The notes beneath the pieces are model-generated. The model did no database searches. It saw only the letters and a list, made by a program, of their open reading frames with translations, and had not been told where the DNA came from. DNA of 64,000 nucleotides, taken from a virus. Its lineage: Duplodnaviria; Caudoviricetes. Of this stretch, positions 1 through 64,000 are shown one piece after another. The stretch lies in the IMG/VR virus record IMGVR_UViG_3300027759_000001; one strand, given 5' to 3'. The position numbers were made by a program, and so were the translations under genes. Positions within the stretch are counted from its first letter, which is position 1, and each line of letters starts with the position of its first letter.

Positions 1-889
1 AGGTAACTGATGTCTTTAAATATTCTTTTGTAACACCAACCATATTATCTGTAAAGAAATCACCAGCCTCTCTATCTATCTTATTGTTATTTATCTTATC
101 AACCTTATTAATGTTTATATCTACCTCAGGCATTTTTTCATTAAATCTTACACCTGTATAATAGAATGAAAGTTTTAATCTTGGAAACCAACCAGCTCTA
201 ATTGTTTGTAATGTACGTGAATCAATTAAGTTATCTATTGTTTCTGTAAACTTATTATTTTTATTTACGATTAACTGATCTGGTTTAATTGCTCCTTTTC
301 TAATTTCACCCATTTCATCTTTAGAACAAATTAACATTTCTTTACCTATTTTACTATTCCATCTTGTTGGTCTAGTGTTGTTCATTTGTTTTCCTGTTGA
401 AGATGAATATGATCCAGAAACCTCAAACCATTTTTTGTATTTGTAAATGTATATTGGGTACCAACCATATGAAAGAACAATATATCCCCAATCACTTTTA
501 CCATCTTGTTCCCATCTACCTTCTAAGTTAGATCCCTTAAATGGTAGTAGTTCTGATACTCTTTCAGAGGCATTTGTATTAGTTACTTTTTTAGCTTTTA
601 AGTTGTGAACTTGTTTAAGTTCACTTGTTTTAGTGTCCTCATAGTTACCATCTTCTCTATAGTTCTGAGTATACCTATTATATAGTTCAAAAAAGTCGTC
701 AAGTTTAAAACCAAAAGATGACGCATTACTTTGAATAAACTTATTTATTTGTTGTGATGTAGGGTTTGCGGATTCTTTATATTCATTTATAAATTTAAAG
801 AATATTACTTCTCTTTTAGTAAACGCTTTATCGGCAACTTCCTCTAACAATACTTTTTTAATTATACTATGTAATCCTATATCTTTCAT
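1..889 (-). CDS. Partial (runs off window) phage hypothetical protein with IIKKVLLEE leader
   Basis: Manual translation from ATG at 889: MKDIGLHSIIKKVLLEE...LPFKGSNL...SYGWYPIY..., open to base 1; absent from the ORF track; TATTTAT motif upstream on - strand. Confidence 0.8.
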   Translation of the reverse strand, partial: MKDIGLHSIIKKVLLEEVADKAFTKREVIFFKFINEYKESANPTSQQINKFIQSNASSFGFKLDDFFELYNRYTQNYREDGNYEDTKTSELKQVHNLKAKKVTNTNASERVSELLPFKGSNLEGRWEQDGKSDWGYIVLSYGWYPIYIYKYKKWFEVSGSYSSSTGKQMNNTRPTRWNSKIGKEMLICSKDEMGEIRKGAIKPDQLIVNKNNKFTETIDNLIDSRTLQTIRAGWFPRLKLSFYYTGVRFNEKMPEVDININKVDKINNNKIDREAGDFFTDNMVGVTKEYLKTSVT

Positions 890-965
890 ACTCTATATAA
901 ATATGTTGATATACATATAGTTTTTCCTTTTATGTTATATTTATTGTATAACAATTAATTAAACT

Positions 966-2966
966 ATGGATAATAAATTAGATTATTACCTATCTAAGAT
1001 AGAAAGACAATTAGATTTTCACAGAGGGTTACATTTATTTGAAATGGAAATGAATCCTAATTTTACAAATAAAGCAGTTTTTCTAAAAGAAAGTCAGGAA
1101 GAATATATTACTAATTTATTTGGTGATAATAAAAACATTAGAGAAAGTTATAACAGAGAATTTAATAATGTTCTTGTTGAATCTACATTCAACCCAAAGG
1201 ATGAGGTTAAAAAATTCTTTTCATTTTTAAAAGAAAATTATATTAATGAAATAAATAAAACAAATCTAATAAATGAACAATCAAGTAAAACATTTATAAA
1301 CGAACAATGGCAAAGAGGTTCAGATCCAGTAGGGTATTGGACAATTTTATTTAACCTACTTAAAGCGGCTGGAATAGGTGTTAAATGGGAAGTTGCAAAT
1401 AATCCGGCAAAATCTACATTCATGTATTGGGGACCTTGGGTTATATCAAAAGACATTAATAAAAATGGTGGGTGGCCTGTTAGTTTTACTAGTACGGATA
1501 AAAAACTTTGGTTGTTTAAATTTTCAGGTGGTAAATATGTCGGTCAACCTTTAGCGAATGTTGATTTAGAGTCTAAATATATTGGAACTAAATTTAACTT
1601 AGGTGTATGGGGTAAACTTACTGCAGCCAATGTAACACCACAATTTAACAAGTTATTTATTACCAAACCAAAAGTAGTAGTACCAAAGGCAACGGCTCAA
1701 GATTTACAGATAGGTCAAAAAGTATTTAATGAATTAAAATATGCCTTTGACGGTATGGGAACTTATGAAAACGAGGCCGTAGCGGCATTTAATAAAATAA
1801 AAAATAAATTCCAACTAGATGAACTAAATAGATTAGTTAAATCAAGAGGAGACTTTCCGAATGTATATGAATGGTTAAAGGATGAGATGAGTGATTATGA
1901 CTACACACAATACAGGGCAATATGGGATAGACTTAAAAGTATTGATAAAACAGTCGTAGCACCAAAAGTAAATAATGCATTAAGGGTGGCATCCGCGGTT
2001 GGTGATGTTACGGGAGTGAATGCGGTTGTTTCTGCAGGTGAGAAGGTTGGGACGGCTATTAAGGCAGGATTTACGTGGTTAAAAGATAAAGGTTTACCTT
2101 GGTTCATGGAAAAATTAAGAGAGGGTCTTAGTAGTACTGGAGGTGCAATTTTACAACAACTATTAAATTATACAGGTGTTGGTGCAATTGGTACTACGAT
2201 ATTATGGGCGGCATTAACATTGTTTGATGTGTTTGAAATTTCTACAGGAATTGGTTCTTGGGCTAAATTAATATTTAGTGTTTTAGGATTGTTAACTGCG
2301 GGAGCGTTAGCAAAAACCATTGGTGGATTCCTTAAACCTTTATTTAAAAGTACTGGTGGTACTATAACCAAGTTTATTACATCAATTGCAGAAAAACCTT
2401 GGTTTATAAAATATATTAAACCAATAGTTGGTTGGATTGGAGGTAAACTAGGTTGGGCCGCAGGTTTATTAAAACAAGCTGGTGATTGGGTTGTTAAAAA
2501 ACTTGGAGCAACTACCATCGGTGGTATGGTTACTACGGGGGTTAAATGGTTAGGGCAAATATCTGAAAATTTAATTAAATTTGCTGGTTTTGAGAGTAAA
2601 CAAACAACTGCGTATCTTGCAAAAAAAGATTTACAAAATCAAGGTAAAAAATTAGCAGCAAAAGCGGTTGTAGATCCAACAGTAAAGTATGGTAAAGACA
2701 AATTTGCGCAAGGTGCTGGATATGTTGGTGGTGAAAAGGCTAAAACTGCGGTTGAATTAGGTTATAATATAAAAGATTTAACTAAAAAACCACAAGATAT
2801 AATTAAGCCTTTAAAGAAAAAGATTGATATAAAAAATCTTAGTAAATCTGGAGATGAAGTTATAAAAACATATGATAAATTTGGTAAAGTAATTGATCAA
2901 ACCACCCAACTCGCAAGTAATGAACCTGTAGTTCCTGTTAAAAAGGTTACGGAACCTTTAGGATAA
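966..2966 (+). CDS. Large protein with annexin-like repeat and Gly-rich hydrophobic C-terminal half; paralog of 45921..47564; putative ejection/membrane protein
   Basis: 666 aa ORF; LKYAFDGMGTYENEAV motif; C-terminal half aligns by eye with 45921 ORF. Confidence 0.55.
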   Translation: MDNKLDYYLSKIERQLDFHRGLHLFEMEMNPNFTNKAVFLKESQEEYITNLFGDNKNIRESYNREFNNVLVESTFNPKDEVKKFFSFLKENYINEINKTNLINEQSSKTFINEQWQRGSDPVGYWTILFNLLKAAGIGVKWEVANNPAKSTFMYWGPWVISKDINKNGGWPVSFTSTDKKLWLFKFSGGKYVGQPLANVDLESKYIGTKFNLGVWGKLTAANVTPQFNKLFITKPKVVVPKATAQDLQIGQKVFNELKYAFDGMGTYENEAVAAFNKIKNKFQLDELNRLVKSRGDFPNVYEWLKDEMSDYDYTQYRAIWDRLKSIDKTVVAPKVNNALRVASAVGDVTGVNAVVSAGEKVGTAIKAGFTWLKDKGLPWFMEKLREGLSSTGGAILQQLLNYTGVGAIGTTILWAALTLFDVFEISTGIGSWAKLIFSVLGLLTAGALAKTIGGFLKPLFKSTGGTITKFITSIAEKPWFIKYIKPIVGWIGGKLGWAAGLLKQAGDWVVKKLGATTIGGMVTTGVKWLGQISENLIKFAGFESKQTTAYLAKKDLQNQGKKLAAKAVVDPTVKYGKDKFAQGAGYVGGEKAKTAVELGYNIKDLTKKPQDIIKPLKKKIDIKNLSKSGDEVIKTYDKFGKVIDQTTQLASNEPVVPVKKVTEPLG

Positions 2967-2967
2967 T

Positions 2968-3168
2968 CTATTTTTTCTTATAGTTGTCCCAAAACTTTTT
3001 TAGTTCAACTTTATTATATTTTTTGGATTCACTATCCCAACCACATGAATGACATAAATAAGGGTGTTTATCACCCTTTTCTTTTTTCCATGAGTGATCA
3101 CATTTAGAACATTTAATTTCATTTCCAAATAATATATCGGCTTGTTTCTCTGTGATTATAATTTTCAT
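2968..3168 (-). CDS. MKIIITE-leader small Zn-ribbon protein
   Basis: MKIIITEKQ start; CSKC...CHSC. Confidence 0.7.
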   Translation of the reverse strand: MKIIITEKQADILFGNEIKCSKCDHSWKKEKGDKHPYLCHSCGWDSESKKYNKVELKKFWDNYKKK

Positions 3169-3231
3169 ATTAAATAAATATCACTACAATTACATAATAA
3201 AATTAACTATTATATAAAAAAATCATTTGTC

Positions 3232-3585
3232 ATGGCACACCCATTAATACACGCAAAAAGTTCTGTTAAAAAATACGGAGGTAAGGAAGAAGATTATATC
3301 CATTTACATAATTGGTTAGATGAAACCAAGGCGTGGGTTGGAAATTCATTACACAGGATGTTTAGACACCACTCAGAGGGTATATTTGAGATGGAAAAGA
3401 TATTCGGATCATCATTTATCAATAGTGATGGTAAAGTTGTTTATACACGATATGTGGGAGAAGATCACGTCAAAGAAGATTGTAATAATTATATCCCAAG
3501 TGCTCACGATTGGATAAAGGCGATTGAGTCAAACGAAAGACCAATGTGGATGATACGCACAATGAAGATGAAATTTGACGATTAA
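3232..3585 (+). CDS. DUF6915-like protein
   Basis: MAHP..HA.SS..KYGG..EDY..H.W.D...HR..RHH.EGIF motif pattern. Confidence 0.7.
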   Translation: MAHPLIHAKSSVKKYGGKEEDYIHLHNWLDETKAWVGNSLHRMFRHHSEGIFEMEKIFGSSFINSDGKVVYTRYVGEDHVKEDCNNYIPSAHDWIKAIESNERPMWMIRTMKMKFDD

Positions 3586-3610
3586 CTTATATTTATTATA
3601 AAATAGTATT

Positions 3611-4276
3611 ATGAAAAGATTATTAACATCATTTTTTCTCTTTTTAGAACAATTTGATACACCTGAAGCTAGCGTTTCCTTTGACATGGAGAGTGATGGT
3701 ATAAGTTGGTGGAATGAAAAAGTATGGATTAATATACTTCGTAAAGACGTTAACATACCATCTAATTTTTTACCACTTTTTGATATGATTATAGATAACT
3801 ATGGTCGTGAAATATGGGAAGAATCTATGAACGAAGAGGAAGACGATTATTATAGGGCATCAATATCATTTAAAGTTGACCAAAGACTTATGATTATTAC
3901 TAGTGTAATAACAGAAAATGGTGAAGAACCTGCTAGTGATGATTATAATTTAAATAATAATGAGGATGTAAACACATTTTTGGATGAAAACAACCTTGAC
4001 TCAATCATAATTGAATATCAGGGTGGTGGAGATGATGGGTATATTGAAAACAAAGGAAAAGATAATAATGATGATGAATATAGTTTAAGTGCAGGAATGG
4101 AAGATGTTGTTTATTCTTATTTACAACAATCATTTGGTGGTTGGGAAAATAACGAAGGTGCCTACGGTAAAATTACGGTAACTAAAGAGGAAATTCAAAT
4201 TGATCATATTTGGAATACTAGAGAAGACGTTGATAGTGATTTACGTCTTGTAATAAAACTTGAAGATGTAGAATGA
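3611..4276 (+). CDS. Acidic protein with C-terminal DUF6878-like domain
   Basis: EYQGGGDDGYIE...GGWENNEGAYGKI motif; adjacent to DUF6915-like gene. Confidence 0.6.
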   Translation: MKRLLTSFFLFLEQFDTPEASVSFDMESDGISWWNEKVWINILRKDVNIPSNFLPLFDMIIDNYGREIWEESMNEEEDDYYRASISFKVDQRLMIITSVITENGEEPASDDYNLNNNEDVNTFLDENNLDSIIIEYQGGGDDGYIENKGKDNNDDEYSLSAGMEDVVYSYLQQSFGGWENNEGAYGKITVTKEEIQIDHIWNTREDVDSDLRLVIKLEDVE

Positions 4277-4947
4277 GCAATAAGATAAATAAAATAGCTC
4301 AAGCGATATTCATTTATCTTGAAGACATTGGTCCTTGTGAGGTATCGGTTCATTGTTATGATGAGGATATTGAACAAGTGGGATCATTCCAACCTACAGT
4401 TTTGTTTGATGGTCAAACTCATAATAGAGATAAAAAAGTACCTATGATTGGTACTTTTCGTAATTTCTTTATGGAATATACTGAAGACCATATGGGTGAT
4501 TTAATTAGTCGTGTTGATTTTGATATCAATGATTATCATGAATTAGTTTTTAGAATATATCCTGAAGAAAAAAAGATAGACATTAAAAGTTATTGTTATT
4601 TTATTGAATACTCACCATTTGAATATAAATATGAGGAAACTCCTGAACATATTGTTGAAATGATGGATGAAGATAATGTTAGTTGGTTTAAAGTTGAGTT
4701 TTGGGGTGGTCATGATGATTATTCATTTGATTATAGTAATATGGAAGGTGATGCAGATCCAGGTTTTGTTAGACAATTTGAGGACTATTTTGTTAAATAT
4801 TTGGATAAAAAAACTTCAAAATCTTGGTGGCAGGATCAAGGATCTGAAGGGGAATTCCATGTTAACAGGAACACAATTGATCTTGAATTAAATTTAAAAG
4901 ATGAAGAGTTTAGATCTAGTGGATTCCACAAAGAAATTAAATTGTGA
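4273..4947 (+). CDS. Acidic protein, second DUF6878-like paralog
   Basis: VEFWGGHDDYS...WWQDQGSEGEF; ATGA overlap with previous gene. Confidence 0.5.
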   Translation: MSNKINKIAQAIFIYLEDIGPCEVSVHCYDEDIEQVGSFQPTVLFDGQTHNRDKKVPMIGTFRNFFMEYTEDHMGDLISRVDFDINDYHELVFRIYPEEKKIDIKSYCYFIEYSPFEYKYEETPEHIVEMMDEDNVSWFKVEFWGGHDDYSFDYSNMEGDADPGFVRQFEDYFVKYLDKKTSKSWWQDQGSEGEFHVNRNTIDLELNLKDEEFRSSGFHKEIKL

Positions 4948-4959
4948 TATTTATAAATT

Positions 4960-6096
4960 ATGGGTAAAAATATAATTATTGAGGAATTAGATAGGATAAA
5001 AACTATAATGGGTATTTTGGTTGAACAAGAACAACAATTAGAGCCATTGGTAAGTGGTGATTTAACTATTAAGTATAGTAATTTTGCACCTGACAGGAAT
5101 TTCAGAAAAAACTATGTTTATATTAATGGTGTGTCTGACAAAGATATTACTAAACTAAAAGAATTAAAATTATCAAATACAAATAGTAAAGTTATATTAA
5201 AAAACTATAACACAAATGAAACGTTTGAATTTCCTCAAAAAGAAGTGAAGATAACAATAAATGGTAAATTATATATTCTTGATACGGAGTATAATAAAAT
5301 AATAAAGACATTAGAGACTCATGAAATTGAATTGAATAAGGATTTCCTAAAAAAAATGGAGTCAAAGTTTCCTGATTTTATGATTAAAGTAATGAGAGAA
5401 GTTTATCCTAATAATTGGGGTAAAAATGGTTTTACCGATAGTAATGGTATTTGTGATACTGAGGAAGGTTTAATAAATATTGAAGGGACTAATGTTCCTG
5501 GTCAAACTTGGTCAATACTTAATTACTTTGATACTAATCCTAAAGTAATACAACAATTAATTGAATGGTTTTATAGTGGTGTGTTTAATAATGATGAAAC
5601 ACCACTTAAATCAAGTATTAAGGATTTTGAGAGTTGGATAACAACCAATAAAGAAGAAATATTCAAAGGAGATAATTTAAATAAACTAGTATCACTTAAC
5701 AGAACATCATATGAAAATGGAATTAAGAGTGAAAATACTACAATTGATAAATTAACTCAATCACCATTCAACATTCCAAGAGAAAATATTAAACAATATT
5801 GTTCAGGATCAAGAGAAGATAGATTTGAGGCAAAAGATCTTAAAATAGAAACACCTGATGGAGATAAACACGTTCAAATAAAACCATTGGAATGGTTTAA
5901 GATTGATGAGAAAACAGGTGAATATATTGTTAAGACTTATTATATGAAAAACTATAAAGGTTATTTAAAAAGATACGGACTTAATTATATTGCGTTCATT
6001 AACAATAAAAATATATTAGTCTTTGATAATAAGGATTATGATCTTGATGGGTATCACTATGTGAAGTTCAAGAATAAACCTGTTGAAAAAATATAA
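4960..6096 (+). CDS. Leader-bearing protein with putative C-terminal PD-(D/E)xK nuclease-like domain
   Basis: EELDRIKTIMGILVEQ leader; G...E...D..EAKD...VQIK motif near C-terminus. Confidence 0.45.
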   Translation: MGKNIIIEELDRIKTIMGILVEQEQQLEPLVSGDLTIKYSNFAPDRNFRKNYVYINGVSDKDITKLKELKLSNTNSKVILKNYNTNETFEFPQKEVKITINGKLYILDTEYNKIIKTLETHEIELNKDFLKKMESKFPDFMIKVMREVYPNNWGKNGFTDSNGICDTEEGLINIEGTNVPGQTWSILNYFDTNPKVIQQLIEWFYSGVFNNDETPLKSSIKDFESWITTNKEEIFKGDNLNKLVSLNRTSYENGIKSENTTIDKLTQSPFNIPRENIKQYCSGSREDRFEAKDLKIETPDGDKHVQIKPLEWFKIDEKTGEYIVKTYYMKNYKGYLKRYGLNYIAFINNKNILVFDNKDYDLDGYHYVKFKNKPVEKI

Positions 6097-6098
6097 CA

Positions 6099-7595
6099 AT
6101 GAAGATAGTAATAAGTGAAGAACAATTAAAAACTTTAGTACATCTCATCAAAGAAGATAATGGTAAAATTAATGTTATGTTTGTTGGTGATAGTCATAGT
6201 GCTGGCGATGGATGGACATGGAACTATTTAATTGCAAAAGACCATCCAGAGTGGGACGTTACTCAATTAGCGGTAGGAGGTAAAACAACAAAATGGATGT
6301 TGCAAAATCTTACAACAAAATTAAATGAAAAAAAATATGATTTAGTTTTCATTTATGGCGGAGCTAATGACGTGATGTCACCACAACCAATCTCAACACC
6401 AATAGGTAATATACAAAAAATGGTTGACTTAGTTAATGGTCAAGGAGGTAAAGTGATTGTGTTGGTAGGTTTTGACAGTGAGTCAATATTTAATCCAGAA
6501 AAAGTGACAACAACTAAATATTGTGATAGAGAATGTATGATTGGTTTTAAACCTAAAAGAATAAAATATCAAGCTGATCTACCAAATAGTATTACAGGAG
6601 CAATAATAATACCAAAATTAGTTGGTGATATAAGTTGGAGTAGTGATGGTGTTCACGTAGGATCCGCAAAACACAAGTTAATGAAAGATCACGTTTATAG
6701 TAATATGGGTGATTTAAAAAATATAAAGGTTGACACTAAAACTAATAGTGGTACTAACACCGAAACTCAAAGTGCGTCACAAAAAATATTTAATTCAATT
6801 AAAAACATATTATCTAAAAAAGATAAAATGGAAAGTACTGCAACGCCTGAAGACATTAAGACAATACAATTATCATTAAATGTTATTAATAAAGATGATT
6901 TACCAATGACAGGTCAAATAAATGATGAAACCACTAAAGCAATTGAAAACTATCAAGAAACAAATAATTTAGATAAAACTGGTAAATTAAGTCCTGATAC
7001 AACAGGTGGTATTATAAGTGATTTTTTATTTAAGATAACAGGTAAAAGATATACTTTTGGTAAATCAAGTACTACTGAAAAATCAGAACAAAATTTTAAT
7101 CCGATGGTTATAATAAATCCTGGTGTAAAAGTAAAGACTTTTCCATCTGACATTGAAACTAAGTTCAAAAATGCGGTTGGTGATAATTATGATAGTTTTA
7201 TTTCTGACGTTGAGGAGATTGGTTTAGATCCAAAAATTGCAATTAGACAATTATATACTGAATCCGCATTTAGTCCCGATGTTATGTCATGTAAAAGAAC
7301 ATCAACTGCGGGAGCTAAAGGTATTGCTCAGTTTATGCCAGGCACTTGGCCGTCATATGGTGGTGGTGGTAATCCTTGTAATATTAGTGACGCATTGAAA
7401 GCATATCCTAAAATGATGAAAGTATTGTTAAATAAATTCCCAGGAAGACTTGATCTTTCAATTGCGGGGTATAATAGCGGACCTAACTTAAAAGCTTATT
7501 CTAACGCATTAAAAAACAAAACACCTTTTACGGAACTTAAAGGCGTAATACCAAATGAATCTTATAACTACGCATCTTCAATACTCCAACCATAA
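6099..7595 (+). CDS. Leader + SGNH/GDSL hydrolase + peptidoglycan-binding domain + SLT lytic transglycosylase
   Basis: MKIVISEEQ; VGDSHSAG, GGAND, DGVH; ETTKAIENYQ...TGKL; TESAF...AGAKGIAQFMP...AGYNSGP. Confidence 0.85.
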   Translation: MKIVISEEQLKTLVHLIKEDNGKINVMFVGDSHSAGDGWTWNYLIAKDHPEWDVTQLAVGGKTTKWMLQNLTTKLNEKKYDLVFIYGGANDVMSPQPISTPIGNIQKMVDLVNGQGGKVIVLVGFDSESIFNPEKVTTTKYCDRECMIGFKPKRIKYQADLPNSITGAIIIPKLVGDISWSSDGVHVGSAKHKLMKDHVYSNMGDLKNIKVDTKTNSGTNTETQSASQKIFNSIKNILSKKDKMESTATPEDIKTIQLSLNVINKDDLPMTGQINDETTKAIENYQETNNLDKTGKLSPDTTGGIISDFLFKITGKRYTFGKSSTTEKSEQNFNPMVIINPGVKVKTFPSDIETKFKNAVGDNYDSFISDVEEIGLDPKIAIRQLYTESAFSPDVMSCKRTSTAGAKGIAQFMPGTWPSYGGGGNPCNISDALKAYPKMMKVLLNKFPGRLDLSIAGYNSGPNLKAYSNALKNKTPFTELKGVIPNESYNYASSILQP

Positions 7596-8173
7596 TGATA
7601 ATAAGTGAGTCAAATATTGATGATATGAAATATGAGGTTGAGCAATCCATTGAGGAGTTTGGCCTGATTAAAACATTAAAGAGATATAAATTTCCGTTTA
7701 AGTTGGCAAATATAATGTTCCAACTTACAAGACCATTTACTAGTGAAGAATGTAATCAAATATTATATTATTATCTTGTTGAAAAGAAAGTATTATCAAA
7801 AACGTATGAAGATAAAGATGTTGATGTTGAGATTTCTACCGATAATTTGGAGGGATCTTGGCGTTTTATAATAGAATTTAAAAAAACCAAAGAAGCTATG
7901 AGCGGTTATGGTACAATGTTTTGGGGTGATGAGGATATTTTACCAATAGATGTGACGGTATATAGTAATGAGATTCGTAATTATGATACTGACACAGAGT
8001 TAAATTATCATGTTAATATTAATTTTGAATTTCATAAGATATCTGAGTTGTTAGATTGGTTTAATTCAAATTATTATGATATTATTATAGACACTTGTAC
8101 TGATTGGTTAGAGGAATGTAGATTGGAAATGTTTGAATGGTTATCACAAAATGATCCTGACTATATTGACTAA
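7595..8173 (+). CDS. Hypothetical protein (MIISES leader variant)
   Basis: 192 aa ORF overlapping the previous stop. Confidence 0.7.
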   Translation: MIISESNIDDMKYEVEQSIEEFGLIKTLKRYKFPFKLANIMFQLTRPFTSEECNQILYYYLVEKKVLSKTYEDKDVDVEISTDNLEGSWRFIIEFKKTKEAMSGYGTMFWGDEDILPIDVTVYSNEIRNYDTDTELNYHVNINFEFHKISELLDWFNSNYYDIIIDTCTDWLEECRLEMFEWLSQNDPDYID

Positions 8174-8200
8174 TTAAATCAAATACCATATAATTAAAAT

Positions 8201-8407
8201 ATGGGAAATAATAACAATAATAATGGTGGAGGAATGGGTTTAGGAACCATTCTATTTTTAATATTCTTAGTCCTAAAACTTACAAATTATATTGATTGGT
8301 CTTGGTGGTGGGTAACTGCTCCATTGTGGATTACTGCGATATTATACATTGTTATCGCAATAATAATGGCAACTTATTTTTCAAAAAAAGATTGGAGAAT
8401 AAAATGA
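8201..8407 (+). CDS. Small two-TM membrane protein
   Basis: ILFLIFLVLKLT.YIDWSWWWVTAPLWI hydrophobic pattern. Confidence 0.75.
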   Translation: MGNNNNNNGGGMGLGTILFLIFLVLKLTNYIDWSWWWVTAPLWITAILYIVIAIIMATYFSKKDWRIK

Positions 8408-8652
8408 TACTTGATCAGATAGTTGAGAATTATCCTGATGAGGAAATATTAAAGGCTGATGGTCTTGATGATGGAATCATAGGGATTGAGGAGAATAGTA
8501 TGAGATTAGTTTATTCTAAATCAAAAGTAATTGAAATACTAATGAGTGAGGATATGACAGAGGAAGATGCTCTTGAACATTATTACTTTAATATTGTTGG
8601 GGCATATGTGGGTGAGAAAACGCCAATTTTTGTTGAAGATACTTATATATAA
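8404..8652 (+). CDS. Phage hypothetical protein (start revised to 8404)
   Basis: MILDQ...ADGLDDGIIG...VYS...EEDALEHYYFNIVGAYVGEKTPIFV; ATGA coupling to previous gene. Confidence 0.75.
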   Translation: MILDQIVENYPDEEILKADGLDDGIIGIEENSMRLVYSKSKVIEILMSEDMTEEDALEHYYFNIVGAYVGEKTPIFVEDTYI

Positions 8653-8656
8653 TATT

Positions 8657-8884
8657 ATGGAAAAAACACCAGTAGACACACTTATTAAATTCATTAACGA
8701 GGAGAACCCAAGTAATGAACAGATTGTTGAAAAATTAAATAATCTAAAATCTAATGAAGAAAATATTATTAATAGAGCTTATTTAATTGGATTTTACGAT
8801 AAAGAAAGTAATAGGAAACAAAATAATAATTATTACAAAAATCAATACGGACCAAATTGGTTCACTAATATGTCAAAAATATAA
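8657..8884 (+). CDS. Hypothetical protein (start revised to 8657)
   Basis: MEKTPVDTLIKFINEE, directly after previous stop. Confidence 0.6.
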   Translation: MEKTPVDTLIKFINEENPSNEQIVEKLNNLKSNEENIINRAYLIGFYDKESNRKQNNNYYKNQYGPNWFTNMSKI

Positions 8885-8891
8885 TAGACAA

Positions 8892-9020
8892 ATGAAAAAA
8901 TATATAATTATATTCCTTGTGTTCTTAACAATACTATGTTCTTGTAAAACATCTAAAAAAGCCAATTGTGATGCGTATACCCAAAACGTAGTAAAAGATT
9001 CAACGGTTACATATTTTTAA
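8892..9020 (+). CDS. Small lipoprotein
   Basis: MKKYIIIFLVFLTILCSC lipobox-type signal. Confidence 0.6.
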   Translation: MKKYIIIFLVFLTILCSCKTSKKANCDAYTQNVVKDSTVTYF

Positions 9021-9366
9021 GTACCGCTTCAATAACACCAATACTATTTTTATCCTGTACGGTTTTATTAACTTTAGACTTTAAATAACGAAGACTATCT
9101 TCAAGTTCTTGGCGTTTACTTTTAGTTTCAACAACCTCAAACTCAACATCAATAGTTTGTTCTACATTTGAATTAGGCTTAGTGTTAACCTTAACATCGG
9201 AGAAGATAAATTTAACTGCGGATTTTGACTTCGCAATACTATTAGACTTAACAAAAGTGATCAAGAACACAATCACCTTACCTAATATGGTTAATACTCC
9301 AACGATGATGTTGTACAACACGTCAATAACTTTAATCACAATATCTTTAATTTTCATATCTTTCAT
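9007..9366 (-). CDS. Hypothetical protein with N-terminal hydrophobic segment
   Basis: 119 aa ORF; ATG 4 nt after a TATCTTTG promoter element. Confidence 0.65.
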   Translation of the reverse strand: MKDMKIKDIVIKVIDVLYNIIVGVLTILGKVIVFLITFVKSNSIAKSKSAVKFIFSDVKVNTKPNSNVEQTIDVEFEVVETKSKRQELEDSLRYLKSKVNKTVQDKNSIGVIEAVLKNM

Positions 9367-9370
9367 ACTT

Positions 9371-9401
9371 CAAAGATAGTAAAAACATTTGACTTTGCAA
9401 A
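9371..9401 (-). promoter_or_regulatory. Bacteroidota sigma-A type promoter (-33 TTTG / -7 TAnnTTTG)
   Basis: - strand TTTG (9398-9401), 19-nt spacer, TATCTTTG (9371-9378). Confidence 0.7.
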
Positions 9402-9459
9402 ATAAAAGAACTATCAATGGGCAAAATGTTTTTTTGTTTTAACTGGTATTTATCATTAT

Positions 9460-10626
9460 ATGTCAGAGGAACACAAATTATCACCATTCTTTAAAAGAAG
9501 GATTGACCATCATAAGTTTGAAAAAATGATGAGGAAAGGTATTATCTATATGTATCAAGAATCAAATTCCCTTGAAGAATTTAAATTTAAGTTAGTTAAA
9601 GCAACATTAGAAAATTATATTTATTATAAATATAATATTGATATTGAAGATTTACCTCACAATGATGTGGATAATTTTATTGATTATATGGTTGATACTT
9701 ATGAACCTGTACTTAAGATGTATTATTATAATGAAAGAAAAAATAGTGGTAATATAAATGAAAATTATAGTCCAGCAGGAAAAGAAATTACACCAAACAA
9801 AATTGTTATACATAAATCTAACCCAAAGTTTAGAGATATAATATCAAATGAAGGGTTAAAAGTAAGGGCTGGAGAATGTTATAAAATATATGCAGGTTAT
9901 GGTGAAAAATGTATACCAGCAATCTTTGCAACTAACTCAATAAATAAAAGAGCATCGTTTGATTCCACATATGATGACGATGTTTGGGAAATTGATACTG
10001 AAATGATACCTGATGTTAAGTGGTACAAAGATAAACACTATGAATCAAGATCAAAACATATAGTAACATTTGAAAACATACCTGCAGATGCAATAACATT
10101 AAAACATGAAGGTACAGGTAAGGATTGGGGATTAATGGAATCAACTAATGATGATAAGTTAAGTAAAGAAACAATGGTGGGTACATTTCAAGACATTGTT
10201 GAGGAAACGTTGGAGGAAATTAGAAATATTTGTGAAGTACTTGATATAGATACTTTCCCTGGTTGGTTGTCGTTTGATGGTTGTGATGTTGTTGATACTA
10301 TAGATAAAATAACTATTGTAAATATAGAAAGAAAAAAAGGTATAAGTAGAATTCCTATGTTTGAAGTTGATGTAAATCTGACGCTTAATGGTATTTGGGG
10401 AGGAATTGATTATGATGATTTTATTTATACTATTTCGGATAGAATAATTGGTAAATGGAAGATACATTTAATTTTTAATATTAAAGAACAGGAGAATAGT
10501 AATAAACGAGAAATGTGGGAATACGCAAGGACACTAAAAAATGCAAGAACTCAGGGATCCAAATTAAGGTTCTCTAAGTCTGCAGTCAAAGCAAACCCTA
10601 TGAGGTTTAGACCATACAATAGATGA
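9460..10626 (+). CDS. Multidomain protein: RR-domain + ADP-ribosyltransferase-like domain + acidic domain
   Basis: FFKRRI N-domain; HKS......I..EGL...IFAT...WEID...IP.DAI middle domain bounded by NINE and GLME. Confidence 0.55.
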   Translation: MSEEHKLSPFFKRRIDHHKFEKMMRKGIIYMYQESNSLEEFKFKLVKATLENYIYYKYNIDIEDLPHNDVDNFIDYMVDTYEPVLKMYYYNERKNSGNINENYSPAGKEITPNKIVIHKSNPKFRDIISNEGLKVRAGECYKIYAGYGEKCIPAIFATNSINKRASFDSTYDDDVWEIDTEMIPDVKWYKDKHYESRSKHIVTFENIPADAITLKHEGTGKDWGLMESTNDDKLSKETMVGTFQDIVEETLEEIRNICEVLDIDTFPGWLSFDGCDVVDTIDKITIVNIERKKGISRIPMFEVDVNLTLNGIWGGIDYDDFIYTISDRIIGKWKIHLIFNIKEQENSNKREMWEYARTLKNARTQGSKLRFSKSAVKANPMRFRPYNR

Positions 10627-11213
10627 AAGAGTTAATTAGAAAAATATTGAAGGAAGAAAGAATGAACCCAATCAAAAAGTTCTTCTTTAATCATTGGGAT
10701 GAAATAAGATCCGAAGGGGAATACCCAACTATTGATTATAGTTTAATTGGTAAACTTGGATTTAGAAAAAAAGCAATAGAAATACATGATTACTATCTTG
10801 AATACATTGGTGGTGAAGGTATTGGTGAAGAAAAATTATTAGATTTTTTGTCAAATCAAACATTTGATTCTAGTGAACTAAATTTCAGAAGACACTGGGA
10901 TGATGAAGATTTAAAATTTACGTTTAAGTTAAGTAATGTTCGTATTACTAATGATAGAGATGGGGATAAAAACATTGATGCGGATGCGGACATACTTGAG
11001 GGTTATATTAATATGACAGAGTATAATGATATAGAGGACGAACATTATCAAAACAGGTATGATATTTCAAGGGGTAATAACGAAATAGATGATATGTCCT
11101 CTTACTTTGAGGTTCAGGATGAACTTAGGGCAATAATTCAATCATTTATTATTGATTTTGCAATAAAATATGGTACAGAAATTACCGAAGCTGAGGTTGA
11201 ATTATTAAAATAA
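10623..11213 (+). CDS. LIRKILKEE-leader hypothetical protein, paralog of 11438..11992
   Basis: MKELIRKILKEERMNPIKKFFFNHWDE. Confidence 0.75.
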   Translation: MKELIRKILKEERMNPIKKFFFNHWDEIRSEGEYPTIDYSLIGKLGFRKKAIEIHDYYLEYIGGEGIGEEKLLDFLSNQTFDSSELNFRRHWDDEDLKFTFKLSNVRITNDRDGDKNIDADADILEGYINMTEYNDIEDEHYQNRYDISRGNNEIDDMSSYFEVQDELRAIIQSFIIDFAIKYGTEITEAEVELLK

Positions 11214-11236
11214 TTTGTATATTTGTATTATTAATC

Positions 11237-11377
11237 ATGTCTAACAATATACAAACATACAAAAAGATGAAAACTATAGAGATCACAATTCAAGAAATCT
11301 GGGCGGCAACAAGACCTATTGTTCAGAAGAGCAAGAAATCTTACACTCGTAAGAGAAAACATAAGAATGTGGATTAA
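11237..11377 (+). CDS. Small basic protein (alternative start 11267), weak ArfA-like motif
   Basis: Manual translation ...RPIVQKSKKSYTRKRKHKNVD; TATATTTG at 11218-11225; hairpin/T-run downstream. Confidence 0.55.
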   Translation: MSNNIQTYKKMKTIEITIQEIWAATRPIVQKSKKSYTRKRKHKNVD

Positions 11378-11437
11378 TTCCATTGACCTGATAAACTACG
11401 TCTCAGGTTTTGTTTTTTTATGATATTTATAATTTAT

Positions 11438-11992
11438 ATGAAAGATTTAATCAGAAAAATATTAAGGGAAGAAAAGGTTAATCCTGTAAAGAAATATTTC
11501 TTTGATCTTTGGGATGAACAGAAATCATTAGGTGATACACCAAGATACGATAAGAAGATGGTAAAGAGGCTTGGTTTTAGTACAAAACAAAGGGACATAA
11601 TGGGTTACTACAGAGAATATATGGGTAATGTTTATGACATGAGAAAAGATTTTGAAAGATATCTAACTAGTAAAAAAGAATTAACCACAGACGATATGGA
11701 AGATGAGGGTATTCATACAGGTGGATATGATTTTTCATTTAAATTTCCATATGTTTTTGTAAGAGAAGAAAATAATCAAGTTGAGATATTTGTTGATTTT
11801 GATATTACTCACGGTAGTGTTACTTTAATGACAAACGGTGAGGAATATGATTTAACTGATCACGAATCAATTGAGGATGATCTTTGGTTAGAACTTAGTT
11901 CAGAAATACAAGATATGATACAAGATTTTGTTGTGGCAACTGCGAACTCATTTGGTGTGGAATTTTATGACGTATATGTTCAATGGGGTTAA
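11438..11992 (+). CDS. LIRKILREE-leader hypothetical protein, paralog of 10623..11213 (start revised)
   Basis: MKDLIRKILREEKVNPVKKYFFDLWDE; TATTTAT upstream. Confidence 0.75.
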   Translation: MKDLIRKILREEKVNPVKKYFFDLWDEQKSLGDTPRYDKKMVKRLGFSTKQRDIMGYYREYMGNVYDMRKDFERYLTSKKELTTDDMEDEGIHTGGYDFSFKFPYVFVREENNQVEIFVDFDITHGSVTLMTNGEEYDLTDHESIEDDLWLELSSEIQDMIQDFVVATANSFGVEFYDVYVQWG

Positions 11993-12375
11993 GCGTACCA
12001 ATTAGTTGGAGTAACTTCATTAGTTAATGGATTGATATCAATCTTACAATTTTGTGGTAATAAAGAACTAAATGTTCCACGGAACATATTCACCAATTCA
12101 TCACACCATATCTTATCTACATGACATTTACAAATAACATCAATTCTTAACACATAATCTGTAGCATGAACTATCATCTCAAAATCGCTATATTCGTTAG
12201 AAGTAATACGCCTACCTTCATATCTTACCGTTGGTTTATCAAGTTTTTTAAGGTTGATAGATCTAACATTATATACCACACCGTTACTCATCTCAACTAA
12301 GAAATCCTGGAATAAATGAAATCGTCTCTCAAGGTTCATAATTACAATTATAATAACCACGTATAACATAATCAA
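11989..12375 (-). CDS. Hypothetical protein (start uncertain)
   Basis: 128 aa ORF filling the gap between + strand genes. Confidence 0.5.
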   Translation of the reverse strand: MIMLYVVIIIVIMNLERRFHLFQDFLVEMSNGVVYNVRSINLKKLDKPTVRYEGRRITSNEYSDFEMIVHATDYVLRIDVICKCHVDKIWCDELVNMFRGTFSSLLPQNCKIDINPLTNEVTPTNWYA

Positions 12376-12417
12376 ATACTATTCTGTTAAAACAATTTTT
12401 AAATATATTTATACTAT

Positions 12418-13110
12418 ATGAAAGAACGTTTTAATCCGTTTATTATTAGGAGACTGAAACAAATTGATGATCTTGTTGATGAGGTTTACCATGAGGTAAC
12501 ACCTTGTGATTACGATGAAGATAAGTTTTATATGTACTTCAGGGAGATAACTAATTGGGTGGTAGAAAACTTTGTAAATAATAACAATTTAGGAGACGAT
12601 GATATTGCAATTGATTTACATCATTTCATAAGAGAAAGATATTTTGATGAGTTTTTAGATTACTTTGATAATGCACAATTAAGTTGTAATGAATCTTTAA
12701 ATGAATCTGAGGATTTAGGTGATTTTAATTATAATAATAACGAAGAAAAGAAATTGGATAAAAAAAAAGTAACTCCTTCAGATTTAAAAAAGATTGAATT
12801 TATTGCCGATTATATTGAGATGGTAAGTGGTGAATATTTAAATAGGTCAAATTATAAACCTTGTTTTGTTTCAGTTCAAGCGGGACATAATAAATTTTAT
12901 ATAGTTGTAATTGTTACTGATAAAAAATATACTTTGGAAGGATACGAAAAATTCATTAATGAAAAATTACATAAAACATTCAAAGGGATGGACATTTATG
13001 TTTTATTAATTGATAATAAATATGACGATGGTGATAGTATTCCTAAAAGTTGTGATGATTATTTTAACCATATACCTAAACTTCCTAATACAATTACTAT
13101 AGAATTTTAA
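12418..13110 (+). CDS. RR-domain protein with second domain after NESLNES linker
   Basis: IIRRL...TPCDY...; internal LNE motifs. Confidence 0.7.
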   Translation: MKERFNPFIIRRLKQIDDLVDEVYHEVTPCDYDEDKFYMYFREITNWVVENFVNNNNLGDDDIAIDLHHFIRERYFDEFLDYFDNAQLSCNESLNESEDLGDFNYNNNEEKKLDKKKVTPSDLKKIEFIADYIEMVSGEYLNRSNYKPCFVSVQAGHNKFYIVVIVTDKKYTLEGYEKFINEKLHKTFKGMDIYVLLIDNKYDDGDSIPKSCDDYFNHIPKLPNTITIEF

Positions 13111-13113
13111 AAA

Positions 13114-13716
13114 ATGAGAGATATAATTAAAAAAGTATTAAAAGAAGAAGACGAAAGACAAAGATACATCAAATCTACAGATAGTCTTAGAAAAGTTATC
13201 ACATTATTTCTTAATGATTATATTGAGGATGGTAATAGAATAATAGGTAAAAAATCTCGTAACTATGGTAATCTTCGCGAGGATTGGTGTGTTAACGGTA
13301 AAGAAGTTATTACCGCAATATACTATTACGAAGACGGTAAATTTGATAATGGTACATTACTGATATCATGGGTATTAGTGAAAAAAATAATGAAAATTTT
13401 TAACACAAGAAAAAACTTTGTGATGAGTATAATAGAGGAATGGTATGAAGATACTATGATTCCAAAGTTTGAACAAATAGTTGGTGAAACAGGTTTTTAT
13501 TTTGATGATGTTGATCTATATGATGGAGACCACGATTGTATTCCTGAACCAGTTAAACCTGAAAATATTACAGATGAAGAAATGCTTGAGTTTATTGTAG
13601 ATAATACCGCTTATCGTAGAGATGAGGTTATTAATAAAATTGAATCAGGTGAAAGAGACCTTGAAGATTTTTATTTGGATATTGTTCATACTGTTGAAAA
13701 TAAAAAAAGATACTAG
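13114..13716 (+). CDS. IIKKVLKEE-leader hypothetical protein
   Basis: MRDIIKKVLKEED. Confidence 0.7.
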   Translation: MRDIIKKVLKEEDERQRYIKSTDSLRKVITLFLNDYIEDGNRIIGKKSRNYGNLREDWCVNGKEVITAIYYYEDGKFDNGTLLISWVLVKKIMKIFNTRKNFVMSIIEEWYEDTMIPKFEQIVGETGFYFDDVDLYDGDHDCIPEPVKPENITDEEMLEFIVDNTAYRRDEVINKIESGERDLEDFYLDIVHTVENKKRY

Positions 13717-13779
13717 TAAAGTTGATTATTAAATTGTTAAGTGATATGTTAAGTGTAATGTGAATTATATTTATTATAT

Positions 13780-14502
13780 ATGGATTTAAACAAATTAATA
13801 ACGATTGTAATACCTTGTAAGAATGAGAAGGATATTATATTAAAAACCTTAGATCTCTTAAATCATCAAAAAAACATACAGGGAGTAAAAGTAATTGTTT
13901 GTGATGCATCAAATGATGGTGTAACAAAACTTGACCTATTGAATAGATTAGAGTATCAGCACAGAACCGATATGTTTGATTTACATTTAATGGATGGAGG
14001 TCTTCCAGCAAAAGCAAGAAACAACGGATTTAAAATTGTAACAACACCATATGTGTTGTTTATGGACGCTGACGTATTTCTATTAGATCCAAAGGTACTA
14101 AAAAGATCAGTAGTAAGAATACATAGATACCATTTAGATCTAGTAACGGCAAAGTTCCGTTCGGACAATGGAAGATATAACTACGTATATAAGGTATTTG
14201 ATTTAATACAAACACTTTCCAAGTGGTCAACACCATTCTGTCTAGGTGGATATATGTTAGTTCGTTCAGAGACGTTTAAATCAATCGGAGGTTTTGATGA
14301 AGAGATTAAAGTAGCAGAAGATTATATGTTTTCAAAACAAATCAAACCAAAGAAATTTGGAAGAATAAACAATATTGTATATACACCACCAAGAAGATTT
14401 GAAAACAAAGGTGTAATGTATATGTTAAGACTTATGTTGTCATCATTTTTTAATAGTAACAATAAAGAATACTTTACAAACGACAAAGGTTATTGGAAAT
14501 GA
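13780..14502 (+). CDS. Glycosyltransferase family 2
   Basis: IVIPCKNE, VIVCD.S.DG, ARNNG, LFMDAD, IGGFDE...AED motifs. Confidence 0.9.
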   Translation: MDLNKLITIVIPCKNEKDIILKTLDLLNHQKNIQGVKVIVCDASNDGVTKLDLLNRLEYQHRTDMFDLHLMDGGLPAKARNNGFKIVTTPYVLFMDADVFLLDPKVLKRSVVRIHRYHLDLVTAKFRSDNGRYNYVYKVFDLIQTLSKWSTPFCLGGYMLVRSETFKSIGGFDEEIKVAEDYMFSKQIKPKKFGRINNIVYTPPRRFENKGVMYMLRLMLSSFFNSNNKEYFTNDKGYWK

Positions 14503-15212
14503 AAAAGTGGAGAACAATTATAATGAGTGATTTGCACTTAGGTGCAAGACAATCACAAACAAATAAGATATTAAAATTCTTAGAAGAGAATGAATCTGAA
14601 ACACTAATATTAAATGGTGATATTATAGATGGATGGGCATTAAAGGGTGGTGGTAAATGGAAAAAAGAATGTTCAAAGGTATTCAGACGTTTTATGAAAC
14701 GATCAGAAGAGGGAACAAAGGTAGTTTATATCAGAGGAAATCACGATGACTTTTTAAAACCATTTGTTCCGTTCTTATTAAACAACATAGAGATTGTTAG
14801 AAAATACACACACATTGGTGCGGACGGAAGAAGTTACTATTGTTTTCATGGGGATGTATTGGACTTTGTTATTATGAAAGTAAGATGGTTGGCGGTTCTT
14901 GGTGGATGGTCATATGATTTGATTATTAGATTAAATACAATATACAACTATATCAGGAGAAAGTTTAACTTACAATACCATTCCTTAGCAAATGATATAA
15001 AACAATCTGTAAAGGGAGCAATCAACTTTGTATCTGATTTTGAGGATAACGCAAAAGGTTTAACAAAACAAAAAGGATTTGATGTTGCGGTATGTGGGCA
15101 CATCCATCAACCTAAGTTAGATGTGGACTATATGAACTCAGGTGATTTCTGTGAGAACTCAACTTGTCTTGTTGAAGATTTTAATGGTAATTGGAAAATA
15201 TTAGAAATTTAA
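14499..15212 (+). CDS. plcP: LpxH-like metallophosphoesterase, PlcP-type phospholipase C candidate
   Basis: SDLHLG, GDIIDGW, GNHD, HGD, CGHIH motifs; RWLA.LG..Y and K..VK.A..F...FE segments typical of PlcP/LpxH2; ATGA-coupled to GT2. Confidence 0.7.
   Translation: MKKWRTIIMSDLHLGARQSQTNKILKFLEENESETLILNGDIIDGWALKGGGKWKKECSKVFRRFMKRSEEGTKVVYIRGNHDDFLKPFVPFLLNNIEIVRKYTHIGADGRSYYCFHGDVLDFVIMKVRWLAVLGGWSYDLIIRLNTIYNYIRRKFNLQYHSLANDIKQSVKGAINFVSDFEDNAKGLTKQKGFDVAVCGHIHQPKLDVDYMNSGDFCENSTCLVEDFNGNWKILEI
15108..15199 (+). repeat. 92-bp direct repeat, copy 1 (3' end of metallophosphoesterase gene)
   Basis: Matches 16445..16536 with 4 mismatches counted by eye. Confidence 0.95.
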
Positions 15213-15275
15213 TTTTTATTTGTAAAACCTATTTTCTTTGTGGATTTAAATCCCTATCATTAAAATAAAAATCAT

Positions 15276-15845
15276 ATGAAAAATTTAATCTTTTCTTTAT
15301 TCGTGAGTTTATTTACACTCATGAGTTTTTCACAAACACCTATTGATGTTTATGTTATTAATCCTAACGGATGTCCTTATAGTATTACAAGTACATGGAC
15401 AAGTCCTTTTGGTGGTGGTAACTCAACTATAATTTCAGTAGATAGTTTAATAAATCAAGATGTATGGCATTTGGAAGTTGCAGATTCTAGCAATCAAACA
15501 ATGATAACGGTATGTACAGTTCCAGCACCACCTTGTAATTGCCCTATTGAATGTATGGGACCAATTACTGTTACCCCAAACATGGCAATCACATTAATAC
15601 TTTGTAATACTATAAATGTTGACGAATTAAATGTTTTAACAATTGAAAACCCAATGGAGGGAGTAGTTGTATTCCCACTTTCTGAACCAACTAATTTTTA
15701 TTTAATTAACTCAGAAGGAAAAATTATTAAGTGGTTAAAAAACACCACATCAGTGTCTTTTAATTCGGAAGAGTTACCTTCAGGTTTTTACCATTTAATT
15801 TTGGAAACTCAAACAACTAAAAGAATATATAAACTATTAAAATAA
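15276..15845 (+). CDS. Signal-peptide protein with T9SS type-A-like C-terminal sorting domain
   Basis: MKNLIFSLFVSLFTLMSFSQ signal; LINSEGK...LPSGFYHLIL...KLLK terminus. Confidence 0.6.
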   Translation: MKNLIFSLFVSLFTLMSFSQTPIDVYVINPNGCPYSITSTWTSPFGGGNSTIISVDSLINQDVWHLEVADSSNQTMITVCTVPAPPCNCPIECMGPITVTPNMAITLILCNTINVDELNVLTIENPMEGVVVFPLSEPTNFYLINSEGKIIKWLKNTTSVSFNSEELPSGFYHLILETQTTKRIYKLLK

Positions 15846-15851
15846 AAAAAA

Positions 15852-16403
15852 ATGAAACAACTTGTAATTGACCAAGCCCATTCTGATTTGGGATTTAAAA
15901 TCAGACACCTTATGGTTTCTAATATAAAAGGAACCTTAAAAAACTATTCTGGTGGAATGAACTACACTATGGAAGATATGGGAGATGCCCAAATTCGTTT
16001 TGAGGCCGAGGTTAACTCAATCTCAACAGGAAATAGTGACAGAGACACACACCTTAACGCAGAAGACTTCTTTAATACGGAAAGATTCCCAAGAATGTAT
16101 TTTGAATCAACCTATTTAAATATTACTGATGGTAAAATGAAAGGTGAAATGACAATCAAAGATACAACTAAAATTATTGATTTGATTGTTGATTATAATG
16201 GAAAATCAGTTGATCCTTGGGGTAATACAAAACATGGGTTTGAAATTACAGGTGTTATTAATCGATCTGATTTTGATCTTACTTGGAATGCAACACTTGA
16301 GACAGGTGGTGTGTTGTTGGGTGATGAGGTTAAGTTAAATTTGGATGTTCAGATGATGGAATTAGTTGGTGAAACGGAACCACAAACTGAAATCGCAGAA
16401 TAA
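15852..16403 (+). CDS. yceI: YceI family protein
   Basis: D.AHS..GFKIRHLMVS..KG; SISTGNSDRD.HL...DFF; G..NRSDFDLTWN. Confidence 0.9.
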   Translation: MKQLVIDQAHSDLGFKIRHLMVSNIKGTLKNYSGGMNYTMEDMGDAQIRFEAEVNSISTGNSDRDTHLNAEDFFNTERFPRMYFESTYLNITDGKMKGEMTIKDTTKIIDLIVDYNGKSVDPWGNTKHGFEITGVINRSDFDLTWNATLETGGVLLGDEVKLNLDVQMMELVGETEPQTEIAE

Positions 16404-16444
16404 TATAATTTTAGTAAAACAATAAAATATAAAATCCCTACTTA

Positions 16445-16536
16445 CAACCTAAGTTAGATGTGGACTATATGAATTCAGGTGATTTCTGTGAGAACTCAAC
16501 TTGTCTTGTAGAAGATTTTGATGGTAACTGGAAAAT
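16445..16536 (+). pseudogene. Orphan 3' fragment of the metallophosphoesterase gene (direct repeat copy 2)
   Basis: Encodes ...QPKLDVDYMNSGDFCENSTCLVEDFDGNWK with no 5' part. Confidence 0.85.
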
Positions 16537-16561
16537 TATCACAGTAAAATAACAAAAAACT

Positions 16562-16593
16562 TTTGTAAACACAAACTAAATTTCATATATTTG
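16562..16593 (+). promoter_or_regulatory. Bacteroidota sigma-A type promoter
   Basis: TTTG, 20-nt spacer, TATATTTG; ATG 4 nt downstream. Confidence 0.7.
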
Positions 16594-16597
16594 TTGT

Positions 16598-17080
16598 ATG
16601 AATATTTTTCTATTAGATACAGATACAAAAAAATGTGCACAATATCATTGTGATAAACACGTAGTAAAGATGATATTAGAAACCGCTCAGTTATTGTGTG
16701 GTGTTCATCATATGACCGACCAAGTAACCGACCAAGTACCGTACAAGTTATCACACAAAAATCATCCCTGTGCAATATGGTCAAGAGAATCTCTATCAAA
16801 TTATTTATACCTATGTGATTTAGGTTTGGAGTTATGTAAAGAATATACATATCGTTATGGTAAAAGACATAAGTCTCAGGATGTAATAGAATGGTGTGTC
16901 ACAAATAAACCCAACATTTGTGACAAAGAATTTACAGAGCCCGCACGAGCAATGCCAAATGAGTATAAAGTTGATAGTGTGGTAGAATCATATAGAAATT
17001 ATTACATAGGTGAGAAATCAAAGATTGCCGTATGGAAGAATAGAGAGATCCCTGAATGGTTTAAAATGGAATTGGTGTAA
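16598..17080 (+). CDS. Pyrimidine-dimer DNA glycosylase-like protein
   Basis: MNIF.LD....CAQYHCDKHVVKMILE.AQLL; HKNHPC..W motifs. Confidence 0.7.
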   Translation: MNIFLLDTDTKKCAQYHCDKHVVKMILETAQLLCGVHHMTDQVTDQVPYKLSHKNHPCAIWSRESLSNYLYLCDLGLELCKEYTYRYGKRHKSQDVIEWCVTNKPNICDKEFTEPARAMPNEYKVDSVVESYRNYYIGEKSKIAVWKNREIPEWFKMELV

Positions 17081-17101
17081 GTATATTATCAACCAATGAT
17101 A

Positions 17102-17108
17102 TATTTAT
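17102..17108 (+). promoter_or_regulatory. Representative TATTTAT motif (putative phage late promoter), recurring before dozens of genes on both strands
   Basis: 4-6 nt before ATG at 4960, 17113, 19993, 25925, 35464, 38742, 40040, 40383, 40581, 41768, 42463, 54497, 61456. Confidence 0.6.
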
Positions 17109-17112
17109 TACT

Positions 17113-17958
17113 ATGAACTTACAAGAGAACATACAAAGAATTAGATCAATGATGGGTCTCAGGGAAGAAACTGAGATAAAAGATATTGATATGGATATTT
17201 CTTACAAATACGATCCAAAAGTAATTGAAATTCAAAAAGAATTAACCAATAAAGGATATTATATTGGAAAATTTGGTGATGATAAAGATGGTATTGACGG
17301 AATATATGGTCCAATTACAAAGGCGGCACATGAATCTTACAAAAAAGAAATACCACCAGAAGAGTTTGAATCAAAAAAAACTGAAATGGCTAAAGAGTAT
17401 GTAGATGAAGTGGATGTTAGTGATTTAAAAGAATTTAAATTTCATAAAATACCTGGAGGAACAAATAATTGGAGATCGGCTCAAATAACCGCAGATGTAT
17501 TACCTTCAGTAATTAAAAAATATGGTATAAAAAATATTATCAGAATGAGTGGTGATGACGAAAAACATAAAAGTGATCACCCTAAAACATCTTTAGATAC
17601 TGAACAAAAAATATGTGAAGAAAATGATTGTACTTACCATTTTATTAATGCTCATAGTGGATATAAATTAGGTAAAGGTTATACTAAATCAATACAAAAA
17701 ATTAATGACATTTTAAATCAAGGTAATACATTAATTCACTGTGCTCACGGTGCTGATAGAACTGGAGGAATGGTTGGTGCTTATCTTAAAAATAATGGTT
17801 ATATGACAGATAAAGATGAATTATGGAAATATACCACACAATTTAATAGTTGGCAAAGCTTAATTAATAATAATAATTTTTTTGGAAGTGGTTACGACAA
17901 ATATGCCGACGGATTTTACCCTATCTCAGAATTAAAAAATTCAAAATGGGTTAAATAA
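17113..17958 (+). CDS. MNLQE leader + peptidoglycan-binding domain + CX5R (tyrosine/dual-specificity) phosphatase
   Basis: IQKEL...GY...DGIDGIYGPITKAA; WRSAQ; IHCAHGADRTG P-loop. Confidence 0.8.
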   Translation: MNLQENIQRIRSMMGLREETEIKDIDMDISYKYDPKVIEIQKELTNKGYYIGKFGDDKDGIDGIYGPITKAAHESYKKEIPPEEFESKKTEMAKEYVDEVDVSDLKEFKFHKIPGGTNNWRSAQITADVLPSVIKKYGIKNIIRMSGDDEKHKSDHPKTSLDTEQKICEENDCTYHFINAHSGYKLGKGYTKSIQKINDILNQGNTLIHCAHGADRTGGMVGAYLKNNGYMTDKDELWKYTTQFNSWQSLINNNNFFGSGYDKYADGFYPISELKNSKWVK

Positions 17959-17968
17959 AAGATATAAT

Positions 17969-18451
17969 ATGACCTTACAAGAATCCATAAGAAAAGTATT
18001 AAGGGAAGAATCAATACAAGATAGTTTGTTTGACATGATTAAAACCGATGGATTTAAAAAGGCAGCAAAAGCCGTTGGTGGTGGTAAAAGATTAATGAAG
18101 ATATTAAATATTGATGATGAAGATCTTGATGAATTTATATACCAATATCTAACGGATAATCTACATCCTGATTATAATTGGGGACCCAAATTACACAATT
18201 TATATAAAGAAGATGTAAAAAAATATGGAATTTATGAATTTTCAATAAACGATAAGTATCGTTATGCGTATCTTGGTGAATGGGATGGTTATGATTACTT
18301 ATACACTTTAGTAATTAGTGAATGGGCGAATAACGAATTAACATCATTATTTGGTGATAAATGGATTCCTGTATTTAAAAGATGGTTTGAGTATAACTCA
18401 GGTCTTGAAGTTAGGAAAATAGATTTAAAAAATAGATATTTACATTTATGA
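17969..18451 (+). CDS. MNLQE-type leader hypothetical protein
   Basis: MTLQESIRKVLREESIQDSL..MIKTDG shared with next gene. Confidence 0.75.
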   Translation: MTLQESIRKVLREESIQDSLFDMIKTDGFKKAAKAVGGGKRLMKILNIDDEDLDEFIYQYLTDNLHPDYNWGPKLHNLYKEDVKKYGIYEFSINDKYRYAYLGEWDGYDYLYTLVISEWANNELTSLFGDKWIPVFKRWFEYNSGLEVRKIDLKNRYLHL

Positions 18452-19218
18452 ACCTACAAGAAACCATAAGAAAAGTATTATCTGAAGAAACATTAAAGGA
18501 TAGTTTAACTGATCTAATTAAGACTGATGGTATTGAACGTGCATCAAAAACGGTTGGTGGTTTAACAAGGTTGGCAAAAATATTAGAACTTGATCTTGAT
18601 GACGTAGATACTCAAGAAATGTTGGTTAAAAATTTTATTTACCATACTAAAATTGATCAGATTGATGTGTCATTTATTGAGGTTAGACCATCTGCTAGTG
18701 GAGGTAAGATTCTTACCATTAATTTAAAAACTGATGATACTGCGTCAAATGTAACAAGTTGGTATGTGCATGAGATATGTAATTATTTTAATGGGAGACA
18801 GGACTCACCAGAAGTGAATAAAAAATTATTTCCTTTTAAAGTAAAACCAGCATGGCATCCTGTTTTTGCTTTAAGTGGATGTAAAATATTTTTAGATGCT
18901 GAGATAGTTGATGATGAAGAAGATGATGAGGACTTAATGGAATCTAAACAGAAAGGACCAAGAGAAATACCAAATGAATTAAAACGAAGATCACAACGTT
19001 TAGATGATCTAATTGTAAAGGTAATAAAAGATATAGAAATATGTGAGTATAATACACCTGATGAGTTTATTTATGTGGTTGTTGACGAACTTATATGGGA
19101 GTTAAGAGATGACTACCATGGAGACCTTAATAAGTTAGATAAATTTGATGTGACACAATATGTGTATGACTTCAAATACCGTGAGTTAGAAGATTATTTT
19201 CTTGAGAGTTGTCAATAA
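18448..19218 (+). CDS. MNLQE-leader protein with C-terminal RR-domain after DLME linker
   Basis: MNLQETIRKVLSEE; ELKRRSQRLDDLI...ICEY. Confidence 0.75.
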   Translation: MNLQETIRKVLSEETLKDSLTDLIKTDGIERASKTVGGLTRLAKILELDLDDVDTQEMLVKNFIYHTKIDQIDVSFIEVRPSASGGKILTINLKTDDTASNVTSWYVHEICNYFNGRQDSPEVNKKLFPFKVKPAWHPVFALSGCKIFLDAEIVDDEEDDEDLMESKQKGPREIPNELKRRSQRLDDLIVKVIKDIEICEYNTPDEFIYVVVDELIWELRDDYHGDLNKLDKFDVTQYVYDFKYRELEDYFLESCQ

Positions 19219-19314
19219 AGAATATACGATATTAAATAAAAATAATTAAAATTATGGATGTTTTGAATATACTTATTTTATGTAGATAATACATAAAAAA
19301 AAGACAATAAAAAA

Positions 19315-19929
19315 ATGACAATTACAGAACAGAGATTACAAGAATTAACTAAGATTGCCCCAACAGTATCAGTCAAAATGGATATGGAATGGTTGAGTTC
19401 AACAACAAACACCGCAGACTTTCAGATCCGATTAACAAACACTGGTACATCAGTGATTAAATTAAATGCTTTGATTATTCGTGGTGTTCATTCACCAAAG
19501 ATAACGACAGGAACTATAACATGGAAGGCGTTAAATGACAATACTGATCCATCATGGTTAGGATGGCCTAAAAAAGGAACAGATAACTTACCATATATCT
19601 CAGGACAAAGGAAATTAAATTTCTCTTCAGCAACAAATATCTTTACCAATGAAACGTCTCCTATCATACCAACGGGAACAGGAGTAGTGGTTGGAACCTT
19701 TAGGGTTTCAACAACAACAACATGGAACCCAAATAGCAACTTTGGTTTTGTATGGGAAATGACAACAGGTGGAGTTGTTGGTTATGTAAATTTTGAAACA
19801 CAGTCTTCAACTACATCACTACCAGTTGGTTTTATGCATTACGGACCAACAACAAATACAAATATAGGTAAATGTTTAACGGTAACATCACCTAATGAAC
19901 AAATATTAAATAACAGTCCAAAGATATAA
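19315..19929 (+). CDS. Hypothetical Thr/Gly-rich, probably beta-rich protein
   Basis: 204 aa ORF with TATTTAT upstream and terminator downstream. Confidence 0.7.
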   Translation: MTITEQRLQELTKIAPTVSVKMDMEWLSSTTNTADFQIRLTNTGTSVIKLNALIIRGVHSPKITTGTITWKALNDNTDPSWLGWPKKGTDNLPYISGQRKLNFSSATNIFTNETSPIIPTGTGVVVGTFRVSTTTTWNPNSNFGFVWEMTTGGVVGYVNFETQSSTTSLPVGFMHYGPTTNTNIGKCLTVTSPNEQILNNSPKI

Positions 19930-19942
19930 TAAACTATTAAAG

Positions 19943-19969
19943 ATCCTTCACTAATAATGGGGGATTTTT
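19943..19969 (+). terminator. Rho-independent terminator
   Basis: ATCCTTCA/TGGGGGAT stem followed by T-run. Confidence 0.65.
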
Positions 19970-19992
19970 ATTTATTAACATATTTATCTAAT

Positions 19993-20022
19993 ATGAACCT
20001 ACAAGATAACATTTTTAAATGA
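19993..20022 (+). other. Truncated MNLQE-leader mini-ORF (MNLQDNIFK*) overlapping the next start
   Basis: ATGAACCTACAAGATAACATTTTTAAATGA; TATTTAT 5 nt upstream; ATGA overlap with 20019. Confidence 0.75.
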
Positions 20023-20357
20023 AACGACTTGATACCCTATTAGAACTTTTAAAAACTTATGATTTACCATATGGGGAATACGCAGTGTTTGGTTCGGCTC
20101 CTCTTGTTATTACGGGAATGATTAAAGACGTTAATGACCTTGATGTCATTATAAAGCCTAGATATTGGAGTTTTGATGGTGATGGAGAATATAGGACCAA
20201 TGATATTGAATTTTTTGATAATTGGCCAGGTTTTGATGTTGACGATTTAATTGACAATCACACATTTGAATTTAATGGTGTGTTGTTTGTTTATCCTGAA
20301 AAGGTTATTGAATATAAACGAAAACTAAATAGAATAAAAGATAAAGGGTTATTTTAA
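20019..20357 (+). CDS. Minimal pol-beta-type nucleotidyltransferase-like protein
   Basis: VFGSAPL...G...DVNDLDV motif. Confidence 0.65.
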   Translation: MKRLDTLLELLKTYDLPYGEYAVFGSAPLVITGMIKDVNDLDVIIKPRYWSFDGDGEYRTNDIEFFDNWPGFDVDDLIDNHTFEFNGVLFVYPEKVIEYKRKLNRIKDKGLF

Positions 20358-20363
20358 TCATAT

Positions 20364-20702
20364 ATGAACCTACAAGAAAACATACAAAGAATTAGAGAAA
20401 TGATGGGGGTTAACGAATCTTTTTTAGATTGGTTTAAATCATCCGACAGTAATAATGACGATGAGGATTTTTTAAAATCTGAAGAAGAAAGATTTACTTG
20501 TTCCGATTGCGGAGAAAAAGATTATAGTATGTACATGGTTAATGATGAGATATGGGACGAACATGGTAATGATAAATTAACTTTATGTAAGAGTTGTTTA
20601 GAAAAAAGAATGGGAAGGAAATTAACCAAAAAAGATATTTCACAACATAAAGATGCGTTAGTTAATATACATAATCCTGAAATGAAAGATTTAGAATATT
20701 AA
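20364..20702 (+). CDS. MNLQE leader + Zn-binding phage domain
   Basis: CSDC...YMV.DEIW...LCKSCLEKRMGRKL. Confidence 0.75.
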   Translation: MNLQENIQRIREMMGVNESFLDWFKSSDSNNDDEDFLKSEEERFTCSDCGEKDYSMYMVNDEIWDEHGNDKLTLCKSCLEKRMGRKLTKKDISQHKDALVNIHNPEMKDLEY

Positions 20703-20703
20703 T

Positions 20704-21063
20704 ATGAACCTACAGGAGAACATACAAAGGATTAGATCAATGATGAATCTGAATGAGTCAGATAAAAATAAGATTTGGTTATTAAGAAGACTGGAAACCC
20801 AAGATATAAAAGATTACCTAAATGAACAAATTGATAGTTTAACCGATCAAATTAGTCCTTGTGGTTATAGTACATCTGAAGATTATAAAGATGTAATTTT
20901 TGAAGTTGCAAGTTCTAATTTTATTAATCATTTTAGTGATGAACTTTATGTTAAACATGAAATGTCAGAAATTGAAGAAATTATATGGGACTTATTAACT
21001 AAAAAATATGGTAATTACCTTATAAATCAATTTGACGGTAGAATCTGTGATGATGAGTATTAA
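20704..21063 (+). CDS. MNLQE leader + RR-domain
   Basis: MNLQENIQRIRSMMNLNES...WLLRRL...SPCGY. Confidence 0.8.
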   Translation: MNLQENIQRIRSMMNLNESDKNKIWLLRRLETQDIKDYLNEQIDSLTDQISPCGYSTSEDYKDVIFEVASSNFINHFSDELYVKHEMSEIEEIIWDLLTKKYGNYLINQFDGRICDDEY

Positions 21064-21064
21064 T

Positions 21065-21385
21065 ATGAACCTACAGGAACACATAAGAAAAGTATTAAAG
21101 GAAAACAATAATGGATCAAAATTCTTTCATAGAAGAATTGATTTAGATGAGGTTAAATGGTTACTTTCAATTAATGCAGAACAAATATTTCATGAAACAA
21201 AAAGTTTTAAACAATTTAAATATGAAGTAACTTTAAGGGCAGTGGAATCAATTATGTGGAATGAACATGGAATCGGGTGGGAAGATTTACCTGAACAAGA
21301 AGAAATAGATTTTGTTACAAAAGTATCAGATATGTTTGAGTACATGATTATAGATTTATATAAACATATTCGTGGTAAGTTATAG
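21065..21385 (+). CDS. MNLQE leader + RR-domain (start revised)
   Basis: MNLQEHIRKVLKE...FFHRRID. Confidence 0.75.
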   Translation: MNLQEHIRKVLKENNNGSKFFHRRIDLDEVKWLLSINAEQIFHETKSFKQFKYEVTLRAVESIMWNEHGIGWEDLPEQEEIDFVTKVSDMFEYMIIDLYKHIRGKL

Positions 21386-21414
21386 ATCCTCCATTGTAGA
21401 ATGGGGGATTTTTT
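21385..21414 (+). terminator. Rho-independent terminator
   Basis: ATCCTCCATT/AATGGGGGAT stem followed by T-run. Confidence 0.75.
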
Positions 21415-21549
21415 GTATATTTGTAATGTAGTCAGTTATTAATCATTAAAAAAAATATAGTTATGGAATTAAGTGTGGGGTTATTAGGTATTTGTGTATT
21501 AATTTTAATTGCCGTGTGGGATTTAAATAGTTAAAATAAACTTTGTGAT

Positions 21550-22239
21550 ATGTTAAAAGTATTAGTTTTAGGTCAAGGAAAATTAGGAACGGAGATAACC
21601 TACCAAACAAGGTGGGATAGTTTATCAAGAGGTAAGGATAACATAGATGTAAATAATTTTGATGAATGGGTTCATAAGATGAACGGATATGACGTAATTG
21701 TAAACTGTATTGCAAACACAAACACCTACTCCAACATAAAAGAAGAACACTGGAATGTTAACTATAAATTTGTATCACAACTTGTAACGTATTGTAATGA
21801 GATGGGATCAAAGTTAGTACATATATCAACGGACTATGTATACGCAAACTCAGTAGAATTAGCAAAAGAAACAGATGTTCCTGTACACGATAATAATTGG
21901 TATTCATATACTAAACTATTAGGTGATTCACATATAGAGTTAATGTCAAACAATTATCTTATCTGTAGATTATCACACAAAGATAATCCATTTACTTATG
22001 ACCATGCGTGGACAGATGTAAAAACAAATGCTGACTACACTGACGTAATATCATCATTGGTTGTGGGATTAATTAATTCTGATGTGAAAGGAATATATAA
22101 TGTGGGAACGGAAGAGAAAACAATATATGATTTGGCGAAGAAAACAAAAGTAGATGTGAAAGAAACATTATCACCAACACACGTACCAAAGAATGTTACT
22201 ATGGATATAAGTAAGTTATTAAAACTAAGGAAAGTATAA
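21550..22239 (+). CDS. rmlD: dTDP-4-dehydrorhamnose reductase-like SDR
   Basis: VLVLGQGKLG, IVNCIA.T, HISTDYVY, Y.YTKL motifs. Confidence 0.75.
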   Translation: MLKVLVLGQGKLGTEITYQTRWDSLSRGKDNIDVNNFDEWVHKMNGYDVIVNCIANTNTYSNIKEEHWNVNYKFVSQLVTYCNEMGSKLVHISTDYVYANSVELAKETDVPVHDNNWYSYTKLLGDSHIELMSNNYLICRLSHKDNPFTYDHAWTDVKTNADYTDVISSLVVGLINSDVKGIYNVGTEEKTIYDLAKKTKVDVKETLSPTHVPKNVTMDISKLLKLRKV

Positions 22240-22247
22240 AATGTGAG

Positions 22248-22976
22248 TTAATCGCAACTGACTAACTCACAATCTTCCATTCCCTCAACGTACTCTAACA
22301 GGTTGGTTAAAAGTTTTCCATCAAAATCAGTGAACCATTCACCTTTAACTTTTCTGTCTGAAAACTTGTTATGAATTCTACTTTCAATTAACTCAACACC
22401 CATACCTTTAACAAACCAAGTCTTCTCAACCGAAATATCATATGGACATGAAGTATTAAGTATACGAAGTCTGTCACTTAAGTTATGAGTAATTCCTATT
22501 TTTTTAATAGGGTTTGAAGATAGATCAGGGTGAGTAGAGTCGTATTTTAAAAAATATAGAATACCTTTACTTACTTTGTAGTAATTGATGATCTGTTTTC
22601 TTGCAATTACAGGACTAAAGTTTCCTTTTTTATATAGTTCCGATACCAATATATCATCTCTTTTTAAATCCATCTCATAATAACCTTTTTTTATAAAGTC
22701 AATAAGTTGTAACGGTTTCCATTTATGTATTAATAACATCTTAGTAAAGAATAAGTCATGAGTATCATTTATAAGGTGGTAATGAATGTCATCAATTTTA
22801 TCGGCAATGTATTTTCCGTAGTGAGGCCAATACTTAGTCATTCTAGATAAGATCATTTTACCTCTATCGTATTTTTCTTTTTTATGTAAGTCATTACGTT
22901 TACCTTGCATCCTAGGATACATTTCTATGGATTCAATAAAATAAAGTCGCTCTTTGTTTAATTCTTCAATATTCAT
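22248..22976 (-). CDS. T5orf172/GIY-YIG domain protein
   Basis: LYFLK...KIGIT.N...RL..LNTSCP...IES.IH.KF...VKGEWF. Confidence 0.8.
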   Translation of the reverse strand: MNIEELNKERLYFIESIEMYPRMQGKRNDLHKKEKYDRGKMILSRMTKYWPHYGKYIADKIDDIHYHLINDTHDLFFTKMLLIHKWKPLQLIDFIKKGYYEMDLKRDDILVSELYKKGNFSPVIARKQIINYYKVSKGILYFLKYDSTHPDLSSNPIKKIGITHNLSDRLRILNTSCPYDISVEKTWFVKGMGVELIESRIHNKFSDRKVKGEWFTDFDGKLLTNLLEYVEGMEDCELVSCD

Positions 22977-23149
22977 AGGTGTAAATTTTAAATAGGGGAG
23001 ATTGACAGGAGAACTTCCCGTGATTTAATACAAATATAAATAAATAAAAACATATAAACAAGAAATATTTAAAAATTATACCTGATACATTTTTCATGTA
23101 TAAACAATTACCGTTTATATAAACAAGACTAATCTTTACTGTAATGAGG

Positions 23150-23950
23150 TTAAAGTATCTTTGACCCTTTTTTTAGGTTATCAGTTGCCCATAAAGGTTG
23201 TAAGTTGGTATAATGATTAAGTTTAATAATTTCCTCCTTTATCTTTGTTGATGATAATGGAATTATGTGATCAATATGCCAACCAATAGGACCATAATTA
23301 TCCCAAGACATTCCGTCAACAAATTTAGTTTCTATATAATCACGTAATTCCTGAGGGGTACAACCGATCATTTCATAGGTTGATTTTGATATCCTACTCA
23401 TAATACCAATTAATTTTAAATACGACCTAAGTCTATTTCTTAAGTTTGTTGTTAGTCGAAAAGACTCATCAACCTCCCTTCTTTTTTTAACGTACTTTGT
23501 CTGTCGTTTACTTATGTGTTCCGAATTATCTTTAGTGTATTGTTTTTTTTGATTTCCTATAGATTCTGAATTATTTTTGTAATATTCACGAGTAACTTTA
23601 ACCCTACATTCTTTACATGCAGTGTTTAATCCATCTGATGTAATTCTAAGTTTACCAAAACACGACTTTTCTAAAATTTTTAAACAACTATAACAGTATT
23701 TCATACCTAATCTTTTAGACTCCTCAATAACGTCATTTTCTTTAATGACATCCTCCAAACTCATATTTCTTTTTTTAGAACTTTTTTTAAGTTGACGTAT
23801 TTTAACGGATTCTTCAGTCTCGTTTTCTTTTCTATATTTTTTTATACATGATTTACAATCAATATTTAACCCATCTTTTATTACAATGTTTTTATAGAAA
23901 TTTTCTTTTGGTTGTAATAACCCACATTTGCGACAAACTTTATTTTCCAT
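23150..23950 (-). CDS. HNH homing-endonuclease-like protein with two CxxC finger repeats (start 23950 or 23959)
   Basis: C.KC...K..F...DGL...CK.C twice; MSWDNYG..WHIDHIIP...HYTNLQPLW...NLKK. Confidence 0.85.
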   Translation of the reverse strand: MENKVCRKCGLLQPKENFYKNIVIKDGLNIDCKSCIKKYRKENETEESVKIRQLKKSSKKRNMSLEDVIKENDVIEESKRLGMKYCYSCLKILEKSCFGKLRITSDGLNTACKECRVKVTREYYKNNSESIGNQKKQYTKDNSEHISKRQTKYVKKRREVDESFRLTTNLRNRLRSYLKLIGIMSRISKSTYEMIGCTPQELRDYIETKFVDGMSWDNYGPIGWHIDHIIPLSSTKIKEEIIKLNHYTNLQPLWATDNLKKGSKIL

Positions 23951-23959
23951 AATAAACAA

Positions 23960-25173
23960 ATATAGTTAATCTAATTTATTTAGTAAAACAAAATTAATAA
24001 GAGTATAGGATCAATTTACTCATTCCATCCTACCGTTCGTAAACTCACTACGGATTTCATTCCTAATTTTATCCTATACTCTTTTACCGTCATACTCTGA
24101 CCATACGGTAAAATGTAAGTTATTTACCGTTTACATTCCTATTAAGGATATGTCCTATATTTTACCACATATCCTTTATCGTAATGGGGATTACTGTAAT
24201 GTACATTTCGTTTACATGATGAGGTTATCAGGTATAGAAAGTTTACATTATATAATAGGTTAATCGGAATATATCCGTTTATCTATGATGTTGTTTACAG
24301 TAAACAGGTTAGTGTAAACCATTCGTATATGGATTCGTATATATACGGATAAATACGTATATAAGTCCACAACCTTATATGGTAAAATATAATTTACAAA
24401 CTAAGGGGTATTTGTAAAAAGTATTTTCAGTTATCTAATGTACACTTAATCGACATGATCCATTCTAATGTCGAAAAAACACAAAAAAATCGACATGAGT
24501 AAACTTATACCCGATAGGGTATTAAATTATACCTTTAGTAAACAATTATACCTTATCGGGTATAAATTTCCCCCACATAAACTAATGACCCCATTTATAA
24601 GTAGACAAATCCATTACACATTTTGCGTAACACATTATGTATAATTGTATGGGAGACCAAATGGTCTTGATGAAGGTAATTGTTATGGTGTGTTATTAGT
24701 TGGTAGATGAAAGGGACAATGAGTCTTATAAGGGAAATAACCCTATGGGTTTGTGTAGTATAAGAAACATTATGTCCCCACTTATTACCACTTTACTTGT
24801 ATGTATTAGTTGTCTATTTTTAAGGGGTCAAAGGTTGAAAGGAACTTAAGTTGGACACTAAAGTGGTCGTTGAAGTTATCTTTTAGTGATCTACTAACGT
24901 CCTAAAGGACTGTCCACGGCTTATGTACCATAACTTCATATATTTAGCTGGAGTTTTTGTATATGGAAAAAAGTGGTCCTGTAGGTATCTACAGAGGGGA
25001 TTTATTGGTCTTTACACTATCATCAGGTATGATTGTGGTGGTAAGAAGTGGTAAGTATATACTATAGTAAAAGTGGGAGAAAGTGGTAAAATCATTGTGT
25101 AGTGACGCGAACGAGCCTGACATTTTGACAAAAACAAGTTTTTTAACATATTTATTTATTAACAATCCCCATT
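23960..25173. other. About 1.2 kb non-coding region with iterated motifs and inverted repeats (origin/regulatory candidate)
   Basis: No ORF of 60 aa or more in the track; 15 TTTAC/GTAAA in 24015-24418; several AAGTGG/CCACTT; IRs at 23999/24071 and about 24506/24548. Confidence 0.5.
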
Positions 25174-25473
25174 ATGGAAGAGATATTAGAAGTTTTCAAC
25201 AAAGTTATTAACAAAAGTGGTAGTACCATAACCCTGACATATTGTCACCATAACTTTTCTGGCACGTGTGTTTACGAACAGGTGACTACAAAGGGACTAA
25301 AGAAACCAATTGTTCAAAACTTTTTGGTATTAACTTCAACTGACATGGGAGATGTGATAGAGTATGTGCACAAAAAATCCCCACTATCAAGTGAGGATCT
25401 TACATCTATGAATAAACTAATCAGAGATCATTCGTTGTTGGTAGTTGAGAACTACCTTAATGATCACCATTAG
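25174..25473 (+). CDS. Hypothetical protein
   Basis: 99 aa ORF after TATTTAT motif. Confidence 0.55.
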   Translation: MEEILEVFNKVINKSGSTITLTYCHHNFSGTCVYEQVTTKGLKKPIVQNFLVLTSTDMGDVIEYVHKKSPLSSEDLTSMNKLIRDHSLLVVENYLNDHH

Positions 25474-25632
25474 GTCGGGGGGTCAAGGTCTTCATCGGTA
25501 ATTAAAGTCCTACGGATCCAGTTCCCCAATTTAGAGTGGGGGAACCTAACTAGGATGAAGACACAGAGTATAAGTAATAATAGGTACATTATAGACACAA
25601 TGGCCAAATACAATAATATATTACTTAATATG

Positions 25633-25728
25633 TTAATTATCGTCATCATTATTATATATCCAATTAAAAATTACCAACCCAAATATTATTATCCATAACA
25701 CAACATATACATCTATGTTACTATTCAT
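25633..25728 (-). CDS. Tiny single-TM protein
   Basis: MNSNIDVYVVLWIIIFGLVIFNWIYNNDDDN; ATG 4 nt after TACCTTTG (25733-25740). Confidence 0.5.
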   Translation of the reverse strand: MNSNIDVYVVLWIIIFGLVIFNWIYNNDDDN

Positions 25729-25813
25729 AATACAAAGGTAGGTAAAATAAATCTTGGGGACAAGTGTTACGAGTAAATAATTATCAGACCCTTATTTTTT
25801 TTTATAAGGTAGG

Positions 25814-25877
25814 TTGGAGTCTACACTCCAAGGGGATATACTTTCCCCCAGCCCGTTTCGGACTTAACCACCAACAT
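25814..25877 (-). ncRNA. Candidate small structured RNA (three consecutive hairpins)
   Basis: Follows TACCTTTG (25880-25887); stems GTCCG/CGGGC, GGGGA/TCCCC, TTGGAGT/ACTCCAA. Confidence 0.3.
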
Positions 25878-25924
25878 AACAAAGGTACAAATTATTTTTG
25901 ACATAACCTAATATTTATAGTAGT

Positions 25925-26419
25925 ATGTTAACAAAAAAACAAGAACAGGGGTTAAGGATATTGGAGAGTATAGTCCAATCACAATATCCATTCGTGGTGT
26001 CACTAAGTAAGTCAGATAAATATAGATTAGATGAATACGCAACAACAATGGGGATCATATTAGAGATAGATCCAACTACATTAAGTAAGTTCGTAGGTCT
26101 ACCATTCGCCAAGAAGTTTAAGGAGACCCCAAGTATATGGGATTACTATATGAGGGATCGTGATCTATCATATATCCTTCACCTGTTTGAAGATGAACAC
26201 CAACACATAATGGGGTGGCAGTTTAACAAAGGTATGGAAGAGTTCATTACTAAGGTATACAGTCAACTCCCCACCAACATGAGGGTGAACATATATAGTG
26301 ATTCCCCTGACTATGACATACCTGATTGGGCAAGGAGAACATTACATAGTCCGAGATCATTAACCATTGATAGATTCTTCTTGGCACCAGATAGTAAACC
26401 TCCTAAGTTTGAGGACTGA
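25925..26419 (+). CDS. Hypothetical protein with atypical codon usage
   Basis: 164 aa ORF; TATTTAT 6 nt upstream; mostly AAG/TTC codons. Confidence 0.7.
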   Translation: MLTKKQEQGLRILESIVQSQYPFVVSLSKSDKYRLDEYATTMGIILEIDPTTLSKFVGLPFAKKFKETPSIWDYYMRDRDLSYILHLFEDEHQHIMGWQFNKGMEEFITKVYSQLPTNMRVNIYSDSPDYDIPDWARRTLHSPRSLTIDRFFLAPDSKPPKFED

Positions 26420-26460
26420 CACCATGTCATGTTCATAACTTCTTATAACTAAACTTATAC

Positions 26461-26675
26461 ACCCCCCATTGTTAATAACTTTATATATGACAAGGGGATC
26501 CTGGCATACCCCCTCCCATATGGGGGTCTTGGCATATGTACCCCTCCCCCCCTCCGTATCCCCCCCATATATGACATTTTGACAGGTAGAAAGGGGGTTC
26601 AATGGCGTGAATGAAATATTGGTAAAAAAAATTCTGGAAAAATTTTTGGGAAAAAATTGGAACTATTTCCCCATT
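26461..26675. other. C-tract/G-tract cluster followed by A/T tracts
   Basis: CCCCTCCCCCCCTCCGTATCCCCCCC at 26541-26566; CCCATATGGG palindrome; AAAAAAAATTCTGGAAAAATTTTTGGGAAAAAATTGG. Confidence 0.6.
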
Positions 26676-26708
26676 CCAATTATAGAGTGATGGTATATTT
26701 ATTGGTAT

Positions 26709-27014
26709 ATGAATCACAAGTTAAAAAAAATTGTTAGGGGGGTATTAAGGGAAGAAATGAAACCCCCAAATTATATCAAGAGAAGATATATTTGTATGGA
26801 TAAATATATAACAAAATTAGAAAATGGGGAAGAAACCCTCCCTATAAGAATAAGACGATTAGATTGGACTCATTACCAAATAATAGTGACCGCTTTTATA
26901 AGATCTAATTGTGACGATGGTGATGGGTATTATGATCCAATTATACATTCAAAGATTATGGATACATTTGGTGATAGATTATATGAATGGTATAACGATA
27001 ATATTGATATATGA
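26709..27014 (+). CDS. KKIVRGVLREE leader + RR-domain variant
   Basis: MNHKLKKIVRGVLREE...YIKRRY. Confidence 0.7.
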   Translation: MNHKLKKIVRGVLREEMKPPNYIKRRYICMDKYITKLENGEETLPIRIRRLDWTHYQIIVTAFIRSNCDDGDGYYDPIIHSKIMDTFGDRLYEWYNDNIDI

Positions 27015-27355
27015 ATAACAAGTTAAAAAAAATTATTAGGGGAGTATTAATGGAATCTTTAACTGAGTCAGAACCTCTTTGGTATAGATTACCTAATAAT
27101 ATACTTAATGAATTGGGGATTGAATTATATAACCCTGATGATGAGGCTTATGTTGTTGAGATACATTTTGATACTAAGAACGTATTGATTCAATTATATA
27201 CAGTAGAATTTAACGAATTGGTTCCGTATTGGAATTCTAATCAAATACCTGGTAATATAAAAGATAATTTTGATATACCTTTAAGTGAAATCCCAAAAAG
27301 TTTAAAAAGTCTTATCTTTAGAAGATTAAACCCTAGTTATCACAAATACCTATGA
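27011..27355 (+). CDS. KKIIRGVLME-leader hypothetical protein
   Basis: 5' end nearly identical in DNA to 26709. Confidence 0.7.
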   Translation: MNNKLKKIIRGVLMESLTESEPLWYRLPNNILNELGIELYNPDDEAYVVEIHFDTKNVLIQLYTVEFNELVPYWNSNQIPGNIKDNFDIPLSEIPKSLKSLIFRRLNPSYHKYL

Positions 27356-27633
27356 AGATCATTATAACGGAATCACAATATAATAGAATATGGTTACTAC
27401 GAAGATATAAATTAGTCAGGGATAGTTTTGATGAAATTCTTATGTATATTAAAAATCCTTGTGTGTATGATTCTTTTGAACATTACGAAAGAACATTTGT
27501 GGATCTTATGTTGGATGAACTTCACCCCGAATATTATTTGATTGATAATTTTGATTATGAAGGGATGATCTCCGAACTAAAGGATATGTTCTATGTTGAG
27601 TTAACCGAATTATACTACGAACGTAATTGTTAA
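27352..27633 (+). CDS. MKIIITE leader + RR-domain
   Basis: MKIIITESQYNRIWLLRRY...NPCVY. Confidence 0.8.
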   Translation: MKIIITESQYNRIWLLRRYKLVRDSFDEILMYIKNPCVYDSFEHYERTFVDLMLDELHPEYYLIDNFDYEGMISELKDMFYVELTELYYERNC

Positions 27634-27700
27634 TATATTAATCCCCCCTTCAACAAATAGTTTTTTGTTTTATAAACTATTTATTAGTAAATAATATACT

Positions 27701-27949
27701 ATGGGAAGATTAACAGAATCAGATTTATCACGTATTGTTAAACGTGTTGTTAATGAAAATCATAACCCTTTAGATAGACTTAGGGATGATTTAAATTTGA
27801 TATCACGAAAACTTTTAAGATCTATGGATGAATATTCAACATTAACTAAAAAAGGGGATTATAAAAGAATGGGTGATGAAGTTGATAACCTTAGAAGAAT
27901 GGTTCGTAGGTTAAAAGACGTTATCCAAGAAATAGAAACTAAAATATAA
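27701..27949 (+). CDS. RLTE-leader coiled-coil protein
   Basis: MGRLTESDLSRIVKRVVNE. Confidence 0.75.
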   Translation: MGRLTESDLSRIVKRVVNENHNPLDRLRDDLNLISRKLLRSMDEYSTLTKKGDYKRMGDEVDNLRRMVRRLKDVIQEIETKI

Positions 27950-27967
27950 ATTAGAAAAGAACAAACT

Positions 27968-28363
27968 ATGAAAATCATTATAACAGAACGACAGTCCAAA
28001 CTATTAAGACGTATTATTAGTGAAGAATCGGATTACGAAATGGATGAAATAATTTATGATATTAAAACAACAGATTGTGAAGGATCTAGTCTTGGTAATA
28101 TGTCTTCAATGGGCGTTGATGAGGATGAGGATGGAAACATTGTTGTATTTATCAGATATTGTAAAGGTGATGACGAGGAGTTAGAACATCTTAAAATGAA
28201 AGCAAGAATGGAAATTGCATCAAATTATGGTTTAGATAACCTTGAAGATGATGATCAAACATCAGAATATACAAGTTACGGCAAACCAAGTAAGTATGAC
28301 CCACAATATTCACAGGACCCACGTGAACGTTACGACCATGGAGGTTCACAATCAGGTCATTAA
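27968..28363 (+). CDS. MKIIITE-leader acidic protein
   Basis: MKIIITERQSKLLRRIISEE. Confidence 0.75.
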   Translation: MKIIITERQSKLLRRIISEESDYEMDEIIYDIKTTDCEGSSLGNMSSMGVDEDEDGNIVVFIRYCKGDDEELEHLKMKARMEIASNYGLDNLEDDDQTSEYTSYGKPSKYDPQYSQDPRERYDHGGSQSGH

Positions 28364-28380
28364 AAATTAATAAATTTAGA

Positions 28381-28413
28381 AACCCCCATCTTTTAATTAA
28401 GTTGGGGTTTTTT
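28381..28413 (+). terminator. Rho-independent terminator (near-identical to 32096..32131)
   Basis: CCCCCATCTTTTAATTAAGTTGGGGTTTTTT. Confidence 0.75.
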
Positions 28414-28449
28414 GTTTTATGATATATTTATTACTAAATAAAAAAAATT

Positions 28450-28671
28450 ATGAGAAGAATAGAAAGATTAAGAGAAAACGATTTGAATCGTATCGTTAGA
28501 AGAGTTATTAGAGAAGATAATAAACAAACCCCAAAAGTTGATGATACTGATACTTTAAAAAAACTACAAACCTATTTAAAGGAACTTGTTGATGAAAGCG
28601 TTATAGACAATGATGTAAAGTCCCATATAATGTTTTTAGTAAAAAAGTTAATTAAGGAAAATAAAAAATAA
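28450..28671 (+). CDS. RLTE-type leader small protein
   Basis: MRRIERLRENDLNRIVRRVIRE. Confidence 0.7.
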   Translation: MRRIERLRENDLNRIVRRVIREDNKQTPKVDDTDTLKKLQTYLKELVDESVIDNDVKSHIMFLVKKLIKENKK

Positions 28672-28677
28672 TATATT

Positions 28678-29058
28678 ATGAAAATCATTATAACAGAACA
28701 TCAGTCCAAACGATTAAAACGTGTTGTTAATGAAAACTTTAAAGAAATCTCATGGGAGGATATTTGGTTTAAGTTAAGAAGATTGTCTCAAAGTTTTCAG
28801 TATCCTGATGACGTATATAGTTTTGGTGGTCTTGATTTTATTGTTTCGGAAGACGGGGAAAGTTTGGACTTAATGGACATCTATAGAGATCCTTATATGT
28901 GGAGAGATGAGTACGATGAAGGTGCCGAGGTTTTAGAAAAGTATTCTAATAAACTTAAAAACTTTGTTGATGAGTTTAATTTAAAATATGACTACCCATT
29001 TACCCTTATGTTTAAAATGGGACCAAAATTTAATATGAAATTTTATACTGAAGATTAA
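28678..29058 (+). CDS. MKIIITE-leader hypothetical protein
   Basis: MKIIITEHQSKRLKRVVNE (hybrid of two leader types). Confidence 0.75.
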   Translation: MKIIITEHQSKRLKRVVNENFKEISWEDIWFKLRRLSQSFQYPDDVYSFGGLDFIVSEDGESLDLMDIYRDPYMWRDEYDEGAEVLEKYSNKLKNFVDEFNLKYDYPFTLMFKMGPKFNMKFYTED

Positions 29059-29075
29059 AATTCTTCCTTTTTAAT

Positions 29076-29140
29076 GGGGGCCGGAACCCCGTCCCGACTT
29101 CGTCGGATTTTTTGACCGACCGAACCCTTCGGGTTTTTTT
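29076..29140 (+). other. GC-rich three-hairpin element ending in a T-run (terminator-like)
   Basis: GGGG/CCCC, CCGAC-TTC-GTCGG, AACCC-TTC-GGGTT plus T7. Confidence 0.45.
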
Positions 29141-29228
29141 AATTTATTTGTTATCTACTTAAGTGACTCTTTCAGAAAAAGGTTTCCGTTTTTATTTTTA
29201 GTTATATTTATTAATAAACAATAGTACT

Positions 29229-29852
29229 ATGAAACATTTATTAAATGGAATGCCTGAGTGGGAAAAAAATTCTATTAGAGAACAACACGAAGGAGGAATG
29301 TCTATTGATACTTCTAAGTTTAAAAAACTTATGGAGTCAAAATTGGGAAATGTAAAACCATTAATAACTGAAGCCTTAGCGGCAAATGCAGGTGAAATAC
29401 AAAAATTTCTACAACTCAATCAAGACAATACTCTTGTTGCAGACTATAAGTTTGGTAATAAAAGTGCAATTGCGGCTGGTAAATATTTATTTAAAGGTAC
29501 TGGGATATCCGCTTACAATACTGTTACAAACGTAAAAACACTTTGGGATGCAATGTTGGCCAATAAATTGGATGTCGGAACAACCCCTGGTTTTGGACCA
29601 AAAATGGCAAAAGCTTTGGCTGCGGCACTTGAAACATCTAAAACCTCTATATCACAAACAAAAACTGCGGCACCTGTTGATGCTCCTGTTGTTAAACCAG
29701 TTGTTCCCTCACTTGCTTACAAACCAGAATATAACCCCGCCTCAGTTTCCGATAATACTTCCGTTTATAAAAATAATCTTTTAATAGATCCTTTTAAGAA
29801 ACCTTCCACCCCCGTTTATACTAATCAATTTACCTTCTCACAAAAAATATAA
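29229..29852 (+). CDS. EKNSIREQH-leader protein with peptidoglycan-binding-like segments
   Basis: MKHLLN...EKNSIREQH...LITE; IQKFL...ADYKFG; FGPKMAKAL. Confidence 0.6.
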   Translation: MKHLLNGMPEWEKNSIREQHEGGMSIDTSKFKKLMESKLGNVKPLITEALAANAGEIQKFLQLNQDNTLVADYKFGNKSAIAAGKYLFKGTGISAYNTVTNVKTLWDAMLANKLDVGTTPGFGPKMAKALAAALETSKTSISQTKTAAPVDAPVVKPVVPSLAYKPEYNPASVSDNTSVYKNNLLIDPFKKPSTPVYTNQFTFSQKI

Positions 29853-29865
29853 ATAATAAATTTAG

Positions 29866-29893
29866 AAACCCTACCTCATCGGTGGGGTTTTTT
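29866..29893 (+). terminator. Repeated terminator, copy 1
   Basis: AAACCCTACCTCATCGGTGGGGTTTTT identical to 34555..34581. Confidence 0.85.
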
Positions 29894-29924
29894 GTTTGTT
29901 GTATATTTATTATTAAAGAATATA

Positions 29925-31262
29925 ATGGCAATAGAATCTTTAAGGGTCACAAAAAAAGAACTCCAAACTTATTATACACCAAAAGTCTCCGATTATGAAT
30001 TAATGGTTAACTCAATTAATTCTACTATGGGGTATGGTCAAATTATTCAAAGATATCTTGATAATAATATATTAAACACGTACTTCCATGTTTATAGTCT
30101 CAGTCAAGGTGAGGAAATAGTTATGGATAAAACTTCTGGCATGTCAACATCTGTTTCAAATGCCGGTCCTACATTTTGGAATGTTGAATCTTCTATTGGT
30201 ATAGAATTTTTAAATGGTAATACTGATATTGAGGGTCTTAGAAAATTAAAATATTGTGATGGGTGTATAGATGGTAATGGTCTTGATAAACCCGTTGTTG
30301 ATAATTTTTCAAAAAGATTTAGAAAAGTAGAAGAGTTAGTTTTATCTTATGGTCTTTTGGAAGGTTTTCTTTTTTATGATGATTCGTTACCAAAATACTC
30401 AGATGTTTTTCCTGCGATCAAAAGAGATGATGGTATTAATGTTACTTATCAATTTAAAGACGTTAATACTGGTGCCGATTTAACTGTGGAAGATGTTGCT
30501 TTAATTACAGATACACCTGTTGTTGCAATTAAAGCCTCCATTACTACCGCACCCGTGGTTAAACCACAAGAAGGATCAAACACGGTGATTACATCATGTT
30601 GTGATGAAAGTGTGAGTTATGTGATCTCAGGTCAATATACTATAGGTAATATTTTATATACCGATTCTGTACCAGATGATTCTTATTGTTGGTATGTTGA
30701 ATCTTTAACGGACAGTGATCCAACATTACCCGCTTCGTTTATTTTTAGTTCGGGAGGAAGAAGTTGTGAGGCTTGCGTTAAATTAAATCCATGTCCTGCC
30801 GTTTGTGAGGGAATACAGTTAACTTATTCAACGGATTTACCAATTGATTGTTTGGGTCCTACTACAACATATCAAATAGATTGGAATACAGGGATATTAT
30901 ATAATGATGGTGAATGTGGTAGATCTTCACCGCCGGATGGTGGTTATTATAGTGATGGTACGTTTGTTTATTCTTGGGATGGTACGTTTAGTGAATATGA
31001 TCGTTGTACCACTAGTGGTAGTTACATTATCCGATATTGTTGTGATGATTCAGAACAATTTGTTGATACGGGTGGTAAGGCGTTAACTCCTGGATCATAC
31101 GTTTATTTCTCGGCAGATCATAGTATAACTTATCCTACACCTTGTTGGTATGTTGTTGGACCATCAACTAAAGGTCCATCTATTACAGGAATATTTAATG
31201 GTGCCACTTATGAAAGTTGTAAAGATTGTGGTGACCAAACTGGATACCCATGTAGAGGTTAA
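29925..31262 (+). CDS. Cys-rich protein with internal repeat (possibly structural; start revised)
   Basis: Two CC.....V..G...CWYV...SC..C repeats. Confidence 0.6.
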   Translation: MAIESLRVTKKELQTYYTPKVSDYELMVNSINSTMGYGQIIQRYLDNNILNTYFHVYSLSQGEEIVMDKTSGMSTSVSNAGPTFWNVESSIGIEFLNGNTDIEGLRKLKYCDGCIDGNGLDKPVVDNFSKRFRKVEELVLSYGLLEGFLFYDDSLPKYSDVFPAIKRDDGINVTYQFKDVNTGADLTVEDVALITDTPVVAIKASITTAPVVKPQEGSNTVITSCCDESVSYVISGQYTIGNILYTDSVPDDSYCWYVESLTDSDPTLPASFIFSSGGRSCEACVKLNPCPAVCEGIQLTYSTDLPIDCLGPTTTYQIDWNTGILYNDGECGRSSPPDGGYYSDGTFVYSWDGTFSEYDRCTTSGSYIIRYCCDDSEQFVDTGGKALTPGSYVYFSADHSITYPTPCWYVVGPSTKGPSITGIFNGATYESCKDCGDQTGYPCRG

Positions 31263-31284
31263 TAATTTAAAGATATATATTAAT

Positions 31285-31620
31285 ATGAAAATCATTATAA
31301 CGGAAGATCAGAGTAATAAACTTATTAGTTTCCAAAGAAGGTTAACAGATATTACGTATGAAGCATCATATATGATTGATGATGCTGATGAGTTTTATGG
31401 GAGCGTTGATTTTTGTCGTTATTTCCCCACGTTAAAAAAATATGTGGACGACGTGGTTTATGAAATTATCAATCAATATGAACATCCTATTTATGATATT
31501 GATGAGACAGAAAATTTTATTTATAACCATGTTGGTTATGAAAACTTTGTTAATATGTTAATGGATATGTATGGTGAGAAGATTGAAAACTTTTATAATA
31601 TGAAAACAAAAGATTGTTAA
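31285..31620 (+). CDS. MKIIITE leader + RR-domain (start revised)
   Basis: MKIIITEDQ...FQRRL...FCRYF. Confidence 0.8.
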   Translation: MKIIITEDQSNKLISFQRRLTDITYEASYMIDDADEFYGSVDFCRYFPTLKKYVDDVVYEIINQYEHPIYDIDETENFIYNHVGYENFVNMLMDMYGEKIENFYNMKTKDC

Positions 31621-31622
31621 TA

Positions 31623-31904
31623 ATGGCAATAAATGATATCCCCCAATTTTTTAAGAGACGTTTTAATCAAAAAGAATTTGATAAATATATTGTGAGTTCA
31701 ATGTTTGGGTGGATTGATGAATCAACAAATTACAGGGAATTTGAGGTCAATGTTATTAATGAATCCATTGTTGAATATTTTTGGAATACTTTTGAGTTTG
31801 ATTTTTTTGATGAATCCGATATTGATGATGCATATCAGTTTGAGTCATTTGTTACAAACAAATATGAACAAAAACTTAGAGATTTCTATAATAGAAGCAA
31901 ATAA
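31623..31904 (+). CDS. RR-domain protein without leader
   Basis: FFKRRF...LRDFY. Confidence 0.7.
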   Translation: MAINDIPQFFKRRFNQKEFDKYIVSSMFGWIDESTNYREFEVNVINESIVEYFWNTFEFDFFDESDIDDAYQFESFVTNKYEQKLRDFYNRSK

Positions 31905-31912
31905 ATTATTAT

Positions 31913-31939
31913 AACCCCTACCTCATCGGTGTGGTTTTT
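31913..31939 (+). terminator. Repeated terminator, copy 2
   Basis: AACCCCTACCTCATCGGTGTGGTTTTT. Confidence 0.75.
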
Positions 31940-32095
31940 ATTTAACTATTTAATAACCTAAGGTGATGGATATCAAATAAATTTCTTGTATATATTGTAT
32001 ATGACAATATTAAGTATATTAAGTATTTCGTTCGTGGTTTTAACGGTACTTAAAGACAGGAAAGATTATTTTGATTATTACGGAAAACGTTAATC

Positions 32096-32131
32096 ACCCC
32101 CCAATTTTTTAATTAAGTTGGGGTTTTTTTT
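32096..32131 (+). terminator. Rho-independent terminator
   Basis: CCCCCAATTTTTTAATTAAGTTGGGGTTTTTTT. Confidence 0.7.
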
Positions 32132-32220
32132 GAATATATAAGTATTTATAATAAACAAATAAAATTATGAGAAGAATTATAAGATTAACAGAAAGAGATT
32201 TAACAAGACTTGTTAAAAGA
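32127..32220 (+). repeat. Promoter + leader DNA module, near-identical to 32717..32810
   Basis: TTTTTGAAT..AAGTATTTATAATAAACAAAT...ATTATG.GAAGAATTATAAGATTAACAGAA..AGATTTAACAAGA. Confidence 0.85.
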
Positions 32221-32661
32221 ACCATTACGGAACTTGATAGATCAACGTATGAAAAAGCTGCTGATGTTGCGGGTGAAAAAGGATTTAATAAATTGTCTGA
32301 TAAATTTCGTGAACACGGAAGAGAATTTGGTTTGGGTCGAGAAAAAAGTATTATTGTTATGGTTACAATAGAACATGGTGAAGAAACCGAATTACACGTA
32401 AGAGTTGATAGCATTAAAAATACGTGGTTGAATGATAGTGGGACTTATACTATGGTAACACGACAACTTGATACAGATAAAAAATTGGTTTTTGAATTAT
32501 CTGTGATGCCAAGTAAAATACAATTTTATTTGAATGGTGAGAAATGTTTACCAGCGACAAGGAAAGACGCAATAAAAGTTTTAAAGATGTTTGAATCGGA
32601 AATTGTTGATGTAAGTAAAATTGACCCAAGATCAATATCATATGATGACACTGGATTATAA
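32167..32661 (+). CDS. RLTE-leader hypothetical protein
   Basis: MRRIIRLTERDLTRLVKRTITE. Confidence 0.8.
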   Translation: MRRIIRLTERDLTRLVKRTITELDRSTYEKAADVAGEKGFNKLSDKFREHGREFGLGREKSIIVMVTIEHGEETELHVRVDSIKNTWLNDSGTYTMVTRQLDTDKKLVFELSVMPSKIQFYLNGEKCLPATRKDAIKVLKMFESEIVDVSKIDPRSISYDDTGL

Positions 32662-32756
32662 ATAATAAAAAAATTAATATAAGAACCCCATTCCTAATAA
32701 GAGTGGGTTTTTGTTTTTTTTGAATAAAGAAGTATTTATAATAAACAAATAATATT

Positions 32757-33281
32757 ATGGGAAGAATTATAAGATTAACAGAATCAGATTTAACAAGATT
32801 AGTTAAACGAGTTATCATAGAAGAAAAGAAAAATAAAAAAAATATTAACGAAAGTATTTTATTAACTTTAGGTGGAATTGCGTTAGGTGGGGCGATTATA
32901 AAAAAGGCTTATGATTATTTAAGTAACCGTTCACTAATAAATAAAATGACCCCAACAGGTAATGTTAGAAAATCAACTGGTGGTGACCAAGAAGGTAACT
33001 TCTTTACTATGAAAGAGTATCGTGATAATGATACTGATGAAACGTATTGGGGTATTGATGTTACGGACGACACAAGAGATCAAGGTTTTAGAGATAGAAG
33101 AGTTTTATTATTCAAAGGAGACGACCCTAAAAGAATTGAAAGAATTTTAAAATTAGAAGTTGCTCACGATTATTCGGATCAGGCTAGAATGAGCGATGAT
33201 TATGAAAAAAGGTTTGGACAATTCAAAGCAGACAAAGTAATGCGTATGGGGGATAATACATATGATCATCAAAATTCATAA
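32757..33281 (+). CDS. RLTE-leader protein with hydrophobic helix after NINE
   Basis: MGRIIRLTESDLTRLVKRVIIEE...NINESILLTLGGIALGGAII. Confidence 0.8.
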   Translation: MGRIIRLTESDLTRLVKRVIIEEKKNKKNINESILLTLGGIALGGAIIKKAYDYLSNRSLINKMTPTGNVRKSTGGDQEGNFFTMKEYRDNDTDETYWGIDVTDDTRDQGFRDRRVLLFKGDDPKRIERILKLEVAHDYSDQARMSDDYEKRFGQFKADKVMRMGDNTYDHQNS

Positions 33282-33306
33282 TCTATTAAAGGGTAATTAA
33301 TATGCT

Positions 33307-33762
33307 ATGAGAAAAATTGTAAGATTAACGGAAAGAGATATAACAAGACTTGTTAGAAGAGTCATTAAAGAAAATGAAGAAGGTGATGAGAATACTTCTT
33401 TTGATTTTAGCAAAACTGATAATAAATTATTAAATGATTTTTTTACGGTAAAAAATGATTTTAAATATGAGAATAACATTAACGGTATGGAAATATATAC
33501 CCTTCCAAAAAGGGGGTATAAGGTTGTGGTTGCAACAAAAATAGCAAACGACCCGTCTAACGTTGAACTTAAAGTTTACCTTAGATTCCCAATGGGAAAA
33601 AATATTAACTATTTACGGGATATTAAAGGTAGAAACCATAGTGTAGAATTACCAATTAATGATTATAATGGAATAAGCCGTCTTATACAAGGAGCAATTG
33701 ATTTTGGTAATGCTGAAAATGAATATGATAATCTTCCACCACTACCAGGTACGAGATTTTAA
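33307..33762 (+). CDS. RLTE-leader hypothetical protein
   Basis: MRKIVRLTERDITRLVRRVIKE. Confidence 0.8.
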   Translation: MRKIVRLTERDITRLVRRVIKENEEGDENTSFDFSKTDNKLLNDFFTVKNDFKYENNINGMEIYTLPKRGYKVVVATKIANDPSNVELKVYLRFPMGKNINYLRDIKGRNHSVELPINDYNGISRLIQGAIDFGNAENEYDNLPPLPGTRF

Positions 33763-33841
33763 AATAAAAAAACATTAACCCTTCCTTAAACGGAGGGGTT
33801 TTCTTTTTCCTCTATATGTTTATATTTATAATAAAAAACTT

Positions 33842-34537
33842 ATGAAAAAATTATTATTATTTATTGTTACGGCTACTATGTTATTTAGTTGTAATACAGG
33901 AACAAAAACCGAAAAGTTAGAAGATATTAAATCTGATAAAATTGTTAAGATACATGATGGGTCTTTTGCTTTTTGTGGGGCATCGGCAGCGTTACCTACG
34001 GGAAACAAAATTATTGTTCAAGGTGTTGAGTATTACGAGGGTTGTGCAATCTGTCCTGTATTGAACGGACCATCTCTTTCAAGTTTGGCAATGGAAGGTG
34101 TTAGTGGAACTTATGGTAAGTTCAATGTTGAGAAAAACTTCCAAACTCCTGATGGAACAACTAATACTGTATGGTCTTTATTTTGGTATTATGATACAAC
34201 CACTACTATTCCCCAATTTAATCCTTCAACTAAGGAGTGGGAATATATGACACCATATAACAGATCGTTTGTTATTAACTTGGATTCACCAAGTACAAGT
34301 GAGAGTAATATGTTTGCAATGCCAGGTGTTATCTTTGATACAACATCTTCAGGTATTGTTTTGGCTAAAGTTTATGGTCCACTTAATGAGGCGGCAATTC
34401 CATTACGTAAAGCAGTTCCCGTTAAGAATGGGCAGACATCAGTAACGGCAGCTAAAGTAGGATTCCCTTATCCTGTTGGAACTCCGATCCCCGTTTCTGA
34501 ATACAGTAAGGAACTTCAGAAAAAGAAAAAACACTAA
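33842..34537 (+). CDS. Lipoprotein of unknown function
   Basis: MKKLLLFIVTATMLFSC lipobox. Confidence 0.75.
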   Translation: MKKLLLFIVTATMLFSCNTGTKTEKLEDIKSDKIVKIHDGSFAFCGASAALPTGNKIIVQGVEYYEGCAICPVLNGPSLSSLAMEGVSGTYGKFNVEKNFQTPDGTTNTVWSLFWYYDTTTTIPQFNPSTKEWEYMTPYNRSFVINLDSPSTSESNMFAMPGVIFDTTSSGIVLAKVYGPLNEAAIPLRKAVPVKNGQTSVTAAKVGFPYPVGTPIPVSEYSKELQKKKKH

Positions 34538-34554
34538 CTAAAAATTAAAACTTT

Positions 34555-34581
34555 AAACCCTACCTCATCGGTGGGGTTTTT
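34555..34581 (+). terminator. Repeated terminator, copy 3
   Basis: Identical to 29866..29892. Confidence 0.85.
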
Positions 34582-34644
34582 TATTTTATATTGTTTTGTA
34601 ATAATCAATAACATTGACATATTTATTAATAAACAAAAAATATT

Positions 34645-35061
34645 ATGGCAAGAATTGTAAGATTAACAGAAAGAGATTTATCAAGATTGGTTAGACGAGT
34701 GATATCAGAAGAACAAATGAGTCAACAACAATTCGCTTCAGGTCTATCAGATGGTAGTAGTTGTTTTAGTTCAAAAAATATGCCAATAACATATAAGTTA
34801 GTACAAGCCGATTGGGATACCGCTTATGCATTGTTATTAATGTCTCTTGGTGTTGGTCATGGAATTATAAAATCTCTTACGGGTGTTTATATGGATGATA
34901 AAGAACCAAGTTTATCTGATACAAAATCAAATATACAAAAATCAAAAAACTTTAATAAAGGTTATAACACCGGTAAAAAAGGTGTAGATACAATTTATAA
35001 AACTAATTATAACCAAATATCAACAGAATTGTCAAAGTTAAAAACTTGTGTTTTTGGATAA
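34645..35061 (+). CDS. RLTE-leader hypothetical protein
   Basis: MARIVRLTERDLSRLVRRVISEE. Confidence 0.8.
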   Translation: MARIVRLTERDLSRLVRRVISEEQMSQQQFASGLSDGSSCFSSKNMPITYKLVQADWDTAYALLLMSLGVGHGIIKSLTGVYMDDKEPSLSDTKSNIQKSKNFNKGYNTGKKGVDTIYKTNYNQISTELSKLKTCVFG

Positions 35062-35082
35062 AAATAAATAAAATAATATATT

Positions 35083-35391
35083 ATGGCAAGAATTGTAAGA
35101 TTAACAGAAAGAGATTTAACAAGATTGGTTAAACGAGTTATTAGAGAACAATACGAAGATGATTATACCGCAAGTGGATTTGATTCTATGGGAGATGCAG
35201 CACATTCAGCTTTAAAGTCTAAAGGTCATAGTCATAGAGGTAAAGACGATGAAGGTGAATTCTACATTGTATTTGACGGTGAGAAATTCTATGAAGATGA
35301 TTTTGAAATTGCTGATCACAATGATATGGGAAAAATTCCAAGAGTTGAGGACGGTAAATTAATTATTGCAAATCCTGCGTGGGGATCATAA
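35083..35391 (+). CDS. RLTE-leader acidic protein
   Basis: MARIVRLTERDLTRLVKRVIRE; first 36 nt identical to 34645. Confidence 0.8.
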   Translation: MARIVRLTERDLTRLVKRVIREQYEDDYTASGFDSMGDAAHSALKSKGHSHRGKDDEGEFYIVFDGEKFYEDDFEIADHNDMGKIPRVEDGKLIIANPAWGS

Positions 35392-35412
35392 AAAAATAAT
35401 GAATGGTATTTA

Positions 35413-35441
35413 GACCCCTTAATTAGTTGAGGGGTTTTTTT
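35413..35441 (+). terminator. Rho-independent terminator
   Basis: ACCCCTT/GAGGGGT stem plus T-run. Confidence 0.7.
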
Positions 35442-35463
35442 GTTTCCTGTATATTTATCATAT

Positions 35464-35787
35464 ATGAAAATTATTATAACTGAAAGTCAAAAAGAATCAT
35501 TGGATTATTATCAATTATCTAACTGTATTAAGAGAAGGATAGATCTTGATGGGATTGACGATATTGTTGATGAGGCCATGGAAGAATTTGTTTCACTTCG
35601 TGATACTACTGAAGGTTTTATGGAGATGGTAATTAATTACACATATGACCGAGTTGATGAAGATTATGGTGTGGAAAAATGTTGGGGAGATCAATATTGG
35701 GATGAATTCTCCGCACCAATTAAACGATTTATATCCTCAAGATATGAGGCAAAACTGAAAGAATATTTTGAAAATCATTATAACTGA
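35464..35787 (+). CDS. MKIIITE leader + RR-domain (start revised)
   Basis: MKIIITESQ...IKRRID. Confidence 0.8.
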   Translation: MKIIITESQKESLDYYQLSNCIKRRIDLDGIDDIVDEAMEEFVSLRDTTEGFMEMVINYTYDRVDEDYGVEKCWGDQYWDEFSAPIKRFISSRYEAKLKEYFENHYN

Positions 35788-36106
35788 ATCACAATTTGTT
35801 GATCTTTTCTTTAAACGTAGGTTTGGTCGTATTGACCAACTTGTTGATGAAAAGATGCGTTACTATCCCCCTTGTGATTATACATATGATCCGTACTACG
35901 CTTTTTATGATTACTTTGGTGATGTTCGTAATGCAGTCATATACGAGATGATTGAAAAAGATATAAATTTACCTTGGTCAGAAGAAAATATGGTTAATAT
36001 TGATGAATTATCTGAAACTATGAATGAATGGATGTATGAAATATTCTTTGATAAAGTTAGAGAATATTATGATAAGGTTTTAGAGGATGAAGATTGTGAT
36101 GAGTAA
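35768..36106 (+). CDS. MKIIITE leader + RR-domain
   Basis: MKIIITESQFVDLFFKRRF...PPCDY. Confidence 0.8.
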   Translation: MKIIITESQFVDLFFKRRFGRIDQLVDEKMRYYPPCDYTYDPYYAFYDYFGDVRNAVIYEMIEKDINLPWSEENMVNIDELSETMNEWMYEIFFDKVREYYDKVLEDEDCDE

Positions 36107-36145
36107 TTTTTATTAAAAATATAACTATTTATAATAAAAAACAAC

Positions 36146-36592
36146 ATGAATAGAAGTTACAGTAAAATTAGACACATACAAGAATCCAATCAGATTTTGG
36201 AAAGAAGGTTATTGATTGAACAGGTGAAAATTGGTAGAAATAATCCTGATTGGATTACTTTGGTTTCTAAATTAAAAACCCTTTCTTATTCACCAAGAGT
36301 ATTAACATTTACGGACTTTGATGATATCCCATCTCAAAGTTTGAATTGGGGAACCGCTAAATCTGCTAAAGGTAAATACGGTTTTGCAATTTCGTCAACA
36401 TCTCCAGATTTACCTAAAGAAAGAATGCATTTATTTAACACTGAAGATAGAGAAAATCAAACAGATATGCTCAATTGGTGGACAAACAAAGGTTATAAGA
36501 TGGATGGGTCTGACATTTCAATAAACTTTAAAGATGCGGATAAATTAAAAAATGATATTGTGTCATTTTTTAAAATCTACAATCCAGAATAA
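36146..36592 (+). CDS. Hypothetical protein with HIQE...LIEQ leader variant
   Basis: MNRSYSKIRHIQESNQILERRLLIEQ. Confidence 0.75.
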   Translation: MNRSYSKIRHIQESNQILERRLLIEQVKIGRNNPDWITLVSKLKTLSYSPRVLTFTDFDDIPSQSLNWGTAKSAKGKYGFAISSTSPDLPKERMHLFNTEDRENQTDMLNWWTNKGYKMDGSDISINFKDADKLKNDIVSFFKIYNPE

Positions 36593-36609
36593 ACAATATA
36601 ATATAATTA

Positions 36610-36640
36610 AAAACCCCACCTGAAAAGATGGGGTTTTTTT
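36610..36640. terminator. Terminator between convergent genes
   Basis: AAAAACCCCACCTGAAAAGATGGGGTTTTTTT. Confidence 0.75.
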
Positions 36641-36643
36641 ATT

Positions 36644-37474
36644 TTAAAAAGTTTTTAAATCGTTTTTAGAAAACGTATATTCCGCACTGTACAAGTACTC
36701 ACCAAAGTTAAGGTCATACCAAGGACTTTGTCCATCATCACCTACAAGGATTTGAATGTCTTGTGCTGGCATATAACTTTGAGTCAACATAAATTTTACT
36801 TCATTCTTTTTATTTACACATTTATCTACAACGATAACTGCGTGACCAGGGAATCCACCAATTATAAACACATCACCAATTTGTAGATCAATGGTACTCT
36901 TTGAGGTTAGTTGTTTGTTTAAAGAGTAAGTATTTGCGTAACAGAAAACACCACACATATAAGACCAAAGGTTTTCATTGGTTGGAGTTTTTCCGCCTAA
37001 GTAAGATAAATAATTGGCCTTTTTACCACTTACGTATGAAAACTCTATTTCACTATAACGTTTTTGGGAAAATAAATATTCAGCTCGTAATCTCATAACC
37101 GCATCTGCACATTGATAATCTCTATTTCCTTTAAATGCAAGATCTACTACGGCACAGTAAGCGGATGTGTTGTATTTTAAGGTACCATCAAAATGATGAA
37201 CTTGAGAACCATGAGGTTTTAGTGGTAGATTTTGTAAATAAGACCCCCAAGACCCACCTTCGGATTTAACACGAGTAAATCCATCTGGTGTGTTAAAACG
37301 ATTCTTAACGTTTGTTCCACTTTCATTAACGATTGGTTTATCTTTCACAATGGTATCAGTAACAACTTCAGTTGTTATATTATTGTTTTGTGATGATGTA
37401 TTACCGCAAGATATTGTGGTAAATAAAATGATAAGAGATAAGATAACTTTAGTAGATAAGATAATTTTTTTCAT
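36644..37474 (-). CDS. DUF4846-like Bacteroidota lipoprotein
   Basis: Lipobox TISC; RF..P.GF.RV...YLQNLPLK...QCADAVMRLRAEYLF...PGHAV.V.D...AQSYMPAQ. Confidence 0.8.
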   Translation of the reverse strand: MKKIILSTKVILSLIILFTTISCGNTSSQNNNITTEVVTDTIVKDKPIVNESGTNVKNRFNTPDGFTRVKSEGGSWGSYLQNLPLKPHGSQVHHFDGTLKYNTSAYCAVVDLAFKGNRDYQCADAVMRLRAEYLFSQKRYSEIEFSYVSGKKANYLSYLGGKTPTNENLWSYMCGVFCYANTYSLNKQLTSKSTIDLQIGDVFIIGGFPGHAVIVVDKCVNKKNEVKFMLTQSYMPAQDIQILVGDDGQSPWYDLNFGEYLYSAEYTFSKNDLKTF

Positions 37475-37538
37475 ATTGTTTTTTTTACAAATATAGAAAA
37501 AAAAATAGAATAAAAAAAGAAAATAAAATAAAATTTTT

Positions 37539-37571
37539 TTTGGATTAATCAGATTTTTATTCCTATCTTTG
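37539..37571 (+). promoter_or_regulatory. Bacteroidota sigma-A type promoter
   Basis: TTTG, 21-nt spacer, TATCTTTG; ATG 4 nt downstream; divergent CAAATATA at 37488-37495. Confidence 0.7.
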
Positions 37572-37575
37572 TGGT

Positions 37576-38097
37576 ATGAGAATTGATAACTTTTTAAAAA
37601 ACCTTACTATTGAAGAACTACTTGAAGTACGATCTAAATCTTCAGGTATAATCCGCAATTTCAAAGACGGATATTTCTATATCTGTGAGGTACGTTCCTA
37701 TGGACGTAATTGGAAAGAGTGGGACATTTATAACACCCATACTCTTCAGGAGTTGTGTTACCTGTATGGTGGTGACGATGGTATTGTTGATGTATATTCC
37801 AATAACCCCGACTTGTCTGGCATCGATAACTATGGGGTTCTTAAGTTTATTCCATCCGTGGAGGACCATAAGAAATGGAAGGACTATATGTACCTTAAGA
37901 ATTCTATTCCCCGACATGAGGAAGAACTTAAAGTATGGGATGACCGTGAAAATGTACCATTTAATTATAGACCGAGTTTCGCTCCGTTCTATACTCGTGA
38001 GGATATTGATGGGCAAAAATTAAAGTTGGAAAACTTTGATATGAATTTTGTTGAACCTAAATCTTATGTAAGTTATGATGAAGAAACGGATGAATAA
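37576..38097 (+). CDS. Hypothetical protein (no leader)
   Basis: 173 aa ORF behind a sigma-A type promoter. Confidence 0.7.
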   Translation: MRIDNFLKNLTIEELLEVRSKSSGIIRNFKDGYFYICEVRSYGRNWKEWDIYNTHTLQELCYLYGGDDGIVDVYSNNPDLSGIDNYGVLKFIPSVEDHKKWKDYMYLKNSIPRHEEELKVWDDRENVPFNYRPSFAPFYTREDIDGQKLKLENFDMNFVEPKSYVSYDEETDE

Positions 38098-38251
38098 ACT
38101 TGGGATATTTTTTGCAGGAATTGTTACCTGTGTGTTAGCGATAAGTTTTACGCCAGAGTTTCTTATGTATCTTATTGGGTGTTTTCAGATTGGGTCTTGG
38201 ATTGGAAATATTATGGAAAAATTAATTAAGAAGGAAGATGATGAAGGTTAG
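38090..38251 (+). CDS. Small membrane protein
   Basis: Manual translation MNKLGIFFAGIVTCVLAISF...; overlaps both neighbours. Confidence 0.5.
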   Translation: MNKLGIFFAGIVTCVLAISFTPEFLMYLIGCFQIGSWIGNIMEKLIKKEDDEG

Positions 38252-38705
38252 ACTTAGTGAATCACAGATAACAAAGATTAATTTAACTTTGGATATATTT
38301 AAATGTCAGATTGAGTTATATAATTCAATTAAGACTGATCCAAATAAATTGGATGCATTTTTCTCACTGAATAGAAATCCTTTATTTGATTTAACGGGTA
38401 TCTCCTACTTCAGAACGGGATTAGAATCGGATGGTGTAATCGCAGGTGGAAAACCTGTACACGATCACTTCATACAACGTAAACAAGCAATGAAAATATT
38501 GTTTGATAAGTTGTCCAAAAATAAAGACATGACCTTGGATGAGTTTATTGTTTTCTTGGTTGAGTACGGATCAACCGTTGCAATCACGAAGGAAGAACAT
38601 CAGGTGGTAACCACAAGAGCAAAGAACACAACCAAACTTAACTACGAGTTGTACGAACAATGTGGAATAGTCATTGAAGGTCTTAATAAAATGATCCCCT
38701 TATAA
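38238..38705 (+). CDS. Hypothetical protein
   Basis: 155 aa ORF. Confidence 0.65.
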   Translation: MMKVRLSESQITKINLTLDIFKCQIELYNSIKTDPNKLDAFFSLNRNPLFDLTGISYFRTGLESDGVIAGGKPVHDHFIQRKQAMKILFDKLSKNKDMTLDEFIVFLVEYGSTVAITKEEHQVVTTRAKNTTKLNYELYEQCGIVIEGLNKMIPL

Positions 38706-38741
38706 TAAGGGGATTTTTTGTTTTATGGGATATTTATTGAT

Positions 38742-38972
38742 ATGAAAAAAATTGTAAGACTTACTGAAATACAATTAACTAATCTTATAAATAAAATTGT
38801 TAATGAACATTCTGATGATAATGTATCACGGTTTGATTCAGAAATAAATGTTGAGGATTGGGTTGAGATTTCTGAAAAATGGTCTCAAAAATATAAAAAA
38901 TCAATTGATTGTAATAACCCTAAAGGTTTTTCTCAAAGAGCGTATTGTCAGGGAAGAAAAAAAAGAAAATAA
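38742..38972 (+). CDS. RLTE leader + basic Cys motif peptide (start revised)
   Basis: MKKIVRLTE...VNE...KWSQKYKKSIDCNNPKGFSQRAYCQGRKKRK. Confidence 0.75.
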   Translation: MKKIVRLTEIQLTNLINKIVNEHSDDNVSRFDSEINVEDWVEISEKWSQKYKKSIDCNNPKGFSQRAYCQGRKKRK

Positions 38973-38973
38973 T

Positions 38974-39381
38974 ATGAGAAAATACTCAAACGAAATTATT
39001 GATAAAATTGAACTTATAAAAGAAATTATAGTATCAAGATCAATATTGAGAAACATTAGAGATGACATCAAATGGGAATTAGAAATTGAATCTGATAGAA
39101 TTGATGGTAAAATCTATGAGATTACTTTATACCTTAAAGTTATTGACCAAGATTGTAGTGAGTGTCATTTTGAACCCGATGGAATATTAGAGGAAATTCA
39201 TAAGTACCAAAAAAGTATTTATAATTCTATTAGTAAAATAACTTTTGACCAAAATTTAAATATAGTAAAAGGTAGTGGTTCACTTAGGGGTATTACAGTT
39301 AGTGAAGTTAATTTTGCGCTAGATACAATAACCATTGAATATGGGATTTATATTGATATAGAAAAAGAATATAATTGGTGA
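38974..39381 (+). CDS. Hypothetical protein (start revised)
   Basis: MRKYSNE... directly after previous stop. Confidence 0.65.
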   Translation: MRKYSNEIIDKIELIKEIIVSRSILRNIRDDIKWELEIESDRIDGKIYEITLYLKVIDQDCSECHFEPDGILEEIHKYQKSIYNSISKITFDQNLNIVKGSGSLRGITVSEVNFALDTITIEYGIYIDIEKEYNW

Positions 39382-39382
39382 A

Positions 39383-39688
39383 ATGAAAATAATAATAACA
39401 GAAGACCAAGATAATCAAATTCGTTCATTTGTACGACGACTTAGTATTGCGGATAAAATTATTTCCGAGTTGGATCCTAAAGACATTTGTAGAATATGGT
39501 CAAACACAGAAAAAGACTCGTTATATTTTGCCGATGACGTTATGTTGGGAATTGTATGGGAAATTAATCTAACACTTGGGATTAAAGATTCATATAAAAA
39601 TAAAGATCTGTATAAATTTTTTGAGGATTATGGTTATTACGATAAACTAAAAAACTTTTTTCATAAATCATTTGAGTCATGCGAATAA
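39383..39688 (+). CDS. MKIIITE leader + RR-domain
   Basis: MKIIITEDQ...FVRRL...PKDIC. Confidence 0.8.
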   Translation: MKIIITEDQDNQIRSFVRRLSIADKIISELDPKDICRIWSNTEKDSLYFADDVMLGIVWEINLTLGIKDSYKNKDLYKFFEDYGYYDKLKNFFHKSFESCE

Positions 39689-40026
39689 TCATAACTGAAT
39701 CTCAAAGTAAAATTCTATGGTTACGTAGGCGATTGAATGACCCTGAAATTAATGAATTATTAAAAGATATTGTTATTGAGGGTTTTGATTATACCGATCC
39801 TTGTAACTACGAAACTTATAATAGTTTTGAAACTAACATTGTAAATGAATCCGCAATAACATTTATTAATTCATATAGCGAACTTAGTGGTGAAGAACAA
39901 TTTATTTCAGATAACGAACTTGAGAAGTTTGTTGTTAAGGTAATTGTTAGTAAACATCGTCCCCTAATTGAACGAGAATATAGGGATCGTTATTGTGATG
40001 AAGATGATGATGAATCGGATTATTAA
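39679..40026 (+). CDS. MKIIITE-type leader + RR-domain
   Basis: MRIIITESQSKILWLRRRL...DPCNY. Confidence 0.8.
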   Translation: MRIIITESQSKILWLRRRLNDPEINELLKDIVIEGFDYTDPCNYETYNSFETNIVNESAITFINSYSELSGEEQFISDNELEKFVVKVIVSKHRPLIEREYRDRYCDEDDDESDY

Positions 40027-40039
40027 CTATTTATAAAAT

Positions 40040-40369
40040 ATGAAAATCATTATCACCGAAAACCAAAACTATGTTCTTAGACGATTACAACAATTTATTG
40101 AAATTGTTGAGGATCATATTGAAGGGTATGAACTAAATGAAGATGGGTCATGGTGGTGCCGTCATTTTAATGCGGATACTTTTTTTGAAAATCTAATGAA
40201 TAATTCAATTGAAGAATTTGAAAGTAATAATTGGAATTTCTTCCACGATACTTCCGAAAAAGGTGGTTCGGATATGGACATCAGTATATTAAATAAAATT
40301 ATTGAACAAAACTACGGTAATTATATTAGAAATCTTTTTGTTCGTAAGTGTAATAAATCTCGTTGGTAA
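40040..40369 (+). CDS. MKIIITE leader + RR-domain
   Basis: MKIIITENQNYVLRRL. Confidence 0.8.
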   Translation: MKIIITENQNYVLRRLQQFIEIVEDHIEGYELNEDGSWWCRHFNADTFFENLMNNSIEEFESNNWNFFHDTSEKGGSDMDISILNKIIEQNYGNYIRNLFVRKCNKSRW

Positions 40370-40382
40370 TATATTTATTAAC

Positions 40383-40568
40383 ATGAGAAGATTAAACGAA
40401 AATGATATGAGCACACTTATTAAAAAGGTGGTTGCCAAGTTAAAGGGGGTCTCTGACGACCAGATCAAATATAATATGAAACATGACCTACCTTGGGATT
40501 GGAATGGATCTAAGGAAGGTTTCTACGAAAAGATGGAACCTAAACGTAAAAATTCCGGATCTAATTAA
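40383..40568 (+). CDS. RLNE-leader small protein (start revised)
   Basis: MRRLNENDMSTLIKKVV; TATTTAT 4 nt upstream. Confidence 0.7.
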   Translation: MRRLNENDMSTLIKKVVAKLKGVSDDQIKYNMKHDLPWDWNGSKEGFYEKMEPKRKNSGSN

Positions 40569-40580
40569 TATTTATAACGT

Positions 40581-41264
40581 ATGAAAAAAATTGTAAAACT
40601 TACGGAATCTGAATTAAAAAAAGTTCTCAAAAAAATCATAAATGAAAGTTTACTACTTGAGTCATCTGCTGATTCATTAAATAGAGGTCAATTAGAATCA
40701 ACTTATCGTAAATATAATGATTTGGGTTCAGATGGGACTTTTAATGAAATCTTTAAAAATGAAAGAGAACAAGGATTAACACCATTTACTGAATTTGTCA
40801 ATGGATGTGCAACTAAGGTATCATTAGCAATTAACTCCGCAGGTGGAACTCTTAAACCGAGTTTTATCGTTACCAATGGACCATTTAAAGGTAAAAATGT
40901 TAACACATCCGCAACCGGTCTTAAAAATGAATTATTGAAAAAATGGGGAACTCCTGACGTTAAAATTGATAAGGTAACAAGTTTAGAGGAAGTACAACAG
41001 AAAATTGGACCAGGAAGAAGTGGTGTTTTTATATGTACCCCATGTGGTTTTGGGAGTGGAGCTAGTGGTCATGCAACAATATGGAGTTGGTGGAAGAATG
41101 GTAAAAAAGGTGGTCCGTTAGACGATAGTAGTTATCCTGAAGAAAATGGTGGTACAATATATTTTTGGGGAGTTGGTGGAACAAATGAGGAAGTAGCAAC
41201 AAAGTGTGGATATAATTCTTGGAGTGAATACGAAAAGGCAAATTTTAAATGTAAAACAAATTAA
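40581..41264 (+). CDS. Leader + Tae4-like (NlpC/P60 superfamily) peptidoglycan amidase
   Basis: NGCATKVSLAIN, WGTPD, SGVFI...ASGHATIW, GTIYFW match Tae4 Cys/His motifs. Confidence 0.75.
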   Translation: MKKIVKLTESELKKVLKKIINESLLLESSADSLNRGQLESTYRKYNDLGSDGTFNEIFKNEREQGLTPFTEFVNGCATKVSLAINSAGGTLKPSFIVTNGPFKGKNVNTSATGLKNELLKKWGTPDVKIDKVTSLEEVQQKIGPGRSGVFICTPCGFGSGASGHATIWSWWKNGKKGGPLDDSSYPEENGGTIYFWGVGGTNEEVATKCGYNSWSEYEKANFKCKTN

Positions 41265-41266
41265 AA

Positions 41267-41698
41267 ATGAAAAAAATTGTAAGACTTACAGAAAAAGACA
41301 TTAATATGTTAGTAAAAAAAATAATCAGAGAATCAGATCCTGGTGATGGGAAAAGGGATGATTTTTCAGAATATGAAGGAAGAACCGATATCTATGCCGA
41401 TAACGCAGGGGTTGAAAACAAAGAGGATCCTGAACAAAACCTAACAGAAAGAAATTTAACAAGACTTGTTAAACGTGTAATGAATGAAGACAAAGACAAT
41501 AAAAAAATGGATCTTAAAAGTGATCTTAGAAACATAATTAATGATGAGTATTCTGAAATTGAACCTTCCGATCTTGTTGAAGTTTTGGAAGAACTGTTAC
41601 ATTATGCCAAAAATGATGTTTTTAGAAGTAAAAAACCAAATAAAGGATATATCACTAAAGATGAGGTGAAAAAAAACTTTAAAAAAAACTATAATTAA
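41267..41698 (+). CDS. RLTE-leader protein with a second internal leader copy
   Basis: MKKIVRLTEKD...IRE and internal LTERNLTRLVKRVMNE. Confidence 0.8.
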   Translation: MKKIVRLTEKDINMLVKKIIRESDPGDGKRDDFSEYEGRTDIYADNAGVENKEDPEQNLTERNLTRLVKRVMNEDKDNKKMDLKSDLRNIINDEYSEIEPSDLVEVLEELLHYAKNDVFRSKKPNKGYITKDEVKKNFKKNYN

Positions 41699-41718
41699 TA
41701 TTTAAAAATAATAATACG

Positions 41719-41744
41719 ACCCCACCTCATTAGTGGGGTTTTTT
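41719..41744 (+). terminator. Repeated terminator, variant copy
   Basis: ACCCCACCTCATTAGTGGGGTTTTTT. Confidence 0.8.
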
Positions 41745-41767
41745 GTTTTATATGGTATTTATAATAT

Positions 41768-42076
41768 ATGAAAATCATAATAACAGAAAATCAAAATAAA
41801 TTAACAAGACGATACTTCCAAATAAAAAATGAGGTTCATAATCGTATGGATGGATCCAATCCTTGTTATTATAGGGATTACCATGATTTTGATAGGTACA
41901 AAAGAGATGTTTTAAAGGCGGCAATTGATGAGGTTACAGATGAGTCAGATCTGGAAATCGACCCAAGATCATGGATAAATTTTAGAAATGAACTTTCTTA
42001 TATGTTAAATGATGAAATGAAGGAGTTTTACGATAATGAGATTAACAAAAGGTGTCCAGAATATTTTGGAGAGTAA
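41768..42076 (+). CDS. MKIIITE leader + RR-domain
   Basis: MKIIITENQNKLTRRY...NPCYY. Confidence 0.8.
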   Translation: MKIIITENQNKLTRRYFQIKNEVHNRMDGSNPCYYRDYHDFDRYKRDVLKAAIDEVTDESDLEIDPRSWINFRNELSYMLNDEMKEFYDNEINKRCPEYFGE

Positions 42077-42078
42077 AT

Positions 42079-42390
42079 ATGGTAATAATTCTAACAGAAT
42101 CACAGTATAATTACATAAAAAGGAGGTATCTACACATACTTCCAATCTTTGAACGAGAACTTGAAGATCAGGTTCCAGCATGGTATAACAATAAATTTGG
42201 AAAAAACGAAGGGTTTGAACGTTATTACGACACCGTAAAAGATTCGGTTGTAGAATTTATTATGTACGATATCCCAAATTTTTATGATCTTGATGAGGAA
42301 AATGAGGTTGAAATCAGTAAAAAACTATCAAAAGAGTTTGATTTAATCTTTTTTGATGAGACTAAAAGATATTATGAAGAAAACAGGTAA
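42079..42390 (+). CDS. IILTE leader + RR-domain (start revised)
   Basis: MVIILTESQYNYIKRRY. Confidence 0.75.
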   Translation: MVIILTESQYNYIKRRYLHILPIFERELEDQVPAWYNNKFGKNEGFERYYDTVKDSVVEFIMYDIPNFYDLDEENEVEISKKLSKEFDLIFFDETKRYYEENR

Positions 42391-42462
42391 AATACAGGAG
42401 TAATGATTGTCCTCGTTCAAAAGACGGGGGTAATTTTTGTCCTTATGTTATATTTATCTTAT

Positions 42463-42714
42463 ATGAAGATTGTTATAACAGAATCTCAACATAAATTTAT
42501 TAGAAGATACCAAGAACTCAAAGATTGGGTTAGGTCTGACTATAACTATTTATTGGATCAGGGTAAATCACCATATGATGCAAGAGAGATTACAATAGAT
42601 CATTCTGCAATGACGTACTTGGATGACCCTGACACACAACTTGAGTGGACAGATAAAAATTTGAATATGTTAAGACGATTCATTGAGAATAATTTTGAGG
42701 ATTTAATTAGTTAA
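42463..42714 (+). CDS. MKIVITE leader + RR-domain (start revised)
   Basis: MKIVITESQHKFIRRY; TATTTAT 5 nt upstream. Confidence 0.8.
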   Translation: MKIVITESQHKFIRRYQELKDWVRSDYNYLLDQGKSPYDAREITIDHSAMTYLDDPDTQLEWTDKNLNMLRRFIENNFEDLIS

Positions 42715-42715
42715 T

Positions 42716-43000
42716 ATGAAAATAATAATAACAGAAAACCAAAAAGAAAAGTTAATGATCATAAGGAGAATACCTGAGATTAAAAGTTTAATACAAAACT
42801 TATACTCTTATCAGTATCCTTGTGACTTTGATTCATTGGGCGAATTTATGAGAGCAATTGATGTTGATTTGGCTGAGTCTATTTATCTTCTTGATTGGCA
42901 CGAATCTGTTGAATATGAAACCCTATGGGATATGTCTATGGAGTTTTTTCATAGTGACATAGTAGAACACTATAACCATAACTGCAAAGAAGAATATTAA
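42716..43000 (+). CDS. MKIIITE leader + RR-domain
   Basis: MKIIITENQ...IIRRI...YPCDF. Confidence 0.8.
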   Translation: MKIIITENQKEKLMIIRRIPEIKSLIQNLYSYQYPCDFDSLGEFMRAIDVDLAESIYLLDWHESVEYETLWDMSMEFFHSDIVEHYNHNCKEEY

Positions 43001-43001
43001 T

Positions 43002-43352
43002 ATGAAAATAATAATAACAGAAACACAGAACAAAACTCTTCTTAAAAGATTAAGAAGGATACAGGAAGTTAGAGATACTATAGAGTTTCAAATGGAAGTT
43101 CAAGACCCTTGTAATTTTGAAGATGGTGATGAGTATGCCGATTTTTGTATTGGTGAAGGGATTAGTTTCTTTTATGGTGATGAAAACTATGAGAGAGAGG
43201 ATGATACCTTTGCCGATGAGGATGAGAATGAAGATAGTGGTAGAGAAGAGATTGAAAAATTAATGTCTGAGGAGTACTACGGTGAGTTAGTTTCATTGTG
43301 GGAAGAATATAGTGAAAATTGTGACGATGATGATGACGATTTTGAATATTAA
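43002..43352 (+). CDS. MKIIITE leader + RR-domain
   Basis: MKIIITETQ...LRRI...DPCNF. Confidence 0.8.
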   Translation: MKIIITETQNKTLLKRLRRIQEVRDTIEFQMEVQDPCNFEDGDEYADFCIGEGISFFYGDENYEREDDTFADEDENEDSGREEIEKLMSEEYYGELVSLWEEYSENCDDDDDDFEY

Positions 43353-43362
43353 ATAAGTTAAG

Positions 43363-43998
43363 ATGAAAATAATATTAACTGAAAACCAAATTGAGTTTAT
43401 ACGTAGGTATAAAAAAATCAAAGATCTTGTTGATGAAGGAATTGATGTGTTAAGTCAAGAAACAGATATATGTGATTATGATTTTTTTGGGTTTTTAAAT
43501 GAAATTTGTTGGCAAGTAAGTGATAAAATGGAACATTTAAATTTACCTACCAATACTGTTGGAATGATTGAAAACGTTCACAAGTGGGTTAAGGATAATT
43601 TTGATACTTACATATTAGAAAAATTTGAAATAATCATGTACGACTCTAATTGTAATGAAAGATTTGATGATGTGGATGACGAAGAATATAACCTACAGGA
43701 GTCAGATGACGATGACGATGATAAATATTATTCTACATTAAATAGTTCACTTATTAGGAGACATAATGTTATTATGGAAGAGATGGATCATCATATAACA
43801 AATAATATTTCTTGTGATGAATATCCGGACGACGTTGATGAATTTAAAGATTATATACTTGAAAAAGTCACAGATGAAATGATGTTTAACCATAATGTAA
43901 ATAAGTGGGAATGGCATGATGTCTATTTATCATTAGAGAATATAATTGGTAAACAGATAAAAAAGACTTTTAAATCTTGGATTAGAAAACATTGTTAA
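43363..43998 (+). CDS. MKIILTE leader + two RR-domains joined by YNLQES linker
   Basis: FIRRY...ICDY; LIRRH...SCDEY. Confidence 0.8.
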   Translation: MKIILTENQIEFIRRYKKIKDLVDEGIDVLSQETDICDYDFFGFLNEICWQVSDKMEHLNLPTNTVGMIENVHKWVKDNFDTYILEKFEIIMYDSNCNERFDDVDDEEYNLQESDDDDDDKYYSTLNSSLIRRHNVIMEEMDHHITNNISCDEYPDDVDEFKDYILEKVTDEMMFNHNVNKWEWHDVYLSLENIIGKQIKKTFKSWIRKHC

Positions 43999-43999
43999 G

Positions 44000-44908
44000 A
44001 TGAAAGTAATAATAACAGAAAATCAAAATCGCCTATTACGCAGAGTTCCAGAAATTGAACATTTAATTGGTCCTATGATGGATTTAGTGTATGAATATAT
44101 GAAAAATGGTAATCCGTCCCCACTTAATATGTCCTACTACGATACGTTTATAGATTTTACTACATTAAACATTACAAAAGAAATAGTAAATCGTACAAAT
44201 TTTCGGGGGGATGACAAAATAGAATTAGAAACACAAATACAACGGTTTATAGAAACCGAATATATGGATATTATTAGAGAATATTTTTATTCTCGTATGG
44301 TTAAAAATATTAATGAATCTGATCACGAAATAAAATTTAAACGAAGATACCAAGAAATTGAGGATGGTATTTCGGATTTTATCTTAACCCATACGTTAAC
44401 TGTTATGGACACCTTTGGTAATTTTTTAACTGAAATTTGTTGGAATGTTGCAAGTCAGGTTGTTGGTAAAATGAATATACCTGAAGATGATTATGTTATG
44501 TATAGAAATCAATTGATACGTTTCATTAAAAATAATTTCTACGAGGAATTAAAAGAGTTTTGGGATAGAAATTATTATTGGAGGGACAATAAAAACATCA
44601 ATGAATCTTATGATAAAAGAATGTTACAAAGACGATACCAATACATTAGTGAGTTTATTGATAGAGCTCTTTCACGTTATGATGTTTGTTTATATACTGA
44701 TGTAATTGATTTTGTGGATCGTGTGTTGGATTACACCGCTGATAATTTATATGAATCCTTATTTAAATTAGAATGGGACGACAATCATAATGAATATTAT
44801 CAAGATATATATGATTTGATTTCTGAAAACTTTGTAGATAGAATCCATGAATTCTATGAGGACAATAAACATTTTTGTATAGATGAGGACGGTAATTGGA
44901 TTCATTAG
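44000..44908 (+). CDS. MKVIITE leader + three RR-domains joined by KNINES linkers
   Basis: LLRRV; KNINES..FKRRY; KNINES..LQRRY. Confidence 0.8.
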   Translation: MKVIITENQNRLLRRVPEIEHLIGPMMDLVYEYMKNGNPSPLNMSYYDTFIDFTTLNITKEIVNRTNFRGDDKIELETQIQRFIETEYMDIIREYFYSRMVKNINESDHEIKFKRRYQEIEDGISDFILTHTLTVMDTFGNFLTEICWNVASQVVGKMNIPEDDYVMYRNQLIRFIKNNFYEELKEFWDRNYYWRDNKNINESYDKRMLQRRYQYISEFIDRALSRYDVCLYTDVIDFVDRVLDYTADNLYESLFKLEWDDNHNEYYQDIYDLISENFVDRIHEFYEDNKHFCIDEDGNWIH

Positions 44909-44929
44909 TATATTTATAATAAAAAAACT

Positions 44930-45046
44930 ATGTCAAAAGCGAAGGAAGAAGGTAAAGGTAAAAGAAATCGTAGAAATCTTGCAAAAAATTTAAAAAGGAT
45001 TAATAAAAACGAAGAAGTTATAAAAAGACTAAAAAATAAAAAATAA
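44930..45046 (+). CDS. Small very basic protein
   Basis: Manual translation MSKAKEEGKGKRNRRNLAKNLKRI...; TATTTAT upstream. Confidence 0.55.
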   Translation: MSKAKEEGKGKRNRRNLAKNLKRINKNEEVIKRLKNKK

Positions 45047-45052
45047 AAAATA

Positions 45053-45631
45053 ATGAAAAATCAAATAACCGAAGAATTAAATTTAATCAAATATCTTTTT
45101 GATTATAAAAAAGGAAGAGTAATATCCGAACAAAATAATGTATTACTAACCGAAGCCGATGGTAAGACTAAAGAAGAATATCCCACTTGCGTACAAAATT
45201 TAGGGGATATTGTTACTGGTGGTGGTGGAGTCTCTGCTATTACAGACAAGCAAGGTAATTCGTACTATAGTAACAATAAAGCAACCCTTCAACCTGGTGT
45301 CCCTGGTAACCTAGATATGCTTAATATTAAAAACGTTGATTATTTTTGCGCTGCGGATGGAACCGTTAAATTTGGTAAACCTGACGCAAAAGAACTTTTA
45401 TTGATTAATGCTAAAAAATGTGGATGGGGTGATGATGTAAAAGCATATGAGGCTTCAGGATGGAAATGTGATTCCAAAATGGATGTTGTATCAATTGTTA
45501 AAGACACTGCCGTTAATATTCAAAATAAACTTGTATCTTTAGGTAAAGATATTGGTCCAAAGGGAGTTGATGGTAAACTTGGAGTTAAATCAATGTTAGC
45601 AATTTGGGAAGTTCTTAAAACCGTTAAATAA
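45053..45631 (+). CDS. EEL..KYL leader protein with Cys modules and C-terminal peptidoglycan-binding-like domain
   Basis: EELNLIKYLFDYKKGRVISEQ; IQNKLVSLG...GVDGKLG. Confidence 0.7.
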   Translation: MKNQITEELNLIKYLFDYKKGRVISEQNNVLLTEADGKTKEEYPTCVQNLGDIVTGGGGVSAITDKQGNSYYSNNKATLQPGVPGNLDMLNIKNVDYFCAADGTVKFGKPDAKELLLINAKKCGWGDDVKAYEASGWKCDSKMDVVSIVKDTAVNIQNKLVSLGKDIGPKGVDGKLGVKSMLAIWEVLKTVK

Positions 45632-45697
45632 TAACTTAATCCCTCCACAAGAGGGATTTTTTATTTCCTTTTTAATAACAAATATTATAATTAAATT

Positions 45698-45877
45698 ATG
45701 AACGAAAATCAAAAAGCACAACAGTACGACAGATATATGTATGAGTACGACCAACTAAGTAATCAAGTATCCTCAATCAAAGGTGAGAATTTTGAACTTA
45801 ACGATAGTCAAAGACAACGTATTCATGAATTGGAAAATAAAATGAGATTCATTATGGAGTCAGCATCTAGATTGTAA
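45698..45877 (+). CDS. Small coiled-coil hypothetical protein
   Basis: Manual translation MNENQKAQQYDRYM..., 59 aa. Confidence 0.6.
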   Translation: MNENQKAQQYDRYMYEYDQLSNQVSSIKGENFELNDSQRQRIHELENKMRFIMESASRL

Positions 45878-45920
45878 ATATTTTCCGTAATTTCTTATAT
45901 TTATATATAAAACCATTTAT

Positions 45921-47564
45921 ATGAGTAAAGTAATCCAACTAACAGAATCTGACATTGAAAATGTTGTAAGAGGCGTTATAAAACAAAAAAACACACAAGA
46001 GTTTAAATCCACCAATACTTTAATGGTGGAAATTGATTCTATGTTGGATTTTCATTATAGATCTAATTCTGCATTTTTAAAACACATTGAAGATTTCTCA
46101 GAAAGATTTAATATATTAGAAACCTTTAAAACTAATATAGTTGAAAATATTTTTTCTAATAATAGTATGATCCTTGAGAGGTTTAATAAGTTCTCAAATA
46201 AAGGAGTTATTATGGAATCAACATTTAATTTCCAAGAAGAATTAAATGGTTATTTTAATTTCATTAAATCATCATTACTATATCAGGGAGGTTTTATAAA
46301 TGAATCTAACTACAATAATAATTCTTTAATAAATGAAGGAGGTTGGATTAATGGTGTTTGGAATGCTGCCGTTAATACCGCAAAAACAGTTGGTAATGCA
46401 GTTGTTAGTGGAGCTAAAACAGTTGGTAATGCAGTTGTTAGTGGAGTGAAAGCGGGATATGCAGCGTTACAAGGGGCGTGGAACAAATTAAAAAGTTTAG
46501 GTGTTAGTACATTCATGGAAAATTATAGAGGTGTCCTAACAAGTAATTGGGGTGCGGCTCTACAAATATTAATTGAAGTCTCAACAGAAGGATTTGGTGC
46601 GTTGGTTCCCTTAATAGCTTGGGCAATATTAGCTAACTATGATATTGCTAATATAATTGGAGGATCCCCTAATTGGTTTAATACATTATTTAGTTTGATT
46701 GGTACCGCAACAACAGGTATTGCATCAAAAGCGATTGGTGCGGCAATGCCGTTCTTCAAAACCGCAGGAAAAGCGTCATCGTCAATTATGCAGGCAATAG
46801 AGTGGTTGGCCAAATCAAAATTCGGACAATTCTTCAAACCAATGGTGAATAAGATTTCTGCAGGACTTGGTCAAGTACCTGGATTTATTGCTAAGGCGAT
46901 GACATGGGTTAAAGGTATTTTTGGTCAAGTTTTTGGTGAGGGTGTTGTTGCTTTTTTTACAAAAGGAGCAAATGCGGTTGGTAAATTTATTGGTGAATTG
47001 GGAACAGGATTAAAAAACTTTTTTACTCCTGTTGTTAAAAATGCAAAAGTATTAAAAGGTGGTGTTGATAAGTTTGGTAAAAAAATTATTAAACCTATAA
47101 TTAAAGCCCCTAAAAAACTTGTAAATACAGTAGTAAAAGGCGCATTACAAAAGGGTGCAAATTTATCGCCTAAACTTGCAACGTATCTTGCCACCGCTTC
47201 GGGTAAAACATTGTCAAAAAAATTAGCTATTCAAACCGTAAATACAATTAAAAAAGAACTTACAAGTAAATTAAAAACATATAGTGAAGACCAAGCAATA
47301 GCTTATGTTGAAAAAACTTATGGTAAACCATATGCTGATTTACTAAAAAATTCAAAAACCGCTTATGAGGTTGGTCATGGGTCACATGAAATTGCAACAA
47401 ATCTAAAAGATTGGAAAAAAGCCGGTCAAAACTTGGCAAATTCAGGGAATTGGTCAGGTGAACATTATAAAAACGTTGTTTCAAACACTAAAAAAGTAGT
47501 TACCGCTGGAAATGAATTAATAAATGGTGAACCAAAAGAACCAATTGTAAAACCAGTTGCTTAA
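45921..47564 (+). CDS. Leader-bearing Gly/Ala-rich amphipathic membrane protein, paralog of 966..2966
   Basis: MSKVIQLTESD leader; LINE site; 11-aa KTVGNAVVSG repeat; hydrophobic helices. Confidence 0.65.
   Translation: MSKVIQLTESDIENVVRGVIKQKNTQEFKSTNTLMVEIDSMLDFHYRSNSAFLKHIEDFSERFNILETFKTNIVENIFSNNSMILERFNKFSNKGVIMESTFNFQEELNGYFNFIKSSLLYQGGFINESNYNNNSLINEGGWINGVWNAAVNTAKTVGNAVVSGAKTVGNAVVSGVKAGYAALQGAWNKLKSLGVSTFMENYRGVLTSNWGAALQILIEVSTEGFGALVPLIAWAILANYDIANIIGGSPNWFNTLFSLIGTATTGIASKAIGAAMPFFKTAGKASSSIMQAIEWLAKSKFGQFFKPMVNKISAGLGQVPGFIAKAMTWVKGIFGQVFGEGVVAFFTKGANAVGKFIGELGTGLKNFFTPVVKNAKVLKGGVDKFGKKIIKPIIKAPKKLVNTVVKGALQKGANLSPKLATYLATASGKTLSKKLAIQTVNTIKKELTSKLKTYSEDQAIAYVEKTYGKPYADLLKNSKTAYEVGHGSHEIATNLKDWKKAGQNLANSGNWSGEHYKNVVSNTKKVVTAGNELINGEPKEPIVKPVA
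46383..46446 (+). repeat. 33-bp period tandem duplication (KTVGNAVVSG x2)
   Basis: AAAACAGTTGGTAATGCAGTTGTTAGTGGAG at 46383 and 46416. Confidence 0.9.
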
Positions 47565-47565
47565 T

Positions 47566-47856
47566 ATGAAAATGGAGATATCAAAAATAGTTAGAAAAGT
47601 ATTATTGGAAATTGATGAACCAAGAGATAATTCATTCTCAGTTGAACCAAATGTTAGGATGATCCCAAGGGAAAAACAAATACAAAATATGTTTGGTAAA
47701 TACGAGGATCAGATTCCCAATGATGTATTGAGGTATATGAGAAAAAATCCTCAGTTGATGATGGATAGACTTGCAAGAATATATGGTGATAACTTTATTG
47801 AGTATGCTGAAAAGGCTTATGTTAAAAATATGAAATTATGGAAAGACGAATATTAA
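47566..47856 (+). CDS. IVRKVLLE-leader hypothetical protein (start revised)
   Basis: MKMEISKIVRKVLLE. Confidence 0.7.
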   Translation: MKMEISKIVRKVLLEIDEPRDNSFSVEPNVRMIPREKQIQNMFGKYEDQIPNDVLRYMRKNPQLMMDRLARIYGDNFIEYAEKAYVKNMKLWKDEY

Positions 47857-48431
47857 ATGAAGAATTAAATATGATGAAATATCTCGTTTCTTATAAAAGA
47901 GGTGTCATTATATCAGAACAGACGGATATGGACTCAGAAGAGTCGGGAATGGGTTCTATGTTCAAAGAAAAGATCAAATCAATGTTTGAAAAAGAAGTTG
48001 TTAATGATTCTTCATTGGGTGAGGTTGCAAGTAATGTACCAAGTGTTGATGATGTTGTTTCTAATGATCAGGTTTGTGACATTGTTACCGGAAATGAAGA
48101 ACACGATAATATCATATCAAAAGTTAGGTCTGAGTTACTTAGAATGAAAAAAGAAAAAGGATCAAACTCATTATGGGAAGTTCTTAAGAATGTTAAGAAA
48201 GGTATCAAAATGGCCATTGTAAAAAATAAATCAGGAGACACATCGGAACCTGAAGAACTTGATGAGCAAATTGTGACAGGTGGAATTATGATTGGTACCG
48301 TTATGGTAGGTTGGTCCTTATTAATTGCAATTGGTGCAATTCTACTTATAATTATCATTGCTATTATTGTAATGAAAAATAGTGGTAACGGAAGTGGATG
48401 TAGAAAAAACCTTAAGTGGGGTGAAGTATAA
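47838..48431 (+). CDS. EEL..KYL leader protein with C-terminal TM helix
   Basis: EELNMMKYLVSYKRGVIISEQ; LDEQ followed by a long hydrophobic helix. Confidence 0.75.
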   Translation: MERRILNEELNMMKYLVSYKRGVIISEQTDMDSEESGMGSMFKEKIKSMFEKEVVNDSSLGEVASNVPSVDDVVSNDQVCDIVTGNEEHDNIISKVRSELLRMKKEKGSNSLWEVLKNVKKGIKMAIVKNKSGDTSEPEELDEQIVTGGIMIGTVMVGWSLLIAIGAILLIIIIAIIVMKNSGNGSGCRKNLKWGEV

Positions 48432-49468
48432 TGAAAATCATATTAAGTGAATCTCAAATATTGAATCTTTTAAATGAAGATATGGGTGTTAGTAGATCAA
48501 CATTACCATATGTAAATTTAATTTATAGAATTATAGAACCAATGGTTGAATCTATGGTTCATAGTGGAAAGTCTTCACGACAAAATATTGTAATAGGTTT
48601 AGATAAGATTAAGAGTATTATAAAAAATGATGAAGATTCATTTTTAGAATTCCCAATGGAAGAGATTGAAATTGTTATTTCATTTTCTTACGAAAAAGGT
48701 GATGTGGAAAATAATTTTGCTAGTGGTGGTGCGGCATATGCGTTAGATGAAAAAACTGGTGATTATTCCTACATGAGAAAGCCATCACCCGAAATCCCAA
48801 AAAAAATTAAAGATGAAGTTGAAATGACATTAAATGCATTAATGGACATTGAGATTTACATTGATTCAAAATTTAAGATGAGTCAGATGGATGAACTACT
48901 TATGGATGTAAGAGACACCATTATGCATGAAACATTACATCTGTATGAATTTTATAAAAGATGGTTAAGTACTGGTTCAGGAAATTTTAATGTATCTAAA
49001 ACTTATGCAGGTAGAAAAAATCCAAATACACCAAGAGAAATATACGATTATTATTCTGAATTTTTAGATTATGTTTATTATTCTGAACCATATGAAATAA
49101 ACGCAATGACCCAAGAAGCATACTCAAAAGTTTTACGAATGAGTTTTGACACATTTAAAACAACTAAGTATTGGATTATGTCAAACAAAATGGAAAATTT
49201 TAATGCCGACCAATATTATCGTGAGTTAGAGAAAAAAATAAAAGAACGTAGTGGTGAAGAAACATTAAATTATCATTTGAATAATTTACACAAATTCTAT
49301 TTAAAGCAATATGTTAAAATTTCGTTAGAGAATAATGAATCTGTGTCTAATAAAATACTTAAGACTAAAAATGTTTACGATCTAATAAAAAGTTTTGAAC
49401 TTAGAATTACTCAATCAGGTAAAAATCTTAAACGTAAGTTTATGAAATTGTATACTATTGAAAGATAA
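48431..49468 (+). CDS. MKIILSE leader + HExxH zincin-like domain
   Basis: IMHETLHLYE...YYSEPYEINA. Confidence 0.6.
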   Translation: MKIILSESQILNLLNEDMGVSRSTLPYVNLIYRIIEPMVESMVHSGKSSRQNIVIGLDKIKSIIKNDEDSFLEFPMEEIEIVISFSYEKGDVENNFASGGAAYALDEKTGDYSYMRKPSPEIPKKIKDEVEMTLNALMDIEIYIDSKFKMSQMDELLMDVRDTIMHETLHLYEFYKRWLSTGSGNFNVSKTYAGRKNPNTPREIYDYYSEFLDYVYYSEPYEINAMTQEAYSKVLRMSFDTFKTTKYWIMSNKMENFNADQYYRELEKKIKERSGEETLNYHLNNLHKFYLKQYVKISLENNESVSNKILKTKNVYDLIKSFELRITQSGKNLKRKFMKLYTIER

Positions 49469-49492
49469 CATATATTTATTAAATAAAAAATT

Positions 49493-49903
49493 ATGAGTAA
49501 AGAAATTATCAAAGAAGAACTTAACCAAATGAAATACCTTTTTGGTTATAAACGAGGAGTTATTATTTCAGAGCAAGAAGTGGATGAAGAAAAAATGGTT
49601 GTTAATCCATATACGTTGGAGGCACGTAATGGTAATGTTATGATAAATGACACCATCACTAAAAAAGTTTACGCATATTCATTGTCCGCATACGGTGTTA
49701 AAGTAACTGTAAACGATTTTCCTGGTGGGGATAGTATTAATTACTCAGTTCCTTTTAAAGGTTCAAGTACCCAAGAAATAAGTAATAACAGTGAATTACC
49801 AAAAATAATAAAGGCGAATGCTGGAAAGTGTGAAATAAAGACTGAAGTTGGTGGTATTGCAATAACTCTTAAATGTGTATTTGGTTGCGCTGGTTGTAAA
49901 TAA
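49493..49903 (+). CDS. EEL..KYL leader hypothetical protein
   Basis: EELNQMKYLFGYKRGVIISEQ. Confidence 0.75.
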   Translation: MSKEIIKEELNQMKYLFGYKRGVIISEQEVDEEKMVVNPYTLEARNGNVMINDTITKKVYAYSLSAYGVKVTVNDFPGGDSINYSVPFKGSSTQEISNNSELPKIIKANAGKCEIKTEVGGIAITLKCVFGCAGCK

Positions 49904-49924
49904 ACAACTTAAAAGTTGTTGGTA

Positions 49925-50350
49925 TTAAGAAATACCAACAACCTCAAGTTCAAAAATTAATTTTTTACCAGCCAATGGGTGATTGGCATCAATTACCACA
50001 ACATCATCTTTAACTTCCATAACTTTTACGAAACTAGGTCCCATAGGTCCTTCCGTTTGTAAAACTTGACCAACTTCAACTCCTTCAGGAACTTTATCCT
50101 TAGTAACTTCAATGATCATATCTTCAACATGGTCACCATAAGCATCAAGAGGTTCAATCTCAATTGTTTTTTTATCACCTTCTAACATATCAATAAGACC
50201 TGACTCAAACCCTTTAATGAGTTGTCCTTGACCTAAATTTGTTGTTAATGGTTCTCTTCCTTCGGCCAAAGATGTGTCAAAAATTGTTCCATCTTCTAAT
50301 TTTCCGGTGTAATGTACCGTAACAGTACTGTCATTTAAAACTTTTTTCAT
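49925..50350 (-). CDS. slyD: SlyD/FkpB-type FKBP peptidyl-prolyl isomerase
   Basis: VTVHYTGKLEDGTIFDTS...LIKGFE...AYG...DANHPLAGKKLIFE. Confidence 0.9.
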   Translation of the reverse strand: MKKVLNDSTVTVHYTGKLEDGTIFDTSLAEGREPLTTNLGQGQLIKGFESGLIDMLEGDKKTIEIEPLDAYGDHVEDMIIEVTKDKVPEGVEVGQVLQTEGPMGPSFVKVMEVKDDVVVIDANHPLAGKKLIFELEVVGIS

Positions 50351-50435
50351 AAATTATTCTTTTTTTAAGTATAGAATATATATTTAATAATGTAAAAGCA
50401 AAATAACGATATATTTATTAATAAAACTATAAATT

Positions 50436-50795
50436 ATGAAAAGTTTAATAACTGAAGAAGAAAAATTAAGAATACGGTCAATGCATATTAATGAAAAATT
50501 TTCATTACTAAAAGAACAAGGTCAATTTGATGATTTATACCCAATTGATCCAACAACCGCATCAACCGTAACAACTCCAATAACCGCACCAGCTGACGCA
50601 CCAAAAACAGGTACACCTGAAGCTAAAGCATTCCAAGATTGGATGGATGTAAATCACGTTAATTGGAATCCAAGTGTTCCTGCACAAAATTGGAAAAAAC
50701 TTAATAAAGGAAAAGCTTATGGTCAGTTTGGACCAAAAAGTTTGGCTGCCTGGACAAAGTTTAAAGATGAATACACTAAAACATTAGTAAAATAA
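50436..50795 (+). CDS. EEEK.RI..MH leader protein with peptidoglycan-binding-like domain
   Basis: MKSLITEEEKLRIRSMHINE; AFQDWMD...GQFGPKSLAAW. Confidence 0.65.
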   Translation: MKSLITEEEKLRIRSMHINEKFSLLKEQGQFDDLYPIDPTTASTVTTPITAPADAPKTGTPEAKAFQDWMDVNHVNWNPSVPAQNWKKLNKGKAYGQFGPKSLAAWTKFKDEYTKTLVK

Positions 50796-50800
50796 AAAAC

Positions 50801-51904
50801 ATGGCAAAAATAATTAAATTAAATGAAAACGATCTTAAAAGAATCGTTATTAAAGTTCTTAATGAAAGACGACTTAATGAAGATGATGTAGTCACTAATG
50901 GTTTATCTCCTGGTGCTATCACACAAGACGTTGCCGATCAATTAAAATACACAGAAAATGAAACAGATCCTGAAGACAGATTTGAATCGATATGTAATGT
51001 ATGTACGTCAGGTAAAGAAGGGTTAGGCCCAATAACTCAAAGTGAAAGTGCTTTAGATGGTATTGCTGAAAGTATATATGATGCAATTGAGGAAGGTAGT
51101 TGGTATACTCTTGGTGCGGGAACTAATGAGAAAAAAGTAGAAAATGGTATACGTAATACTAAAAGTTTTCCTGATTTCTGTTATATGATTTCTAGTTATA
51201 GTGCTAAATATGAGGACTTCTTTGAATCAATGGATGGAGATTTTGCTCAAAACGAGGAATATAGACGATATTTGGTATCACCTGTTGCTGATGTTATTAG
51301 ATATAGTACTAAATTAATTGATAAAAAATCTGATGTTAAAGTAGACCCTAAAAAAGATGATGTTGTTACTCCTGGTGGAGGTGGATCTGAGGATAATTGG
51401 AATATGTATATGTGTGTTATTGAGCATCCAAAGGCAATTGGTGAAAAATATGCCGATGGTAAAAGAACTCGTTTTAGAATTGGAACTGATTATTATATGG
51501 GTAATGGTAAAAAAATACGTAAGGGTATTGAATTAGATTATTCGTGTGAAGACAAAGAGTTTGATAATGTTGATTTTGCGGATAAAGAAAATAACAAATC
51601 TAACAACGGTAATAAAAGACCTATAAATGCAGAAATAAAAGACATACAAAAATTTTTAACTGACGAAGGATATGATATCTCAACTGATGGTGAAATAGGT
51701 AGCGAAACCGCAGGTTCAATTATTGATTATATTGTTGATAATAATTCAGACGAATTTAAGCCAGGATCTGTTTTAGAACTTCAAAAGAAAATTAATAGTT
51801 GTTATTCTATGAAAATTAAAGAAGATGGAAAAGTTGGTCCTGAAACATTAGACGCTATTGCAGACGCATTAGAATCAGCACAAGACGGAGATCTTTGTAA
51901 ATAA
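50801..51904 (+). CDS. Leader + annexin-like repeat + Cys module + two peptidoglycan-binding-like domains
   Basis: MAKIIKLNENDL...; IYDAI...GAGTNEKKV; IQKFL...DGEIG; LQKKI...DGKVGPET. Confidence 0.6.
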   Translation: MAKIIKLNENDLKRIVIKVLNERRLNEDDVVTNGLSPGAITQDVADQLKYTENETDPEDRFESICNVCTSGKEGLGPITQSESALDGIAESIYDAIEEGSWYTLGAGTNEKKVENGIRNTKSFPDFCYMISSYSAKYEDFFESMDGDFAQNEEYRRYLVSPVADVIRYSTKLIDKKSDVKVDPKKDDVVTPGGGGSEDNWNMYMCVIEHPKAIGEKYADGKRTRFRIGTDYYMGNGKKIRKGIELDYSCEDKEFDNVDFADKENNKSNNGNKRPINAEIKDIQKFLTDEGYDISTDGEIGSETAGSIIDYIVDNNSDEFKPGSVLELQKKINSCYSMKIKEDGKVGPETLDAIADALESAQDGDLCK

Positions 51905-51905
51905 A

Positions 51906-52409
51906 ATGAATATAATACTCACAGAGAGTCAATATCGTATTCTTCTTGAAAGTCAAGAAGAAGTTGATAGGATATTAGATAAAATTAGTGATGGTGGGTA
52001 TGAATCTTTAAGTGTGGATGAAAAAAGATACTTAGATGTATTTTCTAAACATAAAGGAAGACCTGATGAATTTGTTGATCCTTCCCAAAGTTATGATGAA
52101 AGAGAAGGGGAAAAATTCATATCTTCTTTTAATCATATTCCAAAAATAGAATTTGTTTTTGATTACGAAGAAAAAACTGAAGATGAAACTGCATTATATG
52201 GTACAATATATTTTAAAGATAAGGAATACATTGGTGGTTTATTTTTAAACAAAATGGGGCACTTAATTGATTTTGATTTCTATGATATAAATGAAGATCC
52301 TAAAAGTATTCATGATGATGTTGGAAGATTTCAAGATGAAATTGAAGGTATTGAACCTGAGGTTAAAATGTTTTTTGAGGATGATGTTATTCCATCTCTA
52401 AAAAATTAA
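51906..52409 (+). CDS. MNIILTE-leader hypothetical protein
   Basis: MNIILTESQYRILLESQEEVDRILDKIS..GY.SLS..EK. Confidence 0.75.
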   Translation: MNIILTESQYRILLESQEEVDRILDKISDGGYESLSVDEKRYLDVFSKHKGRPDEFVDPSQSYDEREGEKFISSFNHIPKIEFVFDYEEKTEDETALYGTIYFKDKEYIGGLFLNKMGHLIDFDFYDINEDPKSIHDDVGRFQDEIEGIEPEVKMFFEDDVIPSLKN

Positions 52410-52468
52410 AACTTTTTTAAAAGTTAACATATTTATATATAACAATAAAGATTTGAAAAAAAATTAAA

Positions 52469-53047
52469 ATGAAAAGAAAAATAAGATTAACCGAAAGCGA
52501 ATTAACTACCTTAATTAAAAGAATGGTAGAACAAGCTCAAGAAGACATGAGTATGGAATATACTGAAGAAGATATGGGTTATGATGATGACCAAGAGGAA
52601 TTGTCTAAACCTGAGGTTGTTGACATTATTTCTGATTTCTTTAAAAGTGAAGTATTACCAGAATTAGCACCTGAAGAAAGATCTGAATTGAAACACATGG
52701 CAAGAAAAGCAACTCCTGAAATGACAGAAGCATATCTTAATGAAGATTTAAAAAGTAGATTTAAAAGTTTTAAAGAAAAGGCTATGATTGGTGGAGGACT
52801 TGGTACGATGGTAACAGGAATGATTACCGCTCTTGGTGAATTCACAGGATGGTCAGAACATGAGTTAACTATGAAAATCCATGAGTTTGTTGAAAGTTTT
52901 GGAGCTGGACAATACTCAGGACCTATAACTGTGGCAATGGTATTTGCGGGACTAGCTTTAGCATTAAAAGGTTATTCAGATAGAGCAAACAGATTAGATA
53001 CTCCATATACAAAAGATAAACCTGGAAGTGGATTCAACTCGTATTGA
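52469..53047 (+). CDS. RLTE-leader protein with two C-terminal hydrophobic helices
   Basis: MKRKIRLTESEL...; YLNE then GGGLGTMVTGMITALG and VAMVFAGLALAL. Confidence 0.75.
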   Translation: MKRKIRLTESELTTLIKRMVEQAQEDMSMEYTEEDMGYDDDQEELSKPEVVDIISDFFKSEVLPELAPEERSELKHMARKATPEMTEAYLNEDLKSRFKSFKEKAMIGGGLGTMVTGMITALGEFTGWSEHELTMKIHEFVESFGAGQYSGPITVAMVFAGLALALKGYSDRANRLDTPYTKDKPGSGFNSY

Positions 53048-53083
53048 TTTATATAGGAAATAGATTAGATCACAAATAGATAA

Positions 53084-53113
53084 AAAAACCCCTTAACTTA
53101 AGGGGTTTTTTTA
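53084..53113. terminator. Bidirectional terminator between convergent genes
   Basis: AAAAAAACCCCTTAACTTAAGGGGTTTTTTT. Confidence 0.8.
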
Positions 53114-53433
53114 TTTTCTTTTAGATATTCTTCTAAAATTTCTACAATTTCATCAATCTCATATTTATCTTCATCACTAACTAATTTAAAATTTTTGTAT
53201 TTGAAAAGAAATAACCAAAAAAATGAGAAGTGAATTAAGAACATAAAGAATAAGGAATCTACGGTGATCCCAAAAACACATAAGAAAGGTATTCCAAATG
53301 TTACTATGTAAAACAAAAAATTAAAAATTTCTGTATTAGCAATAGATAAAAACTTATATTGTCTAATTGCTTTTTTTAATTCTTTACATGAAGAGTTTTT
53401 ATATGACTCAGCCTCTTTTCTAATCTTTGTCAT
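53098..53433 (-). CDS. Two-TM membrane protein
   Basis: Hydrophobic core; TATATTTG at 53466-53473 on - strand. Confidence 0.65.
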   Translation of the reverse strand: MTKIRKEAESYKNSSCKELKKAIRQYKFLSIANTEIFNFLFYIVTFGIPFLCVFGITVDSLFFMFLIHFSFFWLFLFKYKNFKLVSDEDKYEIDEIVEILEEYLKENKKTP

Positions 53434-53531
53434 CGTGGTATATTTTAGATAAATGATTCTTATAACAAATATACAATTTTATTTGACATTAAAAAACTAT
53501 TAATCTATTATTTTTTATATATCTTTGTAGT

Positions 53532-54122
53532 ATGAAAAATTTTAAACCTTTAATTATACCTGAAGACTCCGCTTGGAGTAGAAAAACATTATCGGCAAGA
53601 ATATGGAGAATCTTACATTGGAGAATTAGATCGTTCCTAACAGGTTGTAAAAATGTTATTAGATGGTCACCAACAATCTTTAAAGATAGAGATTGGGATC
53701 ACTGGCATATCTATAACATCTTACAAAAGAAAATTGAGTTCCAAAGACAAGAAATTATCTATGCAAATAGACATATGCAAGTTGATATTGATAATCGTGA
53801 TATGACTATAGTTCTTAATTTGATTGAAAGAGTTAAGGAAGATTATTATGGAACTGAATATCTTGATTACTCTGAATCAAAATTTAGATTTGAACCAATT
53901 GAAGGGGATGATGAGTACTGCACAATGGAACAGGATGTTATTTCTGAAAATTACGATGAATACATAAAAAAATATCCATCAAGTGTTCGTAAAGTTTTGA
54001 AAGAAAAACCTGAACTTGATAAAAAAGATTTATGTTTTTGGGTTGCAAAACATAATGAAGAAAAGGCTCACAATCTTCTACATAAAGTATTGAAAGAAAG
54101 AATGAGAGGGTGGTGGGATTAA
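53532..54122 (+). CDS. Phage hypothetical protein (no leader)
   Basis: 196 aa ORF; ATG 4 nt after TATCTTTG (53520-53527). Confidence 0.7.
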   Translation: MKNFKPLIIPEDSAWSRKTLSARIWRILHWRIRSFLTGCKNVIRWSPTIFKDRDWDHWHIYNILQKKIEFQRQEIIYANRHMQVDIDNRDMTIVLNLIERVKEDYYGTEYLDYSESKFRFEPIEGDDEYCTMEQDVISENYDEYIKKYPSSVRKVLKEKPELDKKDLCFWVAKHNEEKAHNLLHKVLKERMRGWWD

Positions 54123-54397
54123 TCTTTAATGTCTACGGATGGTAAGATCATAAGTGGTTGTTTTCTACCGATAACTTTCCACCCCAATCTTACTATAGTC
54201 TCAAGACCGTCAGGATAAAATGTCATACCGTCCTCAATATTTGAAATATATAAATTGACGTGAACCATATATTTCTTTTGACCTTGAACATAACTTAAAT
54301 GGGTAACTTTAACATAACTACCATCACCAAACATCAGGTCAAGTTGACCACATAATGATGAGTTAATTATATCCTCAAGTAATTCATTTTTCTTCAT
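54119..54397 (-). CDS. Hypothetical protein
   Basis: 92 aa ORF. Confidence 0.55.
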   Translation of the reverse strand: MKKNELLEDIINSSLCGQLDLMFGDGSYVKVTHLSYVQGQKKYMVHVNLYISNIEDGMTFYPDGLETIVRLGWKVIGRKQPLMILPSVDIKD

Positions 54398-54496
54398 GAG
54401 ATAAAAATAATCTAACGATTGTTAAAAGAAATAGATTAGATGTTCATTTAATGTAGTTAAAGACAACCAATAAAATTTAAAAACGTATTTATAAAT

Positions 54497-56713
54497 ATGA
54501 AATTATTTAGTTACTTATTTTTGTTGTTGACCTTTCAGGGGTTTGCACAATATTGTCCATATCTTGGACCAGATCAATTATTACCTTGTGGGGTAGGTAC
54601 CACTACTCTAACCGCCGATTTAAGTCAGTGTGGGGTTGGGGGATCCAATCCTAATCAAACTACAAACTATGGTGTGTCTAACATTCCTTATGTTGCTCAA
54701 ACAAATACGGGAACAAGTTTGTTTATGACAGATGACTCACAACAAGGTCCATTTAATATTGGGTTTAACTTTTGTTTCTTTGGGACAACATATACTCAAT
54801 TCTATGTTGGATCTAATGGTTGGATTTCATTCTCTCCAGGACAACCAACAACATTTACAACACAAACAATCCCTACGGGTAATGTTTTAGTCCCTAGAAA
54901 TTGTATTATGGGACCTTGGCAAGATTGGCATCCTGGATTGGGGGGTCAAATTAAATACCAAGTACAAGGTGTTGCTCCGTGTAGAAAGTTAGTTGTTAGT
55001 TGGATTAATATGCCAATGTTTTCTTGTACGTCTAATCTTGGAACATTCCATATTGTAATATACGAATCAACAAACTATATTGAAAATCACATTCAAAATA
55101 AACCTGCTTGTTTACAATGGCAAGGAGGAACTGCAACTCAAGGGATTCATAATTCATTAGGAACTATTGGTATTGCATCTCCAGGAAGAAACTCAACGGC
55201 TTGGACTACTCAAAATAACTCATATAGATGGACACCAAGTGGACCTGTTGTTAATCCTGTTTTAACTTGGTATCAAGTAGGTAATCCAAACCCAATTGGT
55301 ACAGGTCCGACAATTACTGTAACCCCTCCACCTGCAGGGGCAAATTATACTTGTCATTTTGTATATCCTATTTGTAATGTGGGATGGAGTACGTGTAATG
55401 TGGGTATTGGAAATTTGGGTCCTGACACCGTATTTGTGGCTCCTGGCCCACCTAATTTACCTCCACCAATAGTAACAACATTTAACCCAAATTGTGCTGG
55501 TAGTTGTGATGGGACAATAAACGTAGTGTCAAATGGGGGTACGGGTGTTCAGACAATTTCTTGGAATGGTCAACCACCATTGTTTACGTTAACTAATTTA
55601 TGTGCTGGTACGTATTCATTTACTATTGTGGATGCTGCGGGTTGTAATGTTTCAGGTACCACAACTTTAATTAACCCACCACCTGTAATTGCAAATCCAA
55701 TTATCGGATCAGACACTGCGTGTTATCAGTCAATAAATAACATATATACAACAACAGATTTAGGTATGGGATATACGTATCAATGGACATCTGTTGGTAA
55801 TATAACCTCATCACAAGGTAATGATTCTGTGGTTGTTGATTGGTCAGGATTTCCTGCAGGATTTATACCAAATGCAGTTGATATGGTTGCAATAAGTCCA
55901 AACGGTTGTACAAGTTTACCTGTTTCATTTGATGTGAATATTTTTAACGTACTTCCCGTAATAACACCTTCAGGTCCATTCTGTTCTAATGATGAGTTTT
56001 CTACATTAAGTGCAACACCTATAGGTGGGACATTTAGTGGGATTGGTTTGATAGGTAATGATTTTTATCCGTCAAATGCAGATACGTTAAATAACATAAT
56101 TACTTACACTTATACTCAGAGTGGTTGTGTGTTTGATACTACAACAAATATTATAGTTTATGAAAACCCACAAATATCTCAGATTAGTCCATACAATGAT
56201 TTCTTTGAACTATGTGATGGAGATACGATGTCAAGTGTGTATTCGGTAGTTTCAACGTTACCAGGAGGATATAATGAATGGTCATTTTCTAATAACACAA
56301 CTCAATCAACTAATTTTAACATAACATGGGATAGTTTTGGTATGTTCCCACTATCCGTTGTGAATTGGGTAAATGGTTGTCCGTCTAATCAAGAACAAAC
56401 GGTTATTACAATTGTACAATGTCCTAATTTATTATACTATATTCCAAATTCATTTACACCTGATGGTGATGAACATAATAACACTTTTAAATGGACATTT
56501 ACAAGTGGTTTTGATCCTATGAATTTTAATATTTTAATCTTTAATAGATGGGGAGAACTTATTTTTGAAAGTAATAACTCTAATGGTTATTGGGATGGTA
56601 CATACGGAGATACTATGTGTCCTTTGGGTGTATACACATACAAACTACAATTTGATAATCAGAAAAATGATGGTAAATATTTATTCATAGGAAACGTAAA
56701 CCTAATTAGATGA
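54497..56713 (+). CDS. Secreted surface protein with SprB-like repeat and gliding-motility (T9SS type-B) C-terminal domain
   Basis: Signal peptide; C.GSCDG.I.V...GG......W......NLCAGTY...I.DA.GC; YIPNSFTPDGD..N..F...IFNRWGELIF...WDG...GVY. Confidence 0.85.
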   Translation: MKLFSYLFLLLTFQGFAQYCPYLGPDQLLPCGVGTTTLTADLSQCGVGGSNPNQTTNYGVSNIPYVAQTNTGTSLFMTDDSQQGPFNIGFNFCFFGTTYTQFYVGSNGWISFSPGQPTTFTTQTIPTGNVLVPRNCIMGPWQDWHPGLGGQIKYQVQGVAPCRKLVVSWINMPMFSCTSNLGTFHIVIYESTNYIENHIQNKPACLQWQGGTATQGIHNSLGTIGIASPGRNSTAWTTQNNSYRWTPSGPVVNPVLTWYQVGNPNPIGTGPTITVTPPPAGANYTCHFVYPICNVGWSTCNVGIGNLGPDTVFVAPGPPNLPPPIVTTFNPNCAGSCDGTINVVSNGGTGVQTISWNGQPPLFTLTNLCAGTYSFTIVDAAGCNVSGTTTLINPPPVIANPIIGSDTACYQSINNIYTTTDLGMGYTYQWTSVGNITSSQGNDSVVVDWSGFPAGFIPNAVDMVAISPNGCTSLPVSFDVNIFNVLPVITPSGPFCSNDEFSTLSATPIGGTFSGIGLIGNDFYPSNADTLNNIITYTYTQSGCVFDTTTNIIVYENPQISQISPYNDFFELCDGDTMSSVYSVVSTLPGGYNEWSFSNNTTQSTNFNITWDSFGMFPLSVVNWVNGCPSNQEQTVITIVQCPNLLYYIPNSFTPDGDEHNNTFKWTFTSGFDPMNFNILIFNRWGELIFESNNSNGYWDGTYGDTMCPLGVYTYKLQFDNQKNDGKYLFIGNVNLIR

Positions 56714-56907
56714 TAAAATTTGTAAAATATCTTTTAATATGGGTTTCAAGTAACTTAAGTGTACCTTTTTGGGTTGTGGGCCATGTTCATTTAACTATGA
56801 ACATATATAAAGACTTACATGAGATCATTGCATCACTATTAATGAACATAATTGTTGCAATTGGGTTTTGGATTAGTTGGTTAGAGACAAAAAATGATAC
56901 AAAATAA
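56710..56907 (+). CDS. Small membrane protein
   Basis: 65 aa hydrophobic ORF, ATGA-coupled. Confidence 0.6.
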   Translation: MIKFVKYLLIWVSSNLSVPFWVVGHVHLTMNIYKDLHEIIASLLMNIIVAIGFWISWLETKNDTK

Positions 56908-56908
56908 T

Positions 56909-57517
56909 TTATTTTATATCTGTTGACTCTAATAGAGTGTATGAGAATTTGTTTCCGTGAATTTTAGCGGCTTTTTTACAGATTGACATAAACACATTGA
57001 AATCTTTAACTCGTTTGAATACCTGACATCCCTCAGACCAATTCTCAACCCAAGTAGAATCCTGTCCTGACTTGTGAATGTTGATTCCAAACATTCCAAT
57101 ATCAATTATAAATTCCTCAAAGGTTAAATTTTTGTTAGCATCTCTATAGACATTAACATTACCATTCCTTTGACAAAGTGCGTCATATTTACCTTGGTGT
57201 TTATCAATCATCCATACACTTCTGTATTGTTCTGGTACTAATCTTGCCACACCCTTATTGTTATGAAACTCCATAACACCTTTTTTACCTGGATCTGTTG
57301 TCGCCATCCAACAATAAAATTGTAAAATACCTTTTTCATCTTTAAATGTTAATGTGATGTGATCATCAAATACATTTGTTACTTTTTTTGCTACCAAGGG
57401 TGAGTTATTCCTTACTCCAATAATATTAACATCATAACCTTTGTTTGAATTATCCTCAAACCATTTATAACCTTTAGATTTTACTGCAGTTTCAATTTGT
57501 TCTTTAGTATATCCCAT
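56909..57517 (-). CDS. YkuD/L,D-transpeptidase-like cell-wall enzyme candidate
   Basis: GINIH...WSEGCQV His/Cys motif; divergent from endolysin. Confidence 0.5.
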   Translation of the reverse strand: MGYTKEQIETAVKSKGYKWFEDNSNKGYDVNIIGVRNNSPLVAKKVTNVFDDHITLTFKDEKGILQFYCWMATTDPGKKGVMEFHNNKGVARLVPEQYRSVWMIDKHQGKYDALCQRNGNVNVYRDANKNLTFEEFIIDIGMFGINIHKSGQDSTWVENWSEGCQVFKRVKDFNVFMSICKKAAKIHGNKFSYTLLESTDIK

Positions 57518-57577
57518 ATTCTTTTTATTATAAATATCTTTTTAGATTGAATAATATTTATTAATAAATAAAACAAT

Positions 57578-58402
57578 ATGTTATTAAAAAATGGATCCAA
57601 AGGAGAGGACGTAAAAACACTCCAAACAAAATTAGGACTTACTGCTGACGGTGCATTTGGACCTGGAACAGAAAAGAAAGTAAAAGAATGGCAATCCGCC
57701 AATGGATTAACCGCAGATGGTATTGTTGGTGATGGAACATGGTCAAAAATGTTCGGATCTGCTCAAGTTATTAAAGAAGATGTGGTAATTCCTTCAGGTG
57801 GATCATTAAATATTGAAAAATTAAAGGGTCATATACCTGATGCAGTGATTGCACAGATACCTGAGACCGCAAAAAAGTTCAATATTACAAATAATCTACG
57901 TTTGGCTCACTTTTTGGCTCAATGTGGTCACGAATCAGGAGGTTTTAAGGCGGTTTCTGAGAATTTAAACTATTCTGCGGATGGTTTGAAGAAAATATTC
58001 GGAAAATACTTCCCTGGTAACCTAAATGAATCATATGCTCGTCAACCTGAGAAGATTGCGGCTCGTGTTTACGCTAGTAGAATGGGAAATGGGGATGAAA
58101 CCACTAAAGAAGGGTTCAAATTCAGAGGTAGAGGGTATATTCAGTTGACAGGTAAGTCAAATTACACCAATTTTACCAAATTTATTGGTGAAGATTGTGT
58201 TTCTAACCCTGATTTGGTTGCAACTAAGTATCCATTGGCTTCTGCAGCGTTCTTTTTTGATTCAAACAAGTTATGGACTATCTGTGACAAGGGATCTGAC
58301 GATGCAACGGTAACTGCAGTAACAAAAAGAGTGAATGGAGGTACAATTGGACTACCTGATCGTATTAAACACTTCAAAGAGTACTATAATTTACTTAAAT
58401 AA
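57578..58402 (+). CDS. Endolysin: peptidoglycan-binding domain + glycoside hydrolase family 19
   Basis: LKNGSKGEDVK.LQ...ADG.FG..T...V..WQ...GL.ADGIVG; HFLAQCGHESGG...FRGRGYIQLTG..NY...VNGG. Confidence 0.9.
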   Translation: MLLKNGSKGEDVKTLQTKLGLTADGAFGPGTEKKVKEWQSANGLTADGIVGDGTWSKMFGSAQVIKEDVVIPSGGSLNIEKLKGHIPDAVIAQIPETAKKFNITNNLRLAHFLAQCGHESGGFKAVSENLNYSADGLKKIFGKYFPGNLNESYARQPEKIAARVYASRMGNGDETTKEGFKFRGRGYIQLTGKSNYTNFTKFIGEDCVSNPDLVATKYPLASAAFFFDSNKLWTICDKGSDDATVTAVTKRVNGGTIGLPDRIKHFKEYYNLLK

Positions 58403-58452
58403 CTTGACATACACCATAAAATAGATTAAAATTAAATATAAATCTTAATAAT

Positions 58453-58683
58453 ATGTTTTTTACAATCGTTTTATGTGTTTTTACACTAGTTTTAATCGTT
58501 TTTGGAGTTGGTTTGTTTGTTTGGTGGAAAAAATTTGGTAAATCGTTCTTTGATATGGCCAAAAACCTAACTAATATGAATAAAACCATGTTTAACCCTA
58601 AAAATATGGGTAATATGGGTAATATGGGAGATATTAACCAACAAATGAAAATAATCCAAGATTTTTTTAAGAAAAAACAATAA
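58453..58683 (+). CDS. Small single-TM protein
   Basis: N-terminal hydrophobic helix, NMG repeats. Confidence 0.6.
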   Translation: MFFTIVLCVFTLVLIVFGVGLFVWWKKFGKSFFDMAKNLTNMNKTMFNPKNMGNMGNMGDINQQMKIIQDFFKKKQ

Positions 58684-58705
58684 AACCCTATTAATTAGGG
58701 TTTTA
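58682..58705. terminator. Bidirectional terminator
   Basis: AAAACCCTATTAATTAGGGTTTT. Confidence 0.7.
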
Positions 58706-59120
58706 TTTCTTTAATTGATACTATTTCTACGTTTTTACCCTTATTTTTGACCGTAATCTCGTTTTCTTGGGGGTAAAGTATGTTATTATGTATAGTTTCT
58801 TGTACATCTACCTCTTTTTTGGGTATATTTGCGGTAATTATGTAGTATTTTTCACCCGATCCTGTTGAAAATGAGTGGTTTTTGACCAAATTTGACCTAT
58901 TTAGAGCGAAATGTGACCCAATTTTGGTCATATTTATGTCTTTTTTATCATTTACAGACACAATTCGGTATGCTTTTATCGTTTCTGGTAGGTCTTTTAC
59001 CCTATTTATGTGGTATTCTAGCTCATTTTTAGCGTCTTTTTCACTAAAATCCATCGTTTTTAGGTCATTTAATAGGACTTTTTTGTGTATTATTTCACTT
59101 AAAATAGGTAAAATATCCAT
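58695..59120 (-). CDS. Putative R-S-E type ADP-ribosyltransferase-like protein
   Basis: AYR...GSHFA...IITA...YPQENEITV (R...S...ExE pattern). Confidence 0.45.
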   Translation of the reverse strand: MDILPILSEIIHKKVLLNDLKTMDFSEKDAKNELEYHINRVKDLPETIKAYRIVSVNDKKDINMTKIGSHFALNRSNLVKNHSFSTGSGEKYYIITANIPKKEVDVQETIHNNILYPQENEITVKNKGKNVEIVSIKEIKP

Positions 59121-59123
59121 ATT

Positions 59124-59273
59124 TTATGATTGTTTCTTCTTAGGTTTTATCTCAACCTCATAAGGACCTGTGGTTGACTTACTGGTATCATATTTCCAAA
59201 TACTAATTGAGTCTTCAGTTTCGTAAATTCTCTCGTATTTCTTAGTTTCTATAGGTTTTTTCTTTTCTGTCAT
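59124..59273 (-). CDS. Small hypothetical protein
   Basis: Manual translation MTEKKKPIETKKYERIYE...; TTTG, 19 nt, TATATTTG promoter at 59277-59307. Confidence 0.6.
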   Translation of the reverse strand: MTEKKKPIETKKYERIYETEDSISIWKYDTSKSTTGPYEVEIKPKKKQS

Positions 59274-59309
59274 ATACAAATATACAAAAATTATTTAAAT
59301 TGGCAAAAT

Positions 59310-59627
59310 TTATTCTTTATTTTCAGTTGGATCTTCTTCATTTACCGTTGGGGACTCCCCATTTTTCTTCTCTTTTTGTATTTGGTGAAGAATATAACCT
59401 GAAATAGTGAATTGTATTGATGCCCACATTATAATATCGGTCATTGTAAGGTCAGGATACTTCTTTAATAGGAAAAAAACCATACCCCATTCAGCAATAA
59501 TGAACGCAATCCCTGATTCAACACGTTTTTTGGCGAAAAAAGAAGGTGTGGTTGAGTATAATTTAAGGATCTCCATGATAAATCTCTTAATATTTGTCCA
59601 CCCAAAGAAGTATTTTTTGTTTTTCAT
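59310..59627 (-). CDS. Two-TM protein, holin candidate
   Basis: Two hydrophobic helices and charged C-tail, near endolysin. Confidence 0.4.
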   Translation of the reverse strand: MKNKKYFFGWTNIKRFIMEILKLYSTTPSFFAKKRVESGIAFIIAEWGMVFFLLKKYPDLTMTDIIMWASIQFTISGYILHQIQKEKKNGESPTVNEEDPTENKE

Positions 59628-59718
59628 ACCTATAAATATCTTAATGCAATAAAAAAGGGACAGTAGCGAATTGTCCCTTTAGTTTGTTACCTTAACGGTA
59701 ACGATCCTAAGCAAAATC

Positions 59719-60246
59719 TTACTCTCCTTTAGCTAAGTTAATACATTGTTTAAGGTATTCTTTAGTTCTTGGTGATGGTGTATACTCATCGTCTCTTGTT
59801 TGGAGGTTTAAAACTCGTTCAATATCCTTAACTAATTCAGTTCCGTGTTCATTTTCTTTATATAACTCAATTACTTTATCCATTGCTTTATTACATTTTT
59901 GATTTGTTTCATCAAAATAGTTTTTATTTCTGAATTTATTCAAATTATTCATCATTTCATATGCTAAATGGCTACCACCATCTTTTACATCTTTAAATAA
60001 TCTAATGTTATTTAATATACCTAAAGTATCTACCATTGAATTAACCCCATTTCTTCTTTTACTTACTCCAGGTGAGTATCTGGTAAATTCGTCTGCCTGA
60101 CCAACCATCTCATCTAATGAAATTGTGTTTTCAGGTAAACAAGTGGGTCTAGCCTTTTTCTTATCTTTTACTTCTGCATCGTTCTCTAAAAGAGTACGTC
60201 TTATAATGCTTCTAAGTGTGTTTTCATTTAAATTATTTTTTTTCAT
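59719..60246 (-). CDS. LNE...LLE leader hypothetical protein
   Basis: MKKNNLNENTLRSIIRRTLLE. Confidence 0.75.
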   Translation of the reverse strand: MKKNNLNENTLRSIIRRTLLENDAEVKDKKKARPTCLPENTISLDEMVGQADEFTRYSPGVSKRRNGVNSMVDTLGILNNIRLFKDVKDGGSHLAYEMMNNLNKFRNKNYFDETNQKCNKAMDKVIELYKENEHGTELVKDIERVLNLQTRDDEYTPSPRTKEYLKQCINLAKGE

Positions 60247-60326
60247 AGTGAAAAGTTTTTCTATAAATATATTTCAATTGTAAAGTTTATAGGTATTTAT
60301 CTAAATAAATATATAAATTTACACTA

Positions 60327-60737
60327 ATGTCAAAAAATATTGTTACTTTAACCGAATCAGACATACAAAGAATTGTTTTAAGTGTGTTACAAGAAACTAA
60401 TGAATCAAATTTTCTATATGAGGATTTGTTTGGTTCGGTAGAAGAAACTAACTTTATTATTGGTGATTTAATAACCGAGGCGGAATATCAGGGAAGAAAA
60501 GTTCAGTTGGGTAAGATAATGCAAGGTGACATTAAAAAGTCCAAAGTATATGTTAAGAATGATAAAGGTAAGGTTGTTAAGGTAAACTTTGGTTTTGGTG
60601 GAAAATCAGCCAAAGGTAAAATAATGAGGATTAAGAAAAATAATCCTGAAAGAAGAAGATCATTCAGAGCAAGACACAATTGTGATAATCCCGGCCCAAG
60701 ATGGAAACCAAGATATTGGGCGTGTAGAACTTGGTAA
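60327..60737 (+). CDS. LTESD leader + basic conserved-looking phage domain
   Basis: LITEAEYQGRKVQL...VYVKN.KG.VVKVNFG...NPERRRSFRARHNCD...RYWAC. Confidence 0.75.
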   Translation: MSKNIVTLTESDIQRIVLSVLQETNESNFLYEDLFGSVEETNFIIGDLITEAEYQGRKVQLGKIMQGDIKKSKVYVKNDKGKVVKVNFGFGGKSAKGKIMRIKKNNPERRRSFRARHNCDNPGPRWKPRYWACRTW

Positions 60738-60741
60738 TGAT

Positions 60742-61356
60742 ATGTCAGTGATAATTGAAAGAATCGTAAGGAAAAATCTTATACAATATATTAACGAAAC
60801 CGAAATCAGACCTTCTGATTCAGCAGTTAAGAATATTTGTGATGCTGAAAAGTTTTGTCGTGCTCAAGGTAAAATAACGTTTGGCCAATTAAAAGAATTG
60901 GTTGAAAAAGGAACAAAAAAACGAATTGGTATTCATGTTGGAGAAGGGGCATATAAATCACTATTAAGAATACTGCCTTGGTTCATACCTCAACTTGCAT
61001 TAGCTGGTTTTGCAGCAACTTGGGTTAGAGTTGTAAATAAATTATTGAGACCAGCACTTGAAGAAACCTCAAACTATAAAAAATGGTGGGCTAAAGTTAT
61101 TATGAAAGGATTTGACTTGGTTGAGGGAGAATTAAATGCTACTGACCCATTAACACAAATATTCTTTATATCAGATGGTCTATTAACATTAATGGACGAT
61201 AAAGTTAAAATTAAATTTGCAAGATACGTTGCTGAATTAGCTTCAGAAATGCCTGACGATCAAGAAGTCCCTGAATACTTTGTTGAAAATGAATTAAGAC
61301 ATTGGCTTAACGATAAATTCTTACTTGATCCCCCGTTACCACCAAAAAGGTTTTAA
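60742..61356 (+). CDS. YINE-leader hypothetical protein with hydrophobic segment (start revised)
   Basis: MSVIIERIVRKNLIQYINE. Confidence 0.7.
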   Translation: MSVIIERIVRKNLIQYINETEIRPSDSAVKNICDAEKFCRAQGKITFGQLKELVEKGTKKRIGIHVGEGAYKSLLRILPWFIPQLALAGFAATWVRVVNKLLRPALEETSNYKKWWAKVIMKGFDLVEGELNATDPLTQIFFISDGLLTLMDDKVKIKFARYVAELASEMPDDQEVPEYFVENELRHWLNDKFLLDPPLPPKRF

Positions 61357-61455
61357 TTTTCAACACAAAAACAAGTATTTAATAATTCCATATACTTTTT
61401 TGCAAAAGACACTTAAATTGATTAGTATAATCAACATTATATAATATTTATTGAT

Positions 61456-62082
61456 ATGAGTTTTTTAGATTTAAAAATAAAGTCGTTATTAAATGAGAAT
61501 AATAACAAGAGAGAAGAGATTAGAAAAATTGTTAGAGACATTATTTCAATCTTTAAAAAAAACGATGAAGGTGATTTTTATTTACCTGAAGAGATAACTG
61601 ATGAACAATTTTATGATTTTGATAAAATTGATGCACTTTTAACAATTGAATTAACAATTACTATTAATGATGAAATTGACACTTTTGAGGTTGATGCGGA
61701 TTGGGTTTCAGAAGATGATGTTATAGAACTTACAATAAAATATAATTCTGAAAATAAAAAAAGATTATTATATGATTTAAGTGGTGAATTAAATGAAATT
61801 ATTGCACACGAAATTAGACACATTGATCAAGATACAAAAGGGTCATATAATACAAAAGTTAGTAAATTACTAAAAACAGAAAAAAAATATTACACAAAAC
61901 CACATGAGTTAGATGCTCAAATATTTGGATTTAAAAGAATATCTAAATTAACTAAAACTCCATTTGATGTTGTTGTAAAAAGATGGTTTAATACTCACCA
62001 TAATTTACATCAAATGAATGATACTGATGTTAAATATGTGATTAAAAAAATTATGTCGTTTAAAAAAGAAAAAGGACTTTAA
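61456..62082 (+). CDS. LLNE leader + HExxH zincin-like domain
   Basis: IIAHEIRHIDQ...YYTKPHELDA. Confidence 0.6.
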   Translation: MSFLDLKIKSLLNENNNKREEIRKIVRDIISIFKKNDEGDFYLPEEITDEQFYDFDKIDALLTIELTITINDEIDTFEVDADWVSEDDVIELTIKYNSENKKRLLYDLSGELNEIIAHEIRHIDQDTKGSYNTKVSKLLKTEKKYYTKPHELDAQIFGFKRISKLTKTPFDVVVKRWFNTHHNLHQMNDTDVKYVIKKIMSFKKEKGL

Positions 62083-62696
62083 GATCTAAACCTTTCAATA
62101 ATCTTTGTAATTAATTCTGTTAAAGTCGTAGAAGATATTTTAACCGCCAAGTAACCTAATATTATTTTAGATAATACCGTTATATCAGAACTTGTTGCTC
62201 CACCACTCATATCCAATAATTTTGATAAAAAAGGAATAATAAATGTGTATGCTAACATACCCGACATTTTATGACCTGTAACTTTTAAACTATCAACAAA
62301 TGATAAGAAAGTATTTTTTAATTCATCTGTTTTTTCTAACATTTCGTTAAAAGAAGTAACTAAACCACGTTCTTTAATGATACCTAATAATTTACTTAAT
62401 TTTTCTTTATTAGATGTGTAGTAAGTAACCGCACAAGCAATTGACAATAAAGCCAAATCTTGATTAGTCAGTTCAGGGTTCTTACCCTCAAAATAATTAA
62501 ATACTGGTCTTGAGAATCCTCCAATAGCCGCTCCCCATGTAAATAAGAAACTAAAATCTAATTTAGTATCTTCTTTTACAGATCTAACTATCTTCTTAAT
62601 AAACTCTTTAGAACGTTTAATTTCATCACCGATTATAGATTTACTACTCTCTAATAATAATTTTTCATATTGATGTTCAGTTATTACAATCTTCAT
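62079..62696 (-). CDS. MKIVITE-leader membrane protein
   Basis: MKIVITEHQYEKLLLES; several hydrophobic helices. Confidence 0.75.
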   Translation of the reverse strand: MKIVITEHQYEKLLLESSKSIIGDEIKRSKEFIKKIVRSVKEDTKLDFSFLFTWGAAIGGFSRPVFNYFEGKNPELTNQDLALLSIACAVTYYTSNKEKLSKLLGIIKERGLVTSFNEMLEKTDELKNTFLSFVDSLKVTGHKMSGMLAYTFIIPFLSKLLDMSGGATSSDITVLSKIILGYLAVKISSTTLTELITKIIERFRS

Positions 62697-62730
62697 ACTG
62701 AATAATAAATATTACGATATATTTATTATT

Positions 62731-63411
62731 ATGGAAAAATACGTAAAAAACGCACCATTAGAAAAAGGAGATACGGTTGTCTGTATTAAAATGCAAGATG
62801 AATATGGTGTTCCTGGTGGAGTACCGGGGGTTGTTAAATCTGTTGCAAATGTAATGGGGGATATGCAATATTATGTTGAATGGGACAATGGTTCTAAATT
62901 AGCTTTAATTGAAGGTGTTGATAAATGGATGAGAGTTGTCCAAGATGACACAATAGAAGAAAGTTTTTTTATGACTAAAAAGGGTATTATAAGAGAATCA
63001 AAAAAAGCATCTGAAAAGTTTAATGATTTATCTGAGTACTATGACATACGATTAATTAAAAAATTCCTTGACGCATTAAGACTCTCAAGTGTTACTAATA
63101 TGTTCCAAGCGGGTCAGTATCTTTATTTAGGAAAAGAAAGAATTGCCCATGAACACAAATATAATGAATTTAGTGATGATACTCAGGAAGCATTTGATGA
63201 AGTCTTAGATATGGCAGAAGAGGTTAGAGATGAAATGATACGAGGGTCATTTAGTTCTATTGATGATAAAAATCAAGGTAATGATAATGATGACGAAGAT
63301 GAACTTGATTCAAGATATTTACGTAGTGTGGAAAATAAAATGAGACGAGACGCACAGGATCTATTATCTCTTTGGATGCAATTAAAGGGTAATGCAGCAA
63401 GATTGAGATAA
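62731..63411 (+). CDS. DUF4314-like N-domain fused to DUF5049-like C-domain
   Basis: GDTV.CI.M.D.Y...G.V..V......V.WDNGS.LALI.G.D.W; LR.S..TNMF. Confidence 0.5.
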   Translation: MEKYVKNAPLEKGDTVVCIKMQDEYGVPGGVPGVVKSVANVMGDMQYYVEWDNGSKLALIEGVDKWMRVVQDDTIEESFFMTKKGIIRESKKASEKFNDLSEYYDIRLIKKFLDALRLSSVTNMFQAGQYLYLGKERIAHEHKYNEFSDDTQEAFDEVLDMAEEVRDEMIRGSFSSIDDKNQGNDNDDEDELDSRYLRSVENKMRRDAQDLLSLWMQLKGNAARLR

Positions 63412-63439
63412 TTAAACTATTTATAACAAAAACAAAATT

Positions 63440-64000
63440 ATGGCACAATATTTTTTTAAGATGACAAATGAGGAAAGAACTAATATCCTTGACCAACATA
63501 AAACAATTTATGATGGATATGTCACAGAATATGCACAAGGTGAAAACAAACAACCTTTATATGTTCAGGATTTCGCAAACGATAAAGGTGGAATCACGGT
63601 GAACAACAAAGGTGAGGTTAAACCTTACACAAATATGGGAATCAATGAATCTATAGATGGTAGATTGGATATGATTGGAGATGGAGATGACGATCTAAGA
63701 AATGGTACCGTTGATTTCTCAAGTATTGACAATGATGAAGATGATAGTTATATATCATTAGGTATATCTATTAATGACGATGACGATGATGATCATAAAG
63801 ATTTAAGTATGTATAACCCATATCATGGTGATAAAAACTTTGATTTTGATAATGAAGAAGAATCTTTTGATATTGAATTAGATGAAGTTGATGATACAAT
63901 TTTAGATCTTAAACCTGAATGGTCTGATGAAGAAGAAATTGTTAATGACATTTACGATGACGGGTTTGATGAGGTTGACGAAGAAGAAAAAGATGAGTTC
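63440..64000 (+). CDS. Partial protein with EE..NILDQH leader and very acidic tail
   Basis: Manual translation MAQYFFKMTNEERTNILDQH...GINE..., open to window end. Confidence 0.75.
   Translation, partial: MAQYFFKMTNEERTNILDQHKTIYDGYVTEYAQGENKQPLYVQDFANDKGGITVNNKGEVKPYTNMGINESIDGRLDMIGDGDDDLRNGTVDFSSIDNDEDDSYISLGISINDDDDDDHKDLSMYNPYHGDKNFDFDNEEESFDIELDEVDDTILDLKPEWSDEEEIVNDIYDDGFDEVDEEEKDEF

Follow-up and report, generated by a model that had tools for sequence, protein, structure and literature searches.

Interchangeable N-terminal leaders ending at [IL]-x-E on about 57 genes of a T4-like phage: putative head-targeting propeptides

The internal proteins of phage T4 are highly basic. The T4 protease gp21 cleaves after L/I-X-E, the T4 propeptides being 10-19 amino acids in length (PMC9026906), and T4 Alt is cleaved at ITE-6 and LTE-619 (PMC5694885). 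The DNA analysed here (the window) is a 64-kb stretch of the approximately 290-kb genome of an uncultured T4-like phage, in which about 57 genes (at least 57) draw their start from a small set of near-identical short peptides, the leaders (Table 1). The leaders are under selection at the amino-acid level, end at an invariant [IL]-x-E, are interchangeable and occur in a clade with a T4-type head module. Judged by their sequences, they are most likely removable tags through which a very large and rapidly changing protein repertoire is loaded into the head.

Leader classes and their design

Six-frame translations of the window were scanned with regular expressions and HMMs. Class A (consensus start MKIIITExQ) comprised 20-21 starts matching M[KR][IV][IV][IL][TS]E.Q, class B 15 starts (M..IVRLTExDLxRLVKRVIxE) and class C six starts (MNLQE.I). 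Three further leaders account together for about 15 genes, namely class D (..LIRKILKEE, about seven genes, overlapping with MNLQE.IRKVL.EE), class E (EELNxMKYLxxYKRGVIISEQ, three genes and one related) and class F (EE[KR]..I..[MQ]H, 3-4 genes). First-order Markov simulations of the window, used as the null, gave expected means of 0.01-0.03 (A), 0.11 (B) and 0 (MNLQE.I), with a maximum of 1, i.e. about 0.1 or fewer per motif, and the classes recognised in the preliminary description are thus real, with 21 A, 15 B and 6 MNLQE genes. The HMM scans by class separated cleanly, with 21 class A matches at 14 bits or more (next best 4.4) and 14 class B matches at 35 bits or more; all strong matches were at the first Met of their ORF, one of which starts with TTG. 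A/B hybrids and alignment show that these two classes are homologous, de novo clustering of N-termini placed A, B, C and D in one network, and classes C-F are variants of the leader theme.

The class A leader consists of seven residues, the last three being ITE. The class B leader consists of 22 residues, in which a short hydrophobic strand (IVRL) precedes an amphipathic helix (TExDLxRLVKRVIxE). An [ILV]-x-E is fixed in every class: ITE (A and F), LTE and IxE (B), LQE (C), [IV]LxE (D) and ISE (E). Regarding all window proteins of at least 80 amino acids, 77% carried [IL]xE within the first 30 residues, compared with 30 +/- 4% of 30-residue windows taken from protein interiors. Over 125 unique B leaders the information content was 2.5-4.3 bits at positions 1-20, 1.5 bits at the hypervariable x of I-x-E and 4.25 bits at E22 (present in 124 of 125), and below 0.9 bit from position 24 onward; the conserved block ends at [IL]-x-E, and conservation falls off directly past it. 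In the window B set only M1, L7 and E9 (L-x-E) are invariant.

Table 1. Leader-bearing genes of the window and a leaderless region for contrast (RR, RR-family body).
Position	Strand	Leader	Body	Remarks
2968..3168	-	A (MKIIITEKQ)	66 aa, two CxxC pairs	orthologs retain leader
4960..6096	+	E-like MGKNIIIEELDRIKTIMGILVEQ	378 aa, no Pfam match	G009 homolog N-terminus differs
6099..7595	+	A (MKIVISEEQ)	GDSL/SGNH, PG_binding_1, SLT transglycosylase	Pfam; orthologs found
10623..11213	+	D MKELIRKILKEE	196 aa	
11438..11992	+	D MKDLIRKILREE	10623 paralog	distant homologs: A-like leader or none
13114..13716	+	D MRDIIKKVLKEE	200 aa	
17113..17958	+	C MNLQENIQRIRSMMGLRE	PG_binding_1, dual-specificity phosphatase	
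17969..18451	+	C/D MTLQESIRKVLREE	160 aa	
18448..19218	+	C/D MNLQETIRKVLSEE	17969 paralog	
20364..20702	+	C	112 aa, CxxC pairs	
20704..21063	+	C	RR, 4-helix	
21065..21385	+	C/D MNLQEHIRKVLKE	RR	
26709..27014	+	D variant MNHKLKKIVRGVLREE	101 aa	
27011..27355	+	D variant MNNKLKKIIRGVLMES	114 aa	
27352..27633	+	A	RR	
27701..27949	+	B short form MGRLTESDLSRIVKRVVNE	82 aa	
27968..28363	+	A/B hybrid MKIIITERQSKLLRRIISE	beta/alpha	homologs: full B leader
28450..28671	+	B MRRIERLRENDLNRIVRRVIRE	73 aa	
28678..29058	+	A/B hybrid MKIIITEHQSKRLKRVVNE	126 aa	
29229..29852	+	F-like ..EWEKNSIREQHEG	207 aa	
31285..31620	+	A	RR	
32167..32661	+	B	164 aa	
32757..33281	+	B	hydrophobic (TM-like) segment and body	G010 ortholog 97%
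33307..33762	+	B	151 aa	
34645..35061	+	B	138 aa	
35083..35391	+	B	102 aa, acidic	
35464..35787	+	A	RR	
35768..36106	+	A, TTG start	RR	
36146..36592	+	F-like ..SKIRHIQESNQILERRLLIEQ	148 aa	
38742..38972	+	B MKKIVRLTEIQLTNLINKIVNE	76 aa	
39383..44908	+	A, three B interleaved	RR (class A genes)	array
39383-39688, 39679-40026, 40040-40369, 41768-42076, 42079-42390	+	A	RR	array, first part
42463-42714, 42716-43000, 43002-43352, 43363-43998, 44000-44908	+	A	RR	array, second part
40383-40568	+	B, degenerate		array
40581-41264	+	B	Tae4 amidase	array
41267-41698	+	B		array; second leader copy at residue 59
45053..45631	+	E EELNLIKYLFDYKKGRVISEQ	192 aa	
45921..47564	+	B MSKVIQLTESDIENVVRGVIKQ	547 aa, basic	
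47566..47856	+	D-like MKMEISKIVRKVLLE	96 aa	
47838..48431	+	E	strong TM segment	
48431..49468	+	A (MKIILSESQ)	345 aa, one HExxH	
49493..49903	+	E	136 aa	
50436..50795	+	F MKSLITEEEKLRIRSMHINE	119 aa	
50801..51904	+	B MAKIIKLNENDLKRIVIKVLNE	367 aa, PG-binding domain at end	
51906..52409	+	A (MNIILTESQ)	DUF6576	
52469..53047	+	B	192 aa, acidic	
57578..58683	+	none	endolysin candidate and holin-like gene	contrast region
57578-58402	+	none	PG_binding_1, GH19	endolysin candidate
58453-58683	+	none	small holin-like membrane protein	adjoins endolysin candidate
59719..60246	-	D-like (..LRSIIRRTLLE)		G009 ortholog: B leader
60327..60737	+	B		homolog leaders: A-like (L059), D (G009)
62079..62696	-	A (MKIVITEHQ)	205 aa	
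63440..64000	+	F ..MTNEERTNILDQH		runs off window

Bodies and the RR family

BLAST clustering yielded 50 body clusters among 60, the 15 class B bodies being mutually unrelated. About 18 genes of the window, however, form one divergent family of about 100 amino acids with a 4-helix body (the RR family; RR motif invariant, P-C usual), so that the true count is about 40 body types; where the preliminary description spoke of about 55-60 unrelated proteins, the number of leader genes holds and the diversity was overstated. The AF2 model of 42716-43000 is a 4-helix bundle (pLDDT 86), in which MKIIIT forms an unpaired N-terminal tail and helix 1 of the fold is made up of the residues directly past ITE; in this family at most seven residues can therefore be removable. 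In the model of 27968 the body reached a pLDDT of about 70-80, and the leader, at about 30 a low-confidence part, was unpacked. The leader of 6099 is an N-terminal add-on, since the Pfam domain begins at residue 26-28.

Most bodies are acidic; in the RR family the net charges run from -5 to -34. The enzyme domains among them (SLT, Tae4 amidase, PG-binding and phosphatase) are all without signal peptides, and the cargo types fit virion-borne enzymes. Regarding the bodies listed earlier, the hydrolases, the dual-specificity phosphatase, the CxxC pairs (2968 and 20364) and the hydrophobic segments (32757, 47838 and 45921) were recovered, but only one HExxH protein (48431) was found and no nuclease domain was confirmed among the body annotations checked. 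The metabolic enzymes, lipoproteins and tail and baseplate genes that were seen all lacked a leader.

Relatives and public metagenomes

In public metagenomes the B-leader profile matched 8,284 distinct protein clusters. Ten of these were checked, each of them unnamed and metagenomic, and no cultured phage with the leader was found. Some B-leader proteins are leader-cargo-leader-cargo fusions, further leader copies stand inside some proteins or at their C-terminus, and genes have undergone fusion and fission at leader boundaries. Proteins of one relative (G010) are 95-98% identical to those of the window. Homologous bodies in related phages carry an A, B or D leader or none, which marks the leaders as interchangeable add-ons. 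The TerL-adjacent protein reads ..LINKVIKE/APVDY in G010 and ..KNISE/APIDY in a second relative (G009). In both G009 (46932) and G010 a baseplate-like operon contains one B-leader gene, which overlaps the operon's end. G009 also has a paralog family of 16-20 members (MDIQVNKHQLERVVIKWL) with a leader-like N-terminus without [IL]-x-E.

The survey of the S77 protease covered records reached via B-leader loci, and the head genes were read in relatives. The protease occurred in five of the six records with a completeness of 89% or more and in 6 of 15 fragments. In G009 and G010 the head module follows the T4 order (TerL, portal, two small genes, protease, acidic scaffold and gp23-like MCP), and the gp21-like prohead protease proposed as a search target in the preliminary description is thereby present in the relatives. 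This gp21-type protease retains H85, S140 and D168, and the gp23-like MCP retains the T4 E65/A66 cut site as FLINE/A; E22 of the B leader is usually followed by Q, E, N or D, in contrast to the Ala at the MCP site. In G009, which is near-complete, the motif TATTTAT stands upstream of the scaffold, protease and portal genes, and of 22 of 37 leader genes versus 69 of 305 others (p = 1e-5). Within the window TATTTAT is not leader-specific, and the earlier suggestion that promoter type sorts with leader presence fails there. No conserved enzyme gene was linked to leader genes in 78 loci, so that a partner, if any, would be encoded elsewhere, e.g. in the head module.

Interpretation and comparison with T4

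Because the leaders end in a T4-type head protease cut site, head-loading tags which are removed afterwards are the most likely reading; the fuller proposal, T4-CTS-like capsid-targeting propeptides on an unprecedented scale with packaging and cleavage of the cargo, is given about even chances. All indirect predictions examined agree with it: the S77 protease, the MCP site, the [IL]-x-E boundary, leader swapping, the TATTTAT enrichment in G009, and cell-wall hydrolases without signal peptides among the cargos while the endolysin candidate has no leader. The acidic bodies, the scale, the residue following E22, the G009 paralog family without [IL]-x-E and the B-leader gene of the baseplate-like operon count against it. 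In this scheme the leader would dock a late-made protein onto the scaffolding core during prohead assembly, the gp21-type serine protease would cleave after the Glu of [IL]-x-E, and the cargo, set free inside the head and presumably resident in the virion, may exit with the DNA at infection or be expelled like scaffold fragments. Targeting leaves the conserved Q9 and the RR motif of the RR family unexplained.

The near-invariance of 22 B-leader residues implies a specific conserved partner, which would also suit a docking tag for another destination (tail or baseplate, virion surface or an intracellular assembly), perhaps uncleaved and with one conserved receptor, on the model of the N-terminal packaging domains of eCIS/PVC payloads with their tail or baseplate destination. 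The position of the B-leader gene at the end of the baseplate-like operon in both relatives and the poor fit of acidic cargos beside DNA in the head add to this reading, which is nevertheless rather unlikely: it explains neither the [IL]-x-E in every class and the stop of conservation exactly there nor the parallel with the T4 Alt sites ITE-6 and LTE-619 (PMC5694885), and none of the 78 loci links a candidate receptor gene to leader genes. A strand end plus a helix N-cap is another way to read the [IL]-T-E with the helix behind it. A 'leader' that is a structural N-terminal element of a fast-diverging superfamily, spread by gene fusion and serving folding or self-association instead of sorting, would agree with helix 1 of the confident RR-family bundle, with the approximately 18 window genes in one family, with the N-terminal clustering of leaders with the MDIQV paralogs, a family without [IL]-x-E, and with T-E-x-[DQ] as a putative helix capping box. 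It is, however, hard to reconcile with the mutually unrelated B bodies, the 8,284 clusters, Pfam domains that begin past the leader, homologous bodies with A, B, D or no leader, and the unpacked (low-confidence) leader in the model of 27968, and we regard it as unlikely.

Still less probable are tags for an AAA+ machine (a phage ClpC/ClpB-like ATPase or host ClpXP) that would schedule unfolding, remodelling or degradation. In three relatives (G005, G007 and G009) the gene for a two-ring Clp-type ATPase without N-domain and the head protease gene lie about 12-15 kb apart, and two leaderless T4-like relatives lack the ATPase, but this co-occurrence amounts to three versus two related genomes; in G009 the ATPase gene has TATTTAT upstream and adjoins a gene that is Hsp20-like by eye. 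M-basic followed by three hydrophobic residues in the leader resembles a ClpX N-terminal recognition motif. ClpP does not co-vary with the leaders: two leader-bearing genomes, both 99% complete, lack it, and the leaderless Mel-JY01 has it; degradation of a quarter of its late genes is hard to rationalise for a phage, and the sharp [IL]-x-E boundary stays unexplained. Conservation at the DNA or RNA level, as a cassette for translation initiation or regulation or as a recombination hotspot shuffling gene cassettes, with no peptide role, could draw on the A-rich first codons (codons 2-3 being AAA and AGA in 100%), the promoter-like TATTTAT close upstream, the lack of a Shine-Dalgarno sequence at leader genes and the fusion and fission at leader boundaries. 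It is largely refuted, and very improbable, since as many as five synonymous codons, in near-background proportions, encode the conserved residues, which places selection on the peptide; moreover, no conservation was found in the DNA upstream of leader genes, and leader copies are also present within proteins and at their C-termini.

Regarding the head-targeting reading, the likeness to T4 lies in the head gene order of the relatives, their gp21-type protease and the E65/A66 site of the MCP, and the internal and C-terminal leader copies resemble the two cleaved ends of Alt. The leaders differ from the T4 CTS in showing no sequence homology to it, and most cargos are acidic, unlike the T4 internal proteins. 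To our knowledge, at least 57 such genes in 64 kb exceed every known head proteome.

Leader classes and their conservation

Six classes of short shared N-terminal leaders were recovered on window proteins, and the counts of the preliminary description stand (see the table). Their reality was confirmed: simulated sequence of the same dinucleotide make-up yielded at most 0.11 matches per motif, and HMM scores left a clean gap between leader members and all else, with every strong match at the start of an ORF. In each class an [ILV]-x-E tripeptide has a constant position (ITE, LTE and IxE, LQE, LxE, ISE); regarding class A, ITE was present in 21 of 21 leaders, with T or S at x. For class B, an alignment was made of 125 unique leaders out of 78 IMG/VR loci. 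Information content is 2.5-4.3 bits at positions 1-20, and x in the final I-x-E is hypervariable (1.5 bits); E22 is kept in 124 and I or L at position 20 in 121 of the 125 leaders. Conservation is lost from residue 24 on, where the sequence is polar and variable. Within the window the invariant residues of class B are M1, L7 and E9 only, which form an L-x-E.

Judged by their sequences, classes A and B are homologous, because A/B hybrid leaders occur (e.g., MKIIITEDQYGQLTNLVKRVISE) and the leader of the gene at 27968 aligns position by position with homologs that carry a B leader, T6, E7 and E19 being invariant. When N-termini from the window and a 261-kb relative were clustered de novo, classes A to D fell into a single network that spans 94 genes and 74 body clusters (body: the part of a protein after the leader).

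Two further candidates were rejected. A ribbon-helix-helix domain shares a likeness of pattern only, as conservation covers a strand and one helix, against the strand and two conserved helices of that dimeric fold, and the proteins are unrelated after E22. Sec or lipoprotein signal peptides are not represented, since the leaders are charged and amphipathic and have no hydrophobic core of 10 residues or more; true signal peptides were found on the leaderless window genes at 15276, 33842, 36644 and 54497.

Leader classes and coordinates of features in the window and in relatives (G- and L-numbers: IMG/VR records of relatives; G009 = L099)
Feature	Location or number	Strand	Motif or description
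Class A leader	21 window genes		MKIIITExQ
Class B leader	15 window genes		M..IVRLTExDLxRLVKRVIxE
Class C leader	6 window genes		MNLQE.I
Class D leader	~7 window genes		..LIRKILKEE
Class E leader	3 + 1 window genes		EELNxMKYLxxYKRGVIISEQ
Class F leader	3-4 window genes		EE[KR]..I..[MQ]H
Leaderless enzyme block	window 13780-17080		GT2 glycosyltransferase, metallophosphatase, signal-peptide protein, YceI-like, T4 endonuclease V-like Pyr_excise (Pfam labels are precomputed matches on an identical contig)
Two homing-endonuclease-like genes	window 22248-22976, 23150-23959	-	T5orf172/MUG113; weak GmrSD_C/HNH-like match
~1.2 kb after the homing-endonuclease-like genes	window 23960-25170		No convincing ORFs; no Rfam or tRNA match found
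T9SS-type protein	window 54497-56713		738 aa, signal peptide + PKD-like domain + CHU_C type IX secretion sorting domain
TATTTAT examples	window 35420-35463, 41725-41767, 38700-38741; G009 upstream of 51462, 53352, 55394		
MDIQVNKHQLERVVIKWLNKHYGNLT paralog family	G009 156415-158486, 176930-177624, 188339-189403, 192750-193061, 256765-258146		
ClpC/ClpB-like ATPase	G009 66919-68961; G005 ~244.4 kb; G007 ~166.8 kb		
Neighbour of the ATPase gene	G009 66394-66765		Hsp20-like by eye only
Phage ClpP	L001 190-918; G009 252736-253263		PF00574, 184-192 bits

Bodies, exchange of leaders and distribution

The preliminary description had the leaders on unrelated proteins. This held for class B, all 15 bodies of which lack a mutual BLAST-level relation (E <= 1e-3), and BLAST of 60 bodies gave 50 clusters; the diversity was overstated in that about 18 window genes form one divergent family of approximately 100 aa. 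Members of this family, named RR after an invariant pair of residues, usually carry a P-C motif; those in the array at window 39383-44908 and elsewhere are acidic, with two conserved Cys in most. AlphaFold2 predicted a 4-helix bundle (pLDDT 86, model m60bbd453e407), in which the unpaired tail is MKIIIT only and helix 1 starts at E7. Fold searches with the model gave no significant structural match, the sole likeness being a weak one to the helical C-terminal domain of T4-type RNA ligase 2.

The bodies that could be identified comprise GDSL+PG_binding+SLT, PG_binding+dual-specificity phosphatase, a Tae4-type amidase, a C-terminal PG-binding domain and DUF6576; none has a signal peptide, and the Pfam domains start downstream of the leader. 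Some cargos are multi-domain enzymes or proteins with membrane segments, and the majority of the leader-bearing bodies are net negative in charge. A cluster search with the 35083-35391 protein returned its own cluster only. Leaders are absent from the glycosyltransferase, metallophosphatase, YceI, RmlD-like and Pyr_excise genes, the homing-endonuclease-like genes, the signal-peptide proteins and the large tail proteins of the relative G009. Also leaderless is a PG_binding+GH19 enzyme, an endolysin candidate that adjoins a holin-like gene, as an endolysin would be expected to do.

From phage to phage, homologous bodies differ in the leader that they bear. The 27968 body has an A/B hybrid leader in the window and a B leader in other phages; the 60327 body has B in the window, A-like in L059 and D in G009; the body of the minus-strand gene ending at 60246 has D in the window and B in G009; and RR-family members have A, C or no leader. 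On these comparisons leaders evidently are interchangeable add-ons between homologous bodies. In the AlphaFold2 model of the 27968 protein the body was moderately confident and the leader (pLDDT ~30) was unpacked against it. A second leader copy lies internally or C-terminally in some proteins, and metagenomic proteins form leader-cargo-leader-cargo chains in which the second unit has often kept its Met (copies or chains: metagenomic proteins P0010, P0012, P0033 and P0024; window 41267-41698; C-terminus in L052). Some ORFs chain two or three leader-cargo units which are separate genes in other phages, so that the chains look like products of neighbouring-gene fusion.

The window has a G+C content of 30% and short, tightly packed genes mostly on the + strand; tRNA and Rfam scans of it gave no matches. 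One protein with a type IX secretion (T9SS) CHU_C domain, several with lipoprotein-like signal peptides and the absence of Shine-Dalgarno sequences from the window point to a host in the Bacteroidota, and the CHU_C protein suggests that the phage may exploit the T9SS of its host. Proteins identical to those of the window occur on metagenome contigs from freshwater lakes, assembled among others in JGI 3300009158, 3300009164 and 3300027733, and IMG/VR contigs syntenic with the window show 46-83% identity (one test protein). A 75-kb fragment was rated 26% complete by CheckV, which puts the genome size at ~290 kb.

When the B-leader profile was compared with 1.84 billion representative proteins, 8,284 gave E <= 0.001; among the 150 matches listed, almost every one begins at residue 1, and the ten clusters examined were all metagenomic and almost all unnamed. 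The 50,697 phage records searched (cultured or deposited) yielded neither DNA similar to the window nor a tblastn match to the B leader. The nearest cultured T4-like phages tested lack the leader: the profile found nothing in Flavobacterium phage immuto or in Microcystis phage Mel-JY01, with positive controls detected, and matched the huge phage LR756508 weakly only (17.7 bits or less). MKIIITE occurs in at least 595 IMG/VR stretches (3 confirmed), this 7-mer being near chance level in such AT-rich sequence.

Head genes and expression context in relatives

Head genes were studied in relatives reached through B-leader loci, on contigs of up to 292 kb. The gp21-like prohead protease that the preliminary description had proposed to look for was found there: Peptidase_S77 (PF03420) scored 77-88 bits in 5 of the 6 B-leader records with a completeness of 89% or more, plus 6 of 15 fragments, and the protein also matches phrog_207 (E = 1.5e-43). 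It stands in a head module of T4 gene order in G009 (261 kb) and G010 (95-98% identity to window proteins): TerL and portal are followed by two small genes, the protease, a strongly acidic scaffold and a gp23-like major capsid protein (MCP). The columns of H85, S140 and D168 of T4 gp21 are invariant in the relatives' protease, and the N-terminal LIE is kept too. Aligned with T4 gp23, the MCPs have an invariant E65-A66 (as FLINE/A, the slash marking the junction), which is the T4 maturation cut. The orthologs adjacent to TerL read ..LINKVIKE/APVDY in G010 and ..KNISE/APIDY in G009, with unlike propeptides and the same junction. Complex prediction that paired a B leader with three partners from G010 (C-terminus of the scaffold, protease, core-like protein) scored 0.00 with uncertain folds, which speaks neither way on binding.

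The heptamer TATTTAT, which often directly follows a GC hairpin and T-run, was found in G009 at 11-30 nt before the scaffold, protease and portal genes and many tail genes. Because it precedes head genes in G009 it is likely a late promoter, apparently without leader specificity. G009 has it before 22 of 37 leader genes vs 69 of 305 others (p = 1e-5); in the window (61 occurrences on the + strand vs 32 for the complement) the proportions were 22 of 51 vs 18 of 53, a difference that is not significant, and genes for a glycosyltransferase and for secreted proteins have the heptamer in front of them as well.

In G009, 16-20 paralogs of ~105 aa form a family that starts MDIQVNKHQLERVVIKWLNKHYGNLT, with an N-terminus that is leader-like in pattern and has no [IL]-x-E.

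Interpretation and comparison with known systems

The best-supported reading, with about an even chance, is that the leaders are head-targeting propeptides resembling the T4 capsid-targeting sequence (CTS) and cut after [IL]-x-E. A leader would dock its cargo protein to the head core, the protease would cut the leader off after [IL]-x-E, and the cargo would be set free within the head. Head targeting, as put forward in the preliminary description, is thus partly supported: the S77 protease, the T4-order head module and the terminal [IL]-x-E argue for it, and the acidic cargos and the lack of homology to the T4 CTS argue against it. The estimate is held there because packaging and cleavage are predictions and several points fit poorly. 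Besides the acidity of the cargos, these are the very large number of tagged genes, the residue after E22 (Q, E, N or D, not Ala) and the leader-like paralog family devoid of the motif. Two more misfits are a B-leader gene within a baseplate-like operon and the conserved Q9 and RR inside a folded helix; among the rival readings, the leaders might dock cargo elsewhere, e.g., to the tail, or might be N-terminal elements with a purely structural role.

The leaders might also be a tag for a phage Clp-type ATPase. Three genomes with leaders (G005, G007, G009) encode a two-ring AAA+ ATPase of the ClpC/ClpB-like kind that lacks the usual N-domain, ~12-15 kb away from their head protease gene (TATTTAT lies upstream of the ATPase gene in G009). 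The ATPase was absent from both leaderless T4-like phages tested. Phage ClpP occurs in some clade members and is missing from two 99%-complete genomes of the clade; it therefore does not co-vary with the leaders, which weakens the link to a ClpP degron. A cassette acting at the nucleic-acid level is largely excluded, and an RNA-level explanation of the conservation was rejected: the conserved residues use several synonymous codons each, at approximately background frequencies, and the DNA upstream of leader genes lacks conservation, so that selection acts on the leader peptide. Nor is a RiPP-like tag for a linked enzyme, such as a radical-SAM maturase, supported; it was rejected since across the 78 leader loci (3-6 kb) no non-leader family recurred in more than 8 loci.

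The main interest of the leader system lies in its scale, modularity and direct testability, head loading being open to viral-fraction metaproteomes or to recombinant protease or prohead systems. If head targeting is correct, a large fraction of the genes that lack annotation in abundant uncultured jumbo phages would become interpretable, and leader proteins would be virion-delivered and active in the first seconds of infection (entry, takeover, counter-defence). The 22-residue tag would then be a simple rule to spot virion-delivered proteins in metagenomes and a candidate tool to pack foreign proteins into capsids, as with the T4 CTS, and exchange of tags in modules would show how phages gain new cargo fast. 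Tentatively, and with the odds rather against the scenario as a whole, a T4-like clade of ~290 kb may use protease-cut interchangeable leaders to load approximately a hundred proteins per phage into the head, with more than 8,000 cargo clusters worldwide, including polyprotein-like chains; the cargos would be cell-wall enzymes, a phosphatase and small acidic proteins that are maybe directed against host defence, and loading would possibly be aided by the Clp ATPase.

Cargo peptides of bacterial microcompartments and encapsulins and the N-terminal packaging domains of eCIS/PVC payloads consist of a short amphipathic helix and a linker, and bring unrelated cargo to a shell or injection device. 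The likeness is an analogy of working principle, as shells and partners differ and there is no evolutionary link; those peptides, moreover, are not cut off by a maturation protease. The jumbo phages phiKZ, 201phi2-1 and SPN3US, whose ejection and inner-body proteins bear propeptides, have heads of ~50 proteins, many of which a protease related to gp21 cleaves after Glu. Their proteases are S80 enzymes with A/S/G-x-E specificity, in contrast to I/L-x-E here, and their propeptides are long and not common to dozens of unrelated proteins; SPN3US gp53 and gp54 are diverged paralogs with identical N-termini (PMC5694885).

The principle is already known from T4, the internal proteins of which are diverse and share as their sole conserved part an N-terminal CTS of 10-19 residues, which gives affinity for the scaffolding core and is removed by gp21 after L/I-X-E (PMC9026906, PMC3012670, 10.1101/2021.01.19.427310). 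In the literature searched, none of the leader strings turned up and no leader family this large is described. T4 IPI-III are small, highly basic and DNA-associated, whereas the bodies here are mostly acidic and include multi-domain enzymes, membrane-segment proteins and leader-cargo-leader-cargo fusions. A handful of such genes in T-even phages contrasts with at least 57 per 64 kb and 8,284 clusters worldwide, and one CTS with at least six leader classes, the main one 22 residues long and nearly invariant. None of the classes can be aligned with the T4 CTS MKTYQEFIAE; the sole likeness, seen by eye, is one of 5 residues between MNLQENI and YQEFI. Shared with T4 are a short N-terminal peptide ending in L/I-x-E on dissimilar proteins, a variable cargo set, and an S77 protease, acidic scaffold and gp23-like MCP with its E/A site; the tripeptides ITE and LTE of classes A and B are those at which T4 Alt is cut (ITE-6, LTE-619; PMC5694885). 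The leader system is no sequence relative of the T4 CTS, but may, with chances evenly balanced, work as the T4 CTS does.

Follow-up and report, generated by a model that had tools for sequence, protein, structure and literature searches.

Organization of the locus

In this study, we analysed a 64-kb stretch of viral DNA, referred to here as the window, and focused on an open reading frame (ORF) of its + strand, at positions 6099-7595, which starts with ATG, stops with TAA and encodes a protein of 498 aa with a mass of 56 kDa and no signal peptide. The features of the locus are as follows.

4948..4955, + strand: promoter-like motif TATTTATA, 5 nt upstream of the first gene of a three-gene unit
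4960..6096, + strand: upstream gene of 378 aa, leader-bearing (MGKNIIIEELDRIK...), ending 2 nt before the target ATG
6099..7595, + strand: target gene (P0001), leader + SGNH esterase + PG_binding_1 + SLT lytic transglycosylase
6099..6164, + strand: leader, residues 1-22 (MKIVISEEQLKTLVHLIKEDNG), with an amphipathic helix at 7-17, ISE at 5-7 and IKE at 17-19, followed by an acidic spacer
6165..6728, + strand: SGNH/GDSL domain, residues 23-210, defined by Pfam PF13472, conserved residues and the AF2 model
6192-6194, 6366-6368, 6645-6647 and 6654-6656, + strand: SGNH residues Ser32, Asn90, Asp183 and His186, respectively, to which Gly61 is added; all invariant except Gly61
6846..7040, + strand: PG_binding_1 domain, residues about 250-314 (Pfam PF01471), three helices in the model
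7134..7592, + strand: SLT lytic transglycosylase (family 1, GH23-type), residues about 346-498 (PF01464), with the catalytic Glu388 at 7260-7262
7595..8173, + strand: downstream gene of 192 aa, whose start overlaps the target stop (TAATG)

An earlier note on this DNA had placed SGNH, peptidoglycan (PG)-binding and SLT domains in this single ORF, and Pfam bears this out, since all three matches exceed the gathering scores: Lipase_GDSL_2 at residues 28-122 (E 3.9e-10), PG_binding_1 at 251-301 (E 1.2e-6) and SLT at 376-466 (E 3.9e-8). Every motif listed in that note was also found in the protein. AlphaFold modelled the whole chain as three confident domains separated by disordered linkers (pLDDT 82, pTM 0.45), and in this prediction the leader, SGNH, PG_binding_1 and SLT parts are arranged like beads on a string.

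The genes on both sides of the target are conserved as neighbours. The synteny of the upstream gene is kept in the relatives L005-L010, L106 and L107, and the downstream gene always adjoins the target in relatives; both are translationally coupled to the target, and the former matches nothing in Pfam, PHROG or the PDB, the latter neither a family nor a PDB entry. When ten flanking ORFs were scanned against Pfam and PHROG, only DUF6878 and a sub-threshold DUF5820 came up. Two genes downstream of the target lies a conserved ORF of 68 aa with two predicted transmembrane stretches. It can be observed that the target gene sits among accessory genes, outside the structural module, which is a point against virion delivery.

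With respect to transcription, 38 ORFs on the + strand have TATTTAT at a distance of 4-32 nt upstream of their start, and TATAAATA together with its complement is enriched in the window (31 observed against 19 expected). Sigma-70-like sites around the target gene were no more numerous than the shuffled expectation. The window also encodes a separate, leaderless endolysin with a PG-binding domain (PGB) and a GH19 domain at 57578-58402 (PHROG 181, E 1.4e-66); a small membrane protein comes next, and the GH19 endolysin gene is among those preceded by TATTTAT. In a second phage (L105) the canonical endolysin, PGB+Amidase_2, is likewise leaderless. Judging from these assignments, the main lysis-enzyme role is probably filled by the leaderless PGB+GH19 endolysin and the small membrane protein that follows it, although the target may also take part in lysis, given the 68-aa ORF with its two predicted transmembrane stretches.

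The SGNH esterase domain

The SGNH domain carries blocks I (GDS), II (Gly), III (GxND) and V (DxxH) of the superfamily, seen as FVGDSHS (G30 D31 S32), AVGGKT (G61), YGGANDV (G87 G88 N90 D91) and SSDGVHV (D183 H186), and it matches PF13472 (clan CL0264) with 40.9 bits against a cut-off of 32.9. Across 37 full-length homologs sharing 40-87% identity, G30, D31, S32, G87, G88, N90, D183 and H186 are invariant, and at least 90% of the homologs retain G61 (block II) and D91. The isolated domain was predicted by AF2 (pLDDT 87.8) as a three-layer alpha/beta/alpha SGNH fold. In structural comparison by VIA-align, 790 of the 999 chains compared reached Z of at least 5 and the best 50 listed were all SGNH-type esterases, led by TesA (4jgg, Z 19.7, rmsd 2.3 A, 165 aligned) and including Iah1 (3mil, Z 19.1, rmsd 2.6 A, 186 aligned) and the carbohydrate acetylesterase Est24 (5hoe, Z 18.5, rmsd 2.5 A, 175 aligned); carbohydrate acetylesterases scored Z 17-18.5. 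By sequence, the nearest characterised relatives are PAF acetylhydrolase-like proteins, sialate O-acetylesterase and isoamyl-acetate esterase (Iah1), with TesA alongside, whereas an NCBIfam scan gave no informative SGNH family.

The earlier note had proposed a self-unblocking virion muralytic enzyme and a structural comparison with the O-acetylpeptidoglycan esterase Ape1. The architecture and the intact active sites agree with this proposal; a specific relation of the SGNH domain to Ape1 does not emerge. Two SGNH profiles (A1 and A3) searched against all PDB sequences, with E up to 1 and 10, retrieved no Ape1, PatB or OatA, and Ape1 of N. meningitidis is presumably among the sequences searched. 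Nor were these three proteins among the best 50 listed of the Foldseek or VIA-align fold searches, and the predicted domain is a compact core without an inserted beta-sandwich of the CBM35 kind. Membership of the Ape1 family was consequently not adopted, as there is no detectable sequence relation, the fold is generic for SGNH proteins and no CBM35 is present.

A profile of the SGNH domain alone collected 691 relatives. The multidomain ones join it to SLT (P0166, P0131), to Phage_lysozyme2 (P0149, P0159), to PG_binding_1 alone (P0130, P0133) and to VanY (P0202), and single-domain cellular relatives possess a signal peptide or membrane anchor (P0140, P0147, P0163, P0172). Among the large relatives, one is joined to a VanY peptidase, an activity that O-acetylation does not block, and another to the phosphodiesterase GDPD; these two speak against a peptidoglycan esterase. 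Because a specific relation to Ape1 is lacking, we infer the substrate from other sources: the fusions to SLT, Phage_lysozyme2 and PGB, the signal peptides, the acetyl-esterase relatives and the MBOAT-SGNH clusters of candidate hosts, described below, all lend support to a peptidoglycan esterase. The SGNH domain, with its active-site residues intact, is therefore best described as a predicted peptidoglycan esterase, an assignment that is partly supported.

The PG-binding and lytic transglycosylase domains

The PG_binding_1 domain scores 29 bits against the PF01471 cut-off of 23 and is modelled as a three-helix bundle (helices 250-264, 276-288 and 299-314). Among its profile matches in the PDB are CtpB, in the PG-binding region, and phiKZ gp144, in the N-terminal domain (3bkh, E 6.9e-5).

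The SLT domain (33.3 bits against the PF01464 cut-off of 21.3) contains YTESAF (E388 S389), AGAKGIAQFMPG (405-414) and IAGYNSGP (456-462), and thereby the motifs of a family 1 lytic transglycosylase (LT), namely E388-S389, G408-I-A-Q-F-M413 and A456-G-Y-N-S-G461. Residues E388, S389, G408, A410-M413, Y458 and N459, the YNxG motif, and the cysteines C398 and C427 are invariant in the 37 homologs. In PHROG, the SLT part matches family 669 (endolysin, E 4e-15) and family 342 (internal virion protein with endolysin domain, of the T7 gp16 type, E 1.7e-14), and the PDB profile matches comprise the SLT domain of a tape-measure protein (9b45) and Slt70.

Relatives and exchange of the SGNH cassette

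When 50,697 GenBank phage records were searched with the protein by tblastn, a single weak match appeared, confined to the SLT part, indicating that the protein has no cultured relatives. In near-identical phages, the genomic slot of the target is taken by SGNH-less alleles that share its leader, PGB and SLT, and no separate SGNH gene, as a split form would have, was found within 10 kb of these alleles. A different exchange is seen in P0051, which is 100/50/89/89% identical to the target in leader/SGNH/PGB/SLT. One relative harbors two tandem SGNH-SLT genes. From these alleles, the SGNH part is seemingly a swappable accessory cassette, of which near-identical phages have a 50%-identical version or none. 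That near-identical phages do without the cassette is, on the other hand, a point against the peptidoglycan esterase reading.

The leader and the leader-tag system

In the predicted model the leader helix has low pLDDT and is detached from the core. Its residues M1, K2, E7 and Q9 are invariant in the homolog set, and all 37 members display a hydrophobic-x-Glu tripeptide at leader positions 5-7 (6-8 in P0065, which has one extra N-terminal Met) and a second one at 13-15 or 17-19. Hydrophobic-x-Glu is the type of site cleaved by the T4 prohead protease. Such tripeptides are also common in Glu-rich helices. The invariant positions and the hydrophobic-x-Glu end would fit a tag that is recognised and processed like the T4 capsid-targeting sequence (CTS).

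The leader is not peculiar to this gene. Among the 126 ORFs of at least 60 aa in the window, five leader motifs occur within the first 25 residues of 47, and only one occurrence was recorded outside the first 25 residues. Otherwise unrelated proteins thus have a short N-terminal tag in common, as T4-type CTS cargo does. The same leader heads SGNH-containing alleles, SGNH-less alleles (P0091, P0097) and SGNH+lysozyme fusions, and the window has other leader-bearing PG-directed ORFs, namely a Tae4 amidase, a phosphatase joined to a PGB and a protein whose PGB is C-terminal. The leader had been called packaging-type in the earlier note; it is real and position-specific, while the packaging type is an interpretation rather than an observation.

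The internal proteins of T4 have only such a targeting sequence in common (PMC3012670). A search for Peptidase_S77 (T4 gp21) gave no match in two related IMG/VR fragments that are 19-26% complete, and the control genomes were silent too, which leaves this search uninformative. T4 proteins with a capsid-targeting sequence are thought to go into the cytoplasm, not the periplasm, a further point against virion delivery here. Two things, the T4-CTS-like leader and the absence of a leader from the canonical endolysin, speak by analogy for virion delivery, which stands at about even odds.

The phage and its candidate host

The source is an uncultured freshwater (lake) jumbo phage of about 290 kb, with a host that probably belongs to Flavobacteriales (Crocinitomicaceae/Cryomorphaceae-like). 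A host-derived DUF4846 gene in the window shows 60-66% identity to freshwater Crocinitomicaceae, Cryomorphaceae and Flavobacteriales metagenome-assembled genomes (MAGs), and the window also encodes a T9SS CHU_C protein. The suggestion to look for pat/oat genes in the host was partly rewarded. Each of five candidate host MAGs contains 3-5 MBOAT genes, each adjoining an SGNH gene, and the clusters of the closest MAG, MBOAT + DHHW/AlgX-like + SGNH-LysM and MBOAT + SGNH-LysM, resemble PatA/PatB/Ape operons, although polymers other than PG can also be acetylated by MBOAT-SGNH pairs. In Bacteroides, O-acetylation of PG reaches 27-69%, and O-acetylated walls also occur in Neisseria, Campylobacter, Proteus and staphylococci.

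The phage SGNH profile found no close homolog in the five MAGs, and its likeness to the host SGNH-LysM protein is at superfamily level only (hhalign probability 9.5%). Capture of the SGNH domain from a host Ape-like gene is consequently unsupported.

Proposed function and alternative explanations

The reasoning of the earlier note, that an LT needs a free C6-OH on MurNAc and that Ape-type SGNH esterases supply it, is sound (PMC1199599, PMC12148441): O-acetylation at C6 blocks LTs, and Ape1 strips the acetyl group with the help of an appended PG-binding module. With reference to this, we propose that the protein is a modular peptidoglycan attacker in which the esterase is an accessory cassette, a reading to which we assign a probability of about 0.5. 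The PG-binding domain would dock the protein on the sacculus, and the SGNH domain would hydrolyse ester substituents of the glycan strands, most likely the MurNAc 6-O-acetyl group. Once freed, the C6-OH would allow the LT to cleave the MurNAc-GlcNAc linkage with formation of the 1,6-anhydro bond, so that the esterase probably strips the very acetyl groups that would block the fused LT. The esterase cassette would be gained, swapped or lost by phage lineages, presumably following the wall decoration of their hosts. As for delivery, the leader may be a T4-CTS-like address tag, perhaps trimmed after the hydrophobic-x-Glu site IKE at residues 17-19, by which the protein would be loaded into the particle and act on the wall at infection; if so, the PGB+GH19 endolysin, which is separate and leaderless, would be responsible for lysis.

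The alternative that survives best, and which we rate as a serious contender at somewhat less than an even chance, is that the protein never enters the virion and acts as a late cytoplasmic accessory lysin, passing to the wall, along with the GH19 endolysin, by way of holin lesions. Its leader would then have some other use, for example as a regulatory tag or as a helix for docking or assembly, or would be a by-product left when promoter-leader cassettes recombined. The explanation concerns delivery only and fits either esterase substrate. It agrees with the accessory region and its want of recognisable structural neighbours, with the protein having no signal peptide, with TATTTAT standing before the endolysin gene as well as before the target operon, a hint that the two are timed alike, and with the conserved 68-aa protein and its two predicted transmembrane stretches two genes downstream; moreover, O-acetylation hinders muramidases too, so an esterase would aid lysis from within. 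Virion loading is better served by the canonical endolysins being leaderless here and in L105 while three other PG-directed proteins of the window are leader-bearing, by four leader positions staying invariant across 40%-identical homologs with the hydrophobic-x-Glu end in all, and by the proximity of the SLT domain to virion LT families.

A more ambitious version of virion loading, which we hold to be somewhat unlikely, would make the protein the first phage-borne PG de-O-acetylase within a virion-loaded arsenal, in which interchangeable tags mark dozens of cargoes, a contractile tail delivers them in a T6SS-like manner and the cassette is swapped to match host acetylation. The periplasm-acting part of such a cargo would consist of the SGNH-LT protein, the Tae4-type amidase and the PG-anchored phosphatase.

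It is unlikely, in our estimation, that the SGNH domain is instead a lipid esterase (lysophospholipase/lipase) acting on outer-membrane lipids or lipoprotein acyl chains, so that membrane and wall are breached together. A parallel would be the mycobacteriophage LysB, which breaches the mycomembrane. The top fold matches include TesA and the E. coli thioesterase I/lysophospholipase L1 (Z 18-19.7), relatives carry the JGI label 'lysophospholipase L1-like esterase', the GDSL lipases of nickie-like phages bear a lysis-associated annotation, and a Gram-negative bacterium is killed from outside by an engineered protein in which a phiKZ-type PGB+LT endolysin is combined with a phage GDSL lipase (PMC12173070). 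Against the fold argument, the SGNH core is minimal and the acetyl esterases Iah1, Est24, CE3 and Axe2 fall in the same Z range, and the nearest sequence relatives of known activity are acetyl-specific. Domain partnership argues likewise, as the SGNH subfamily is fused to PGB alone and to two different glycan-strand cutters, and the PGB would keep the enzyme at the sacculus, not at the membrane.

Deacetylation of another envelope glycan (capsule, exopolysaccharide, LPS O-antigen or glycoprotein), with the LT fusion as a convenient way to carry two entry enzymes, appears quite improbable. SGNH domains are common in phage fibres and spikes (in BFVD, the crAss001 tail fibre, Pectobacterium tail spikes and a Vibrio tail fibre) and tailspikes that deacetylate O-antigen are known (PMC5380687), but the chain modelled here is monomer-like, has a PGB and lacks a beta-helix, a trimerisation module and any scaffold of the fibre or spike kind. 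The partner domains of this SGNH subfamily are PG-directed, and surface glycans and peptidoglycan lie on opposite sides of the outer membrane. An acyltransferase of the PatB/OatA type that adds acetyl to peptidoglycan can practically be dismissed, for although PatB and OatA's C-terminal domain likewise belong to the SGNH proteins (PMC12148441), no MBOAT or AT3 partner gene lies nearby, the phage domain retains all four canonical hydrolase blocks and shows no relation in sequence to either PatB or OatA, and an acetylated substrate would block the LT of the same chain.

Significance

MurNAc O-acetylation is a widespread bacterial defence against lysozymes and an absolute block to lytic transglycosylases. 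To our knowledge, the handling of wall O-acetylation by phages has hardly been studied; the open literature accessible to our search describes neither a phage peptidoglycan de-O-acetylase nor a natural SGNH-LT fusion. If the esterase does unblock the fused LT, the protein would represent a phage counter-measure to wall acetylation and a natural lysin design for O-acetylated walls, and the coming and going of the cassette between near-identical phages would be explained. Moreover, this phage has a large leader-tag system, and the SGNH-LT protein is among the few of its cargoes with a readable function, which makes it a convenient reporter for whether the tags direct packaging.

Comparison with known systems

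The nearest functional likeness is to Ape1 of Neisseria and Campylobacter, encoded in the PatA/PatB/Ape1 cluster, which is also an SGNH serine esterase with Ser/Gly/Asn/His blocks and a joined PG-recognising module, and whose role, likened here, is to free the MurNAc C6-OH for lytic transglycosylases (PMC1199599, PMC12148441). In the present protein the PG module is a separate PG_binding_1 domain and not an inserted CBM35 as in Ape1; the protein is phage-encoded, covalently fused to an LT and without a signal peptide, and its activity is predicted.

As a phage family-1 LT directed against Gram-negative peptidoglycan, it resembles T7 gp16 and its relatives and phiKZ gp144. The former is an internal head protein with an N-terminal SLT domain and the latter an endolysin of PG_binding_1 + LT; unlike the protein studied here, neither has an esterase domain. 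T7 gp16 is also a 143-kDa channel-forming core protein, compared with 56 kDa and a short, cleavable-looking leader in our case. The virion lysin Gp44 (Tal) of Staphylococcus phage phi11 likewise unites wall cleavage, by a PG-cleaving endopeptidase, with an SGNH lipase/esterase (PMC5380687), but it is a baseplate structural protein of a phage with a Gram-positive host, and its peptidase partner is not blocked by O-acetylation. All virion lysins with two lytic domains then known came from phages of Gram-positive bacteria (PMC5380687).

The leader-tag system is comparable to that of T4 IPI-III and Alt, unrelated cargo with only a short N-terminal tag in common (PMC3012670). The leaders described here differ in having about 20 residues and at least five classes spread over 47 ORFs in 64 kb, and in a cargo that includes periplasm-acting enzymes; their packaging and cleavage are putative. 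Finally, the ELP-E10 chimera combines the same three kinds of domains, a jumbo-phage PGB+LT endolysin and a phage GDSL lipase (PMC12173070). It differs in its domain order and origin, being an engineered protein whose GDSL part was selected for its lipase nature, as a means of passing the outer membrane, whereas the fusion reported here is natural.

Gene organization and domain conservation

The sole long frame at 6099-7595 (+) encodes 498 residues. Its ATG stands two bases past the stop of the upstream ORF, and its own stop overlaps the following start codon (TAATG). The upstream gene, this one and the next make up a single tightly coupled unit (4960-8173) with a TATTTATA motif in front at 4948. 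All the SGNH and transglycosylase motifs quoted for this ORF in the earlier note were found in it, and Pfam assigned three domains.

Pfam domains of the 498-residue protein, each exceeding the gathering score
residues 28-122: Lipase_GDSL_2
residues 251-301: PG_binding_1
residues 376-466: SLT

The C-terminal part is grouped by PHROGs with endolysins, lytic tail proteins and 'internal virion protein with endolysin domain'. Among 5.8 billion proteins searched, more than 150 metagenomic relatives share the architecture, with identity down to 40% and on contigs of up to 279-292 kb. In an alignment of 37 of these, G30-D31-S32, G87-G88-N90, D183 and H186 of the SGNH domain are invariant, G61 and D91 persist in 90% or more, and the lytic transglycosylase (LT) domain preserves E388-S389, the G408/A410-M413 stretch, Y458-N459 and two cysteines without exception. 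AlphaFold modelled the SGNH core confidently (pLDDT 87.8) and the full-length protein as three confident domains with disordered linkers at 210-224 and 322-337 (pTM 0.45). The catalytic sites within this domain architecture are intact.

The window has a G+C content of about 30%, is dense with small ORFs and is coded nearly entirely on the + strand. TATTTAT(A/T) stands 4-32 nt before the start of 38 + strand ORFs (e.g. 4948, 12406, 32143, 40569, 54486, 57555), among them the GH19 endolysin gene, and often comes directly after a GGGGTTTTTTGTTTT-type terminator. The motif is a candidate phage promoter, which would give very short 5' leaders. Two genes downstream of the fused gene, a 68-aa ORF (8201-8407, +) is conserved at 75-98% identity in most relatives; its N-terminus is rich in Asn and Gly, and two hydrophobic stretches resemble transmembrane segments. 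Immediately upstream of this ORF lies a strong sigma-70-like site (TTGACT-17-TATAAT, 8166-8194).

Substrate of the esterase domain

The SGNH domain has the fold of a minimal SGNH hydrolase, and CE3 esterases and Axe2 also align with it, at Z of about 17.

Best-scoring structural neighbours of the SGNH domain (VIA-align)
TesA 4jgg: Z 19.7, rmsd 2.3 A, 165 aligned
Iah1 3mil: Z 19.1, rmsd 2.6 A, 186 aligned
carbohydrate acetylesterase Est24 5hoe: Z 18.5, rmsd 2.5 A, 175 aligned
E. coli thioesterase I 5tic: Z 18.4, rmsd 2.6 A, 165 aligned

This fold does not tell substrates apart. In the sequence-profile comparison, the solved proteins closest to the domain are PAF-acetylhydrolase-like GDSL proteins (2hsj, 4iyj, PAF-AH Ib), sialate O-acetylesterase 6njc, Iah1 and TesA, and the characterised nearest relatives are mostly acetyl-specific. 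Ape1, PatB and OatA gave no match to the profile among solved proteins, even at E 10, and assignment to the Ape1 family was therefore rejected.

The strongest evidence on the substrate lies in the architecture. Searched against 1.84 billion representatives, a profile built from the SGNH domain only gave 691 relatives, and the Pfam-named partners in the scanned multidomain relatives were SLT, Phage_lysozyme2, PG_binding_1 alone, VanY and GDPD; in several others, no second Pfam domain was found. Of the two proteins with Phage_lysozyme2, one starts with the leader and the other with a different N-terminal module of 110 residues, which likewise stands in front of an SGNH+SLT protein. Cellular single-domain relatives carry signal peptides or a membrane anchor. 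From these partners and export signals, we infer that the subfamily does its work at the wall, beyond the cytoplasm, and that its most frequent partners are enzymes cutting the MurNAc-GlcNAc bond. Such partners are exactly the enzymes affected by 6-O-acetyl-MurNAc, which hinders lysozymes and blocks LTs (PMC1199599, PMC12148441). The best-supported mechanism, to which we give a probability of about 0.5, is that the esterase acts on peptidoglycan, likeliest as a de-O-acetylase unblocking the fused LT. The TesA-like matches and the engineered lipase-endolysin chimera ELP-E10 (PMC12173070) speak for a lipid esterase, which is nevertheless unlikely; a deacetylase of another glycan is still less probable, and an acetyltransferase is very improbable.

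Candidate host and its putative O-acetylation genes

Two genes point to a Flavobacteriales host and to gene capture from it: one (54497-56713, +) encodes 738 residues with a T9SS CHU_C sorting domain, and the other (36644-37474, -) is a DUF4846 gene that shares 60-66% identity with genes of freshwater Crocinitomicaceae, Cryomorphaceae and other Flavobacteriales MAGs. Metagenome samples of JGI and Logan, probably from lakes, contain identical copies of the fused protein.

The earlier note proposed checking the host for pat/oat genes. All five candidate-host MAGs contain 3-5 MBOAT genes. The closest, a Crocinitomicaceae MAG, has two clusters: MBOAT, DHHW/AlgX-like and an exported SGNH protein ending in LysM (L103:3442-7746), and MBOAT followed by SGNH-LysM (L101:2258-5349). 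Homologs of the exported SGNH protein adjoin an MBOAT gene in each of the five genomes. The layout is that of PatA/PatB/Ape operons, with the esterase carrying LysM where Ape1 has a CBM35 module. Because of this layout, and because Bacteroides species with PatA/PatB/Ape-like clusters have 27-69% O-acetylated peptidoglycan, an O-acetylated host wall is plausible; this is not proof, as MBOAT-SGNH pairs acetylate other polymers too.

Exchange of the esterase among related phages

Identities differ from domain to domain, which shows recombination at domain borders: metagenomic homolog P0051 shares 100, 50, 89 and 89% with the leader, SGNH, PG-binding and SLT parts, respectively, and P0068 has a 79% identical SGNH domain behind a different leader, without the PG-binding domain. 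In a related phage locus (L007), the fused gene is 71% identical and flanking genes 93-98%. At 85%, the downstream 192-aa gene (7595-8173) diverges together with the fused gene and apart from the other flanking ones, suggesting either a recombination tract across both genes or a functional partner. A 56 kb IMG/VR fragment of a related phage (L008) holds at 10001-12660 a tandem pair of leader-SGNH-SLT genes that lack the PG-binding domain; each of the two SGNH types occurs once, at 46% and about 70% identity to the fused gene. In two further loci (L106, L107), the gene in the syntenic slot consists of leader, PGB and SLT, the SGNH part being cleanly missing, and no separate SGNH gene was found within 10 kb of these alleles. 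The LT is thus what stays constant, with the esterase as an optional helper that the LT does not need in every host; an optional esterase fits adaptation to variable wall decoration.

Leader and delivery

Residues 1-22 (MKIVISEEQLKTLVHLIKEDNG) are modelled as a short low-confidence helix, detached from the esterase core starting at residue 24. Five leader motifs were recognized (MKIIITExQ-like, LTExDLxRLV-like, MNLQE, EELNxMKYL and hIRKhLxEE), lying within the first 25 residues in 47 of the 126 window ORFs of at least 60 aa (e.g. 27352, 32167, 17113, 45053, 10623) and occurring once elsewhere in them; their cargo is mostly unrelated and without known family. In all 37 aligned homologs M1, K2, E7 and Q9 are invariant, hydrophobic-x-Glu stands at 5-7 (6-8 in P0065, whose N-terminus has one more Met), and another follows at 13-15 or 17-19 before an acidic spacer. 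The leader is a separable module: it also heads the SGNH-less alleles P0091 and P0097, an SGNH+Phage_lysozyme2 fusion (P0149) and an SGNH+PGB protein (P0130), and a stand-alone SGNH protein (P0138) bears another leader class. The four-domain relative P0131 (699 aa, metagenome) joins leader, SGNH, dual-specificity phosphatase, PG_binding_1 and SLT, merging the fused gene with a PGB-phosphatase of the kind encoded at 17113-17958.

Other wall-directed proteins of the window
40581-41264 (+): leader-tagged Tae4-domain protein (Pfam E 2.5e-8, exceeding the cut-off)
17113-17958: leader-tagged PG-binding and phosphatase protein
50801-51904: leader-tagged protein with C-terminal PG-binding domain
57578-58402 (+): leaderless canonical endolysin, PG_binding_1 and GH19 (PHROG 181, E 1.4e-66)

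Tae4 is T6SS amidase effector 4, so a peptidoglycan amidase of bacterial warfare turns up as phage cargo. After the endolysin comes a 76-aa ORF (58453-58683, +), a possible holin or spanin with a hydrophobic stretch at its N-terminus. A second phage (L105) likewise has a leaderless PGB+Amidase_2 endolysin and a leader-bearing SGNH+lysozyme protein. This split between tagged wall enzymes and untagged endolysins is the best argument that the tagged ones travel another route than the endolysin, and no proof of packaging. Delivery in the virion, as against action at lysis, is a question separate from the substrate and carries roughly even odds.

Comparison with known systems

The literature searched yielded neither a natural SGNH-LT fusion nor a phage peptidoglycan de-O-acetylase, and the finding is readily testable. 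The closest known analogue of the leader is the T4 capsid targeting sequence, common to otherwise unrelated internal proteins (PMC3012670). A 2017 review lists phi11 Gp44 as the only SGNH-bearing virion lysin and says that all two-domain virion lysins then known came from phages of Gram-positive bacteria (PMC5380687). We rate the present protein among the modular phage lysins.

Follow-up and report, generated by a model that had tools for sequence, protein, structure and literature searches.

The 64,000-nucleotide stretch of DNA analysed here (the window, in what follows) comes from a jumbo phage, uncultured and T4-like, that infects lake bacteria and has a genome of about 290 kb; its host probably belongs to the Bacteroidota. 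A small acidic protein occurs in this phage in about 25 widely differing copies, which form a previously undescribed family. On balance, we regard it as probable that these are internal proteins targeted to the capsid, trimmed by a protease and ejected together with the DNA, in what would be an expanded analogue of Ip1-3 of phage T4.

Members of the Family

A profile HMM, seeded with 10 single-domain ORFs and iterated over all six-frame ORFs of the window, converged on 24 domains with i-E values ranging from 2.4e-6 to 1.6e-24; the 21 ORFs that contain them all lie on the + strand. The converged profile recovers 22 of the 24 copies listed in a preliminary description of this DNA; as for the other two, 9460 is probably a divergent member, the 25th of the family, and 26709 is unsupported. 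Two copies absent from that list were found, namely 28678 (2.7e-15) and 27968 (leader and RR helix only, 2.4e-6). Copies and associated features in the window are:

9460..9780, + strand: probable divergent copy, N-terminus of the 388-aa ORF 9460-10626
12418..12720, + strand: N-terminal copy in ORF 12418-13110, 230 aa (HMM 2e-16)
18928..19215, + strand: C-terminal copy in ORF 18448-19218, after 'LMES' (HMM 2.8e-15)
20704..21063, + strand: MNLQE-type leader, then 'LNES'; both Cys (HMM 7.2e-16, alignment A1)
21065..21385, + strand: MNLQE-type leader; neither Cys (HMM 9.5e-17)
26709..27014, + strand: claimed copy, unsupported; different leader (MNHKLKKIVRGVLREE)
27352..27633, + strand: single domain, MKIIITESQ leader (HMM 1.1e-21)
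27968..28363, + strand: fusion of leader and RR helix only (first 32 aa) with an acidic tail of unrelated sequence (HMM 2.4e-6, profile positions 1-32)
28678..29058, + strand: MKIIITEHQ leader, no Cys pair (HMM 2.7e-15)
31285..31620, + strand: single domain, MKIIITEDQ leader (HMM 1e-20)
31623..31904, + strand: no canonical leader, no Cys pair (HMM 9.4e-14)
35464..35787, + strand: copy after a terminator (35412-35437) and a TATTTAT motif (HMM 1.5e-18)
35768..36106, + strand: TTG start, overlaps the preceding gene (HMM 1.6e-24)
39383-39688, 39679-40026 and 40040-40369, + strand: three adjoining single-domain copies (HMM 3.2e-19, 4.8e-23 and 2.3e-22)
41718..41767, + strand: terminator hairpin and TATTTAT 5 nt before the ATG; the main array begins here
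41768..43352, + strand: five single-domain copies at 41768, 42079, 42463, 42716 and 43002 (HMM 7.3e-24, 4.7e-19, 2e-16, 6.7e-24 and 5.4e-23)
42405-42462: second terminator and TATTTAT, inside the main array
43363..43998, + strand: two-domain protein (HMM 8.2e-22 and 9.8e-16)
44000..44908, + strand: three-domain protein, 302 aa (HMM 4.6e-21, 5.5e-21 and 6.5e-20)

The copy at 9460 has neither the MKIIITE leader nor either Cys, and TATTTAT lies 6 nt upstream of its ATG; its comparison with alignment A3 (hhalign 68%, E 4.8e-5, 81 columns) is consistent with membership. The protein at 26709 is not supported as a member, with an hhalign value of 11%, only 21 C-terminal columns aligned and an HMM E of 0.2. 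The 12418 copy opens with a short MKERFNPF start, contains both Cys, is followed by 'LNES' and has an orthologue in L063 at 97.8% aa; within ORF 18448, which opens with a different leader (MNLQE...), the HMM domain spans 18973-19200. The 43363 protein is ~80% aa identical to P0012, a two-domain representative.

The region 41768-44908, previously described as an unbroken tandem array, is indeed tightly packed, with 7 genes and 10 domains separated by gaps of at most 72 nt, the sole larger gap containing a terminator and a TATTTAT motif. The acidic and aromatic composition already noted for the copies holds as well: D+E amounts to 21% vs 14% in other ORFs and Y+F+W to 15% vs 10.7%, every copy being net negative (charge -4 to -30, pI 4.05-5.8).

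The Helical Domain and Its Cysteine Pair

The domain, of ~90 aa, is a helical bundle (AlphaFold model of 42716, pLDDT 86). A single scaffold, as had been proposed, is common to the copies modelled: helical bundles with a similar helix pattern are obtained for the single domain and for each repeat of the 302-aa ORF, whose three repeats are joined by low-pLDDT linkers (104-107 and 194-204). In the 42716 model, residues 1-6 are coil and the first helix runs from residue 7, the mean pLDDT of the first ten residues being 66 vs 88-93 in the bundle.

Of 82 sequences, 65 have both Cys36 and Cys90 and 15 have neither (Fisher p 2.5e-14), the 2 exceptions being alignment artefacts. This covariation fits a disulfide, which is probable between the two residues and would be in keeping with storage of the protein in an extracellular particle.

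Scans of seven copies against Pfam and PHROG gave no family membership; a match to the Rep3_C winged helix (PF21205), limited to 29 residues of one copy, scored 18.9 bits, below the cutoff of 21.1, and the model is all-alpha. Foldseek against the PDB retrieved no structural relative of the domain, tblastn against cultured phages gave no match to the family, and no IPI*, IPII or IPIII chain occurs among the PDB Foldseek and VIA-wide matches; similarly, none of the matches listed links the domain by fold or sequence to a known DNA mimic or inhibitor, and the highest VIA Z, 6.3, is within the noise for helical bundles. At 50% identity the family falls into 643 metagenomic clusters, and every one of its nearest neighbours in the Atlas is a viral cluster.

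The N-Terminal Leader and the Linker Sites

In a family with a mean column identity of 21%, the leader is the best-conserved part; MKIIITE-S-Q and the RR pair are nearly invariant, with M1, K2, I4, I5, T6, E7, Q9, R17 and R18 each found in at least 90% of the 82 sequences. Codons vary synonymously at the conserved leader positions, and the constraint therefore acts on the protein. The leader ends in (I/L)-x-E, the site of the T4-type prohead protease, followed by a small residue; at the putative MKIIITE/S cut site, I5 occurs in 75, E7 in 81 and S8 in 47 of the 82 sequences. In forms with two to four domains the (I/L)-x-E site is also present in the flexible linkers: the 44000 protein carries ..NINES.. 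at residues 103-107 and 199-203, both in low-pLDDT linkers, and [ILVM]-x-E occurs within the 16 residues before RR in 90 of 97 internal repeats vs 42% of background windows (p 8e-22), P1' being Ser in 60% of the internal-repeat sites.

The same or similar leaders are borne by unrelated cargo, namely a Tae4-like amidase at 40581, ORFs 41267, 51906 and 52469, and leader-only fusions such as 27968; in the reverse case, some copies of the domain carry another leader, MNLQE. In that the leader resembles the head-loading signal of T4, the proteins are probably injected with the DNA; by inspection, it shows no sequence similarity to the T4 CTS (MKTYQEFIAE), only M-K and the terminal E being common to the two.

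Two points weigh against a trimmed, injected protein: phi-T/N-E-S may in part serve to cap the N-terminus of a helix, and [ILVM]-x-E is common anyway in these Glu-rich proteins.

The N-terminus has to be weighed also under a different explanation, which we consider unlikely, namely that the copies are cytoplasmic phage proteins, never packaged and acting late in the cell, whose N-terminus is a structural or interaction element (for example, a hydrophobic staple that also caps the N-terminal end of helix 1, or a peptide that docks onto a partner from phage or host). Conserved positions do reach Q9 and R17-R18, past the putative cut, so that the N-terminus is not purely a removable tag, and phi-[TN]-E-S-Q fits the helix N-cap pattern as generally known; yet residues 1-6 are modelled as coil, with a confidence below that of the bundle, and the motif of the internal repeats lies 3-4 residues ahead of the helix, in low-pLDDT linkers, and so does not form an N-cap consistently. 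The background frequency of 42% indicates that [ILVM]-x-E is frequent by composition, as this explanation would have it, but the leader also occurs on unrelated domains and the domain with other leaders, and a covarying Cys pair would be unexpected in a reducing cytoplasm.

Prohead Protease and Putative Promoter Motif

A T4-type prohead protease (Peptidase_S77, PF03420) is encoded by five of the ten family-carrying contigs (G001, G002, G004, G005 and G009), a co-occurrence measured on related contigs and not on the window's own genome; it was found in four of the first five contigs checked, including both of those at least 98% complete, and in one of five further fragments, the five contigs without it being 9-64% complete. 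Genes for the T4-type MCP (Gp23) and portal (Portal_T4) are also found in family-carrying contigs, and the MCP of G001 has HLINE/A upstream of a conserved VRR block aligning to mature T4 gp23*.

In the window, 29 ORFs on the + strand have the motif (A/G)TATTTAT upstream of the ATG, at a distance of 4-6 or 12-17 nt, and the genes that open the family arrays are among them. The same TATTTAT precedes the prohead protease gene in four related contigs and, in G001, a scaffold-like ORF and ORFs of more than 1000 aa, the DNA polymerase ORF not being among those so preceded; judging from the genes which follow it, the motif is a putative late promoter. The earlier proposal that the copies are delivered with the DNA has good indirect support in the T4-type prohead protease, in the (I/L)-x-E end of the leader and in the late-type motif common to head genes.

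Evolution of the Repertoire

Copy number varies across related phages (6, 13, at least 4, at least 12 and at least 8), their repertoires differ strongly, and gene order changes between close relatives at the terminator/promoter joints; the leader codons, being conserved, may add to recombination homology. The copies are as divergent as the preliminary description had stated, the best paralogue of each being only 22-34% identical, whereas most copies have an orthologue-like relative elsewhere at 55-96% identity; the 27352 copy, for instance, has an orthologue in L096 at 72% aa with a dN/dS of 0.39. The diversifying selection suggested in the same description was not borne out, since dN/dS in orthologue pairs, although above that of many neighbours, is 0.26-0.57 and thus well below 1. 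Conserved orthologues and distant paralogues together indicate a diversity that is old and maintained, and not demonstrably fast or positively selected.

These observations bear on a further possibility, quite improbable in our judgement, that the copies are accessory or 'filler' proteins of the prohead core, targeted to the scaffold, cut and then expelled by DNA entry or left as inert packing, with no role in the next host cell. The evidence from leader, protease and promoter is the same for such proteins as for injected ones. Acidic scaffold peptides of T4 are expelled by the incoming DNA, and the strong negative charge of the family would favour such expulsion; a filler, however, would have no need of a well-folded domain stapled by a disulfide, or of 25 paralogues that have diverged deeply and are each maintained as a separate orthologous lineage under purifying selection. 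The strong differences in repertoire between related phages fit host-facing functions better.

Finally, the position of small acidic tandem genes next to the Tae4-like amidase (Pfam 2.5e-8) and other wall hydrolases could recall immunity or antidote proteins for neighbouring peptidoglycan-degrading effectors (Tae4-like amidase, SLT and GDSL enzymes), as in polymorphic-toxin arrays, but this is highly improbable and already disfavoured: the copies have no signal peptide and could not meet a periplasm-acting amidase, far outnumber the hydrolases, which themselves bear related leaders, match no Pfam immunity family, lie in a phage accessory region and have only viral clusters as nearest Atlas neighbours.

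Proposed Pathway

Returning to capsid-targeted, injected proteins, the family would be the largest cargo class of a capsid-loading system, whose packaging, cleavage, ejection and targets we infer as follows. Each gene would be transcribed late from its TATTTAT promoter; the MKIIITE leader would direct the protein to the prohead scaffolding core, and Peptidase_S77 would cut after Glu7 (P3 = Ile, P1' = Ser) and, in polyproteins, at the same phi-x-E/S sites in the linkers between two to four domains. Acidic helical bundles of ~85 aa, most of them stapled by one disulfide, would be freed, remain in the head and be ejected along with the DNA, after which each old, distinct paralogue would most likely bind a different host protein, as T4 Ip1, Ip2 and Ip3 do with GmrSD. 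A role as anti-defence binders, decoys or nucleic-acid mimics, already put forward in the preliminary description, is suggested by the acidity of the copies and by the precedent of the T4 Ips. More tentatively, and with some doubt, T4-like jumbo phages of Bacteroidota may be seen as encoding a combinatorial library, in which one disulfide-stapled acidic scaffold, partly produced as polyproteins that the head protease would cut into single binders, is packed into the capsid and co-injected, and each ancient paralogue neutralises a different defence protein of the host.

Comparison with Known Systems

In T4, head targeting requires no more of IPIII than its first 10 aa, and residues 8 and 10 act as determinants of processing (PMC9026906); the Ips are a diverse set having only the CTS in common (PMC3012670), and Ip1-3 each inhibit one distinct GmrSD nuclease (PMC12373910). 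As with Ip1/Ip2/Ip3 and gp21, a short N-terminal leader ending in (I/L)-x-E goes with an encoded gp21-type protease (Peptidase_S77); the mature portions, which are small and vary greatly, have mainly the leader in common, the genes look non-essential, vary in number and lie in plastic genome regions, and the expected role would be that of injected inhibitors of host defence. The leader, however, is unrelated in sequence and has 7 residues (MKIIITE) vs the 10 of T4, and polyprotein forms with putative internal cleavage sites are present; T4 possesses three Ips, with at least ten reported among related phages (PMC12373910), but here one homologous fold accounts for about 25 domains per genome. 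The probable host phylum (Bacteroidota) is also different, and the family is known here from sequence alone. The conserved Cys pair is a further difference, and so is the acidity of the proteins: the Ips of T4 have been described as basic (PMC9026906), and cargo that is strongly acidic is less expected in a DNA-filled head.

The inner-body or ejection families of phiKZ-like phages (phiKZ, 201phi2-1, SPN3US) are multi-copy head-internal paralogues cut after Glu by a gp21-related protease, with multi-site propeptides (PMC9026906, PMC5694885); multiple paralogues and (putative) cuts after Glu by such a protease are thus common to both, but those proteins are larger and cut at different motifs, carriers of the present family have T4-type MCP, portal and protease genes, and the Pfam and PHROG scans of seven copies revealed no Pfam or sequence relation to the internal head families of phiKZ/SPN3US. 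Ocr, ArdA and T4 Arn, which disarm nucleases and are encoded by phages or mobile elements, are likewise small and strongly acidic, but their synthesis follows the entry of the DNA and they are not packaged; the aromatic richness and variable surface of the family suggest protein binders as much as DNA mimicry. As in the PeSL mobile promoter/terminator cassettes of T4-type genomes (PMC2839356), the arrays open with a terminator hairpin and a promoter motif; unlike in PeSL, this motif is here TATTTAT, a putative late promoter placed 4-6 nt upstream of the ATG.

Conclusions

Were the proteins unpackaged, they would still make up a large undescribed virus-only family, whose conserved N-terminus and covarying Cys pair need explaining. 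Should the leader be a capsid address, sequence alone would be enough to list the proteins injected by a large clade of freshwater jumbo phages, so far uncultured; polyproteins whose linkers hold protease sites would carry the capsid-targeting principle of T4 over to multi-cargo precursors, and the leader, being short, could be used to tag proteins for packaging when such phages are engineered. If the library reading is true, this would be the largest known single-fold repertoire of pre-made injected anti-defence proteins, readable via the leader. To our knowledge, few anti-defence proteins are known for the defence systems of Bacteroidota, and the family, if these readings are true, would be a ready catalogue of candidate inhibitors of them.

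The domain family and its fold

A profile was built from ten single-domain ORFs and iterated against all six-frame ORFs of the window; it converged after one round and returned 24 domains in 21 ORFs, on the + strand in every case, with full-domain i-E values of 1e-13 to 1.6e-24; a regular expression for the N-terminus, MKIIITE[SN]Q, finds 13 + strand starts. The preliminary description had counted about 24 copies, 22 of which are recovered by the profile; the copy at 9460 probably belongs to the family as a divergent member (hhalign 68%, E 4.8e-5), that at 26709 is not demonstrable as a member, and 28678 and the leader-only ORF 27968 are extra copies that had been overlooked. The tandem array placed at 41768-44908 is indeed compact, comprising seven genes and ten domains, and the composition rich in D, E, Y and F is borne out by a pI of 4.05-5.8 and by contents of D+E (21% vs 14%) and Y+F+W (15% vs 10.7%) exceeding those of the window's other ORFs.

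The AlphaFold2 model of a single domain, built on an alignment of 82 sequences, is confident (pLDDT 86, pTM 0.73) and all-alpha, with helices at residues 7-17, 19-30, 41-56, 60-64 and 67-90; the 302-aa product of ORF 44000 is modelled as three such bundles, whose mutual orientation is undefined (pTM 0.37) and whose linkers are of low confidence. The two models thus yield no unrelated folds, in agreement with the single scaffold initially proposed. Among the 82 sequences, whose average column identity is 21%, M1, K2, I4, I5, T6, E7, Q9, R17 and R18 are nearly invariant. Two cysteines, Cys36 in the 'PC.Y' motif and Cys90 towards the C-terminus, occur together in 65 sequences and are jointly missing from 15 (Fisher p 2.5e-14), the two apparent exceptions being one truncated and one misaligned row; such covariation, with either both residues or neither, is expected of a disulfide bond.

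No match to the DNA of the array was found in 50,697 deposited phage genomes, nor did tblastn with the three-domain protein find anything in deposited phage genomes. Seven copies scanned against Pfam and PHROG produced only chance matches below threshold (Rep3_C, Cytochrom_C550 and others), Pfam did not match ten members carrying extra sequence outside the domain, and Foldseek retrieved nothing from the PDB at E <= 1e-3. BFVD yielded a single good match, an uncharacterised, member-like protein of an 'uncultured Caudovirales phage' (TM 0.66), and also a weak resemblance (TM ~0.5) to the helical C-domain of T4 RNA ligase 2. The best Z of the VIA-wide search (6.3) is below the chance level expected for helical bundles; a cyanophage pre-ejectosome chain (VIA Z 5.8) was given no weight, its Z lying within the same noise. 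When 1.84 billion cluster representatives were scanned in full, 643 clusters matched at E <= 1e-3; the 155 proteins retrieved from them have between one and four domains each, and the nearest ESM Atlas clusters are all viral.

Genome setting and relatives

The window has a G+C content of 29-33% and no tRNA genes, and nearly all of its ORFs lie on the + strand. The few with recognisable families are typical of the accessory region of a large phage: an endonuclease VII, a pyrimidine-dimer glycosylase, a T5orf172 protein, a Lar-like restriction-alleviation protein, a Tae4-like amidase, several wall hydrolases resembling endolysins, and a protein that has a CHU_C type IX secretion domain.

Features of the window discussed in the text (the arrow marks the putative cut)
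6099-7595: fusion of a GDSL esterase, a PG-binding domain and an SLT lytic transglycosylase
40581-41264: ORF with a Tae4-like (T6SS amidase effector 4) domain (Pfam 2.5e-8), leader MKKIVKLTE↓S
54497-56713 and 15276-15845: 738-aa protein with a C-terminal CHU_C domain (2.2e-15) and a signal-peptide-like start

The PHROG matches of the fusion ORF include 'internal virion protein with endolysin domain', and the Tae4-like ORF may encode a wall-degrading enzyme carried in the virion. The CHU_C domain points to a Bacteroidota host, and the 738-aa protein is a possible phage-encoded T9SS substrate.

The close relatives of the window are metagenomic contigs only; locus L063 is 90-98% identical to window 6.7-20.4 kb, and identity to locus L096 reaches 98.7%. 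The largest non-coding gap (23960-25173) lies between divergently oriented genes and is in part 95% identical to L096. A genome size of about 290 kb is implied by the CheckV sizes of related fragments. In contig G002 (IMGVR_UViG_3300032296_003307; 269 kb, rated 100% complete) there are two portals, two Peptidase_S77 proteases and two major capsid proteins, at 26.9-36 kb and 230-238 kb; these doubled T4-type head genes come either from a real duplication or from an assembly in which two phages were joined, as a chimera or by concatenation.

The leader and the prohead protease

The best-supported reading of the family is that of capsid-targeted internal proteins. The leader MKIIITE↓S is compatible with the (L/I)-x-E site that T4-type prohead proteases recognise. 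Relatives were gathered with a degenerate DNA pattern built on this leader, the whole alignment having no stretch conserved enough; 120 viral contigs were retrieved, and 50 of the loci examined carry the domain. Of the five contigs checked first, four encode Peptidase_S77, the T4 gp21-type prohead protease, and these four include the two whose completeness is 98% or more; a sixth contig (G009) encodes it as well; the family-carrying contigs without it are fragments, 9-64% complete. Genes for a T4-type major capsid protein and portal also occur in family-carrying contigs, and in the capsid protein of the related contig G001 the sequence ...HLINE↓ASSTS... stands shortly upstream of a conserved VRR block aligning with residues 28-61 of mature T4 gp23*; this putative site, with the exact cut inferred, fits a conserved protease specificity.

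Comparable sites recur between domains. Both low-pLDDT linkers of the ORF 44000 model contain I-N-E motifs, 3-4 residues ahead of the next helix, and [ILVM]-x-E occurs within the 16 residues before the RR pair in 90 of 97 internal repeats, as against 42% of equal in-domain windows (p 8e-22), with I or L at P3 in 74 and Ser at P1' in 54 of the 90. Given this enrichment and the placement in linkers, the multi-domain forms look like polyproteins with putative cleavable joints.

In the single-domain model residues 1-6 are coil, with lower confidence over the first ten residues; related leaders are found on unrelated proteins of the window (the Tae4-like amidase at 40581, ORFs 41267, 51906 and 52469, and several with RLTE-type leaders), ORF 27968 consists of the leader and RR helix only, attached to a different tail, and some family copies bear an MNLQE-type leader instead. 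The Ile and Thr codons of the leader vary synonymously among copies, and therefore the constraint acts on the protein. Conservation of the leader as a nucleotide-level signal for translation initiation on leaderless mRNAs was rejected because synonymous sites vary, and because the leader is retained in operon-internal copies and the motif in internal repeats.

Two further N-terminal patterns were observed. Five neighbouring ORFs in 32167-35391 begin with M(x)RI(I/V)RLTE(R/S)DL(T/S)RLV(K/R)RVI.E, a longer leader with two phi-x-E motifs, which also heads ORFs 40581, 41267, 45921, 52469 and 60327 and whose cargo is unrelated; M..(I/L).EELN.(I/M)KYL..YK(R/K)G.(V/I)ISEQ is common to ORFs 45053, 47838 and 49493, which share no related sequence thereafter.

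A putative late promoter

The motif (A/G)TATTTAT lies 4-6 nt or 12-17 nt upstream of the ATG of 29 + strand ORFs of the window (for example at 12406, 35452, 40028, 40569, 41756 and 54486), including the first genes of family arrays; intrinsic terminators at 35412, 41718 and 42405 lie ahead of these genes too. The window has 15 terminator-like sites where 3.6 would be expected; sigma-70-like sites are not enriched there. The motif resembles the T4 late promoter, TATAAATA. It precedes the prohead protease gene in four related contigs (G001, G002, G004 and G005); in G001 (295 kb) it stands ahead of 77 of the 346 ORFs, its distances to the start peaking sharply at 4-6 nt, and these ORFs include a scaffold-like one, three of more than 1,300 aa and family genes, and do not include the DNA polymerase ORF. 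This placement suggests that the family is co-expressed with head proteins. If the motif acts in the manner of that promoter, transcription would begin at or beside the start codon and would give leaderless late mRNAs, consistent with the absence of Shine-Dalgarno sequences.

Evolution of the repertoire

The two near-complete genomes carry 6 and 13 family copies, and fragments at least 4, 12 and 8; the repertoires of distant relatives are only 20-50% identical to that of the window. The best paralogue of any window copy is only 22-34% identical to it, and 19 of 23 copies have an orthologue-like representative elsewhere at 55-96% identity, in which two- and three-domain architectures are preserved. 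The diversifying selection originally invoked finds no support in gene-wide dN/dS, which is 0.26-0.57 for orthologue pairs of the family, without sign of positive selection (neighbours 0.01-0.76, many below 0.2). Close relatives differ through gain, loss and reordering of cassettes; orthologues of 27352 and 31285 are adjacent in L096, and that of 42716 has different neighbours in a further related locus, L001. Stretches with the same genes reordered, or with cassettes inserted or lost, are seen between window 17089-20405 and L063 9330-13679, and between window 27352/31285 and L096 659-1288, in relatives 90-98% identical; the break points are gene boundaries bearing terminator, promoter and leader modules. 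The picture drawn from these sequences is that of an old, maintained and modular repertoire, under relaxed but purifying selection.

Proposed role in the virion

The capsid-targeted reading has explicit precedents. For T4 IPIII the first ten residues are enough to bring about encapsidation, and determinants of processing lie at positions 8 and 10 (PMC9026906); the T-even internal proteins form a diverse set with only the targeting sequence in common (PMC3012670), and Ip1, Ip2 and Ip3 inhibit one GmrSD nuclease each, a different one in every case (PMC12373910). According to a different reading, which we hold to be unlikely, the family is cytoplasmic and never packaged, and its N-terminus is structural. 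That the family is instead an inert filler of the prohead core seems to us decidedly improbable. A role as immunity proteins for the neighbouring wall hydrolases is hardly credible and was rejected, since the copies have no signal peptide and the adjacent hydrolases themselves bear leaders. DNA mimicry, one form of the nucleic-acid mimicry first suggested, would fit the acidity of the family; fold searches found no structural link to a known mimic.

The capsid-targeting principle is already known; no description was found, in databases or literature, of this protein family, of an expansion to about 25 domains of a single fold in one genome and to 643 clusters overall, of polyprotein forms bearing putative protease sites, of the cysteine pair or of the probable Bacteroidota host. 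As capsid-targeted internal proteins, the family members would be synthesized late and docked by their leader to the scaffolding core; the S77 protease would trim them after Glu7 and at the linker sites, and the trimmed proteins would be stored in the head and then ejected with the DNA, each paralogue possibly binding a different host target, by analogy with T4 Ip1-Ip3.
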